From an uncultured bacterium (GTDB taxonomy: Bacteria; Desulfobacterota; Desulfobacteria; Desulfobacterales; JAHEIW01): a DNA stretch of 31,080 bases. Below, piece after piece: positions 1 through 31,080 of this stretch (its first letter is position 1; each line of letters starts with the position of its first letter). The notes beneath the pieces are model-generated. The model worked only from the letters and a program-made list of their open reading frames with translations, searched no databases and was not told the DNA's origin. The translations under genes and the position numbers were made by a program. The stretch spans positions 1-31,080 of the forward strand of contig CBDUUO010000001.1 of assembly GCA_965370395.1 (NCBI GenBank), given 5' to 3'.

Positions 1-57
1 TCGTAAAAAGATCGCTTTTCTGACTTTTTACGAGATTATCAATAGTCAATATTCAAT
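1..57. repeat. REP-like inverted repeat fused to a heptamer-periodic tract (cut by window edge)
   Basis: TCGTAAAAAG (1-10) / CTTTTTACGA (24-33) perfect inverted repeat, followed by ATTATC-AATAGTC-AATATTC-AAT (35-57). Lies just downstream of the mvhD stop and may act as a terminator or stabiliser. Confidence 0.7.
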
Positions 58-65
58 GTATTTCT

Positions 66-497
66 TCAGGCCGCCTTGTTTTTCGATATCCGAATCGGAT
101 TGGGGCCCAACTCTTTTATTTTTTCAGTGATTTCGGTCGCATATTGCGCAAAGCGCGGTCCTTCGCTGGACGACAGATTGTACATTTGGGCCCGTTCGCC
201 GCCAACACCGATCGTCTCCAATATCTTCTGGGCCTGCTCTACCCGCCTGCGTGCCCTTAAATTGCCGGAGTTAAAATGACATTCACCTTCCAGGCATCCA
301 ATGACGGCCACGCCGTCAGCACCTTTTTCAAATGCCCGCATGATATGAATCACATCCACTTTTCCGGTGCATGGAACCCTTACGATCTTGACGTTTGTCG
401 GATATTGCAATCGCATCGAACCTGCCAGGTCCGCAGCCGTGTACCCTCAGAAATTACAGCAAAATGCGATAATAACCGGTTCAAAATTTTCAGCCAT
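66..497 (-). CDS. mvhD: MvhD/FlpD-type [2Fe-2S] hydrogenase delta subunit, selenoprotein (U17), 143 aa
   Basis: Reading upstream of the ORF-track start gives MAENFEPVIIAFCCNF-TGA-GYTAADLAGSMRLQYP, the canonical MvhD N-terminus. TGA at 447-449 is in frame. ATG at 497 has a GGAGG Shine-Dalgarno. Downstream motifs are VPCTGKV and GCLEGECHF. Confidence 0.95.
417..433 (-). promoter_or_regulatory. Putative bacterial SECIS hairpin of mvhD
   Basis: 13 nt after the UGA: CGGACCU-GGC-AGGUUCG, a 7-bp stem (one G-U) with a G-led loop 20 nt from the UGA. Confidence 0.7.
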
Positions 498-552
498 TTT
501 TTCCTCCAGATTAAAACTCGTTGCACTGCTATATAGCTATGGTGAATCTATT

Positions 553-684
553 AATTTCGAAACTCGAATATCGAAATCCGAAACAAATCCGAATATCAAA
601 TGATCAAAATTCAAAACTCCTTTAGAACATTTGGATTTAAGATTTAGCATTTGTTTCGAATTTCGGATTTCGTGCTTCGGATTT
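553..684. repeat. Heptamer-periodic imperfect inverted repeat (about 130 nt) between hdrL and mvhD
   Basis: Left arm TTCGAAA-CTCGAAT-ATCGAAA-TCCGAAA-CAAA-TCCGAAT pairs with right arm TTTG-TTTCGAA-TTTCGGA-TTTCGTG-CTTCGGA-TTT. Confidence 0.85.
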
Positions 685-734
685 TTTTTAGTTATTTGCC
701 TTAAATACCGAATTTTCACCTCCACCTTCGCCTT

Positions 735-3700
735 TTAAAGGACACCTTCTAGTAGCGCATCCACCTTACAAATAATCTGATCATCCTCGTACCAGTTGAG
801 CTGAATCGCTTTGGCCGGACATTCCGCCGTACAGATGCCGCAGCCATGGCAGAGGGCCTCATCGATTTCACTGACGCCGTCCGCATTAATTCTGGGCACA
901 TCGTACGGGCAGGATCGCACACAGATCAAACAGGAGGCACACTTGTCGGCTTCAACCTGGGCGGTGACCGCCGATAGCGTTAATTGCGGCTGGGACAAAA
1001 ATGTCACCGCCCGCGAAGCGGCCGCATAGGCCTGTGCAATGCTTTCGGATATCAGTTTGGGGCTATGTGCGGTGCCGCACACAAAAATCCCTTCGGTGGC
1101 CATATCGACCGGCCGTAATTTCACGTGGGCTTCCATGAAATAGCCTTCCGGCGTGCGGGCCAGTTTCACAATGGATGACAGCTCCTCGGTATCTTCGGCT
1201 TCCATACCGGCACTGAGCACCAGCAAATCGGTACTGACCTTCAGCTTTCGATTGAGCACGTGGTCGGTAAACGTAACCTCAACACCGTCTTTTGCGGCTT
1301 CGGCCACCGGCGGATCTTCGGGATCAAACCGGAAAAAGAAAACCCCCTGGCGCCGGGCCTCGGTGTAATAGTCTTCCAGAAGGCCATAGGTGCGGATATC
1401 GCGGTACAGCACATAAATTTGGGCATCCGGATATTTTTCCTTGATATGCAGTGCGTTTTTAACGGCCGTCTGACAGCAGACCCGGGAGCAATTGGGATTC
1501 TCATCGTTGCGCGATCCGATGCACTGGATCATAACCACCTGCTTGGGCTCCTCGAGTTCGCCTTTTTGCATGCGGTCGGCCAGCTCGAGTTGCGTCATCA
1601 CGCGCGGGTCATCTCCGTACAGGTATTCCTGGGGGCGATACTCGTGAGCGCCGGTGGCCAGAATAACCACGCCATGCGTAATTTTGCGCTGCACCACATC
1701 CGGGCCCACCAGAATTTCGGTGGTGAAGTTGCCTTTAAAGCCGGAAAAACCGACGACCAGCGAATTGGTGATCACCTGAATCTTTTCATGGGAGGTGACC
1801 CAGGAAACCAGGTCAGCGAGGTATTCACCGATATCGGCGCCTTCAATGGTTGCGGTCAGTTGTTTGGCCAATCCGCCCAGCTCGGCCTCTTTTTCAATTA
1901 AAATCACCTCATAGCCCTGATCTGCCAGGCCCCGGGCGGCATTCATGCCGGCCACACCCCCGCCGATGACCAGGCCTTTTTGAATCACCGGGATTTTCTT
2001 TTCCTGCAGCGGATGCAGTGTTCCTGCACGGGCCACCGACATGCGCACCAGGTCTTTGGCTTTTCCGGAGGCCGTTTCTGCGGTTTCGGAGTGCACCCAG
2101 GAATCCTGGTTGCGAATGTTGGCCATCTCAAACAGGTATTTGTTTAATCCGCAGGACTCCATGGTGTCCTGGAAAATAGGTTCATGGGTTTTGGGGCTGC
2201 AGGCCGCTACCACCACCCGGTTGAGCTTGTGTTCTTTGATGATCTCTTTCATCTGGTCCTGGGAATCCTGGGAGCAGGTAAACAGATTCTCCTGGGCGTA
2301 GACGACGTTGGGCAGCGTTTTGGCATATTCGGTCACACCCTTGACATCCACCACACTGGAGATGTTCACCCCGCAATTACAGACAAATACCCCCACCCGG
2401 GCATCCTGGTCGCTCACATCAATTTGTTCCGGAACTTCCACACTGCGGGTCAGCGTGTTGCGCGCCGCTCCCAGACGCGCGCCGGCGGCACAGGCCGCCG
2501 CACTCGCTTCGGTAATGGAGCTGGGAATGTCTTTGGGTTCCTGAAACACGCCGCAGGCGTAAACGCCCGGGCGTGTGGTTTTGACCGGGGTAAAGGGGTG
2601 CGTAAGGGCAAATCGGGAATCGTTGAGTTCAACACCGAGCCGCTCGGCCAGCTGAACGGTAGACTCCGGCACCTGCAGGCCGACCGACAGCACGACCATA
2701 TCAAATTCTTCAATCTGTAACTGGCCGGCATCATCCATGTAGCGAATGCTCAAATTTCCGGTATCACCGATTTCATCGATTGAATGAATTCGCGATTTGA
2801 TAAACCGAATGCCGGCATCTTTGGCGCGGTTATAATATTTCTCGTAATCTTTGCCAAAGGTGCGGATATCCATATTGAAAACCACACAATCCAGATCTTC
2901 ATCGGCATGTTCTTTGGCAATCATGGAATCTTTAATGGCATACATGCAGCAAACCGACGAACAGTAACTATTGCCGCATTGGTTGGTATCTCTTGAGCCG
3001 ACGCATTGCAGCCAGGCGATCTTTTTTGGATCTTTGCCGTCTGAGGGCCGTTGCAGATGTCCCATGGTCGGGCCCGAGGCGGCCAGGATACGTTCAAATT
3101 CCAGGCTGGTCAGCACATTGGGGCTGGTTTTGTAATGATAGACGTTTTCAAGGGGGGAGGGGTCATAGGGCTCGCTGCCGGCCGTAATAATAACGGAGCC
3201 GACTTCAATTTCCTGAATTTGGGCTTGCTGACTGTGATCAATCGCATTGGCCAGACAGGCCGCCACGCACTGATAGCACTCGCAGCAGTAGCCGCAGTTC
3301 AGACAGCGGGCGGCTTCCGCCCGGCCTTCCTCTTCGGCATAACCCAGTTCCACTTCATTAAAATTGCCTTTGCGCTTATCAACGGCAAGTTCGGGCATCT
3401 TGGCGCGTTCCACAATGGGTTCGTCTTCCGCAACGGGACGGTAAACCGGGTTTTCATTTACAACCGGCTCACGGCCTTCAGCCATGTCGCGTTTTTCAAT
3501 ATAGCGCAAGATCGACTCCGCCGCCTCTTTGCCGGCACCGATGGCGCCGATAGCCACCCAGGGACCGGTCTGCAGGTCACCGCCGGCAAACACCCCCTCG
3601 TGTTCGGTCGCATAGGTGATGGAGTCGACTTCGGTCGTTCCCCAGCGGGTATAGGTTAGCCCGGTAATATCCTCCAGCGCAGAGAGATCCGGTCTCTGGC

Positions 3701-5165
3701 CGATGGCCGGGATCAGCTGATCGATTTCAATTTCATACTCGCTTCCCGGAATCGGTATGGGACGTTTACGGCCCGATGAGTCGGGTTCGCTGAGCTCCAT
3801 GCGAATACAGCGCAATCCGACCACCTTGCCATCCCGGGTTAAACTCTCCTGGGGTGCCGACAGATAGGTGATTTGAACGCCCTCATCTTCGGCGGCCTGG
3901 ATTTCTTCTTCCCAGGCTGGCATTTCATTGCGGCTGCGCCGGTAAACGATATTGACTTCGGCGGCTCCCAGCCGCACAGCCGCGCGGGCCACATCGATGG
4001 CAACGTTTCCCCCGCCGATAATCGCCACCTTCTTGCCGGTGGCGGCTTTGCCGGTCAGATTCACTTCTTTGAGAAAATCAACGCCCTGACGAACGCCGCT
4101 GGACTTTTCGCCGGGGATGCCCAGTTCAATACCCTGGTGCGCGCCGATCGCCAGATAAACGGCCTTGTAACCGTCATCCAGCAGGCCGTCGATGGTGACG
4201 TCGCTGCCCAGCGCCGTATTGGTCTTGAGTTCCACACCCAGGTTGGTAATGACTTCGATTTCCCGGTCTAAAATCTCGCGCGGCAGGCGGTGGGCGGGAA
4301 TACCGACCCGGAGCATGCCGCCCGGTTCGGGCAGAGATTCAAATATGGTGGATAAAATGCCTTTTTTGGCCAGGTGGTAGGCACAGGAAAGCCCGGCCGG
4401 ACCGGAGCCGATAATGGCGACCTTTTCCTTTTTGAGCGGGGCACATTTAATTTCCACCTTGCGGGGATCAAACTTATCGGCTGCCAGGCGCTTTAAGTCC
4501 CGGATCGCCACCGGTTGTTCCACTTCGCAACGGCGGCAGGCATCTTCACACCCGTGGGGGCAGATGCGCCCCAGCACACCGGGAAGCGGCAGGTCTTCCA
4601 TAATGATTTCCAGGGCTTCCTTATACTTGCCCACTTTGACCATCTGCACATAGCCCTGCACATTCAAGCCACCCGGACACGCCAACCGGCACGGGGCCTT
4701 GTCTGCCTTCTGAATGGCATAGGCGCCGGGTATGGCCTGGGCGTATTGCTTGAAAGCGGCCTTTTTGGTTGCCAGGCCTTCGTCATATTCGCTCGACAGA
4801 TCTACCGGACAGACCGTGGTACACTCACCACAGCTGGTACATTTGGAAAGGTCAATATAGCGCGGGTTTTGACGAATGCGGGCTTTAAAATCCCCCGGTT
4901 CGCCTTCAAGTTCTAAAAGTTCGCTGTTGGTTAAAAGCTCAATGTTTAAATGCCGGCCGACCTCGACCAGTTTAGGTGAGATGATTCACATCGCACAGTC
5001 GTTGGTGGGAAACGTCTTATCGAGCTGAGACATCAGTCCGCCGATGGCAGATGACTTTTCGACCAGATGAACCAGGTAACCGGAATTGGCCAGATCCAGA
5101 GAGGCCTGCATCCCGGCAATTCCGCCGCCGACAACCATTACAGATCCATGGACTTTGTCCGTCAT
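735..5165 (-). CDS. hdrL: HdrL-type heterodisulfide reductase A-like flavoprotein (HdrA modules plus a GltD/NfnB-like NAD(P)H module), selenoprotein (U60), 1476 aa
   Basis: ATG 5165 with AAGGAG SD. MTDKVHGSVMVVGGGIAGMQASLDLA...LDKTFPTNDCAM-TGA-IISPKLVEVGRH continues in frame (TGA 4986-4988) into the 1316-aa ORF. Motifs: CTSCGECTTVCP, CPHGCEDACRR, GSGPAG, GGGNVA..YRR, CSSVCC, VFVCNCG, VVVAACSP, GGGVAG, CSRVCC and two C-terminal CxxCxxCxxxCP. Confidence 0.93.
4953..4970 (-). promoter_or_regulatory. Putative bacterial SECIS hairpin of hdrL
   Basis: 15 nt after the UGA: CUGGUCG-AGGU-CGGCCGG, a 7-bp stem (two G-U) with an AGGU loop 22 nt from the UGA. Confidence 0.65.
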
Positions 5166-5231
5166 ACCGTCTTACTCCTTTGGGTAATCATAATTTGACT
5201 TTGATACTTGAACAGACAGAGATGATCAGCG

Positions 5232-5260
5232 TTCGCAATTCACGCCGGTGAAAGCGCGAA
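5232..5260 (-). other. Hairpin/palindrome at the predicted hdrL transcription start
   Basis: Minus strand TTCGC-GCT-TTCAC-CGGC-GTGAA-TT-GCGAA, starting about 7 nt below the predicted -10. Confidence 0.45.
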
Positions 5261-5266
5261 GGAGCG

Positions 5267-5295
5267 AACTTACTTATTTTAATTCATTTTGTCAA
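5267..5295 (-). promoter_or_regulatory. Sigma-70 promoter of hdrL-mvhD
   Basis: Minus strand TTGACA-17 nt-TAAGTT, about 100 nt upstream of ATG 5165. Confidence 0.65.
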
Positions 5296-5507
5296 CCGAT
5301 ATTTGCACTAACCTCGCCTTGTTCAACGCTGGATTGCGATACCTGTTTGCCCGCTTTGCAATCAAAAATACGCTTGAAACCGACTCCTGTGCGTGATAGG
5401 TTTTTGAGCTTATGCAAGCAGGTGTCATTCCACACTGTGAACGAGATCAGTATTTACACCCAGCATCCATTCGTGCCTTTTGGATGCTTTATTAGGAATC
5501 ATTCATC

Positions 5508-7085
5508 ATGCCAGAACAACAGCGTTCAATCATTAACATCGGTCTGGTGGGCGGCGGGGACTTTTGCAAGGAAATCCTTGAAAAAACAACCGCCGTTTAT
5601 GAAGAGGCGGAAATGGTGGCGCCCATAATAGCGGTCGCCGATCCGGATCCTGAAAGTCCCGGCCGGAAACTCGCCAGCAAGCTCGGCCTGTTGACGTTTG
5701 ACGACTACAAGCAACTTTATGACCCAAGATACAGCATTCACCTGATTATTATCCTGACCCCGCAGTCGCAAATTTTTGAAAATATTTTAGATACCCGCCC
5801 CTCCCGCATCAGAATCCTTACTTACCAGGTGTTTCGCATGTTCTGGAAAGCCATCGGTCAGGAAGAACAAAAATTGCGGGAACGAACCAAAGAAATGGAG
5901 ACCATCCTAAACGGTATCGATGACTTTATTCTGGTGATTACCCCGGACATGGAAATTCTGGAGGCCAATGCATCTTTTCTAAACAAAATAGGATACAGCC
6001 ACGATAATGTGATCGGCAAAAAATGCCATGAAATCTACTTCAACCTGGCAGAGCAGTGTAAACCGGAAGAAATAGACTGTCCGTTGCAAGAAGTGGTTCG
6101 CAATAAACGACCCGCAAGAAAAATTCAAACACGCGTGTTGCCCAACGGCGAAAACCGCTATTACGAGGTCAACATCTACCCCATCTGGGAAAAACACGGC
6201 AAGGTCTCAAAATTCATCCACATCAGCCGGGATATTACGCAACACAAAAGGGAAGAAGCAGAAATTACCCGTCGCCTGGAACAAATGGTCGAAGAGCGAA
6301 CCCGGCAATTAAAGGAAACTCACAAGAAACTGCTCCACCAGGACAAGATGGCTTCGTTGGGCAAACTTTCCGCTTCAGTGGTCCATGAAATCAACAACCC
6401 CATCGCCGGCATCCTGAATTTGATTATGCTGATGGAACGCATCGTTGAAGAAGATACCATCGGCACCAAGGAAATCGATCAATTCAGCCGGTACCTGGCG
6501 CTAATGGAAACCGAAACGCGGCGCACCAGCCGGATTGTATCCAATCTTTTGGCCTTCTCGCGTCAATCCAAAATGGAGCTCAAACTAATCAGCCTGAATC
6601 GGCTGATTGAACAGACACTGTTTTTAAACTCCAATCTGCTCAAAATAGATGGGGTAAAAGTGGAAACCGATCTTGACCCGGACCTGCCGGATATGGTCGG
6701 CTCTGAGGACCAGCTGCAGCAGGTGTTCATGAACCTGGTTTCGAATGCCGCGGAAGCCATGGAATCCAAAGACGGCGGTCGTCTGCGCATTGAAACCCGG
6801 CACTCGTTGCGCGACGATAAACTGCTGGTCGCTTTTAAAGACACCGGCATCGGCATCCCGGAAGCAAATTTATCGAAGCTTTTTGAACCGTTTTTTACCA
6901 CCAAAAAGAAAGGCAAAGGCGTGGGGCTGGGCCTTTCGGTGGCCTATGGCATCATCCAGGAACACGGCGGTTCCATCTATGTAAAATCCAAGGTGGAAAA
7001 AGGCACAACGTTTAACGTCAGGTTTCCTTTAAAACCGGCCTCAGACAAACTTGACCCGCATGGAGGTTTCAGTGAGCAATATTAA
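5508..7085 (+). CDS. Cytoplasmic sensor histidine kinase: N-terminal Rossmann-like (Gfo/Idh/MocA-like) domain, PAS, HisKA, HATPase_c
   Basis: INIGLVGGGDFC...IAVADPD...HLIIILTP N-terminus. PAS with GKKCH..C..CP. H-box VVHEINNPIAGI, N-box NLVSNAAEAM, DTGIGI, FFTTK, GVGLGL. No obvious TM helix. Confidence 0.9.
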   Translation: MPEQQRSIINIGLVGGGDFCKEILEKTTAVYEEAEMVAPIIAVADPDPESPGRKLASKLGLLTFDDYKQLYDPRYSIHLIIILTPQSQIFENILDTRPSRIRILTYQVFRMFWKAIGQEEQKLRERTKEMETILNGIDDFILVITPDMEILEANASFLNKIGYSHDNVIGKKCHEIYFNLAEQCKPEEIDCPLQEVVRNKRPARKIQTRVLPNGENRYYEVNIYPIWEKHGKVSKFIHISRDITQHKREEAEITRRLEQMVEERTRQLKETHKKLLHQDKMASLGKLSASVVHEINNPIAGILNLIMLMERIVEEDTIGTKEIDQFSRYLALMETETRRTSRIVSNLLAFSRQSKMELKLISLNRLIEQTLFLNSNLLKIDGVKVETDLDPDLPDMVGSEDQLQQVFMNLVSNAAEAMESKDGGRLRIETRHSLRDDKLLVAFKDTGIGIPEANLSKLFEPFFTTKKKGKGVGLGLSVAYGIIQEHGGSIYVKSKVEKGTTFNVRFPLKPASDKLDPHGGFSEQY

Positions 7086-8409
7086 GATTCTGATTGTGGA
7101 TGATGAATTGATCATGCGCGAATCTCTAGCCGGCTGGCTGGAACGTGACGGACATACCGTGCAGACCGCCGCCAGCGGCGAAGAGGCTTTAGCGAAAATA
7201 AAAGAAACTCAGTTTAACATTTTCCTGGTGGATATCAAAATGGAGGGCATGAGCGGTCTGGACGTTTTGCGCAGCGTCAAAGAAAGCGACCCCGATGCTG
7301 AAGTCGTCATGATCACTGCCTACGGCTCCATTCCATCGGCCATCGAGGCCATGAAAGACGGCGCCTATGACTACATGCTCAAGCCGTTTGATCCCAATGA
7401 ACTGGGGGTGTTGATCGAAAAAATTATCCGCTACCAGGAACAGGCGCGAGAAAATATATATCTAAAGGAGCAATACAAGGAACGCACCCGTTTCGAGAGT
7501 ATGATCGGTCAGTCCAGACCCATGCAGGAAATATTTGACCTCATTTGCGACGTGGCCCCCATGGATTCAACCGTGCTGATCACCGGTGAGACCGGCACCG
7601 GGAAAGGTCTGGCCGCCAAGGCCATTCACACCAACAGTTCCCGTCGGGAAGGACCCTTTGTGACCGTCAACTGTGGCTCCATTCCGGAGCATCTGATGGA
7701 AAGTGAATTATTCGGCCATCAGAAAGGCGCGTTCACCGATGCCAAAGAAACCAAAAAAGGCCGTCTGGAAATGACCCACGGCGGCACCTTGTTTTTGGAC
7801 GAGATCGGTGAAATCAGCATGCGGATGCAAATTGATCTATTGCGGGTGCTGGAAGATCGCGTGTTTTACCGCGTGGGGGGTACCCAGCCCATTGAACCCG
7901 ATTTCAGGGTCATTGCCGCCACCAATCGAAATCTTGAAGCAGCCATCAAAGCGGGCGCATTTCGTGAAGACTTATTTTACCGCTTAAACGTCATTTCATT
8001 TATAATGCCCCCTTTAAATCAACGCAAGGAAGACATTCCGCTACTGGCAGAGCATTTTCTTTATCGTTTTTCCCAGGAGACCAACAAACCGACTGATAAA
8101 ATCAGTCGCGAAGCCATGGACGAAATGATGCTATATGACTGGCCGGGGAATATTCGGGAACTGGAAAATGCTATCGAACGTGCAGTTGTTGTGGGCAAGC
8201 AACGCGAAATTCTACCCGAAGATCTGCCGATTTTCTGCCATGAACCCGCACTGGCAACAAGAGCCAATTCTCTTAAAGAAGTGGAAAAGGCCCATATTCA
8301 GCAAGTGCTCATCGAAAATCAAGGGAACATTGCCAAAAGCGCGAAAATCCTGGGAATTGATCGTTCCACCCTCTATAGCAAAATCAAACGCTATAATATT
8401 GACAAATAA
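7072..8409 (+). CDS. Sigma-54-dependent response regulator (NtrC family: REC, AAA+, HTH)
   Basis: GTG 7072 after a GGAGG SD (preferred over 7051). ILIVDDE, VDIKMEG, GETGTGK, ESELFGH, GAFTDA, LFLDEIGE, WPGNIRELEN and C-terminal LGIDRSTLYSK. Confidence 0.93.
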   Translation: MSNIKILIVDDELIMRESLAGWLERDGHTVQTAASGEEALAKIKETQFNIFLVDIKMEGMSGLDVLRSVKESDPDAEVVMITAYGSIPSAIEAMKDGAYDYMLKPFDPNELGVLIEKIIRYQEQARENIYLKEQYKERTRFESMIGQSRPMQEIFDLICDVAPMDSTVLITGETGTGKGLAAKAIHTNSSRREGPFVTVNCGSIPEHLMESELFGHQKGAFTDAKETKKGRLEMTHGGTLFLDEIGEISMRMQIDLLRVLEDRVFYRVGGTQPIEPDFRVIAATNRNLEAAIKAGAFREDLFYRLNVISFIMPPLNQRKEDIPLLAEHFLYRFSQETNKPTDKISREAMDEMMLYDWPGNIRELENAIERAVVVGKQREILPEDLPIFCHEPALATRANSLKEVEKAHIQQVLIENQGNIAKSAKILGIDRSTLYSKIKRYNIDK

Positions 8410-8410
8410 C

Positions 8411-8968
8411 TTGACGCCTCAACCCGCAAATAGAATCATCATCTCACCCATCGGAGACTTTACACCCGATTTATTGGACCCGATCAGAGACGAGATAAAA
8501 CGGATTTACGGATATCCAACAGAAGTCCTGCCCCTTCTGGATGACCTTGAGTTTGCGTTTCATCCCAATCGAAATCAATATCATTCCACCCCTGTTTTGG
8601 AACAATTAGCGCTTAAAGCACCTGCCGACGCTATAAAGGTGCTGGCCCTGGTTCAGGTGGATCTGTTCATCCCGATTTTAACCCATGTTTACGGAGAGGC
8701 CCAGCTTGGCGGTATGGCCTGCATTGTGTCCACCATTCGGCTCAATGAGGGCCACAGCGCCTTAAGCACTCAGGAACCGTTTTTCAGTCGCATTGTCAAG
8801 GAGGCCATCCACGAACTGGGCCATACCTTTAAATTGCGCCATTGCCGGGAACATACCTGCCTGATGCATTACTGCCGCAATGAGAGCGATGTGGATCGCA
8901 AATCGGATCAACTGTGCCGCTATTGCAAGGTTCTACTGGACGATGAGATAAAAAGGCTGGTGAAATAA
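8411..8968 (+). CDS. Archaemetzincin-family (peptidase M54-like) zinc metalloprotease
   Basis: HELGHTFKLRH-C-x4-C-x-M...CRYC and DLFIPILTHVYGEAQL. Start placed at TTG 8411, just after the regulator stop. The start is uncertain because the frame is open from 8135 inside the regulator gene. Confidence 0.85.
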   Translation: MTPQPANRIIISPIGDFTPDLLDPIRDEIKRIYGYPTEVLPLLDDLEFAFHPNRNQYHSTPVLEQLALKAPADAIKVLALVQVDLFIPILTHVYGEAQLGGMACIVSTIRLNEGHSALSTQEPFFSRIVKEAIHELGHTFKLRHCREHTCLMHYCRNESDVDRKSDQLCRYCKVLLDDEIKRLVK

Positions 8969-9010
8969 GTTCTCACCAGCCAATAAGGAAGATGGTTGTC
9001 CAAAGAGAAG

Positions 9011-9937
9011 CTAGGATCTCAAAAACACCCGGGTAATTTGTTGCCAGCCGATCTGGGGCATATGCCCGAAAATGTCATTACTCAGATAGCCGCCGTCGGT
9101 GGCCAGCGGCCCGGCGGTTTCCTCGATTACCTGGTAGAGACGATCAACCTCTGCATCGATAAATTCACCGGCCTGAGCACCGATCATCAAGCTTTTAAGG
9201 TCTTGGCGAAGGTTGGAGCAGTGCAGCCGCAAAATCCATCCTTCACTGTATGGATCTTCATCGGCCCGGCTGCCGCGTTCGCGCAACTCCGGATTAATAT
9301 CGGTTACCACCCCGCTGACCGGTGAAAGCAGTCTGGCATTGTTTCCCTCGCGATCTAAGGCGATATCGGGCCGATCCTGTTCCATCTGTTTGCCCATCAA
9401 AGGTGCTTGAATTTGATCCAGCGGTCCCAGCAGGCGCATGGCAAAGTCATCCAAGCCGACTCGAACCGTCGAACCTTCCTCGATTTTTACCCAGGTATGT
9501 CCCGGATGCAGGTAAAATCCATGAGGGATTTTAAAACCCTTGATATCCAGGACATCCACCGGCTGAACCACGGCGTGCACGGCAAACTGATCACTGAAAT
9601 ATTGATCGAATTCGCAATTGCCGCACTGGTAGTCACGGGTGCAGGCGCGAAACTCAATGTGGCCGATCATATGATGCAAACAGGGCTGTTTCCATACCGG
9701 CAACTCCCGTAATTTGTCCTTCCAGAAAACAATGCGTCCACGCTTTCCTCTCGGGATCTTGACGTTTTCTTTGAGATGCAGGTTCTCGGAGGCAACACGC
9801 TGCATGGCCCTGTCATAGGCACAGGCCGCGCACTGGAAGTCAATCCAACAAAACTTTTTAGGAACCACGCCCGCCTGCATCCAGATACAAGGATGCTCAT
9901 TATTGGCAGCTTGATTTCTTGCTTGCTTCGAGTTCAT
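9011..9937 (-). CDS. GcvH-like fold protein B without lipoyl Lys, with two N-terminal Cys4 motifs, 308 aa
   Basis: VRVGLDDFA..LLG, LLSPVSG, DPYSEGW form the H-protein signature. G occupies the lipoyl-K position (DREGNNARLLSPV). AAGGA SD. Confidence 0.85.
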   Translation of the reverse strand: MNSKQARNQAANNEHPCIWMQAGVVPKKFCWIDFQCAACAYDRAMQRVASENLHLKENVKIPRGKRGRIVFWKDKLRELPVWKQPCLHHMIGHIEFRACTRDYQCGNCEFDQYFSDQFAVHAVVQPVDVLDIKGFKIPHGFYLHPGHTWVKIEEGSTVRVGLDDFAMRLLGPLDQIQAPLMGKQMEQDRPDIALDREGNNARLLSPVSGVVTDINPELRERGSRADEDPYSEGWILRLHCSNLRQDLKSLMIGAQAGEFIDAEVDRLYQVIEETAGPLATDGGYLSNDIFGHMPQIGWQQITRVFLRS

Positions 9938-10011
9938 AGTGAGTCCTTGGTGCCCCAGTTAATAGTTATTCGTTATTTGTTAATAGAAAAGGGCTAATAA
10001 CGAATAACGAA

Positions 10012-11010
10012 CTAGGTTTTCAGAAACTTTTGGGTTAAATTCTTCCAGCCCAGATCCGGAAGATTCCCGTAAATGTCATCAGCCAGATAACCGCCATCGG
10101 CCGCCAGGGGACCGGCAATTTCCTCGATCATGGTTTCCAGATGGTTGACTTCCTCGTTTATCCAGCTCAGGCCGTCCTGATCCACCATCAATTTTTTCAT
10201 GGTGCCTTTAATATCCGGCGTCCGAACCATAAAAAGCCACCCGTCTCCGTAAGGTTCATTATTGGCCAGTTTCGGATTTTCCCTGACCTTCGAATTCACT
10301 TCCATGATGACGCCATCTACCGGCGAAAGTACATCGGCCAGGTTATCTTTACGCTTCAGCCCCCAGCCCGCTTTGCTCTGATCCAATTCCTTACCGATCA
10401 ACGGCAGATCGAGAGCATCGGCCTGGCCCAGCACTTTCAGCGCAAAGTCATCCAATCCCACCCGAATATAACCGCCGCTTTCGATTCTGGCCCAGGCATG
10501 TCCATTATGGAAATAGTATCCCATGGGGACATCGAAACCCTTAACCTGCTGTATTTCACTGGGGAATGCTTTGGCTTTTGTGGTCCAGACATCTTCAAAA
10601 TACTGATCAAAGTCACATTTGCCGCATTCATAATCATACGCACACATCCGCTTTTCAATGCGGTCGGTAAGGCTGTGGCGGCAGGCCCGATCCAGATCCG
10701 GTCGTCTCTTCATGGCTGCCTGCCAGCTGATCTGTTTGCCTTTGGCGACTTTCTGATCCATGGCATGATCGTATTTACAGCGGGTGCAATCATAATAATT
10801 GTCACAATTTTTGAATTTTACCACCCCGGCCTGCATCCAAAGACAGGGAGTCGCTGCTTTGGCTTTCTTGTCCGGTTTGACCAGCCAGACCTGGCCGCCG
10901 AGAACAGATTCAATCTCTTGCTGCGCTTTGCCGTCACCAGCTTTGCCTTTTTGGTAAGTCGATCCGAATCCGACCTGGCTCCTCTGTGCCTTTTTCTTCT
11001 TTTCAGCCAT
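10012..11010 (-). CDS. GcvH-like fold protein A without lipoyl Lys, with two N-terminal Cys4 motifs, 332 aa
   Basis: IRVGLDDFA..VLG, VLSPVDG, EPYGDGW. D occupies the lipoyl-K position (KRKDNLADVLSPV). Paralog of 9011..9937. AAGGAG SD. Confidence 0.85.
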   Translation of the reverse strand: MAEKKKKAQRSQVGFGSTYQKGKAGDGKAQQEIESVLGGQVWLVKPDKKAKAATPCLWMQAGVVKFKNCDNYYDCTRCKYDHAMDQKVAKGKQISWQAAMKRRPDLDRACRHSLTDRIEKRMCAYDYECGKCDFDQYFEDVWTTKAKAFPSEIQQVKGFDVPMGYYFHNGHAWARIESGGYIRVGLDDFALKVLGQADALDLPLIGKELDQSKAGWGLKRKDNLADVLSPVDGVIMEVNSKVRENPKLANNEPYGDGWLFMVRTPDIKGTMKKLMVDQDGLSWINEEVNHLETMIEEIAGPLAADGGYLADDIYGNLPDLGWKNLTQKFLKT

Positions 11011-11059
11011 TTCCCTCGCTCCTTTTCTAAAATAAATTTTATTCTTGTTGCCTGATTAT

Positions 11060-11075
11060 AGCAAGGTATATGCCA
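11060..11075 (-). promoter_or_regulatory. Sigma-54 (-24/-12) promoter of the GcvH-like pair
   Basis: Minus strand TGGCAT-ATACC-TTGCT has GG-N10-GC spacing, one mismatch to TGGCAC-N5-TTGCW, and lies 50 nt upstream of ATG 11010. Confidence 0.85.
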
Positions 11076-11174
11076 ACGAAATCCATTCCGACTAGAATCA
11101 ATATAACAGCCTGAAATTGAATAAAATTTAATATTTAATAAATACAAAAGATTTAGATCAGCTGAATCCAGTTG

Positions 11175-11303
11175 TGTAGGGATTTTCTACATTTTAAGAA
11201 ATCAGATAAACTGGTTTTTTATAATATTGCATGAAATTTAACTTATTTTCAATTAATTACCACTATGTTGGATTTTCCACCAATGACTTTGTAATTTCCA
11301 CCA
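11175..11303. promoter_or_regulatory. Candidate upstream activator sites for a sigma-54 EBP
   Basis: Palindrome TGTAG-N7-CTACA (11175-11191), a related TGTTG-N7-CACCA (11266-11282), and TTTCCACCA repeated 21 bp apart (11274, 11295). These lie 100-230 bp upstream of the -24, across an AT-rich tract. Confidence 0.55.
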
Positions 11304-11481
11304 CTATCTTTCTTCGAACCCCTGTTTTTCATTTTGTTTACGATCAATTAGGGTAGAAAAACTGGGAGTATTTTGAATTTTAGTATTTGAAATCCTGTTT
11401 ATTTCCTGATATGAGCTTCTGTTCTATTGCCAGATAACCTGCTACCAATAATAATTTGAAAATCTGGAAAGGAGAGAAAAA

Positions 11482-11952
11482 ATGAATTTTGAGGACATAG
11501 AGGCGATAATTGATTTTGCGATTGAAAAGGAACGGGAAGCTGCAGCGTTCTATGAAAAAATAAGCAACGATGAGGAAGACTTTTCAGGCTCAAAACAAAT
11601 GTTTGAGGAATTTGCCGTTGAAGAGCAGAAACATGAGAAAATACTGCTGGATTTTAAAACCAAGGGAATATCCAAAAGTCTGGAAGAATATCAGCTAAAA
11701 TGGATCACCGATATAAAGCGCGGCGATTATTTAGTTGACCTGGAGTATGAAAAGGGCATGCCGTACAATGAAATTCTGCTGCTGGCCATAAAGCGCGAAG
11801 AGAAAGCGCTGCGACTGTATAACGACTTCCTGGAAAAAGCCGATACGGATGAGAGTAAAAAGCTGTTTAAGGTGCTTTGTCAGGAAGAAGCCAAACACAA
11901 ATTGGCTCTGGAAACTATCTATGATGACTATATGGCTAAAATGGGAGACTAG
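11482..11952 (+). CDS. Rubrerythrin/ferritin-like diiron protein (no rubredoxin domain)
   Basis: Duplicated E-x-E..FY..EExxH pattern (EKEREAAAFY..EEQKH; KREEKALRLY..EEAKH). GGAG SD. Confidence 0.85.
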   Translation: MNFEDIEAIIDFAIEKEREAAAFYEKISNDEEDFSGSKQMFEEFAVEEQKHEKILLDFKTKGISKSLEEYQLKWITDIKRGDYLVDLEYEKGMPYNEILLLAIKREEKALRLYNDFLEKADTDESKKLFKVLCQEEAKHKLALETIYDDYMAKMGD

Positions 11953-11981
11953 TTTTTTATTTTAGATTTTGATCGGAAAAA

Positions 11982-13331
11982 TTATTCAGATTTTTCTATA
12001 TCCTGGCACCCGGTACAGTCAGATATGAGGTTTTTCAGCTTTTTTCCCAGAACGGAATAGGAATAATATTTTCGGGCGGTCTCATAGTTGTGGGTGACCA
12101 TCTTTTTCCTCAGTTCAGGATCGGTAAGGATTTTTTCCGTTTTGCGAACCGCTTCGTCGGTGACGTAACCATCAATTTCGATGACCGAAAACCCTTTGGG
12201 TTTGATGTCGATTGTGTATATCGAATAGGTATTAACGACAATCGGGCAGCAGAAGTAAACGGCTTCAAGAAAGGCATTGCCGAATCCTTCGAAATTAGAG
12301 GGGTACGTCACCAGATCCGCATGCGGGTAGATATCATGCAGGGTATAAACCTTGCGCCCGTTCTTCGTTTTACCCCTTTGCTCATTGATGATATTTGAAA
12401 CAAAATACGTATCCACTTTCATCAACTTGGAATATTCCCTCACCCGGCGCTCATAGTCATAGCCTTCGTCTCCGGACGCATGCGAGATGACGAGCTTGGC
12501 TTTCATACCCAAACGATGAACCAGCTCAATCGCATGTTCGATGCCTTTGCGTTTGACGACCCGGGTGGGCTGAAGGATCAACAGTTCATCATCGGCAACT
12601 CCCAGACCCTGACGCACATCCGCAGTATATTCATCGCTCGACGGGTGGTTTTCACCCTGATCCAAAGCACACGACTCGAAATTACCGGAACCCGGCGGCG
12701 GATGATCAAAATCCATTACATTGGGAATAATCGTGGCTGAAATGCCGGTGCGCAGACTCAATTGGTTGCTGGCCGAAGAGTTGATCACTACATGCCGGAT
12801 CGGCGGCAAATGCGGCGGAAAGGCCATATTTAGGTATTCCCAGCAGGCATTGATCATGAAATGCTGCCTTTCCCAGAAAAAATCATGATGGTGCGCAATA
12901 GTGGGCATGCCCGTCTCAGAGATGACTTCAGTAAGCGCAATACCCAGCGGTATATTTAACGGTATGGTCAACGTATTTTCGGGAACGAGTAGATCAAGGT
13001 CAAACTTTTCGATAAACTGGTAAAGGTGATCCTTTAACTTCTGCTTCATTTTATAGATTTTACGGGTCACGAAACGCCCCCGCACGCTGGCACCGAAACA
13101 GTTACGATAGATATCCTTAATGTCCGGATGCTTAAAATGGGCCTCTTGAACCCGATAGGAATACTCAGGTGGTCGATCAAGTTCGCCGGCAAAGTAGAAA
13201 CAGGTAAACCCTACCTGTTCAAATACATTTGCCCATTTCGCTGTCTCCAACGATACGCCGTCTGTCCCGGCAAAACGTGTGGAGATGAACCCCACATTAT
13301 GATGCTTACCGCAGGATGAACAATAGGACAT
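11982..13331 (-). CDS. Glycosyltransferase family 4, MggS (mannosylglucosylglycerate synthase)-like
   Basis: GTDGVSLETAKW, HHHDF.WER, LQPTRVV.RKGIE and YPSNFEGFGNAFLEA. AAAGGA SD at ATG 13331. Confidence 0.8.
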   Translation of the reverse strand: MSYCSSCGKHHNVGFISTRFAGTDGVSLETAKWANVFEQVGFTCFYFAGELDRPPEYSYRVQEAHFKHPDIKDIYRNCFGASVRGRFVTRKIYKMKQKLKDHLYQFIEKFDLDLLVPENTLTIPLNIPLGIALTEVISETGMPTIAHHHDFFWERQHFMINACWEYLNMAFPPHLPPIRHVVINSSASNQLSLRTGISATIIPNVMDFDHPPPGSGNFESCALDQGENHPSSDEYTADVRQGLGVADDELLILQPTRVVKRKGIEHAIELVHRLGMKAKLVISHASGDEGYDYERRVREYSKLMKVDTYFVSNIINEQRGKTKNGRKVYTLHDIYPHADLVTYPSNFEGFGNAFLEAVYFCCPIVVNTYSIYTIDIKPKGFSVIEIDGYVTDEAVRKTEKILTDPELRKKMVTHNYETARKYYSYSVLGKKLKNLISDCTGCQDIEKSE

Positions 13332-13473
13332 ATTTAATTCCTTTCTTATCCGTAAATTTCTGCGCCGATCCTGTGTTTGGGTCGATGCCTCGCGCTAACA
13401 CGAACACCGTTAGGCTTTCCTAAGAGTTTTCTAAAATATCATTACTTAATTCCTAAGTCATCTAATTTGTTTG

Positions 13474-14034
13474 TTAGACCTGATGGTAGCGAAAACAGTC
13501 CACCATATGATCATTTACAATGCCGGCTGCCTGTGTAAAGGCATAACAGATTGTCGGGCCCACAAACTTGAAACCTCTTTTTTTAAGATCCTTGCTCATC
13601 GCCGCCGAGATGCTTGTCTGAGCGGGTATTTCCGCCAGAGTTTTCCAGGCATTCTTGATGGTCTTACCACCGCTAAATCGCCAGATGTAATCATCAAAAC
13701 TTCCAAATTCTTTTTGTACAGCCAGAAAAGACCTTGCATTTTGAATCGCCGCTTCAATTTTAAGCTTATTTCTAACGATCCCCTTATTTGCAAGGAGTTC
13801 CTTCACCTTGCGTAAATCATAAGCAGCAATTTTTTTAGGATCAAAATGATCAAATGCTTTCTGATAGTTGGTCCGCTTTTTTAAAATGGTTATCCAGCTC
13901 AACCCAGCCTGAAAGCCATCCAGCAAGAGAAACTCAAACAGTTGCCGGTCATCGTGCAGCGGGACCCCCCATTCGACATCGTGATATTTTACATATAGCG
14001 GATCCGTATTGGCCCATGAGCATCTTATTTTCAT
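13474..14034 (-). CDS. tag: DNA-3-methyladenine glycosylase I
   Basis: RCSW..YHDVEWG, FQAGLSWITILKKR, KFVGPTICYAF.QAAG..NDH..DC. ATG 14034 with AGGAG SD is preferred over 14172. Confidence 0.93.
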   Translation of the reverse strand: MKIRCSWANTDPLYVKYHDVEWGVPLHDDRQLFEFLLLDGFQAGLSWITILKKRTNYQKAFDHFDPKKIAAYDLRKVKELLANKGIVRNKLKIEAAIQNARSFLAVQKEFGSFDDYIWRFSGGKTIKNAWKTLAEIPAQTSISAAMSKDLKKRGFKFVGPTICYAFTQAAGIVNDHMVDCFRYHQV

Positions 14035-14119
14035 AGGGTCTCCTACCGGAAGATGATACATGGTAAATGGCAAAAGAAAAGCAGCACTTTGACATGATTT
14101 TAGGGATACAAGAACGCTG

Positions 14120-14596
14120 TCAACTGAAAAGATAGAAACCCAATGCCTTATCAACGCTATCAAAAGGCGCAAATTCGGCGCCGATAAACTGATCCCGGTG
14201 ATTTTTGATGATGACTGTTTTTTTGATCAATGTTCTATGCGCATCGTCTAAATGGAACTCAATTTGCATCTGATCTCCGATCGCAAAGTTCTTTTTTACA
14301 TTCAGTTGAAGTTTTACGCCGGATGTTGACAGATTTTTAATCGTCATAAGACCCCGGTTCTGGGGTTGGCCCTCGATGAAATGAACATAGGTTCCTGGAA
14401 GGTTTGTCTCCTTACGATATTGCTTTCTCTTTTCCAAAATGGCTTTGTAAGCGTTCCCGCAAGGGCATTTGACGCTTACCTTTACGATTTTATCAAGGGC
14501 CGCATATTTGGAAACATCGACAGTTTTCGACCGGTTGCATTGCGGGCAGGAAAACGTCGCCATCTGTTTGCTGGTTATATATACTTTCGGGTTCAT
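14120..14596 (-). CDS. PilZ-domain (c-di-GMP receptor) protein with N-terminal Zn-ribbon
   Basis: CPQC...CPCG followed by RKQYR (RxxxR) and NLSTSG (D/NxSxxG). Confidence 0.85.
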   Translation of the reverse strand: MNPKVYITSKQMATFSCPQCNRSKTVDVSKYAALDKIVKVSVKCPCGNAYKAILEKRKQYRKETNLPGTYVHFIEGQPQNRGLMTIKNLSTSGVKLQLNVKKNFAIGDQMQIEFHLDDAHRTLIKKTVIIKNHRDQFIGAEFAPFDSVDKALGFYLFS

Positions 14597-14692
14597 TTAA
14601 TTGTACCTGGATAATAATCTTTTGATTAAATTTTTATCATATAATCCCGGTTTTTAAAAGCGATATTTGAAGCGTTAGCCACAGGACCTATC

Positions 14693-14833
14693 CCTGAATT
14701 TTGCACGAGTCGGAGGCTTTCATATTCTCATTAATTTTCATGCAAGATTCAGGTATTACAATCGGATGCCCGGCAATCACTGCATCCATCACAATTGCCA
14801 AAACCCGGATCGACTAAATTTGTAATATTCAGG
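14693..14833. promoter_or_regulatory. Three copies of a 13-mer TGYAADATTCAGG in the pilZ/hup divergent region
   Basis: Minus copy at 14693-14705 (TGCAAAATTCAGG). Plus copies at 14741-14753 (TGCAAGATTCAGG) and 14821-14833 (TGTAATATTCAGG). Confidence 0.55.
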
Positions 14834-14908
14834 ATCGGCAAACTATGTGATCATGCATATTTAAAATGATTTCTTCTTGCAAAAGCAAGAAAAATAGGCT
14901 TTTACTTA

Positions 14909-14937
14909 TTGACTTTCGAAAGGCTTTACTGTAGACT
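14909..14937 (+). promoter_or_regulatory. Sigma-70 promoter of hup
   Basis: TTGACT-17 nt-TAGACT, 52 nt upstream of ATG 14990. Confidence 0.6.
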
Positions 14938-14989
14938 TTCTTAAAAAAAGGCGCAAAATATATCTTACAATTCAAAGAAGGAGGCTTAA

Positions 14990-15262
14990 ATGACCAAAGC
15001 AGAATTAATTGGTACAATGGCAAAGGATGCTAAAATTTCAAAAGTTGCCGCCGGCGCAGTTCTTGATTCTTTCATGAGCAACGTTACGAAAGCCCTGAAG
15101 AAAAAAGACGGGAAAGTCACTCTGGTGGGTTTTGGAACCTTTCAGAAATACCGTCAAAAAGCTCGCAAGGGCCGCAATCCCCAGACCGGCGCACCGCTTA
15201 AAATCAAGGCTAAAAATGTTGTTAAATTTAAAGCCGGCAAAGGACTAAAAGCTGCTATCTAA
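14990..15262 (+). CDS. hup: DNA-binding protein HU
   Basis: MTKAELI...VTLVGFGTF...RKGRNPQTG...FKAGKGLK. GGAGG SD. Confidence 0.95.
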   Translation: MTKAELIGTMAKDAKISKVAAGAVLDSFMSNVTKALKKKDGKVTLVGFGTFQKYRQKARKGRNPQTGAPLKIKAKNVVKFKAGKGLKAAI

Positions 15263-15276
15263 TCCAATTTGTAATT

Positions 15277-15330
15277 AAAAAAAAAGCGGTTTATCGGTAA
15301 TAGTTATGCTGATAAACTGCTTTTTTTTTT
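15277..15330. terminator. Bidirectional intrinsic terminator
   Basis: A9-GCGGTTTATCGG-loop-CTGATAAACTGC-T10, between convergent hup and the minus-strand operon. Confidence 0.85.
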
Positions 15331-15486
15331 ACACCCGCACAGGTTGATTTCTCTTTGGCAGAAACGTTGGAAAACTGCCTGCAGAAAATTAAAGATTTTG
15401 AAATCGAAGATCTTTTCCCCAAAAAAGAATGATGACGCGCGCCTTGCGTTTTCATATTCCAATTCGCACATCTTGTTTATCGTCAA

Positions 15487-15627
15487 TCAACAGTTGCAGC
15501 CCTTCTCAAAGGCCTCCTCAAAGGCTTCAGCCGGGGCGCCGTAACTGGCCGAAACTCCCAGGCGACCAACGTTGATTCCCGTTTGCCCCAAATTGGCAGT
15601 CTTAAATGAATCCACAGCAGATTTCAC
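15487..15627 (-). pseudogene. Truncated aldo/keto reductase N-terminal remnant (about 42-46 aa)
   Basis: VKSAVDSFKTANLGQTGINVGRLGVSASYGAPAEAFEEAFEKGCNC-TGA resembles the AKR first strand/helix pattern (LGxTGxxVxxLG...A...G.N). It is absent from the ORF track, and resemblance stops at the TGA. Confidence 0.7.
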
Positions 15628-15635
15628 CTTCCGTA

Positions 15636-16067
15636 CTATTTTATGATTTTAGTGATTTTGGGCTGGTATGCATTCTTTTTGGCCATTTTATTGGCCCGGG
15701 CTTTGATGATAAACAGCGCGGTGAAAAAGAAGGCAAATCCCAACAGGACAGATAACGCAGAGGGACTAAATCCTATAAGGGGGGCCAGCACCTGCCCGAG
15801 TGCAGCGCCAACGATCAGCAGGATAATGGGAAAGACGTAAATCAAAAAGGTGGCTTTTAACAATGCGGCGGTCTCAAACCTCAAAACGATCCGATCCCCG
15901 ACTCTGGCGCCGGCCGAATTTACGGCCTTAACCTCCATATCCCGGCCGCCTCCCATGGTGTGGCAGGATCCCTTTGCGGTGCAGCCTTCACAGTCGCTGC
16001 TCCGAACGGTTTTTACCCAGGCGGCCCCAGAATCGGTCCGCAGCACGATCCCTTGTTCAGTAGCCAA
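15636..16067 (-). CDS. rseC: RseC/MucC-family membrane protein (SoxR-reducing system RseC-like)
   Basis: CEGCTAKGSC motif, VGDRIV, two hydrophobic TM segments. TTG start with GAGG SD. Confidence 0.85.
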   Translation of the reverse strand: MATEQGIVLRTDSGAAWVKTVRSSDCEGCTAKGSCHTMGGGRDMEVKAVNSAGARVGDRIVLRFETAALLKATFLIYVFPIILLIVGAALGQVLAPLIGFSPSALSVLLGFAFFFTALFIIKARANKMAKKNAYQPKITKIIK

Positions 16068-16187
16068 TGGTGACCTCGCAAGTAAAGAATTCTGGCCCAG
16101 AGGAACTAGTTTTCAAGGTTAGAATAAATGGGCGCTTTTGATTAAAAATTTGGCCTGCGCTCATGAATCGAAATCAGCGGATGAATT

Positions 16188-18290
16188 TTACCCGGAAGCT
16201 TCAGACGATTCTTCCTTTTGATCAGCCGGCGCCGTGTCTGTGTGCTCATAGCAGATCAATCCGCATTGCAGGCATCTTGAAGCTTCTTTCTGCGCCATAT
16301 CTGCTGAGAAGCCCCTTTCGATCTCACCGCATATCGCCAGCTCTTTGCCGCTGCAAATCGGCATGATCTGGCGCTGACTCGCCTGCACGTTTTCCACATG
16401 ATAGACATTTTGCAGGACCGATTGCGGTGCGATCACATGCTCCGTTAAATTAGGGGATAGCCCATGCATCACCTCATGAATAGATGCAGCTGCCCGACGG
16501 CCGGCACCGATTGCTTTGATGGCTGCGCTGTAATCCGCAAGCACATCACCTTCGGCAAACAATCCCACCTCATCTTTGAAGGCCGGTTGTTTGTAAGGTT
16601 GAATACCTTCCCAGTGCATAGACAAATTCGGTGGTGATTCCACGCCTTCGGCGTCTTCAGATTCAGCACCTTCCGGTTTTGGCCTGACAAAAACCAATTC
16701 AGGAAATCGGCCGGCGGCGAACACCAGTGTCTGAGCCGGTATGACTGTCCTTTTATAGGTATCGGCTTCAATATATTCCACCTGTTCGAGCCGATCAGTC
16801 TCTCCCAAAAGGCGGTTTATGGCTGCATGATAAATCACATTCATGCCTGTCAGACCGCGTTTTTGCACCTCCTCATCCGAAACGGGACTGTTTTCCCAGC
16901 TCTCTCGGAACAAAACGGTGATGGTCGTAGCTCCCAGTCCCTTGCAAACTTTAGCTGCATCAAGCGCCAGCTTGCCCCCGCCGGCAATCACAACATCGGA
17001 CTCAATCGATAGGGCCCCCGTCTGCCGGGCTCCGAATCGAATGAGATCCACCAGCATATAGGTTCCGGGAATCGATGATTCGATATCAACGGTCGCCCCG
17101 CGTACCAGACGGCTGTCCCAGCCTCCGGAAGCCAAAAAAACCGCATCAAATCCTTCCTGAATCAGTGATTTTATGGTGAAATCCCTGCCGAGGGTCTTTT
17201 GAGTTTCGACCTTAACGCCCATTTCAATGATGCCTTCAATATCCCAATCCAGTATCTCCTCGGGCAGCCTATCCTTTGAAATTGCGCTCCTGAGCAACCC
17301 GCCCAGTTTGGGGGTGGCTTCAAATACGGTTGTATCGTGTCCCAGGCGGGCCGTAAAAAACGCGGTTGACAAACCTTGCACGCCGCCGCCGACAACCGCA
17401 ATTTTGCGGCCGGTATCCGGAGCCTTATAGGGTAGAATGCGGTTGCCGCTTTCTTTTTCATAATCTGCAGCGTAGCGCTTCAAAAAATTTATGGCAACCG
17501 GCTCATCAATATAATTTCGGCGGCACTCCAGTTCACATGGCCGAGGGCAAATCCGGCCAATCACAGCTGGAAAGGGATTGCGTTCCTTGATGACCTGAAC
17601 GGCGCGATGATTGTTTCCCAGCGAAATTTGACGAATGTATTCCCGAATATTAATCCCTGCCGGGCATGCCCGCTGGCAGGGGGTCGTGCATTCTTCAGTG
17701 GTGTACTCCCGCATAATCCTTCGGGTAATCGATGACAGGTTAATAATATGCTTCGGGCACACCCGTTCGCAGGCTCCGCAGCCGGTACATTTATTTTCGC
17801 TAACCACCGGCAAACCTTGCGGCCCCATGGTAATCGCATCAAACGGACAGGCCCTGGCGCAAGTCCCCAGACCCAGGCATCCGATGGTGCATACCTTCAT
17901 GCCGCCACCCAGAAGTGCCACCGCCCGGCAGTCATCTAAACCATTATACACATATTTCGTATGCGCTTTCTGGACACCAAAATAACAGCCCGGCAAGGCG
18001 ATGTCCGGTTCAACCGCTTCGATTTTAACGCCCATAATGCTGGCAATGGCTTCGGCCACTTCCGGCCCGGCAGCCACACATGAGTTTGGTGCCGAAAGAC
18101 CGGCCACAACGGCCTCGGCATTGGCGCTGCAACCCGGCAGCCCGCAACCGCCTCAGTTGACACCGGGCAATTCTTCTTCAACTGCCAGGATTTTGGGGTC
18201 AACATATACGTAAAAAACTTTGGAGGCGATGGCCAAAATGATACTGATCATCAATCCCATGCCGCCCATTAATATGATTGCGTCAACCAT
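16188..18290 (-). CDS. RnfB-domain :: GltD/NfnB-like FAD oxidoreductase fusion, putative selenoprotein (U46), 700 aa
   Basis: ATG 18290 with GAGGT SD. TM helix MVDAIILMGGMGLMISIILAIASKVFYVYVDPK, then LPGVN-TGA-GGCGLPGC (the RnfB LPGxNCGxCGxPGC motif; TGA 18153-18155), CTIGCLGLGTC..CP, CTGCGACERVCP, CQRACPAG, CPRPCELECRR, GGGVQG and CLQCGLIC. Confidence 0.88.
18126..18141 (-). promoter_or_regulatory. Putative bacterial SECIS hairpin of the rnfB fusion
   Basis: 11 nt after the UGA: GCUGC-CGGGUU-GCAGC, a perfect 5-bp stem with the loop 16 nt from the UGA and G at loop position 2. Confidence 0.65.
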
Positions 18291-18323
18291 TAGAGTACCT
18301 CAGGAAATCAAATTTCAAGTGAT

Positions 18324-20111
18324 CTAAAATATGGCGTCGAATTTACACTTATTAAAACAGGTCATGCATTTGATGCACTTTTCCTTGTCAATAAAGGCAA
18401 CTTCTTTCTTTTTCCAGGTAATCGCTTCCACCGGACAGCTTCGGAAGCAAAGTCCGCATTTGGTACACATTTCCGGCTCCACCTCGAATTTTAAAAGCTC
18501 AATACAGCGTTTGGCTGGACATCGTTTTTCATAAACATGGGCTTCATATTCATCCTTAAAATACCGTAAGGTCGAAAGAACCGGATTGGGTCCGGTCTGA
18601 CCCAAACCACAAAGAGCCGCTTCTTTAATCGTGTCTGAAAGTTCCTCCAAGGTCTCAATATCTTCAGGTGTTCCCCGACCTTCGCAGATTTTTTCGAGCA
18701 GCTGTAAAAGACGCCGCGTGCCCTCTCGGCAGGGTGTGCACTTGCCGCAGGATTCGTCCTGGACAAAATCCATAAAAAACCGGGCCATATCGACCATGCA
18801 GGTATTTTCGTCCATCACGATGGCCCCGCCGGAACCCATAATGGCGCCCACTTTGGCAATTTCCTCATAGTCAATAGGAATATCCAGCTTTTCTTCGGGT
18901 ACGCAACCGCCCGAAGGCCCGCCAAGCTGAACGGCTTTAAATTTTTTCTTATTCGGGACCCCGCCGCCGATATCATAAATCATGGTTCTCAGGCTGGTGC
19001 CCATCGGCACTTCAACCAATCCGATGTTGTTGACATCTCCGGAAAGCGCAAACACTTTTGTTCCCTTGCTGCTTTCGGTACCGACACTGGCATACCATTT
19101 CCCGCCGTTCATGATAATCTGCGAAATGTTGGCCAGGGTTTCGACATTATTTAAAATGGTCGGTTTTTCCCATAAACCTTTGTGGGCCGGAAACGGCGGC
19201 CGCGGGCGCGGCATGCCGCGTTTGCCTTCAATCGATCTCATCAGTGCGGTCTCTTCGCCGCAAACGAACGCACCGGCGCCCTGGTAAATGTCAATGTCGA
19301 AGTCAAAGCCGGTTCCCAGGATATCTGTTCCTAGCAGCCCGTACTCTCGGGCCTGTTTAATGGCAATTCCCAATCTTCTGATGGCCAGCGGATATTCTGT
19401 TCGCGCGTAAATGTATCCCTGATGGGCATTGATCGCCCGGGCGGCAATCAGCATGCCTTCTAGAACAGCATGCGGATCAGCCTCCAGTATGCTCCGATCC
19501 ATGAAAGCACCCGGGTCGCCTTCGTCCGCATTGCACAAAACATATTTGATCTCGCCGGGACTCTTGCCGGCAAATTCCCATTTCAATCCGGTCGGAAAAC
19601 CGGCTCCGCCGCGCCCCCTTAAGCCCGACGTTTTTACCTCTGCGATGATCTGTTCCGGACTCATCTCCTGCAAGGCTTTGGCGGCTCCGAAATAACCGTC
19701 TCTGGCAATGTACTCATCGATGACCTCCGGATCGATGGCCCCCTTGTTGCGCATTGCCCAGAACACCTGGTGCTTGAAAAAGGGAATTTCGTTCATATTG
19801 GGAATGGTTTCTTTAGAGGCCGGTTCGACGTAGAATAGTTTTTTTACAGGACGGCCTTTGAGAAAATGCTCCTCGACGAGGTGAGGAACGTCTTTGGTTC
19901 TCAGTTTCTGGTAAAAGATACCTTCGGGCTGCACCAGCATAACCGGCCCGACAGCGCAAAAGCCATTGCAGCCGGTTTCAATAATTTTAATTTCATCAGA
20001 AAGCTCTCGGCGTTCCAGCTCTTTTTGAAGCGCTTCCTGAAACACGCCACTCCCACTTGCTTGACAGCCTGTACCACCGCACAACATCAACTGAGTTCTT
20101 ACCTTATTCAT
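18324..20111 (-). CDS. NuoF/HydB-like NADH-binding FMN Fe-S subunit, 595 aa
   Basis: N-terminal CGGTGC..GCNGFC [2Fe-2S], [57 protein letters not shown] and two C-terminal [4Fe-4S]. ATG 20111 has an AGGAG SD. Confidence 0.92.
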
Positions 20112-20131
20112 GCTGGACTCCTGCATGAGAT

Positions 20132-20280
20132 GATTGACTATTTTCGATTGACGATTGAATATTTAAGGATTTCAGCCTAATTGAAAATTTACTATTGAAT
20201 GGATAATGTTTAACCGAAAGCTTTAAAAATAAAATGATAGAATTCCTCCAATCATCAATTATCAATAGTCAATATTCAAT
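20132..20280. repeat. Heptamer-periodic imperfect inverted repeat between nuoE-like and nuoF-like genes
   Basis: GATTGAC-TATTTTC-GATTGAC-GATTGAA-TATTTAA-GGA ... TCC-AATCATC-AATTATC-AATAGTC-AATATTC-AAT. Confidence 0.85.
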
Positions 20281-20346
20281 TAACCCTATTGCCATGATCT
20301 AATATGTTTTTAATCTCAGATAATTTCATGTTGGTTAAAACGTTCT

Positions 20347-20841
20347 CTATTCGTACTTATTAAGGGTTTCAATGACTTTGTCGGCTTTGACAGCACCGTA
20401 AGTATCCTGATCCACCACCACAACAGGCGCCAGTCCGCAGGCCCCCAGACATCGAACGGTTTCCAGAGAAAAACGCCGATCTTCGGTGGTGCATCCTTCT
20501 TTCACCTGGTATTCGTTGCCGATACGGCTGATCACTTCTTTAATGCCCTTCACATAGCAGGCGGTGCCCATGCATACCTTGATCAAATGCCGGCCTTTGG
20601 GTGTCAGGTAAAAAAGTGAATAAAAGGAAGCAATTCCGAAAACCTCGCTGCGGGAAAGATTGAGGCCGTCGCTGATATAGTCAATCAACTCAACCGGCAG
20701 CCAGCCGACGACATCCTGGCATTCCCGTAAAACACCAATAATCGAGCCTGGAATGTCTTTGTTGTCGTCAATGATCTCATCAATCTTAGACCACATTTCA
20801 TTTGTAATATCGGAATGTTCAGGATAGGCGTCAAGTGCCAT
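20347..20841 (-). CDS. NuoE/HydC-like [2Fe-2S] subunit
   Basis: VCMGTACYVKG and VRCLGACGLAPV. GAGG SD. Confidence 0.92.
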   Translation of the reverse strand: MALDAYPEHSDITNEMWSKIDEIIDDNKDIPGSIIGVLRECQDVVGWLPVELIDYISDGLNLSRSEVFGIASFYSLFYLTPKGRHLIKVCMGTACYVKGIKEVISRIGNEYQVKEGCTTEDRRFSLETVRCLGACGLAPVVVVDQDTYGAVKADKVIETLNKYE

Positions 20842-20968
20842 TTACAGGTTTCCCTCGCTTACTCGCGTTTATGACGGATACGATTGAGCCGAATCGCAGA
20901 CAATCATCAAAGATGCGTCATCAATTACACAAAAAAACACTAGGTGGGGTCAATTGCATAAGGGAGTG

Positions 20969-20997
20969 TGTATGCCACAGTGTAATAAAAAAGTCAA
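20969..20997 (-). promoter_or_regulatory. Possible sigma-70 promoter of the nuoEF-like operon
   Basis: Minus strand TTGACT-17 nt-CATACA with an extended -10 TG. Confidence 0.45.
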
Positions 20998-21110
20998 TGA
21001 GAACATAATGTTTTCGTGCTTGATATCTGTATGCTTGACGGCGACAATTTGCTGAACTAAAATATCTTCTTCTCAAAAACAAACTATTTATACCGCTTTT
21101 CATAATAATG

Positions 21111-21186
21111 TTCCGAATTACGGAATTGGGGTGTAAGCGCTTGTACGGTTGTAGAAAAAAACGTTTGAATACCGGAACGTTTTTTT
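21111..21186. promoter_or_regulatory. Two palindromes upstream of the purine cluster (candidate operators or leader hairpin)
   Basis: TTCCG-N5-CGGAA (21111-21125) and AAAAAAACGTT-N10-AACGTTTTTTT (21155-21186). Confidence 0.35.
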
Positions 21187-21210
21187 GATAACCACTATAA
21201 GAGGGCAGCC

Positions 21211-22050
21211 ATGAAAAACATGAAGCAACGATTGGCGGAAACCATCGCTTTTATTAGAAGCAAGACCAAGGATGCGCCGTATATCGGTTTGTTAACCGGT
21301 ACCGGCTTGGGTGAAAGTGCCGAATCGATGGCGATCGACACGACCATCAAATATCAAGATATTCCGCATTTTCCCATCTCAACAGTTCAAACCCATATCG
21401 GCCGCATGCTTGCCGGTGATATGAACGGGTGCCCGGTTATTGCCATGCAAGGCCGGTTTCATCTATACGAGGGCTATAGTCCGTTTGAAGTCACTTATCC
21501 CATAAGGGTGATGCAGCAGCTTGGCGTAAAGATTCTGATCCTTTCAAATGCAGCCGGCGGCTTGAATCCTGAATTTACGCCCGGCGATATCATGCTAATA
21601 ACTGATCATATTAATCTCACCGGAACAAACCCGCTCATCGGTTCCAATGAAGACAGCTGGGGCACACGCTTCCCCGATATGACCCGGGCGTATGATCAAG
21701 CGCTAATCGCTGCGGCTGAGAGCATCGCCAAAACCGCCGGGGCCCATCTGCAAAAAGGAATATATGTGGGGCTCACAGGGCCTTCGCTCGAGACGCCGTC
21801 GGAAGTGAAATTTTTGCAGACCATTGGAGCCGAAGCCGTCGGTTTTTCAACCGTGCAGGAAGTTATTGCCGCAGTCCACAGTGATATGCGGGTGCTGGGG
21901 TTATCAACGATTACCAATGTCCATCATCCGGACGATCCAGTTCCGGCTACTGTTGAAGAAATCATTGAAGTGGCTAAAGGGGCGATTCCCCTGCTGGAAA
22001 CGATTATGAAAGGGGTTGCTGAAAAAATATATGAAACTGAAATCTGCTGA
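21211..22050 (+). CDS. punA: Purine nucleoside phosphorylase (trimeric PNP-I type)
   Basis: GTGLG, MQGRFHLYEGY, SNAAGGLN, DHIN, GPSLETPSE, VGFSTVQE and SxITN. Confidence 0.9.
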   Translation: MKNMKQRLAETIAFIRSKTKDAPYIGLLTGTGLGESAESMAIDTTIKYQDIPHFPISTVQTHIGRMLAGDMNGCPVIAMQGRFHLYEGYSPFEVTYPIRVMQQLGVKILILSNAAGGLNPEFTPGDIMLITDHINLTGTNPLIGSNEDSWGTRFPDMTRAYDQALIAAAESIAKTAGAHLQKGIYVGLTGPSLETPSEVKFLQTIGAEAVGFSTVQEVIAAVHSDMRVLGLSTITNVHHPDDPVPATVEEIIEVAKGAIPLLETIMKGVAEKIYETEIC

Positions 22051-23347
22051 TATCCTGGTTACAAACGGAACCGTCCTGACCTTGGATGCAAGCGATACCG
22101 AAATAATCAATGGCGCAGTTGCCATCGGCAAAGATGCCATCACGGCCGTCGGACCGGCAGATGAATTTTCCAGCTGGAGTGCAACACAGGTTATTGATGC
22201 TCACGGCGGAATCATCATGCCGGGGTTGATCAATTCACACACGCATGCCTCCATGACTTGTTTTAGAGGACTGGCCGATGACCTTCAGCTGATGTCCTGG
22301 CTTAATGATCATATTTTTCCGGCCGAGGCTAAACTGGATGATCAAAAAGTCTATTCAGGCGCCCTGCTGGCCTGCGCGGAAATGATTATGTCCGGCACCA
22401 CCTGTTTTTGCGATATGTACTTGTTTGAAGATGCAGTCGCGCGCGCCGCCAAAGAAGCCGGTATGCGGGCTGTTGTCGGAGAAGTCCTATATGATTTTGA
22501 CTCACCCAATTATGGACCCATCGAGAACGGATTTGAATATACCCAAAAACTGATCGATTCCTGGCAGGACGACCCCCTGGTCACCATTGCGGTAGAGCCG
22601 CATTCAGCCTATTTGTGTTCACCTGAATTGCTAAAAAAGGCATTCAAGCTGGCACAATCCTATAACCTGCCGTTTGTGATCCACCTAGCCGAATCCGAAA
22701 GTGAAGTTGAGCAAATTAAAGAACGCTTTGACCGGACGCCGGTGGAACATCTGGCTGAACTGGGCGTTCTGGCCCCCAACGTTCTTGCCTGCCATTGTGT
22801 TGAGCTGAGTGAAAACGATATCGCTTTGCTGCAGCGCTTCGATGTGAAAGTCGCCCACAATGCGGAAAGCAACATGAAATTGGCATCCGGCGTGGCACCG
22901 ATCCCCCGGTTAATCGATGAGGGAATCTGCGTGGGGATGGGAACCGATGGATGCGCCAGCAACAACGACCTGGACCTTTTTCTGGAAATGGATACGGTGG
23001 CCAAACTCCATAAGGCCAAAACCCTGGATCCAACCGTAATGGATGCCTCGACCGTATTAAAAATGGCCACCATCAGAGGCGCAAAGGCCCTGGGCTTCGA
23101 TCAGGTTATCGGCTCCCTTGAGACGGGTAAAAAGGCGGATCTAATCATTATCGACCCAAACAAGCCCCATCTGACCCCGATGTACAATCCGGTTTCCCAC
23201 CTGGTGTATACCGCCATGGGAAGCGACGTCACCACCTCAATCATTAATGGCACCGTCGTTATGGAAGACGGCAAGATTAAAACGATGGACATCAATAAGG
23301 TCATGGACGATGTCAACCGCATCGCCAGGGAAATAGCGGCGGGATAG
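22031..23347 (+). CDS. Amidohydrolase, MTA/SAH/5'-deoxyadenosine deaminase (MtaD/DadD)-like, paralog 1
   Basis: NSHTH, FRGLADDL, HIFPAE, PHSAY, HLAESESE, SNMKLASG, GTDGCASNN. ATG 22031 overlaps the punA end. Confidence 0.88.
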   Translation: MKLKSADILVTNGTVLTLDASDTEIINGAVAIGKDAITAVGPADEFSSWSATQVIDAHGGIIMPGLINSHTHASMTCFRGLADDLQLMSWLNDHIFPAEAKLDDQKVYSGALLACAEMIMSGTTCFCDMYLFEDAVARAAKEAGMRAVVGEVLYDFDSPNYGPIENGFEYTQKLIDSWQDDPLVTIAVEPHSAYLCSPELLKKAFKLAQSYNLPFVIHLAESESEVEQIKERFDRTPVEHLAELGVLAPNVLACHCVELSENDIALLQRFDVKVAHNAESNMKLASGVAPIPRLIDEGICVGMGTDGCASNNDLDLFLEMDTVAKLHKAKTLDPTVMDASTVLKMATIRGAKALGFDQVIGSLETGKKADLIIIDPNKPHLTPMYNPVSHLVYTAMGSDVTTSIINGTVVMEDGKIKTMDINKVMDDVNRIAREIAAG

Positions 23348-23377
23348 GTATTGCCTCGAGAATTTTGCTCATAACTA

Positions 23378-23535
23378 CTTAGTTGTTGCATTCGCTCAAT
23401 CGTCAATTGGAGGAGTGGAGCTATATATATTTTGGATTTCGGATTTTAGATTTTAGATTTAATGACCGACAAAACATCTGAGCATTAAATCTTAGCCTGT
23501 TTCAATCCGCAATCCAAATTCCAAAATCCAAAATC
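23378..23535. repeat. Composite intergenic repeat: head shared with the 29544 element plus a heptamer-periodic inverted repeat
   Basis: Head CTTAGTT..TTCGCTCA..CAATTGGA (23378-23420). Arms TTTGGAT-TTCGGAT-TTTAGAT-TTTAGAT-TTAATG / CATTAAATC..AATCCGC-AATCCAA-ATTCCAA-AATCCAA-AATC. Confidence 0.8.
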
Positions 23536-23546
23536 AGCGTGATCCC

Positions 23547-24857
23547 ATGCCTTACGATCTGGTGATCCATAATGGAACCATTGTTACCGTCAATGATTCA
23601 TTTGAAATTATCCCTGACGGTCTGCTTTGCATAAAATCGGGCAAGCTTCAGCGCGTCGGATCTTTGGTCGGCAATCAATCGCCTCCGGCGGCGGAAGAAA
23701 CCATCGATGCCGAGGGCGGTCTCATTATACCGGGTCTGGTGAACACCCATACCCATCTTCCCATGACCCTGTTTCGCGGTCTGGCCGATGATTTGCCGCT
23801 GGATATCTGGCTAAACGAGCATATCTTTCCTGCTGAAGGCGCTCATATCAATCCGAATAATGTTCGCTGGAGTACTCTATTAGCCTGTGCTGAAATGTTA
23901 CTTTCTGGAACCACCACGTGCTGTGATGGGTATTTTTATGAAAACACGGTGACTGAGGCCGTACAAACCAGCGGCATGCGGGCGGTATTGGCCCAGGGCG
24001 TGATTGACTTTACGGCACCGGGGGTGCCGGATCCGAAAGAAAACATTAAGATTCCCCATGCATTTGTTACTAAATGGCAAAACCCGTCTTCTCTGATCAG
24101 CCCATCGGTATTTTGCCATTCCGCATATACCTGCAGTGCCGAAACGATGAAACAGGCCAAAGCGCTTTGTGTTGAAAACGGATTGCTCTTTCAGATTCAC
24201 GCGGCAGAAACCCAAAGTGAGGGCCGACAAATCCAGGATGAACATCAGTGCACACCGATTCAATATCTGGACCAATTGGGCATATTGGATGAAAATACCT
24301 TGCTGATTCATTGTGTTTGGATCAATGATGAAGATATCGAAATTATTGCCGCACGCAAAGCCTGCATTTCCCATAACCCGGAAAGCAATGCCAAATTGGC
24401 CGCGGGGATCGCGCCGATACCTGAAATTTTGAGGTCCGGCATCACTGTTGGTCTGGGCACGGATGGATGTGCAAGTAATAACAATCTGGATCTGTTTCAC
24501 GAAATGGACATGGTGGCCAAACTACACAAGACTGCGACATTTGATCCAACCACAATGGATGCGAGAAGCGTGGTTGAGATGGCAACCATCGGAGGCGCCA
24601 GAGCCATTGGCTTGGGTAGGCATATCGGCTCTCTTGCAGTCGGCAAACGGGCGGACGTGATCATCATCGATACCCGAACCCCGCACCTGACGCCCATGTA
24701 CCATCCGGAGTCTCATATCGTTTATGCGGCGAAGAGCTCAGACGTGCGCGATGTCGTGGTGGATGGACGCGTCCTGGTTCGCAATCGAAACGTTCTCAGC
24801 TTGGATGTTGAGAAAATTATGCTCAAGGTCCGAGAAATTGCCCGTCATATCAAATGA
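23547..24857 (+). CDS. Amidohydrolase, MtaD/DadD-like, paralog 2
   Basis: NTHTH, FRGLADDL, HIFPAE, CHSAY, HAAETQSE, SNAKLAAG, GTDGCASNN. Confidence 0.88.
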   Translation: MPYDLVIHNGTIVTVNDSFEIIPDGLLCIKSGKLQRVGSLVGNQSPPAAEETIDAEGGLIIPGLVNTHTHLPMTLFRGLADDLPLDIWLNEHIFPAEGAHINPNNVRWSTLLACAEMLLSGTTTCCDGYFYENTVTEAVQTSGMRAVLAQGVIDFTAPGVPDPKENIKIPHAFVTKWQNPSSLISPSVFCHSAYTCSAETMKQAKALCVENGLLFQIHAAETQSEGRQIQDEHQCTPIQYLDQLGILDENTLLIHCVWINDEDIEIIAARKACISHNPESNAKLAAGIAPIPEILRSGITVGLGTDGCASNNNLDLFHEMDMVAKLHKTATFDPTTMDARSVVEMATIGGARAIGLGRHIGSLAVGKRADVIIIDTRTPHLTPMYHPESHIVYAAKSSDVRDVVVDGRVLVRNRNVLSLDVEKIMLKVREIARHIK

Positions 24858-26563
24858 ATTTAAATGAAATTATTAAAGCTGCGCACGGCGAAAAACCCGT
24901 TGATCTGCTTTTAACCAACGCGCGGATCATCAATGTATTTGCGGGCGAGGTCGTACCGGACGCAATTGCAATCAGTGAAGGAGTGGTTGTTGGGTTCGGC
25001 CCATACGAGGCCAAAAATGTCGTCGATGTAAACGGCCGATATGTCGCACCCGGTTTTATTGATGGGCATGTTCATATTGAAAGCTCAATGACCTGCATTT
25101 CCGAGTTCGCCCGGGCGGTACTGGTGCATGGTACCACGACCGTGGCAGCCGACCCCCATGAAATCGCCAATGTGCTAGGGGCATCTGGAATCGAATATAT
25201 GCTGCAGTCGGCAGAACAACAACCCATGAATATCTATTTCACGCTGCCCTCGTGTGTGCCGGCTACCGATATGGAAACCGCCGGCGCCCGCTTAACCGCC
25301 GAAGATCTGAGGCCATTTTTAAATAAAGAAAGAATTATCGCGCTGGCTGAGATGATGAATTTTCCGGGAGTTATCTATCGGGATCCGGATGTTTTGGCAA
25401 AAATAAGCGCTGCCAAGCAGCAAAAAAAGCCGATCGATGGTCATGCACCCGGGCTCAAAGGACAGGAGCTTTATGCTTATATCTCAGCCGGTATTCAAAG
25501 TGATCATGAATGCACCACCGAGCAGGAAGCCAGAGAAAAGCTCATGGCCGGGATGTATATCATGATCCGTCAAGGGACCGGTGCCAAAAATTTGCAAGCG
25601 CTGCTTCCTGCGGTAAACGAAAAGACATCCAGGCGCATGATGTGGTGCACCGATGATCGCCACCCCCATGACCTGATCGCAGACGGTCATATCGATTCTA
25701 TCATGCGCGAAGCCATTCAGTCCGGTCTGGATCCGCTTTTAGCCATTCAGATGGCCACCCTCAATCCGGCAGAGTATTTTGGTTTATATCACCTGGGGGC
25801 GATTGCACCCGGCAAGCAGGCCGATCTGGTCCTATTTTCCGATATTGAAAAGCCGGTCATTGAACAGGTTTATTACCGGGGAATCTTAACAGCCGAAAAC
25901 GGGAAAATCCGACCCAAAATTCAATTTCCGGCCGCGGCCACCGTCCCCCCGACGATGCATGTCGACCTGCAAAACATCGATTTCAGCATATCTGCAGAAA
26001 AAAAACGCATTCGGGTTATTGAAATTGTGCCTGAACAGGTGATTACCCGGCAGCGCATCGAACAGATCCCGGTTAAAAACAATCAGGCCGTAAGCGACCC
26101 ATCAAGGGATTTACTCAAAATCGCTGTGGTGGAACGCCACTTGGGTACCGGCAATATCGGCAAAGGGTACGTTAAAGGCTTCGGCCTGAAGCACGGCGCT
26201 CTGGCCTCCAGTGTTGCCCATGATTCGCACAATATCATCATCGTGGGCACCTCTGATGAAGACATGCAGGCCGCATTGGAAGCGGTGGTGGAAATGGGCG
26301 GCGGGCTGGCTGCGGTTTCTGATGCCAGGCTCCTGGCCGGTCTGGCGCTGCCGGTTGCGGGGCTGATGTCTTTGGAACCGCTCCGGACGGTGCGCGATCA
26401 GCTGGAGCGCATCATTGGAATTGCGCATGATATGGGCGCGGCTTTAAAGGATCCTTTCATGACCCTTTCTTTTATGGCCCTGCCGGTGATACCGGAATTA
26501 AAGTTGACCGACATGGGACTGATCGATGTGAATAAGTTTGAAGTCGTTTCATTATTCGTATAA
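24854..26563 (+). CDS. ade: Adenine deaminase
   Basis: PGFIDGHVHIESS, ADPHEIANV, LAEMMNFPGV, DGHAPG, SDHEC, CTDDRHP, SVAHDSHNI. ATGA overlap with the upstream gene. Confidence 0.95.
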   Translation: MNLNEIIKAAHGEKPVDLLLTNARIINVFAGEVVPDAIAISEGVVVGFGPYEAKNVVDVNGRYVAPGFIDGHVHIESSMTCISEFARAVLVHGTTTVAADPHEIANVLGASGIEYMLQSAEQQPMNIYFTLPSCVPATDMETAGARLTAEDLRPFLNKERIIALAEMMNFPGVIYRDPDVLAKISAAKQQKKPIDGHAPGLKGQELYAYISAGIQSDHECTTEQEAREKLMAGMYIMIRQGTGAKNLQALLPAVNEKTSRRMMWCTDDRHPHDLIADGHIDSIMREAIQSGLDPLLAIQMATLNPAEYFGLYHLGAIAPGKQADLVLFSDIEKPVIEQVYYRGILTAENGKIRPKIQFPAAATVPPTMHVDLQNIDFSISAEKKRIRVIEIVPEQVITRQRIEQIPVKNNQAVSDPSRDLLKIAVVERHLGTGNIGKGYVKGFGLKHGALASSVAHDSHNIIIVGTSDEDMQAALEAVVEMGGGLAAVSDARLLAGLALPVAGLMSLEPLRTVRDQLERIIGIAHDMGAALKDPFMTLSFMALPVIPELKLTDMGLIDVNKFEVVSLFV

Positions 26564-26611
26564 CAGTGTAAATCATGCTATAGGCTCAGGCTTCAGCCGT
26601 GTATTTTCTCG

Positions 26612-26842
26612 TCACCGGCAGCTGGCTTCTGGCATTAAGGTTTCAGGAAACAGATGACGGAGGACAGAAAACAGAAGTCAGATAGGGTAGTTTCATTCTC
26701 CAGTTTTTACCATCTGTCTTCTGTCGTCTGACTTCTGTCCTCTGACACCTGACACCTGAAACCTGCTTGTCCGCCGTAGCCTTTTAGGCGAAGGAGGGAC
26801 ACCTGAAATCTATTTGAGACCAGCTGCCAGTAACCAGAAGCA
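26612..26842. repeat. Nested periodic inverted repeats with an inserted REP-like hairpin
   Basis: Outer IR CCGGCAGCTGG / CCAGCTGCCAG. Inner heptamer IR (ACAGA-type left arm; TCTGTCT-TCTGTCG-TCTGACT-TCTGTCC-TCTGACA-CCTGACA right arm). A 36-nt GC hairpin (26762-26797) is flanked by GACACCTGAAA direct repeats. Confidence 0.85.
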
Positions 26843-26869
26843 ATGAGCTGGAAGTCGGCCTACTTGCCA

Positions 26870-26899
26870 TTGACACTAGTGCACCTAATATCTTATACT
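26870..26899 (+). promoter_or_regulatory. Sigma-70 promoter of the DRTGG cassette
   Basis: TTGACA-18 nt-TATACT, about 110 nt upstream of ATG 27012. Confidence 0.65.
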
Positions 26900-27011
26900 T
26901 TCTTTGCTTTTGCGCTTTAATTTGCTTGATTATTAGATAAAAATTTCCAAATAACCGGTTTGAAGAATTTAATCTGTCACCTAAAACTGAGTGGAATGGT
27001 GGAATTAGCAA

Positions 27012-27365
27012 ATGAGACTCTCAGAAATTATAGATACGCTGGATGCGACACTCCTGATTGGAGAAGATAACCTGGACCAGGACATTACGACTTGCGGCGC
27101 CAGTGATTTGATGAGCGATATCCTGGCCGCAGTTTGTGAAGGCTGTATCCTATTAACCGGTTTGGCAACGGTCCAGGTGATACGGACAGCCATCATAGCC
27201 GGGGTCGGGGCGGTGGTATTTGTCAGGGGCAAAAAGCCTCCCCGGGAGGTGGTCGAAATGGCCGGAGCCCAGGGGCTACCGTTAATATCGAGCCCCTATT
27301 CCATGTTTGTCTCCTGCGGCAGACTGCACGCCTGTAATATTACAGGGCTTGATGGACAACGATAA
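27012..27365 (+). CDS. Stand-alone DRTGG-domain protein 1
   Basis: GASDLMSDILA..LLTGL..QVIRTA...AVVFVRGKKP pattern. Confidence 0.8.
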   Translation: MRLSEIIDTLDATLLIGEDNLDQDITTCGASDLMSDILAAVCEGCILLTGLATVQVIRTAIIAGVGAVVFVRGKKPPREVVEMAGAQGLPLISSPYSMFVSCGRLHACNITGLDGQR

Positions 27366-27408
27366 CCGATCATTCACAATCTGACTCTACAGTAAATTTC
27401 AAGCGACG

Positions 27409-27849
27409 ATGTCTAGATTCAAAAAAAGCTTTCATATAAAAGGTAGAGATTTTATCCGCGCCGGAGAGGCCGCGATCAACGTTCAAAATCTTCTCAAGTC
27501 GATGGATTTTGATTCCCGCTTGGTTCGGCGAATCGCCATCTGCGGCTATGAAAGCGAAATGAATGTGGTCATGCACGGCGGCGATGGTTCCTTGAGCATT
27601 GAGGTCGACACGGACAAGCTGATTTTAGAAATATCAGATGATGGCCCCGGCATCGAAGATATTGAACTGGCCATGCAGACCGGTTACTCGACAGCCAACG
27701 ACGATCACCGTGAAATGGGTTTCGGAGCCGGTATGGGCCTGCCGAATATGAAAAAAAATTCAGACCAGATCCAGATTGAGTCAAAAAAAGACCAGGGAAC
27801 CGTGGTTCGAATGTTTTTTTTTCTGCCTGAGGGAGTGAAAACAGATTGA
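27409..27849 (+). CDS. RsbT/RsbW-like anti-sigma Ser/Thr kinase (GHKL)
   Basis: YESEMNVVMHG, DDGPGI, GYST, GFGAGMGLPNMKK, GT.V. Confidence 0.85.
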   Translation: MSRFKKSFHIKGRDFIRAGEAAINVQNLLKSMDFDSRLVRRIAICGYESEMNVVMHGGDGSLSIEVDTDKLILEISDDGPGIEDIELAMQTGYSTANDDHREMGFGAGMGLPNMKKNSDQIQIESKKDQGTVVRMFFFLPEGVKTD

Positions 27850-29156
27850 GTCAAAAACAAACATCAACCTATTTTGTCCGTTTTGACCAAGACCTCTGCG
27901 CCGGCCATGGCTCATGTCTGCGGGTCTGCCCCACCAAAGCCATCCGCCTTAAACACAAAAAGGCCATCCGCATCGTGGAACAGTGCATCGGCTGCGGCGA
28001 ATGCATTCGCTCCTGTCGTGAAGGCGCAATCAGTGCAGCCACCGAAGGCCCCGAAGTGCTGGGGAAAGATCATGTGTCCATCGCCCTGGTTTCACCGGTG
28101 CTCTATGCGCAGTTTCCCGGTGTGATGCCCAAAGACGTCCTGCTGGGTCTCCGGCATATGGGATTTCAGCACACTATCGACATGTCTTATTTTCTTGAAA
28201 TATTTCAATTTGCGACCGAAGAATTTATCAGTCGCAACCGAAAATCCCAAATGGCCCCCTGGCCCCTGATTTCACCGGTCTGTCCGGTGGTAGTGCGACT
28301 CATCGCTTTTCAATTTCCCAACCTTTTACCCAACGTCTTGCCGGTATTAAGGCCGGTGGCCCTCATGGCCCGCGAAGTCAAATCGCGTCTGATTCCCGAA
28401 TACATCGAAAAGGGAAAAGAGGTTGTCCTGTATTACATCAACCCCTGCCCGACCAAAAAAGATCCAGCATGCTTGCCCTCCCGCAAACGACCGGTGCCCA
28501 CTGAAATCGCCCTGGGAATTAACGATATATATCCTGAACTCATTAAATATGTGGATCAGATTAAAGCGGCTGACGGCATTCCTTTTTATGAAACCCGTTT
28601 TGAATACGAAACATGTGCAACCGCTAACGCGTCCATGTGGGGAATGTCCGGTGGTGAAATCGCCGACATGGATATTGATAAATCTCTGGCTGTTTCAGGC
28701 ATGGAGGAAACCATCAGCTATCTTGAGAAAATCGAAATGGGGTTGTTTCAGGATATTGAATATATCGAATTTAGAACCTGCCGCGAAGGCTGTTTAGGTG
28801 GTGTGCTGACCGCTATAGACAAATATCTTGCCAAAAGCGCCGTTCAAAAGATGATCAAAAGGTTTGGACTCGGAAGACGTCTGCACCGTGAAAACATTCT
28901 GCGGATGTATGAAAAAGGAGAATTTCAAACCGAAAAAAAACCTTCTAAATTGACCAGTTTATTCGGCGCTCACAAAGAAGCCCTGTCTCTGGACTCCATG
29001 CAGAAAATTGAAAAGGTCATGGACCTCATCCAAGGGACAGACTGCACGGCATGTGGTGCTCCGAACTGCCGGACGTTTGCTGAAGATGTGGTCCGGGGAG
29101 ATGCCGCCTTGAAGGAATGTCTTTTTGTCGGTGCGCAAAAAAAGAAGAAGGGTTGA
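27846..29156 (+). CDS. [FeFe]-hydrogenase-like (non-canonical, probably sensory) Fe-S protein with N-terminal ferredoxin and C-terminal FeS domain
   Basis: CAGHGSCLRVCP and CIGCGECIRSC. Degenerate H-cluster motifs SPVCP, NPCPTKK and FRTCREGCLGG. C-terminal DCTACGAPNC..C. TTG start overlapping the upstream TGA. Confidence 0.8.
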   Translation: MSQKQTSTYFVRFDQDLCAGHGSCLRVCPTKAIRLKHKKAIRIVEQCIGCGECIRSCREGAISAATEGPEVLGKDHVSIALVSPVLYAQFPGVMPKDVLLGLRHMGFQHTIDMSYFLEIFQFATEEFISRNRKSQMAPWPLISPVCPVVVRLIAFQFPNLLPNVLPVLRPVALMAREVKSRLIPEYIEKGKEVVLYYINPCPTKKDPACLPSRKRPVPTEIALGINDIYPELIKYVDQIKAADGIPFYETRFEYETCATANASMWGMSGGEIADMDIDKSLAVSGMEETISYLEKIEMGLFQDIEYIEFRTCREGCLGGVLTAIDKYLAKSAVQKMIKRFGLGRRLHRENILRMYEKGEFQTEKKPSKLTSLFGAHKEALSLDSMQKIEKVMDLIQGTDCTACGAPNCRTFAEDVVRGDAALKECLFVGAQKKKKG

Positions 29157-29209
29157 TCCGCTTTATTGACAAACCTATTTGGACAGCCGGCTGGAAAGGA
29201 TATTGACAG

Positions 29210-29548
29210 TTGTTGGTAAAAGATCTGGTGGAAAAATTCGACCTATCAGTAGCTGCCGGGAAAAATGGACTGGATCGCGAGATCATGGACGGTTACTGCG
29301 GTGATTTGTTAAGCGAAATTATGGGCAACGCGCCGGCAGGGTGTGCCTGGATGACCGTTCAGGGGCATCAGAACATTGTCGCGGTGGCCGTGCTGCGTGA
29401 AATGGCCGCTATCATTATCACCGGTGGTCAAAAGCCGGATGAGGAAACCATCCAGAAGGCGGATCAGGAAGGCATTCCCATTTTATTGTGGCCAAACTCA
29501 TCCTTTAGCCTGGCCGGCCGCATTTTTAGCGCCGGCGTCGGAACTTAG
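29210..29548 (+). CDS. Stand-alone DRTGG-domain protein 2
   Basis: GYCGDLLSEIMG..AWMTVQGHQNIVAVA..AAIIITGG. TTG start after GGAAAGGA. Confidence 0.82.
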   Translation: MLVKDLVEKFDLSVAAGKNGLDREIMDGYCGDLLSEIMGNAPAGCAWMTVQGHQNIVAVAVLREMAAIIITGGQKPDEETIQKADQEGIPILLWPNSSFSLAGRIFSAGVGT

Positions 29549-29735
29549 TTCGCTTCGCTCACAATTGGAATGATGGAAAGATGGAATACTGGAATATTGG
29601 GTCTGTAATCCAAACACTGAAGTTATGCGTTTTTGACCATTATTCCATTATGCCATTATTCCATGTAGGCGGCATAAAACCAGTGTCGTTAAAAGCTACA
29701 CACTTTCAATATGTTATATAATTTCCGAGACGTTG
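29544..29735. repeat. Octamer-periodic inverted repeat with head and tail sequences
   Basis: GGAATGAT-GGAAAGAT-GGAATACT-GGAATATT-GGGTC (29567-29603) / GACC-ATTATTCC-ATTATGCC-ATTATTCC (29635-29662). Head CTTAGTTCGCTTCGCTCACAATT. The right boundary is approximate. Confidence 0.8.
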
Positions 29736-29751
29736 ATTAAGGAATCAACCG

Positions 29752-30498
29752 TTGTTAAAAAAATTTAAAGCCGACCTCCACATTCACTCATGCCTTTCAC
29801 CCTGCAGCGACTGGGATATGAGCCCCAAAAAAATTGTCGAGAAAAGTCTTGAACGGCAGCTCGATTTAATCGCTATCTGTGACCACAATACAGCCGAGAA
29901 CGCTGCGGCAGTCTTACGGGAGGGAACCCGGCAGGGTGTTGCGGTTTTGGCGGGGATGGAAATCTGTTCCAGAGAAGAAGTGCACCTCGTGACCCTTTTT
30001 AAAAAAATTGAAGGCGCTCTGAAAATGCAGGAATTTATTTACGCCCATCTGCCCGGGAAAAATCAACCGGAAGTATTCGGGCATCAGGTCGTCGCAGATG
30101 AGCACGACCAGGTCCTGGGAGAAAATCCCCGCCTGCTGATCGGTGCCACACAGCTCAGTTTGCTCGAAATTGTCGAAAAGGCCCATCATCTCGGCGGCAT
30201 CTGCATCAGTGCCCATGTCGACCGCCCGTCTTACAGTCTGATTGGCCAGCTTGGGTTTATCCCTGAGGATTTACATTTGGACGCCGTGGAGGTTTCTTAT
30301 CGGGTGCCCCTTGATAAAGCCCTAACCGAGGTGCCGGGCATAAAGAACTATCCCTGCGTGACCTCTTCGGACGCTCATTTTTTACGCGACATTGGAAAAG
30401 TGTGGACGGAATTTATTTTAGCGGCCCCCACCCTGCAAGAAATTCGTCTGGCACTGACCGGCACCGAAGGGCGCAGGATTCTAAACGATACAGGATGA
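29752..30498 (+). CDS. PHP-domain phosphoesterase
   Basis: DLHIHS, ICDHN, GMEI, EEVH, SAHVDR, SSDAH. TTG start. Confidence 0.9.
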   Translation: MLKKFKADLHIHSCLSPCSDWDMSPKKIVEKSLERQLDLIAICDHNTAENAAAVLREGTRQGVAVLAGMEICSREEVHLVTLFKKIEGALKMQEFIYAHLPGKNQPEVFGHQVVADEHDQVLGENPRLLIGATQLSLLEIVEKAHHLGGICISAHVDRPSYSLIGQLGFIPEDLHLDAVEVSYRVPLDKALTEVPGIKNYPCVTSSDAHFLRDIGKVWTEFILAAPTLQEIRLALTGTEGRRILNDTG

Positions 30499-30515
30499 TA
30501 CAAGATTTTGTGTAA

Positions 30516-31073
30516 ATGCGAGAGTTATCTTTACATATTTTAGATGTGGTTGAAAACGGAATTACCGCCGGCGGGAATTGCATCTGGATTGAAGTTGAAG
30601 AAGCCCGTAAAAAGGATCAGTTAAAAATTGTGATTCGCGACAATGGCCGTGGAATGCCGGTCGAAAAAATGAAAAATATCAACGATCCTTTTATCACTTC
30701 CCGAACCACTCGCAGAGTCGGCCTGGGACTTTCACTGTTAGCCGCTGCGGCCGAGCGATGTGATGGGACCCTGCGCGTCGACAGCCAACCCGGTAAAGGG
30801 ACTGAAGTTGCGGCCACATTTCGTTATCATCATATCGACCGCGCGCCCCTTGGCGATATGGCGGCGACGGTTACCACCTTAATTATCGGCAACCCGGGAA
30901 TTGATTTTGTCTATTGCCATCGCATTGATGGTAAAGATTTCAGCCTGGATACCCGGGAGATCCGCACCGAAATGGAAGATCTTTCCCTGTCCGATCCGGT
31001 GGTCATTCACCATTTAACCGAATCCATCCGTTCTGCGCTCAAAGCGCTGGCGAAAAATGAAGGCGTATCTTAA
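30516..31073 (+). CDS. Stand-alone HATPase_c (GHKL) kinase-like protein without HisKA domain
   Basis: MRELSLHILDVVEN, DNGRGM, DPF.TSRTTRRVGLGL, PGKGT, HIDRAPLGD. Confidence 0.88.
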   Translation: MRELSLHILDVVENGITAGGNCIWIEVEEARKKDQLKIVIRDNGRGMPVEKMKNINDPFITSRTTRRVGLGLSLLAAAAERCDGTLRVDSQPGKGTEVAATFRYHHIDRAPLGDMAATVTTLIIGNPGIDFVYCHRIDGKDFSLDTREIRTEMEDLSLSDPVVIHHLTESIRSALKALAKNEGVS

Positions 31074-31080
31074 ATCCTAA

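Follow-up and report, generated by a model that had tools for sequence, protein, structure and literature searches.

Why should several gaps between functionally linked genes in the window, the whole 31,080-nt stretch of DNA analysed here, each hold a long inverted repeat made of 7- or 8-nt units? The source DNA is a 4.08-Mb Desulfobacterales MAG (assembly 86%-complete), and a sequence-only reading of the window had proposed, from five such elements and a partial one, either a non-autonomous mobile or slippage-amplified element or an RNA structure that tunes polycistron processing. Our best reading is that they are gene-less members of a little-studied group of selfish DNA elements with stems of repeated 7-8-base units.

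The five elements and the partial one are genuine, with tandem 7-8-mer arrays facing reverse-complement arrays where they had been placed, and the unit words reported for them match the TRF units (period 7 at 39-57, 565-601 with 654-684, 20132-20158 with 20249-20280, 23429-23460 with 23511-23535, and 26713-26765; period 8 at 29566-29600 with 29637-29664). All are listed without strand, and every one is predicted to fold into a long hairpin (-27 to -110 kcal/mol). The element at 553-684 lies between the genes for a 1316-aa Hdr-like flavoprotein (735-4685, minus strand) and FlpD/MvhD (mvhD, 66-497, minus strand), with arms at 565-601 and 654-684 (unit AAATCCG/TTTCGGA) and a predicted fold of -39.3 kcal/mol on the minus strand; its paralogs include C171 (84%, 134 nt) and C156 (84%, 114 nt). 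The element at 20132-20280 (arms 20132-20158 and 20249-20280, unit GATTGAC/GTCAATN) separates a nuoE-like gene (20347-20841, minus strand) from a nuoF-like gene (18324-20126, minus strand). Between two amidohydrolase genes there is an inner hairpin (23399-23538; unit GGATTTT/AAAATCC, arms ~23420-23460 and ~23503-23538), on the left of which 23399-23416 is the remnant of an outer TGGAGTA-type arm, and which has at least 12 full-length paralogs with 72-84% identity. The element 3' of the adenine deaminase gene, described earlier as a single hairpin at 26612-26842, turned out to be three nested hairpins (26615-26841, fold -99.8 kcal/mol), namely an outer one of CTGGC type (26615-26633 / 26818-26841), a middle one of CAGGTNT type (26637-26647 / 26742-26763) and an inner one of GACAGAA type (26648-26683 / 26712-26744); the inner part has at least 12 paralogs of 130-151 nt. 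The composite element at 29544-29735, between DRTGG2 (29210-29548) and PHP (29752-30498), consists of a GCGAAGC mini-hairpin (~29551-29563), 8-mer arms (TGGAATRN at 29566-29600 and CCATTATN at 29637-29664) and a conserved end module (~29690-29735). It belongs to a ~283-nt family that fills whole spacers, has a paralog in C43 (83% over 106 nt), and its end modules are found again at 8 and 14 other places. The supposed single partial element at the contig end (1-57) is a composite as well, in which a separate small hairpin repeat with a 10-bp stem (1-33) is followed by a TCAATAG heptamer array (37-57) that recurs letter for letter within the right arm of the 20132-20280 element. The genome contains 22 near-full-length copies of the repeat at 1-36, and 10 of these lie no more than 150 nt from a contig end; the 1-57 composite has 30 matches outside C1.

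Pfam backs the gene pairs named in the sequence-only reading (FlpD/MvhD by the Hdr-like flavoprotein, NuoE-like by NuoF-like, two amidohydrolases, and DRTGG by PHP), and the operon setting stands except for 26612-26842, which has a stop codon on one side and a conserved promoter on the other and is not inside an operon. From the aligned junctions of eight relatives and the window, this candidate Sigma-70-like promoter of the DRTGG1 operon (26870-26899, plus strand; TTGACA, 18-nt spacer, TATACT) appears to be kept in relatives, with the insertions always upstream of it. ORF and Pfam checks confirmed that no window element holds a dedicated ORF, and scans of the window gave no Rfam match at gathering score and no tRNA. 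Intrinsic terminators were considered and, on reading the sequence, rejected, as the window elements have AT-rich stems, long loops and no T-run 3' of the arms.

Random intergenic structure, named beforehand as a finding that would speak against the elements, is excluded by the comparison with shuffled DNA: 250 inverted array pairs were counted in the intergenic DNA and none in any of five dinucleotide shuffles, and TRF returned 865 period-7 rows genome-wide against 93 in a dinucleotide shuffle. Neighbouring array pairs are of the inverted type in 277 cases and of the direct type in 19; moreover, a reverse-complement partner was found for 151 of 831 unpaired arrays (3 in the control), which leaves ~680 arrays without any partner. 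The 257 elements are short (median 128 nt, range 45-375 nt; median arm 34 nt), gene-less and multi-copy with inverted-repeat ends, and they occupy ~37 kb of the genome. Only 7 of them lie within genes, though ~85% of the genome codes. Among gaps of at least 100 nt, an element is present in 156 of 855 co-directional ones (18%), 24 of 159 convergent ones and 15 of 240 divergent ones (6%); by the medians, the upstream stop is 30 nt away and the next start 54 nt, the stop being the nearer of the two for 104 elements and the start for 50. Contig ends carry three times as many arrays as expected (246 against 80), and the arrays thus break metagenome assemblies.

The idea of a conserved architecture without conserved sequence survives only in its first half, since each window element has sequence relatives elsewhere, loops included. 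Twenty-four dispersed sequence families take in 199 of the 257 elements, and copies within a family reach 95% identity over 242 nt, with the loops conserved too. The arm units are tandem 6-10-mers with 104 canonical words among the 277 pairs. In 249 of these pairs the 5' arm is G-rich, and this is so on both strands; the 553-684 element is among 26 exceptions with a C-rich 5' arm. The 5' arms contain 30% G, spread out, and most units are without G-runs. Rho avoidance was tried as the cause of the G-rich 5' arm and was dropped because solo arrays do not favour the sense strand (97 vs 89). The slippage-like change of the arms that had been suggested is seen as well, in that whole 7-nt units are gained and lost, with five exact 7-nt indels among the arms of 13 paralogs of the 23420-23538 family (alignment A1). 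For this family RNAalifold gave a weak consensus (-1.82 kcal/mol) with a double change in 2 of 14 pairs. When each arm was scored against its own partner and against those of other copies, no consistent signal of co-evolution emerged, the own partner lying above the median in 62 of 66 cases in the largest cluster and in 6/25, 1/22, 1/16, 0/10 and 4/9 in the next five, values that the normalisation may bias.

Comparison of orthologous loci, which had been proposed as a check, showed that the junctions differ, empty or filled, among 11 syntenic relatives and a congener. At amh2|ade, the window, L139 and L089 have a gap of -4 to 26 nt, as against 186-271 nt with four different units in eight relatives. 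The amidohydrolase-gap hairpin has orthologous copies in L084 and L088, and its junction is empty in L081, L082, L085 and L138; at DRTGG2|PHP, empty junctions were found for L082, L089, L138 and the congener. In the congener, junction J3 is filled and J4 and J5 are empty, the reverse of the window, and its J3 holds the same composite (CAGGTGT outer, GACAGAA inner) that the window has at J4. Nested layers occur at J3 and J4 in relatives, so the elements do nest inside one another; by the criterion used, only 7 of 257 elements genome-wide were scored as nested, and apex targeting thus rests on few well-resolved cases. The nuoE|nuoF site carries a DRTGG gene plus an array shorter by ~21 nt than that of the window in the congener and L041, and the interior of the element is inverted in L013. 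Within one population, the contig of a near-identical strain (run X4) is without 26648-26803 (156 nt), and its joint, 26647>26804, is the centre of the outer palindrome TTTCAGG|TGAAA, with no microhomology and no shared letters. In addition, 20169-20322 is missing from contigs of three runs (X4, X12 and X18), with a 6-nt microhomology at the joint, which is typical of slippage deletion, and filled and empty states could be deletions. No element was seen to move, and no target-site duplication, classical terminal inverted repeat or transposase was found for the elements. The dispersed families, the filled and empty junctions and the polymorphism within a population bear out the proposal that the elements behave like mobile or copied DNA of a non-autonomous sort. 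The depth spikes seen over them mean that the repeats are abundant in those metagenomes, and nothing more. Contigs from the RNA libraries (X17 and X18) cover parts of genes and end near repeats, like the DNA contigs.

A co-occurrence with four-helix-bundle/IVP-like ORFs had also been suggested, and it was found: sister elements elsewhere hold a 23S_rRNA_IVP (Avd-like) ORF in the loop. There are five IVP loci in the genome against at least 257 hairpins, and two of the five (C77 and C88) are clearly between the arms of two abundant families, arms that match 30-54 other loci. The IVP ORFs are single-copy at the DNA level, and the repeated part consists of the arms only. Across the order, 22-24 of 28 IVP loci (28 genomes) are enclosed by such arms; 24 of the 28 have inverted arms that score above all 50 shuffles, and 18 are periodic. 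The IVP gene of the congener is enclosed by GACAGAA arms, the same unit as in the inner hairpin of 26615-26841. Shine-Dalgarno supply for the IVP ORF was considered as a cause of the G-rich 5' arm; by rough start calls, 13 of 22 IVP loci have an SD-like word, and at 4 of the 22 the start codon falls within the arm. Among the papers that the literature searches listed, with subscription journals mostly not covered, none links IVP genes to heptamer-repeat arms. The 86%-complete assembly yielded no reverse transcriptase, which leaves an RNA-mediated route without local support, and no RNase III or 23S rRNA gene; the congener has one reverse transcriptase and one RNase III.

How else could these structures have arisen? 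Each hairpin could have been born in situ, from an array grown by slippage and inverted by template switching (quasi-palindrome correction), with no movement at all. The exact 7-nt arm indels, the ~21-nt difference in the nuoE|nuoF array, and the many canonical units together with the ~680 partnerless arrays agree with such an origin. It is already strained by the paralog data, as a dozen full-length paralogs exist per window element, most elements fall into clusters with conserved loops and flank modules, and one composite stands at different junctions in different genomes; we consider it very unlikely. Selection at the RNA level is unlikely too, in which the hairpins would be structures kept in polycistronic mRNAs, where RNase III cleavage or a block to 3'-exonucleases would set the relative levels of neighbouring cistrons, a role familiar from the REP elements of E. 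coli. The preference for co-directional over divergent gaps and for the neighbourhood of the upstream stop would fit it, and so would one RNA-library contig spanning nuoE to nuoF over the shortened spacer, which is weak evidence because RNA-library contigs may derive from DNA. However, the mRNA strand has 285 G·U and 279 A·C mismatches (p = 0.83), an equality that leaves no sign of mRNA-strand selection; fold stability favours the sense strand in 83 elements and the antisense strand in 71 (p = 0.27), and loops are mixed in their orientation to genes (9:7, 3:13, 5:8 and 5:7). No selection was detected in wobble pairs, fold stability or loop orientation, solo arrays have no strand bias, and presence varies between congeners and within one population.

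Two further explanations concern proteins. A test for co-occurrence with TnpA(REP) genes had been suggested, and the genome does have Y1 genes (IS200-like, RAYT-like; 12 Y1_Tnp matches, the open frames 287-356 aa long, and one fragment of 95 aa). The elements, as extragenic palindromes in hundreds of copies, could be REP/REPIN moved by these transposases. Yet no inverted array pair beside any of the 12 can be assigned to that gene, eight of the 12 chosen for a look at their flanks showed few or no repeated matches there, and the arms are tandem units of many kinds and not one conserved 20-40-nt palindrome, which makes this explanation highly improbable. Alternatively, the arrays could be sites for a periodic nucleic-acid-binding protein, possibly an IVP pentamer, or could form G-quadruplexes; the regular period of 7-8 nt, the constant G-rich strand layout and the enclosure of IVP genes by such arms would suit this. 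The units differ so widely that one sequence-specific binder is unlikely, and most units lack the G-runs that quadruplexes need; we regard this last proposal as highly improbable too.

Considering these points together, we assume, with somewhat better than even confidence, that the hairpins belong with the ORF-bearing rRNA intervening sequences (IVSs) to one kind of hairpin-armed insertion element, of which they are the gene-less copies. Such elements would spread as DNA into intergenic spacers just 3' of stop codons, where the preferred target would be the apex of an existing hairpin, as with the IVSs that replace rRNA tetraloops. The build from tandem units would let the stem outlast slippage, because the units can re-pair one unit out of register. 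To judge from the IVSs as an analogy, the elements are probably tolerated in operons because the long duplex of the transcript may be cut by RNase III or may simply be inert, and the near-constant G-rich 5' arm is probably the footprint of the moving mechanism. A broader proposal, which we offer as speculative and rather doubtful, is that the Avd-like IVP protein and the hairpins with heptamer arms belong together, as a mobile element of a class not yet described that homes into hairpin apexes, those of rRNA helices for the classical IVSs and those of mRNA spacers for the present elements, with the G-rich strand leading towards the apex, on either strand of the genome, as a footprint of the propagation chemistry and not of transcript selection. 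That chemistry might be strand-specific hairpin recognition, or it might be templated repeat addition at 3' ends followed by fold-back.

Bacterial heptamer repeats, rRNA IVSs and the large orphan 23S_rRNA_IVP/Avd-like family have gone unexplained for decades, and in one genome and across one order the three seem to belong to one system. Sites that are filled or empty within one natural population, the apparent preference for apexes and the strand layout offer handles for experiments, and any proposed mechanism must reproduce the G-rich strand layout. Furthermore, the elements alter operon spacers between close strains.

Among known systems, the elements resemble MITEs in being short, gene-less, multi-copy, bounded by inverted repeats and different between close relatives; they differ in that the one clean filled/empty joint has no target-site duplication, no parent transposase IS was found, and the only cargo ORF is a four-helix bundle. 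With REP/REPIN they share the form of extragenic palindromes in hundreds of copies, often within operons, while the tandem-repeat arms, the lack of a conserved 20-40-nt palindrome and the Y1 genes not flanked by elements set them apart. The cyanobacterial STRR heptamers are likewise abundant intergenic tandem heptamers, which, together with the TAACTGA repeats, occur in large or filamentous bacteria of several phyla. The Beggiatoaceae TAACTGA sets are also abundant, intergenic and tandem, but, as described in MacGregor 2015 (PMC4679880), they are a single word, almost always direct (169 direct, 1 inverted) and placed just 5' of start codons, whereas the present ones are inverted pairs of many words. 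Closer are the Xanthomonas GGGAATC heptamers, which according to the account of Rehm et al. 2015 (PMC4692102) form 70-75 convergent intergenic pairs, mostly between co-directional genes (7-8% divergent) and nearer the upstream ORF, with a repeat length that varies between close relatives; their convergent orientation equals the G-rich-5'-arm layout found here. In the same account these and the Nostoc GGGGA(C/T)T repeats have a single unit with a G-run in each genome, interpreted as forming quadruplexes, unlike the 104 words, mostly without G-runs, the sequence families with conserved loops and the IVP link of the present elements (PMC4692102). The ORF-bearing 23S rRNA IVSs of Coxiella burnetii and Leptospira (S23p) differ in lying in rRNA and not in mRNA spacers between protein genes, and the present elements are mostly ORF-less, have stems of tandem 7-10-mers and number hundreds per genome. 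Of the IVS traits, the long complementary termini are present in the window elements, while the S23p ORF in the loop is absent from them and present in their sister elements. In the description given in PMC4990558, IVSs take the place of tetraloops, those of helices 9, 25 and 45, with a stem of ~28 bp that is cut by RNase III, and they have no known transposase, nor do the elements here. The likeness extends to the long terminal stem, to a loop that may hold a ~120-aa four-helix-bundle ORF, to a sporadic distribution, and to insertion at the apex of an existing hairpin, seen here in the empty site of X4 and in the nested layers (PMC4990558).

The elements at 553-684, 20132-20280, 23378-23535, 26612-26842 and 29544-29735, and the partial one at 1-57, match their first description in sequence; each has a period-7 or period-8 array on both sides according to Tandem Repeats Finder (TRF), and they fold as long hairpins of -27 to -110 kcal/mol. 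Their gene context is backed by Pfam matches to an Hdr-like flavoprotein with FlpD/MvhD, to NuoE-like and NuoF-like proteins, to two amidohydrolases (amh1 and amh2) followed by adenine deaminase (ade), and to a cluster of DRTGG, histidine-kinase-like ATPase, Fe-hydrogenase-like, DRTGG and PHP proteins, while Rfam and tRNA scans of the window gave zero matches. Three points of the sequence-only reading had to be revised. The element at 26612-26842, described as one hairpin, consists of three nested hairpins. Downstream of it is a promoter-like TTGACA-N18-TATACT, which relatives conserve, so the element marks an operon boundary rather than an interior. The stretch 1-57, taken for a partial copy of the common architecture, turned out to be two things, a distinct small hairpin repeat and, after it, a heptamer array. 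This small repeat (1-36, 10-bp stem) has 22 near-full-length copies, 10 of them no more than 150 nt from a contig end. The neighbouring mvhD (66-497, minus strand) carries an in-frame TGA at 447-449 (codon 17), within the conserved cysteine motif FCCNF-U-GY; since the FlpD match runs on past this codon, the gene probably encodes a selenocysteine MvhD with its true start at 497.

Genome-wide, TRF returned 865, 416, 472 and 93 rows of period 7, 8, 9 and 6, respectively, in the assembly G000 (832 contigs, 4.08 Mb, 48% GC, 86% complete), against 93, 85, 74 and 23 in one dinucleotide shuffle. Of the 990 array pairs with at most 300 nt between them, 277 are related as reverse complements and 19 as direct repeats. 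The intergenic DNA (581 kb, as defined by our own rough gene-calling model) holds 1388 arrays and 250 inverted pairs, whereas five dinucleotide shuffles gave 120-140 arrays and 0 pairs each, so the structures are more than chance. Moreover, a reverse-complement partner that had escaped TRF lies no more than 300 nt away for 151 of the 831 non-coding arrays left unpaired (3 with shuffled flanks), which leaves about 680 solo arrays. Arrays are threefold enriched less than 100 nt from contig ends (246 observed, 80 expected); therefore they are more numerous than counted here and contribute to the breaks in the assembly, which is incomplete and fragmented at the studied repeats themselves. Merging of the pairs gave 257 elements (median length, 128 nt), of which 157 lie between co-directional genes, 24 between convergent and 15 between divergent genes, 54 at contig edges and 7 within genes. 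Among gaps of at least 100 nt, elements occupy 156 of the 855 between co-directional genes, 24 of the 159 between convergent ones and 15 of the 240 between divergent ones, and the elements start a median of 30 nt past the upstream stop codon and end a median of 54 nt ahead of the next start. Inverted pairs number 6.8 per 100 kb in this genome and 2.4-3.2 in Desulfobacterales loci, and 0 were found in a small control sample from other phyla (39 loci, 286 kb).

The view that the architecture is conserved without the sequence stands between families, with 104 canonical unit words among the 277 pairs, and fails within them: all-against-all BLAST (coverage of at least 80%, identity of at least 70%) places 199 of the 257 elements in 24 clusters of 65, 25, 22, 16, 10, 9 and then fewer members, in which loops are shared, and each element of the window has relatives at other sites of the genome. 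Between contigs, copies can be as similar as 95% over 242 nt or 94% over 233 nt, the loop being part of the match. The hairpin at 23420-23538 has at least 12 full-length paralogs (72-84% identity), the inner part of 26612-26842 at least 12 (130-151 nt), 553-684 has paralogs at 84% over 134 nt and 114 nt, and 29555-29670 has one (83% over 106 nt). The element 29544-29735 is a member of a composite family of about 283 nt that takes up entire spacers between stop codon and ribosome-binding site, and the modules at the two ends of the element are found again at 8 and 14 further sites. Arms change by whole units, as the alignment of the 23420-23538 family (13 paralogs and 2 orthologs) contains five gaps of exactly 7 nt, located in the 5' arm only (the copy on contig C29), the 3' arm only (C196 and C105b) or both arms (C177). 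By eye, 5 of the 13 paralogs show complementary outer flanks, GGAGC on the left and CTCCA on the right, which places the inner hairpin within a TGGAGTA-type outer one, a layout matching the amh1-amh2 spacer of the congener G028. The divergent nuoE/mtnP spacer contains a repeat of another kind (21083-21200), about 110 nt long and non-periodic; it has 54 near-full-length copies in this genome (80-100% identity) and about 40 in the congener (79-86%), and it folds well (z = -3.76) but has no Rfam match. In four metagenome runs, the summed contig depth along the window peaked at this repeat.

The gene order nuoF-(DRTGG)-nuoE / mtnP-amh1-amh2-ade-DRTGG-HATPase-FeHyd-DRTGG-PHP is kept in 11 public relatives, and comparison of these orthologous loci revealed both filled and empty junctions, as expected of mobile elements in the sequence-only reading; the direction of change (gain or loss) needs an outgroup at each site. 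The genes amh2 and ade overlap in the window and are separated by 10 nt in locus L139, by 26 nt in L089 and by 186-271 nt in eight others, the filled gaps holding hairpins from four different unit words, often nested. Between ade and the first DRTGG gene, the junction is empty in four relatives (about 160 nt with just the promoter), whereas CAGGTGT-type hairpins occur in three genomes including the window and GACGAG-type ones in two. The congener, about 80% identical to the window in the nucleotide sequence of its genes, is the opposite of it at three junctions, with amh2-ade filled and both ade-DRTGG1 and DRTGG2-PHP empty; its amh2-ade composite (CAGGTGT outer arms, GACAGAA inner hairpin) is the one that the window carries one gene further on. 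The nuoE-nuoF junction of most relatives holds a small DRTGG gene or is an array-free gap of 23-90 nt, and in the congener a short array accompanies the DRTGG gene; the window has lost the gene and gained an inverted second arm as well as about three additional units. Furthermore, L013 carries the element interior in inverted orientation, with 79% identity over 136 nt of the opposite strand, and the hairpin at this junction in L016 is built from another word, AAGTGATT. The DRTGG gene itself (about 118 aa) is present in many relatives (L001, L003, L017, L041 and L203) and the congener, is lost in the window (20127-20346), and is retained in some other genomes only as remnants of its 3' end. In the public contig of L090 and L013, the nuoE match is limited to residues 1-63 and the first amidohydrolase is split, with residues 338-376 duplicated, and both rearrangements adjoin hairpin elements.

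Public metagenome contigs show that the elements also vary within one population. A 2091-nt contig of run X4, with 17 differences, joins 26647 to 26804 and is without the 156 nt that comprise the inner hairpin of 26612-26842 and its right-hand neighbour. There are no shared letters and no target duplication at this clean filled/empty joint, and the empty site is a palindrome, TTTCAGG/TGAAA, with the missing DNA at its centre; the pattern resembles insertion into a hairpin apex, or its exact reversal. Contigs of three runs join 20168 to 20323 with a 6-nt microhomology, which looks like a slippage deletion.

The co-occurrence with four-helix-bundle ORFs of the IVP family (Pfam 23S_rRNA_IVP, PF05635) raised in the sequence-only reading was found, both in this genome and across the order. 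Five IVP loci of G000 match the family (one split in two, one below the cut-off); the ORF at C77:4523-4840 occupies the loop of a hairpin with CAGGTGT arms and that at C88:8067-8354 the loop of one with AAAGTGACT arms, both abundant families, and periodic arrays adjoin two further loci. These ORFs are single-copy at the DNA level and their arms match 30-54 other loci. Of 61 genomes sampled across the order, G000 among them, 50 have members of the family, and a single genome can hold as many as 25 matches. When the best locus from each of 28 other genomes was taken (one more, with too short a flank, was left out), the flanking inverted arms beat all 50 shuffles in 24 of 28 and scored at least 30 in 22, 18 of which are periodic at 7-9 nt; the unit word varies between genomes. 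The congener copy contains an in-frame TGA, and its arms are made of GACAGAA, which is also the unit of the polymorphic inner hairpin in the window. A number of matches across the order, this copy included, carry one to three in-frame stop codons, which suggests that the IVP ORF decays often; decay of the S23p ORF of Coxiella is reported in PMC4990558. The proposed association with TnpA(REP)-like genes was not supported: Y1 genes are present, but none of the twelve has an inverted array pair of its own beside it, and the flanks of eight of them hold few or no repeated matches. The Y1_Tnp (IS200-like) matches number twelve (contigs C42, C24, C34, C341, C343, C540 and others), most with open frames of about 330-355 aa and a helix-turn-helix-like C-terminal part. 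No transposase-bearing relative of the elements, no reverse transcriptase and no RNase III was found in this 86%-complete assembly; the congener has RNase III.

The arms follow a strand rule. In 249 of 277 pairs, G outnumbers C in the 5' arm and C outnumbers G in the 3' arm, with 26 opposite (in a few families, one including 553-684) and 2 ties, so the G-rich strand of the palindrome runs 5' to 3' toward the apex, whichever strand is read. Because a palindrome reads alike on both strands, this layout is not an orientation relative to genes. The 5' arm is likewise G-rich in 29 of 31 pairs in relatives' loci, in 20 of 22 IVP-flanking arms and in 112 versus 33 of the extra partners missed by TRF. 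An RNA structure acting in the transcript had been offered as an alternative to a mobile element, and was assessed on the 157 elements between co-directional genes, set to the mRNA strand. Arm mismatches comprise 285 G·U and 279 A·C (p = 0.83), fold stability favours the sense strand in 83 elements and disfavours it in 71 (p = 0.27), and loop orientation relative to the genes is mixed within families (9:7, 3:13, 5:8, 5:7). Solo arrays on the sense strand are G-rich in 97 cases and C-rich in 89, which argues against Rho avoidance as the cause of the G-rich 5' arm; Shine-Dalgarno supply to the IVP ORF gained little support as a cause, with an SD-like word in 13 of 22 loci and an arm overlapping the roughly called start codon in 4 of 22. 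There is thus no sign of selection on the transcript in mismatches, folds, loop orientation or solo-array strand, and a function that needs just a duplex remains compatible with these tests.

The elements are abundant intergenic, multi-copy hairpin families with quick turnover at fixed junctions, nesting and whole-unit arm changes, some of them with IVP genes. They are probably gene-less members of a class of insertion elements like the intervening sequences (IVSs) of rRNA, with an apparent preference for hairpin apexes as insertion sites. Parts of this picture are already known separately, namely S23p-bearing IVSs of rRNA, the heptamer SSRs of Xanthomonas, Nostoc and Beggiatoaceae, and extragenic palindromes of the REP or MITE-like kind. 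The papers listed by full-text literature searches included no report of many unit words in families within one genome, of IVP cargo in such elements, of apex-centred polymorphism or of the strand layout as a general rule. For GGGAATC pairs of Xanthomonas, the layout termed "convergent" in PMC4692102 is the same as here. In 23S rRNA, as outlined in PMC4990558, the IVS stem-loop replaces the tetraloops of helices 9, 25 and 45 and is removed by RNase III, and the apex preference proposed for the elements described here would be the same behaviour.

Follow-up and report, generated by a model that had tools for sequence, protein, structure and literature searches.

A conserved module linking a sensor kinase, a sigma-54 activator and an archaemetzincin to paired H-protein-like genes in Desulfobacterales

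The H-protein fold of glycine cleavage (GcvH) also occurs in LbpA of sulfur-oxidising sHdr systems, where it has been recruited to heterodisulfide-reductase-like enzymes; LbpA retains the lipoyl lysine and is accompanied by lipoate-maturation and sHdr genes. In [NiFe]-hydrogenase maturation, the endopeptidases HybD and HycI are dedicated metalloproteases that cut a small segment off the C-terminus of a metalloprotein subunit in the redox enzyme. Archaemetzincins (MEROPS M54) have solved structures with no known substrate or role, and the archaeal enzymes showed no in vitro activity towards standard substrates (PMC3427221). HdrL, a HdrA/glutamate-synthase fusion in which HdrA-like and NAD(P)H-binding domains are followed by MvhD, often as selenoproteins (PMC2702500), belongs with the HdrA-MvhD enzymes of sulfate reducers, for which no electron acceptor is known (PMC2702500, PMC5947623). 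In Geobacter sulfurreducens the NtrC-type activator BccR (GSU0598) lies beside the sigma-54 cbcBA operon, a respiratory module that also contains uncharacterised genes annotated as "hypothetical" and whose expression is induced when the redox potential is low (bioRxiv 10.1101/2021.04.15.440034).

Here we characterize a locus that resembles each of these systems in part, within a window of 31,080 nucleotides (the whole stretch of DNA analysed) from an uncultured member of the Desulfobacterales. Its two GcvH-like proteins share with GcvH (PF01597, TIGR00527) the barrel fold and the motifs GHxW, RVGxDDFA, SPVxG and PYxxGW; they differ in lacking a conserved lipoyl lysine (V-E-S-V-K-A context), in an invariant Arg at position -2 from that column, in an added N-terminal double Cys4 domain and C-terminal tail of ~70 residues, in scores below the family cut-offs (75 vs 116-117 bits) and in having no gcvPT nearby. 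From LbpA they are separated by the lack, in the window, of a conserved lysine, of lipoate-maturation genes and of the sHdr set. The archaemetzincin has the HExxHx5HC, CX4CxM and CxxC signatures of AmzA from M. kandleri and A. fulgidus and reaches the archmetzin cut-off, but module copies fall in a clade of their own, invariably accompanied by GcvH-like genes and with a candidate natural partner, whereas the archaeal enzymes (PMC3427221) have none. By its published description, BccR/cbcBA is alike in placing an NtrC-type activator next to a sigma-54 operon of a respiratory module; the window contains no CbcBA, and no M54 is mentioned for cbcBA (bioRxiv 10.1101/2021.04.15.440034). HybD and HycI provide a functional analogy only, their protease fold and substrate being unrelated and the M54 cleavage being modelled.

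Layout and dispersal of the module

The features considered are as follows, with positions in the window.

66-497, minus: MvhD (FlpD family; Pfam FlpD, 138 bits), with an in-frame TGA at 447-449
735-5165, minus: HdrL, HdrA-like plus NfnB/GltD-like domain (Pfam), ~1476 residues, with an in-frame TGA at 4986-4988
5508-7085, plus: cytoplasmic sensor histidine kinase (HK; Pfam PAS, HisKA, HATPase), its N-terminal domain carrying no assignment
7072-8409, plus: NtrC-type sigma-54 activator (EBP; Pfam REC, sigma-54 AAA+, HTH_8)
8411-8968, plus: archaemetzincin M54 of a module-specific clade (Pfam, NCBIfam), TTG start
8955-8981, minus: intrinsic-terminator-like hairpin and T-run at the end of the GcvH-like operon (-19.8 kcal/mol, z -3.9)
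9011-9937, minus: GcvH-like paralogue b (308 residues), two Cys4 motifs, GcvH barrel without the lipoyl lysine, DGG tail
9954-10016, minus: stable A/U-rich hairpin between the GcvH-like genes (-19.7 kcal/mol, z -3.9)
10012-11010, minus: GcvH-like paralogue a (332 residues), disordered Lys-rich N-terminus, two Cys4 motifs, GcvH barrel, tail
11060-11075, minus: sigma-54 promoter (-24/-12), TGGCAT-N5-TTGCT
11175-11191: proximal enhancer-like palindrome TGTAG-N7-CTACA, ~100 nt upstream of the -24 element
11266-11304: two distal enhancer-like sites, 11266-11282 with one mismatch and ~11288-11304, which is weaker
11482-11952, plus: divergent rubrerythrin/ferritin-like gene (Pfam), found in the closest relatives only and outside the core

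The kinase, activator and archaemetzincin genes thus converge on the minus-strand GcvH-like pair, and their tight coupling is borne out: the EBP starts at a GTG (7072), 5 nt downstream of GGAGG, which gives a 14-nt overlap with the HK gene, and M54 begins 1 nt past the EBP stop.

Comparison across genomes, proposed in a preliminary description of this DNA as one check, revealed strong co-occurrence at both genome and locus level. M54 is present in 100 of 110 genomes positive for GcvH-like genes and in 53 of the 291 remaining genomes (two listings matched by eye); among 20 loci picked by the GcvH-like match alone, 15 have it next to a GcvH-like gene, and M54, EBP and HK occur together in 37 of the 52 orthologous loci that have at least 6.5 kb downstream. 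Paralogues a and b are in tandem in every locus compared (78/78). Gene order varies, HK-EBP-M54 here being HK-M54-EBP in other lineages. The five-gene set is genuine and conserved far outside the source genome. The module as a whole is widespread and unstudied, and the window holds the form of it that occurs in Desulfobacterales; no published description of it was found in the literature searched, within which the claim that it is undescribed stands.

We infer the biochemical function of the module as follows, and assign this overall explanation a probability of roughly 0.55. A PAS kinase with a cysteine triad would phosphorylate the NtrC-type activator in response to a redox or metal signal; the activator would bind three TGTwG-N7-CwACA sites and switch on a two-gene operon through its sigma-54 promoter; the operon's products would be non-lipoylated H-protein-fold proteins with an eight-cysteine, putatively metal-binding domain and a C-terminal tail. 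M54, as their dedicated partner, would hold the [D/T/S]GG loop, which lies ~25 residues before the C-terminal end, in its cleft in substrate orientation and most likely cut it, so that the protein is matured or removed. The H-like proteins would be cytoplasmic accessory subunits that serve Hdr/MvhD-type or NrfCD-type complexes in docking or electron transfer, a probable role suggested by fusions and gene neighbourhood.

Regulatory proteins and sites

By their Pfam domains the REC/sigma-54 AAA+/HTH_8 activator and its cognate HisKA/HATPase kinase constitute an NtrC-type two-component pair; the EBP loop reads GAFTDA vs the usual GAFTGA. Three cysteines of the kinase PAS domain (C173, C184, C191) are each conserved in at least 90% of 49 orthologues. 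Residues 1-125 had been labelled a Rossmann domain, a label that finds no Pfam or PDB sequence support: the sole conserved pattern in this region is GxGGG...VxD.

The promoter upstream of paralogue a is, in line with the first description, the single exact match to TGGCAY-N5-TTGCW in the window. The element is retained in 82 of 84 orthologous promoters and is exact in 71. Palindromes of the form TGTwG-N7-CwACA are conserved in these 84 promoters at fixed spacing, ~100-120 and 200-240 nt upstream, at a density of 5.7 per kb vs 0.31 per kb across the loci overall; in the window those at 11175-11191 and 11266-11282 fall within the region (11160-11310) in which candidate enhancers had been placed. 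The configuration is that of an NtrC-type target, a promoter with GG-N10-GC preceded by candidate activator sites, and no further sigma-54 promoter precedes the second gene of the pair. That the EBP induces the GcvH-like pair is therefore strongly supported by conservation of the promoter and of palindromes at fixed distances, and the palindromes are its predicted binding sites. The two transcription units had been described as converging without a visible terminator, which is incorrect: the minus-strand hairpin and T-run at 8955-8981 (11 bp, G+C-rich, folding z-score -3.9) lies ~30 nt beyond the GcvH-like stop and runs into the 3' end of the M54 gene.

The archaemetzincin and the GcvH-like tail

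The window M54 scores 64 bits against PF07998 (cut-off 24.4) and 145.1 against NCBIfam archmetzin NF033823 (cut-off 145). In 85 module-linked copies HExxHx5HC, CX4CxM and CxxC are invariant (H134, E135, H138, H144, C145, C150, M152, C169, C172), and the HEXXHXXGXXHCX4CXMX17CXXC motif is present except for its Gly, which is K in the window and Lys or Asn in Desulfobacterales copies. In a tree that includes 18 stand-alone copies, module-linked M54s group together as one clade (support 100/97). The S59A change in M54 that goes with D-to-T/S in the tail arose only once in the tree, a point against the partner reading.

In a complex predicted from our own alignments, the tail loop of paralogue a (A303-A304-D305-G306-G307) occupies the M54 catalytic cleft in a substrate-like manner, with an ipSAE of 0.65 vs 0.01 for the best control; among solved complexes 58 of 80 attain the former value, and among mismatched pairs 2 of 110. 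Agreement between the three runs is 98% of contacts (partner pLDDT at least 86): tail residues 301-310 lie alongside M54 edge strand 89-97 in antiparallel orientation and contact H134, E135 and H138, and five of seven clade-specific M54 positions fall within the predicted interface (P=0.001). In the GcvH-like monomer model this loop is the sole pLDDT dip of the C-terminal half. The tail profile matches 1,583 clusters at 50% identity, with the GG 18-38 residues from the C-terminus in 139 of the 150 best matches.

The earlier proposal that the protease processes or removes a component of the circuit is favoured by this placement and by the strong co-occurrence, the cutting itself standing as a model. 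As modelled, M54 most likely cleaves the GcvH-like tail at the [D/T/S]GG loop, for maturation or removal. A stable, non-cleaving complex of the two proteins would fit equally well: the ~25 residues past the GG are conserved and confidently packed (pLDDT ~95, monomer model), not what is usually seen in a propeptide that is discarded. GcvH-like genes without a detectable M54 are present in four near-complete genomes (90-99% complete), and cleavage is therefore not universally required. A more ambitious reading, offered tentatively and at odds well short of even, is that module-linked M54s are proteases dedicated to processing the C-termini of a new family of H-protein-fold metalloproteins, cleavage at [D/T/S]GG ~25 residues from the end gating docking onto flavin-based Hdr/MvhD or quinone-linked NrfCD complexes, above a redox-sensing sigma-54 switch.

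M54 might instead be a non-proteolytic regulatory partner of the kinase or the activator (compare CarG/CarD of Myxococcus), with the GcvH-like proteins as mere transcriptional output. We consider this unlikely, at perhaps one chance in a handful. M54 does lie within the regulator operon in either gene order, cotranscribed here with the regulators and apart from its proposed substrate; the lack of in vitro activity of archaeal archaemetzincins fits this reading (PMC3427221), and that paper also records an archaemetzincin homologue acting inside a transcriptional regulator. However, the catalytic Glu of HExxH is invariant in the 85 copies, at a position that is Gln in CarG, the NCBIfam non-proteolytic model gives 92 vs a cut-off of 250, several lineages (e.g. 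L040, L079) keep M54 with the GcvH-like genes and away from HK/EBP, and the complex model, which covered M54 with the GcvH-like protein, favours the GcvH-like tail.

The GcvH-like proteins and their probable redox partners

Both genes encode paralogous GcvH-fold proteins, as had been recognized: they pass the Pfam cut-off for PF01597 (68 bits for 9011-9937, 75 bits for 10012-11010) and are 42% identical. They miss every NCBIfam GcvH cut-off (TIGR00527, 74.6 and 59.1 vs 115.85 bits; NF002270, 74.7 and 67.2 vs 117). The AF2 model of paralogue a (pLDDT 81.8) contains the H-protein barrel (Foldseek, 1onl, E 1.3e-11, TM 0.91, rmsd 1.7 A). Each protein has two invariant C-x12-C-x5-C-x2-C motifs and a tail with the [D/T/S]GG loop; the eight-cysteine domain, which presumably binds metal, is family-specific, and its middling model (pLDDT 69) returned no structural relative. 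The assignment as non-lipoylated proteins is upheld: the lipoyl-lysine column is variable (G/E/D/N/K/P in 40 family members; D in paralogue a, G in b), whereas the Arg two residues before it is invariant. The window ORFs scanned include no gcvP/T/L or lipoate ligase, as had been stated, and no lipoate synthase or sHdr genes. At 90% clustering the family exceeds 1,400 relatives; those named are mostly from uncultured Desulfobacterales MAGs, and lysine-less members are widely mis-annotated "glycine cleavage system protein H".

Upstream of the kinase lie genes with the attributes of HdrL and its partner: HdrA-like and NAD(P)H-binding domains, MvhD next, and an in-frame TGA in both. Read as selenocysteine, which is probably correct, the MvhD TGA yields a CCNFUGY motif with an ATG at 495-497; HdrL is a predicted selenoprotein extending to 5165, its in-frame N-terminal extension holding the FAD motif and TNDCAMU. 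HdrL adjoins the module in 11 of 24 loci having both flanks. Across 19 loci, no sigma-54 or enhancer site is conserved in the spacer between HdrL and HK, and the suggestion that the circuit controls HdrL-MvhD is therefore unsupported at the level of transcription; HdrL is a frequent neighbour and a candidate rather than a demonstrated target. A functional tie to Hdr/MvhD-type enzymes is nevertheless suggested by HdrA-Fer4-MvhD-GcvH-like fusion proteins; in distant lineages NrfC/NrfD genes lie between the GcvH-like genes, and some GcvH-like forms are membrane-anchored beside NrfD. Fusions and adjacency thereby link the family to both Hdr/MvhD and NrfCD redox modules.

The GcvH-like proteins might alternatively serve in signalling, feeding back on the kinase or activator, for example as redox- or metal-sensing adaptors, and not redox-enzyme subunits, given that the core of HK, EBP, M54 and GcvH-like genes is constant across lineages while the redox partner changes (HdrL, NrfCD, fusions). 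Cotranscription with structural NrfC/NrfD in distant lineages, fusion to HdrA-MvhD enzymes and membrane-anchored forms adjoining NrfD speak against it, and we judge it unlikely, slightly more so than a regulatory role for M54. That these are ordinary or LbpA-like lipoate carriers using a shifted hairpin lysine is highly improbable: the fold is a true H-protein barrel and paralogue a has hairpin lysines at -1 and -3, but no lysine column is conserved among 40 aligned long forms, none is nearby in paralogue b, the window lacks lipoate ligase/synthase, gcvPT and sHdr genes, and separate short GcvH genes with the lipoyl lysine occur elsewhere in the source genome.

The preferred explanation, in which M54 partners the tail of accessory H-like proteins, brings three orphans into a shared context: archaemetzincins, lysine-less GcvH-like genes and the HdrL/HdrA-MvhD enzymes. 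New here are a regulatory DNA element comprising a sigma-54 promoter and TGTwG-N7-CwACA sites, a distinct clade of module-linked M54s, and a residue-level prediction in which tail loop A303-G307 meets H134, E135 and H138 in the M54 cleft. The abundance of the GcvH-like family, including ~1,600 tail-bearing clusters at 50% identity, makes it one that merits testing. If the tail-processing reading is true, it would provide the first natural substrate for the M54 family, and tail cleavage would add a post-translational layer over a redox-sensing sigma-54 switch.

Gene organization and regulatory sequences of the module

All five genes ascribed to this module in the preliminary description were recovered with Pfam and NCBIfam: the kinase (HK), the sigma-54 activator (EBP), the M54 archaemetzincin, and two GcvH-like paralogues, a and b, which share 42% identity. 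Their layout and associated sequence elements are as follows.

5508-7085, + strand: HK, with PAS, HisKA and HATPase domains
7072-8409, + strand: EBP, with REC, sigma-54 AAA+ and HTH_8 domains
from 8411, + strand: M54 gene, with a TTG start 1 nt past the EBP stop
8955-8981, - strand: terminator-like hairpin and T-run, folding z -3.9
9011-9937, - strand: GcvH-like b, 308 aa, GCV_H domain
10012-11010, - strand: GcvH-like a, 332 aa, GCV_H domain
11175-11191, 11266-11282 and, weaker, ~11288-11304: enhancer-like palindromes, by motif match

The EBP most plausibly starts at the GTG at 7072, preceded at 5 nt by GGAGG, and given this start the reported 14-nt overlap with HK is borne out; the TTG start of M54 is common to many orthologues. 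None of the other window ORFs scanned corresponds to gcvP, gcvT, gcvL or a lipoate ligase. The arrangement originally described is real, save in two respects: the statement that no terminator is visible is wrong, as a hairpin and T-run follow the GcvH-like pair, and the "Rossmann" label given to the first 125 residues of HK is unverified, this segment having no Pfam or PDB sequence match.

The proposal that the EBP induces the GcvH-like pair is well supported by a conserved promoter and by upstream palindromes. The only exact match in the window to TGGCAY-N5-TTGCW lies at 11060-11075 (- strand), 49 nt upstream of the gene a start codon, and the element is present with at most one mismatch in 82 of 84 promoters of gene-a orthologues (exactly in 71). 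Palindromes of the form TGTwG-N7-CwACA group 100-120 nt and 200-240 nt upstream of the sigma-54 element, at a density of 5.7 per kb compared with 0.31 per kb in whole loci; the neighbouring, conserved EBP is the obvious candidate to bind them. No separate promoter was found for gene b. The 74-nt spacer between a and b is occupied by an A/U-rich hairpin (9954-10016, - strand; 13-bp perfect core, -19.7 kcal/mol, z -3.9) that could set the relative expression of the two genes.

In its regulatory frame the module is an ordinary member of the NtrC-type sigma-54 systems. The sigma-54 contact loop of the EBP (residues ~219-224) reads GAFTDA, compared with the usual GAFTGA. Within the PAS domain of HK, residues 173-193 contain three cysteines (C-x10-C-x6-CPL), each at least 90% conserved among 49 orthologues of 32-82% identity, and this triad may be a sensor site of metal, Fe-S or thiol type. 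The nearest studied circuit, likened by its description, appears to be that of Geobacter BccR with the cbcBA operon, where, at low potential, a sigma-54 activator turns on a respiratory module whose operon also holds uncharacterised genes (bioRxiv 10.1101/2021.04.15.440034). Literature searches found no description of the HK-EBP-M54-GcvH-like gene set, no paper pairing HdrL with GcvH or an archaemetzincin with sigma-54, and none tying GcvH, NrfD or M54 to sigma-54 in the sense of this module.

Two further groups of genes lie elsewhere in the window. One (16188-20841, - strand), preceded by an RseC/MucC-family gene (15636-16067), comprises NuoE-like and NuoF-like genes and a GltD/NfnB-like Fe-S flavoprotein, probably encoding an NAD(P)H-linked electron-bifurcating or ferredoxin-linked enzyme. 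The other (27012-31073, + strand) contains DRTGG, HATPase-like, [FeFe]-hydrogenase-like (Fe_hyd_lg_C with Fe-S motifs) and PHP genes, and resembles sensory-hydrogenase regulatory clusters.

The GcvH-like proteins and the M54 protease

Modelled with AlphaFold2 (pLDDT 81.8), paralogue a superimposes on solved H-proteins with a TM score of 0.91 and rmsd of 1.7 A. When 40 long family members are aligned with the canonical GcvH of the window's genome, the column of the lipoyl lysine is occupied by G, E, D, N, K or P, and an Arg two residues before it is present in 39 of the 40. Paralogues a and b have the fold of GcvH but fail the tests that define it, having neither the lipoyl lysine nor a score reaching any NCBIfam GcvH cut-off, and they are therefore neither GcvH nor LbpA; their biochemical role we infer.

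The barrel is preceded by two C-x12-C-x5-C-x2-C motifs, retained without exception in the 38 long forms that were extracted. Modelled alone (AF2), this Cys domain reached a pLDDT of only 69; it matched none of 48,161 PDB chains at Z >= 2, its ESM Atlas features indicated no named family, and the AlphaFold DB clusters yielded only its own family and two weak matches to 2Fe-2S-annotated proteins (E 0.1 and 1.2). Across the family the N-terminal part varies: it may hold a membrane helix, a single or double Cys4 motif, or a different Cys-rich motif. The tail of ~70 residues that follows the barrel contains an invariant GG (G306, G307), mostly with Asp before it. Searched with a profile of just the tail, 1.84 billion proteins gave 1,583 clusters (50% identity); of the best 150, 139 carry GG at 18-38 residues from the C-terminus, and the residue before GG is most often D (112), then T (14) and S (8).

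By motif and score the window's M54 protein classes as a true archaemetzincin, and its clade is a separate one. The 85 distinct module-linked sequences all share HExxH, the third His, the Met and four Cys, and a maximum-likelihood tree separates 87 module-linked from 18 stand-alone M54s with support of 100/97. Such stand-alone genes, lacking both GcvH-like and activator genes in their vicinity, account for 18 of 20 M54 genes from genomes having no GcvH-like match. On another contig of the window's own genome, a second, weak M54-like match (G000:C44:11609-11827, locus L189) scores 26 bits, just above the Pfam cut-off.

That the protease acts on a component of the module had been suggested in general terms; it now takes the form of a specific, testable model placing the tail loop of paralogue a (A303-A304-D305-G306-G307) in the M54 cleft, cleavage itself being a matter of modelling. 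With both proteins entered as alignments, the predicted complex scored 0.65, compared with 0.01 for the best of three controls; of solved complexes, 58 of 80 attain this value, and of mismatched pairs, 2 of 110. Runs agreed in 98% of contacts, with partner pLDDT of at least 86. The model supports, rather than shows, binding of a to M54. Its interface is specific: tail residues 301-310 run antiparallel to edge strand 89-97 of M54, the manner in which metzincins hold substrates, and contact H134, E135, H138 and the wall past the Met-turn (154-157).

The scissile bond, if there is one, would lie at about A304-G306. Three observations agree with this site: within the C-terminal half of a's monomer model, confidence is low in this loop and nowhere else; five of the seven positions conserved in module-linked but different in stand-alone M54s lie in the interface (P=0.001); and M54 position 59, an interface residue in the model, is Ala rather than Ser wherever T or S precedes GG, a perfect association (6 versus 80 loci). 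All six such loci belong to one clade and therefore represent a single event, and we dropped this covariation as repeated evidence. Release of GG as a ThiS/MoaD-like C-terminus is not favoured, the modelled contacts placing the likely bond at or before D305-G306 and not after G307; no E1-like gene was found near the module. Obligatory cleavage is argued against by four genomes, 90-99% complete, that have GcvH-like genes but no M54, by the conservation and good packing of the residues after GG in the monomer model, and by the inactivity of archaeal archaemetzincins on standard substrates (PMC3427221).

HdrL and MvhD

The redox-enzyme genes upstream of HK, which plain ORF calling cuts short, both read through an in-frame TGA, and HdrL and MvhD are therefore probable selenoproteins, as likewise described for Desulfobacterium autotrophicum (PMC2702500).

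735-5165, - strand: HdrL, extending upstream through TGA 4986-4988 to an ATG at 5165
66-497, - strand: MvhD, reading through TGA 447-449, with its ATG at 495-497

The TGA sites match Cys or selenocysteine positions of HdrA (TNDCAM-U) and MvhD (CCNF-U-GY). Control of HdrL by the module, previously considered plausible, is unsupported at the level of transcription: the HdrL-HK spacer contained no conserved sigma-54 or enhancer site in 19 loci, and we rejected this form of control. Upstream of the window's HdrL there is only a two-mismatch match, at 252 nt.

Distribution and changing redox partners

Among 401 sampled genomes of the phylum, the GcvH-like family occurs in 110 and M54 in 153; counted by eye across two tables, M54 is present in 100 of the 110 GcvH-like-positive genomes versus 53 of the 291 others. 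M54 adjoins the GcvH-like gene in 15 of 20 loci picked solely by GcvH-like match, including loci whose GcvH-like proteins are just 33-40% identical to those of the window. In a set of 80 Desulfobacterales loci with a gene-a orthologue, gene b follows gene a in 78 of 78, M54, EBP and HK occur together in 37 of the 52 with enough flank, and HdrL occurs in 11 of the 24 having both flanks, always alongside M54. About one quarter of orthologous loci, among them the closest relative (93% identical), carry the GcvH-like pair with no HK-EBP-M54 within 10 kb; in these loci (L088, L099, L102, L105, L106 and others) HdrL is absent too. The regulators and HdrL seem to travel as one block. Among the named relatives, most are uncultured MAGs.

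The kinase, activator and M54 also recur in more distant lineages, where they go with two or three GcvH-like genes of shorter length; these flank an NrfD-type membrane protein and an Fe-S protein with a Tat signal. The 20 short-form loci were preselected for M54 and GcvH-like genes on one contig, so that their 20/20 M54 count is not evidence; the presence of HK and EBP in 18 of the 20, and the NrfC/NrfD content, do count. Five genomes encode a protein of ~1000 aa that ends in a GcvH-like domain and tail, joined to ferredoxin, MvhD and molybdopterin-binding-like domains; an HdrA-like FAD domain or gene comes before it (loci include L058:3136-6099, L060:5083-8151, L061:6050-9241 and L062:5607-8537). 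In these fusions A or S precedes GG, which is absent in one copy.

Since the regulators, M54 and GcvH-like genes recur while their partners differ, the constant core consists of the kinase, activator, M54 and GcvH-like proteins; the redox partner of this core module changes between lineages.

Follow-up and report, generated by a model that had tools for sequence, protein, structure and literature searches.

Gene content of the locus

The window (the whole stretch of DNA that was analyzed, 31,080 nt from an uncultured member of the Desulfobacterales) contains four co-directional genes, all on the minus strand and at the coordinates given in the preliminary description. The genes and the features within and between them are as follows.

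20347..20841, minus strand: nuoE/hydC-like gene (BfuC) for a thioredoxin-like [2Fe-2S] subunit, 164 aa (PF01257, 3.6e-45; NCBIfam HoxE/NuoE matches)
20127..20346, minus strand: nuoE-nuoF intergenic gap, 220 nt, remnant of a deleted DRTGG gene (short matches to L017)
18324..20126, minus strand: nuoF/hydB-like gene (BfuB) for the FMN/NADH subunit, 600 aa (Pfam and PDB relatives)
16188..18290, minus strand: rnfB::gltD fusion, hereafter L2, 700 aa with TGA read as Sec (Pfam, NCBIfam and PDB matches)
18153..18155, minus strand: in-frame TGA, read as Sec46, which takes the place of the first ligand in the N-terminal Fe-S motif of RnfB (LPGVN-U-GGCGLPGC)
18126..18141, minus strand: candidate SECIS hairpin GCUGC-CGGGUU-GCAGC, 14 nt past the UGA
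16890..16985, minus strand: second Rossmann (pyridine-nucleotide) site, remodelled, with GGGKLA...FRES replacing GGGNTA...YRRTRxEMPA
16248..16349, minus strand: C-terminal segment of L2, residues ~648-681 (...EASRCLQCGLICY), matching NfnB/GltD residues 17-47
15636..16067, minus strand: rseC, 143 aa (PF04246, 7.6e-35)

The genes are separated by spacers of 220 nt (nuoE-nuoF), 33 nt (nuoF-L2) and 120 nt (L2-rseC), the second of which ranges from 33 to 220 nt in other loci. No hydA, fdhA, nuoG or rnfACDEG was seen among the operon genes, as described previously, and Pfam finds none of the NuoG-like domains (Fer2_4, NADH-G_4Fe-4S_3, Fer4_Nqo3) in the fusion or in the other operon genes; such domains occur elsewhere in the genome, on contigs C43, C151, C243 and C323. 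An Rfam search of the window gave no matches, and promoter and terminator scans gave background level only. The sole hydrogenase-type gene in the window, 7 kb from the operon, codes for a HydS-like homologue of sensory hydrogenases and was rejected as a catalytic partner on account of its sensory-type architecture, its distance and its location on the opposite strand.

A bifurcating-type NuoEF core

In addition to the Complex1_51K (3.4e-47) and NADH_4Fe-4S (2e-36) domains found by Pfam, the NuoF subunit carries the extra cluster domains of bifurcating enzymes, namely an N-terminal PF01257-like, 2Fe-2S-type domain (residues 10-86, B2) and a C-terminal 2x[4Fe-4S] domain (residues 547-599, B3/B4). 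Its best solved relative is the bifurcating HydB 7t2r_B (4e-258), followed by 7q4v_B, NfnB and StnB, and its alignment with A. mobile HydB is full-length and gapless. Two residues near the FMN/NADH site of A. mobile HydB, A202 and M204, are specific to the Bfu family (PMC9304861), and A207 and M209 of NuoF share their alignment columns; for the third such residue of that work, F182, no Phe mapped at that number. Together with the FMN/NADH site and B1 [4Fe-4S] cluster of BfuB and the [2Fe-2S] fold of BfuC, these characters indicate that the pair is a Bfu-type (HydBC/StnAB-like) bifurcating core and not a complex I pair, a separate true nuoEFGH being encoded elsewhere in the genome.

The operon lacks a BfuA with the NuoG-like N-terminal domain (A1 [2Fe-2S], A2) found in Bfu Types 1-3 and in StnABC and NfnABC. 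By position L2 fills this slot, as the order nuoE-(DRTGG)-nuoF-L2 mirrors the hydC-(hydD)-hydB-hydA order of published operons (PMC9304861). Bfu enzymes without BfuA are themselves a published category, "Type 4", exemplified by the predicted Rub-Bfu, in which an unrelated subunit likewise follows BfuBC directly and replaces BfuA (Schut et al. 2022, PMC9304861). With L2 in the position of the catalytic A subunit, the cassette is thus a Type 4 variant, differing from Rub-Bfu in that the replacing subunit is a membrane-anchored RnfB::flavoprotein. The earlier statement that the operon has no catalytic subunit therefore holds for hydrogenase and FDH genes but is misleading as a description of the cassette.

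Architecture of the RnfB::GltD fusion

Pfam, NCBIfam and PDB matches agree on the reading of L2 as an RnfB transmembrane anchor and Fe-S domains joined to a GltD/NfnB-like FAD domain. The protein consists of a transmembrane helix, an RnfB FeS domain (PF04060, residues 41-72; 39.5 bits against a cut-off of 23), a 2x[4Fe-4S] ferredoxin dicluster (137-184), Fer4_20 (201-281), a FAD/second Rossmann domain (Pyr_redox_2, 296-538) and a permuted C-terminal CxxC piece. Residues 1-193 match the solved RnfB proteins 7zc6_B and 9eri_B at ~1e-50 (7zc6_B at 1.1e-51 over 5-193), and residues 195-681 match NfnA (9n5u_A, 9bov_A) and StnC (8oh5_C). A fold search with the model of an L2 orthologue, which has a predicted helix at residues 2-25, agrees with these PDB sequence matches. 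By sequence, then, with a TIGR01944 rnfB score of 81.6 bits (cut-off 68.7), L2 is a genuine RnfB, although it fails as one by gene context, not being encoded with rnfCDGEA.

The C-terminal segment corresponds to the N-terminal piece of Fer4_20 in GltD/NfnB, displaced by circular permutation. Its RCLQCGLICY motif is at least 90% conserved in L2 orthologues, and we rejected the idea that these cysteines hold a NuoF-docking cluster, since they belong to the permuted first strand of Fer4_20. In an alignment of 77 L2 orthologues with their L1 paralogues (described below), the NADPH motif is retained in L1 and replaced in all L2 orthologues, which conserve 'GGgklal' and 'lfRE' in its stead but vary in the segment that comes next. 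The L2 flavoprotein domain also forms a long separate branch, away from the NADPH-type modules. Since L2 lacks the NADPH signature, NuoF is the obvious nucleotide site of the cassette.

The reading of the in-frame TGA as selenocysteine is supported by homologues with Cys at the same column (TGA in 28 and TGC/TGT in 52 of 80 orthologous loci), by the N-terminal transmembrane segment upstream of the codon, which stays conserved across these loci, and by a tRNA-Sec encoded in the genome (contig C247). The candidate SECIS hairpin is found in all Sec-form loci, but close Cys forms have it as well; as the sequence there is constrained by coding, its presence is not decisive, and no covariation was shown. 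Public annotations end the gene at the Sec codon, so that most database entries of the fusion are only 629-641 aa long and are missing both the anchor in the membrane and the first ligand of the cluster.

Relation to known systems

RnfB proteins of ~700 aa with a NAD-binding module are already known from genomes and proteomes, having been published as the large RnfB (here L1) of the Rnf2 complex of the type found in Desulfobacula toluolica Tol2 (PMC5109826). L1 and L2 occur in the same organisms, are of similar length and are colinear from the transmembrane helix through FeS, 2x[4Fe-4S], Fer4_20 and FAD to the C-terminal CxxC, with a common juxtamembrane ASKxFYVYxDP motif. L2 is nevertheless a paralogue with 37% identity in a separate clade, and identity over the N-terminal 200 residues is bimodal: L2 proteins share at least 59% with one another and 42-55% with L1 and with short RnfBs. 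L2 is encoded with nuoEF and rseC and L1 with rnfCDGEA; only in L2 is the NADPH signature replaced, and about a third of L2 lineages have Sec.

The bifurcating transhydrogenases of solved structure, StnABC (Sporomusa ovata, 8oh5) and NfnABC (Caldicellulosiruptor saccharolyticus, 9bov; Thermococcus sibiricus, 9n5u), likewise combine NuoE-like and bifurcating-type NuoF-like subunits with a third subunit that has a GltD/NfnB-like FAD domain and the same permuted C-terminal CxxC piece. L2 differs from that third subunit in lacking the NuoG-like domain (A1-A4 clusters), in having a complete membrane-anchored RnfB as its N-terminus, in the loss of the NADPH motif and in its Sec ligand, and the operon adds RseC and, ancestrally, DRTGG. 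The term "undescribed" in the preliminary description is thus fitting for the cassette itself, as literature searches on RnfB with GltD, Bfu, RseC or NuoF returned no description of it and no biochemical data, but not for its parts, the large RnfB and StnABC/NfnABC being already known. The main text of PMC9304861 draws no link between Rnf and Bfu, the word 'Rnf' appearing solely in its reference list.

Conservation of the cassette and of RseC

The cassette is present in ~110 of the 151 Desulfobacterales genomes of our sample, which are mostly fragmented MAGs; a cultured organism that has it is Desulfatitalea alkaliphila (L092). A synteny survey found the gene order kept almost throughout the 80 Desulfobacterales loci with enough flank, and in most of them nuoE precedes nuoF. 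This order persists at identities as low as 58% and recurs in further families of the phylum. This conservation is far beyond chance, and part of it is plain inheritance, since the flanking genes (MTAP, amidohydrolase, PilZ and Tag) are likewise syntenic across the order. Most relatives have a 117-aa DRTGG ORF between nuoE and nuoF; the gap in this window has no ORF, and short stretches of it still match the flanks and 3' end of the DRTGG gene of L017. The ancestral order is nuoE-DRTGG-nuoF-L2-rseC, from which the DRTGG gene has been lost here.

The RseC protein scores 120.1 bits against PF04246 (gathering threshold 24.4) over profile positions 1-129 of 130, and has an N-terminal C-x2-C-x5-C domain and two predicted transmembrane helices. 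The nearest NCBIfam model, 'SoxR-reducing system protein RseC', gives 46 bits, far under its cut-off of 184. The gene lies directly after L2 in 67 of the 80 loci, including loci without nuoEF, where it stays with DRTGG-L2, and in five relatives the best RseC copy in the genome is the one that adjoins L2. The C-x2-C-x5-C motif is invariant, its second Cys being encoded as TGA in 4 of the 67 loci, and this invariance and Cys/TGA exchange argue that the site is redox-active or binds metal. E. coli RseC has a genetic link to the Rsx complex, which is of Rnf type. The present gene resembles that SoxR-reducing system (RsxABCDGE and RseC) in this tie to an Rnf-type system and differs from it in having no SoxR context and in being operonic with an RnfB paralogue.

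Rnf genes of this and related genomes

The rnf operon of this genome is broken at contig ends (rnfA stops 6 nt from one), and no second RnfB was found in the assembled contigs, between which that operon is interrupted; same-genus genomes have a large RnfB of their own. The NADH/FMN domain of the RnfC encoded here is degenerate, a mark of the Rnf2 type. In eight genomes spanning four families (G126, G082, G011, G098, G137, G037, G101 and G078), an rSAM-cytochrome-rnfCDGEA operon ends at rnfA with no rnfB and is followed, where neighbours were inspected, by unrelated genes. No L1 orthologue was found anywhere in these eight, which leaves L2 as their sole large RnfB detected. This favors docking of L2 on Rnf2 over a free NADPH transhydrogenase, with the proviso that such genomes often have, next to a different rnfA/E pair, a short RnfB that could serve instead. 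The co-occurrence of L2 with Rnf is weak evidence because Rnf is nearly ubiquitous (145 of 151 genomes); the 6 genomes missing RnfA/E-family genes are all also without L2. In G113 (97% complete), L2 occurs with only an Nqr-type operon and Rnf was not detected, and a same-genus genome has Rnf2.

Proposed mechanism and alternatives

Among the sulfate reducers that oxidise their substrates completely, the Desulfobacterales are the main group in marine sediments, and schemes of how they keep NADH, NADPH, ferredoxin and periplasmic cytochromes in balance still contain question marks. To our knowledge, the Rnf2 complex has never been assayed. The cassette is a variant of known redox machinery that probably plugs into this cytochrome-linked Rnf ion pump. 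In the specific form for which we see about even prospects, bifurcating-type NuoEF, L2 and RseC would dock on an Rnf2 core encoded elsewhere. NuoF would bind NADH at its FMN and, via its extra clusters and with NuoE, exchange low-potential electrons with ferredoxin. Electrons would pass between the NuoEF core and the wire formed by L2, that is, its FAD, two Fer4_20 clusters, two ferredoxin-type clusters and the membrane-proximal Se/S-ligated cluster, and the RnfB N-terminus of L2 would dock on the RnfA/E-G-D-C-cytochrome c core. L2 would then be an alternative head to L1, the one that uses NADPH, in some lineages replacing it, and the net effect would be that the pools of NADH and ferredoxin are coupled to ion pumping by Rnf2 and to a periplasmic cytochrome. 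We infer that NuoEF associates physically with L2 and that L2 docks on Rnf2, and likewise what RseC does and how electron flow is directed and energetically balanced; of the two alternatives offered in the preliminary description, the docking of a bifurcating NADH module on Rnf is the one that the comparative evidence favors. If this is true, the cassette would be a missing link in Desulfobacterales energy conservation, the Bfu family would extend to an Rnf-coupled, membrane-bound type and RseC would gain a concrete biochemical context. A more general version, which we regard as possible rather than likely, takes Rnf2 to be a modular ion pump whose cytoplasmic heads can be exchanged, L1 feeding it from NADPH and L2/NuoEF acting as a confurcating/bifurcating NADH and ferredoxin:cytochrome c oxidoreductase with RseC as a head-specific adaptor; in no earlier case is a bifurcating core of the Bfu type known to feed straight into Rnf, here with a selenium-ligated entry cluster.

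Several points speak against docking. L2 is without the NuoG-like domain by which A is connected with BC in all Bfu enzymes of solved structure, and the adjacency of RseC would fit a self-contained membrane module equally well. The separation of the cassette from rnfCDGEA, the short RnfBs of the rnfB-less genomes, G113 and the fragmented state of most genomes count on the same side. Such an enzyme, composed of NuoEF, L2 and RseC, anchored by the L2 helix and the two RseC helices and having no Rnf core, seems rather unlikely to us; by analogy with Rsx/RseC-dependent SoxR reduction, it might pass electrons from NADH and ferredoxin through the RseC Cys/Sec site to a quinone, thiol or regulator. 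The close bond of rseC to L2, which persists where nuoEF is missing and in which the best RseC copy is always the one beside L2, its invariant cysteines with their occasional TGA, the occurrence of L2 in G113 and the fact that at no Desulfobacterales locus surveyed does the cassette adjoin rnfCDGEA are all consistent with it. A generic anchor, however, would not need the whole RnfB N-terminal module and the ASKxFYVYxDP motif that L2 retains; the rnfB-less Rnf2 operons require an RnfB from another locus, the genomes without RnfA/E have no L2, and E. coli RseC is itself linked to an Rnf-type complex. The membrane-tethered transhydrogenase of the preliminary description, in which NADPH would be oxidised at the GltD-like domain with bifurcation at NuoF to NAD+ and ferredoxin, has been weakened to the point of being highly improbable: the subunit set is that of StnABC/NfnABC and the flavoprotein part is closest to NfnA/StnC in sequence and fold, down to the permuted CxxC piece, but the NADPH motif is replaced in every L2 orthologue, the domain branches apart from NADPH-type modules, the NuoG-like bridge of StnC/NfnA is missing, and the retained RnfB cluster module and RseC are left unexplained.

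It also seems very unlikely that NuoEF partners a NuoG-like catalytic subunit encoded elsewhere, with its adjacency to L2 and RseC being merely inherited order. The genome does encode an orphan Sec-FdhA with a NuoG-like N-terminus (C243) and an 861-aa NuoG-N::GltD protein with no adjacent NuoEF (C323), and the syntenic flanking genes would agree with inherited order. Against this stand the 33-nt nuoF-L2 spacer, the persistence of the order down to 58% identity and in other families, and the location of FdhA orthologues far from the cassette in five relatives. The C323 protein was rejected as the missing BfuA, being genus-restricted and located in a BcrAD/HGD cluster. A further argument against this reading, and one for the proposed mechanism, comes from G001, where a second, independent operon (L3 - NuoG-like::NuoE - NuoF::GltD) again links a large RnfB to NuoEF-type genes of a Bfu module.

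The cassette and its reading frames

The source assembly is a Desulfobacterales MAG (86% complete, 832 contigs) in which the window is contig C1. The four co-directional genes of the preliminary description were recovered as minus-strand open reading frames between 15636 and 20841, and domain searches returned the order it had proposed for the third of them, an RnfB anchor and Fe-S domains fused to a flavoprotein.

20347-20841, minus strand: NuoE-like protein, 164 aa, PF01257 match
18324-20126, minus strand: NuoF-like protein, 600 aa, FMN/NADH domain and NADH_4Fe-4S
15636-16067, minus strand: RseC, 143 aa, 120 nt past the fusion gene

The NuoF-like protein also carries a 2Fe-2S-type domain at its N-terminus and a 2x[4Fe-4S] domain at its C-terminus in the domain search. 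The fusion gene is usually called at 639 aa from an internal GTG; its frame opens at an ATG 33 nt past the nuoF stop, is interrupted solely by a TGA at 18153-18155, and when read through encodes 700 aa (TM helix, RnfB FeS domain, ferredoxin dicluster, Fer4_20 and two-Rossmann flavoprotein, in that order). Since an HU gene follows rseC on the opposite strand, the unit in the direction of transcription stops at rseC. Between these two genes, a short truncated aldo/keto-reductase-like frame (15440-15600) looks like a gene remnant.

Identity of NuoF and the fusion protein

Judged by its sequence, the window NuoF is not a subunit of complex I, and the true nuoEFGH genes of the same genome lie on a separate contig (C151). 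Among solved structures, the window NuoF is closest to the B subunits of bifurcating hydrogenases and to those of NfnABC/StnABC (4e-258 to 5e-212), and it aligns without gaps to A. mobile HydB, including A202 and M204, which are positions specific to the bifurcating Bfu family (PMC9304861).

Residues 1-193 of the fusion align with RnfB chains of known structure at ~1e-50 and score above the curated threshold of TIGR01944, while residues 195-681 are closest to NfnA and StnC by sequence and, in a model of an orthologue, also by fold. NfnA and StnC carry a NuoG-like domain, whereas the fusion is without one. The RCLQCGLICY segment at the fusion C-terminus is the opening segment of Fer4_20 in GltD/NfnB, placed there by circular permutation, an arrangement common to NfnA/StnC and to the large RnfB of the rnf operon (L1).

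Conservation and distribution

The cassette is widespread. The proposed survey of nuoE-nuoF-fusion-rseC synteny bore out the order, which is conserved across Desulfobacterales loci. Among 151 Desulfobacterales genomes, orthologues of the window fusion (L2) occur in ~110, compared with 104 for L1 and 145 for RnfA/E-family genes; beyond the order, an L2-like gene is present in 7 of ~195 genomes of the phylum. Desulfatitalea alkaliphila M08but (locus L092) is a carrier in culture. The ancestral order, as reconstructed, is nuoE-DRTGG-nuoF-L2-rseC. The DRTGG gene (117 aa) is gone from the window, leaving a 220-nt gap as its remnant, and at four loci nuoEF is absent with DRTGG-L2-rseC retained. The order C-(D)-B-L2 parallels hydC-(hydD)-hydB-hydA, so that L2 holds the position of the A subunit. 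Type 4 Bfu enzymes are defined as a BfuBC core without BfuA; the rubrerythrin type is the sole Type 4 named by Schut et al., where the term Rnf is confined to the reference list (PMC9304861).

At 27012-31073 the window holds a further cassette (DRTGG, HATPase, HydS-like, DRTGG, PHP, HATPase), whose HydS-like protein combines Fe_hyd_lg_C with an RnfB-type FeS domain at the C-terminus. Its first DRTGG gene (27012-27365) is the only homologue, at 54% identity, of the gene missing from the nuoE-nuoF gap, and this cassette may act as a regulator of nuoEF-L2-rseC.

Probable selenocysteine in L2 and candidate Sec forms of RseC

The codon at the putative selenocysteine column is TGA in 28 of 80 orthologous loci and TGC/TGT in the other 52, with the upstream TM segment conserved in both groups, and the genome encodes tRNA-Sec. 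The UGA is followed, 14 nt on, by a 5-bp hairpin; because close Cys forms carry it as well, it is only a candidate SECIS. Most database entries of the L2 family are truncated at this codon.

In five relatives the best RseC copy adjoins L2, and the motif C-x2-C-x5-C is invariant. The second Cys of C-x2-C is an in-frame TGA in 4 of the 67 rseC genes beside L2 (L029 ~9205-9630; L057, L060, L076), pointing to a redox or metal site and making these genes candidates for a selenocysteine form of RseC; our literature search found no paper on such forms. A second RseC paralogue of the genome studied here (34% identity; contig C504, locus L131, 1922-2383) adjoins a Metal_resist heavy-metal-resistance gene and is unrelated to any RnfB.

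Divergence of L2 from the large RnfB

In relatives, a second RnfB of ~700 aa (L1) is encoded within, or next to, an operon of radical-SAM, cytochrome c and rnfCDGEA genes, and is colinear with the window fusion at 37% identity. L1 is what has been called the "large RnfB" of the cytochrome-linked Rnf (Rnf2) of Desulfobacula toluolica Tol2 type; the genome paper of Desulfococcus multivorans mentions it along with an RnfC without NADH domain (PMC5109826). The RnfC of the genome studied here has a sub-threshold Complex1_51K domain and is thus of the Rnf2 type. The rnf genes of this assembly are split at contig ends and L1 is absent from it, while genomes of the same genus have L1.

L1 retains GGGNTAID...YRRTRxEMPA, whereas L2 orthologues conserve GGgklal...lfRE and are unconserved in the segment that follows; FAD motifs are retained in L2. 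In the flavoprotein-domain tree, which carries a long-branch caveat, L2 is monophyletic with a third type (L3) as its sister, and both are parted by a long branch from L1, which joins NADPH-type modules. The replaced motif in L2, the retained one in L1 and the split in the tree together indicate that L2 has probably given up NADPH use, with the nucleotide site probably supplied by NuoF instead.

4395-12610, minus strand, G001 chromosome (L134): L3 operon

L3 itself has 695 aa, 43% identity to L2 and no second GxGxxA motif; it shares the operon with two further fusions, NuoG-like::NuoE (972 aa) and NuoF::GltD (1012 aa).

Candidate partners and possible docking on Rnf2

Two other proteins of the genome were considered as partners of NuoEF, an orphan Sec-FdhA on C243 and a NuoG-N::GltD protein on C323.

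1836-4421, contig C323 (L129): NuoG-N::GltD protein, 861 aa
6937-11439, genome G030 (L132): locus of the NuoG-N::GltD protein

Among the genomes searched the NuoG-N::GltD protein is restricted to its own genus, and it sits within a BcrAD/HGD cluster. In relatives, orthologues of FdhA are encoded a long way from the cassette. Neither protein explains a cassette found across the order. In the 861-aa protein, N-terminal clusters of NuoG type are fused directly to a GltD-like flavoprotein, and its neighbours are an HGD-D protein and two ATPases of BcrA/D type.

We give about even chances to a Bfu core resembling Type 4 in which an alternative, NADPH-blind, selenocysteine-containing large RnfB, docked on the Rnf2 core, would serve as the A subunit. 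The preliminary interpretation is supported in part, in that an alternative head docking a bifurcating-type NADH module on a remote Rnf is favoured. Docking is favoured because of Rnf2 operons without rnfB, the co-absence of L2 with RnfA/E, and independent recurrence. The Rnf2 operon stops at rnfA in eight genomes of four families (G126, G082, G011; G098, G137, G037; G101; G078); no large-RnfB homologue was found in the operon flanks and no L1 orthologue in these assemblies, leaving L2 as their sole large RnfB. In G078 and G101, the genomes whose neighbouring genes were inspected, rnfA is followed by an unrelated gene on the opposite strand. L2 is also absent from all six genomes without RnfA/E-family genes, and for two of these, other family members have both. 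Recurrence is seen in the G001 operon (L3, NuoG-like::NuoE, NuoF::GltD), and a NuoF::GltD fusion occurs on C43 of the genome studied here as well.

Against docking, the cassette was never found adjoining rnfCDGEA, Rnf is near-ubiquitous in Desulfobacterales, several of the eight rnfB-less Rnf2 genomes have short RnfBs, and G113 has L2 with an Nqr-type operon only. To our knowledge, the BC-to-A junction in solved Bfu enzymes is never without a NuoG-like domain. The main rival, that NuoEF, L2 and RseC form a self-contained membrane module, seems to us rather unlikely.

Related modules

The Nqr-type operon of G113 (contig C147, L119, 2586-7915) encodes an NqrA-like subunit with a 4Fe-4S dicluster domain at its C-terminus, which is reminiscent of RnfC. 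Contig C43 (L116, 722-10132) encodes, in order, MetF-like, FDH/NuoG-like (909 aa), NuoE (157 aa), NuoF::GltD (1043 aa), MetV-like (DUF5981) and MetF proteins; the gene set resembles a Bfu-type module linked to methylene-THF reductase, in which case it would be a candidate for a bifurcating MTHFR in the Wood-Ljungdahl pathway. At 735-4856 the window encodes an HdrL-like giant flavoprotein, called at 1316 aa from a TTG inside the Fer4_20 domain; the open frame spans 1416 aa, and translation probably begins upstream of that TTG.
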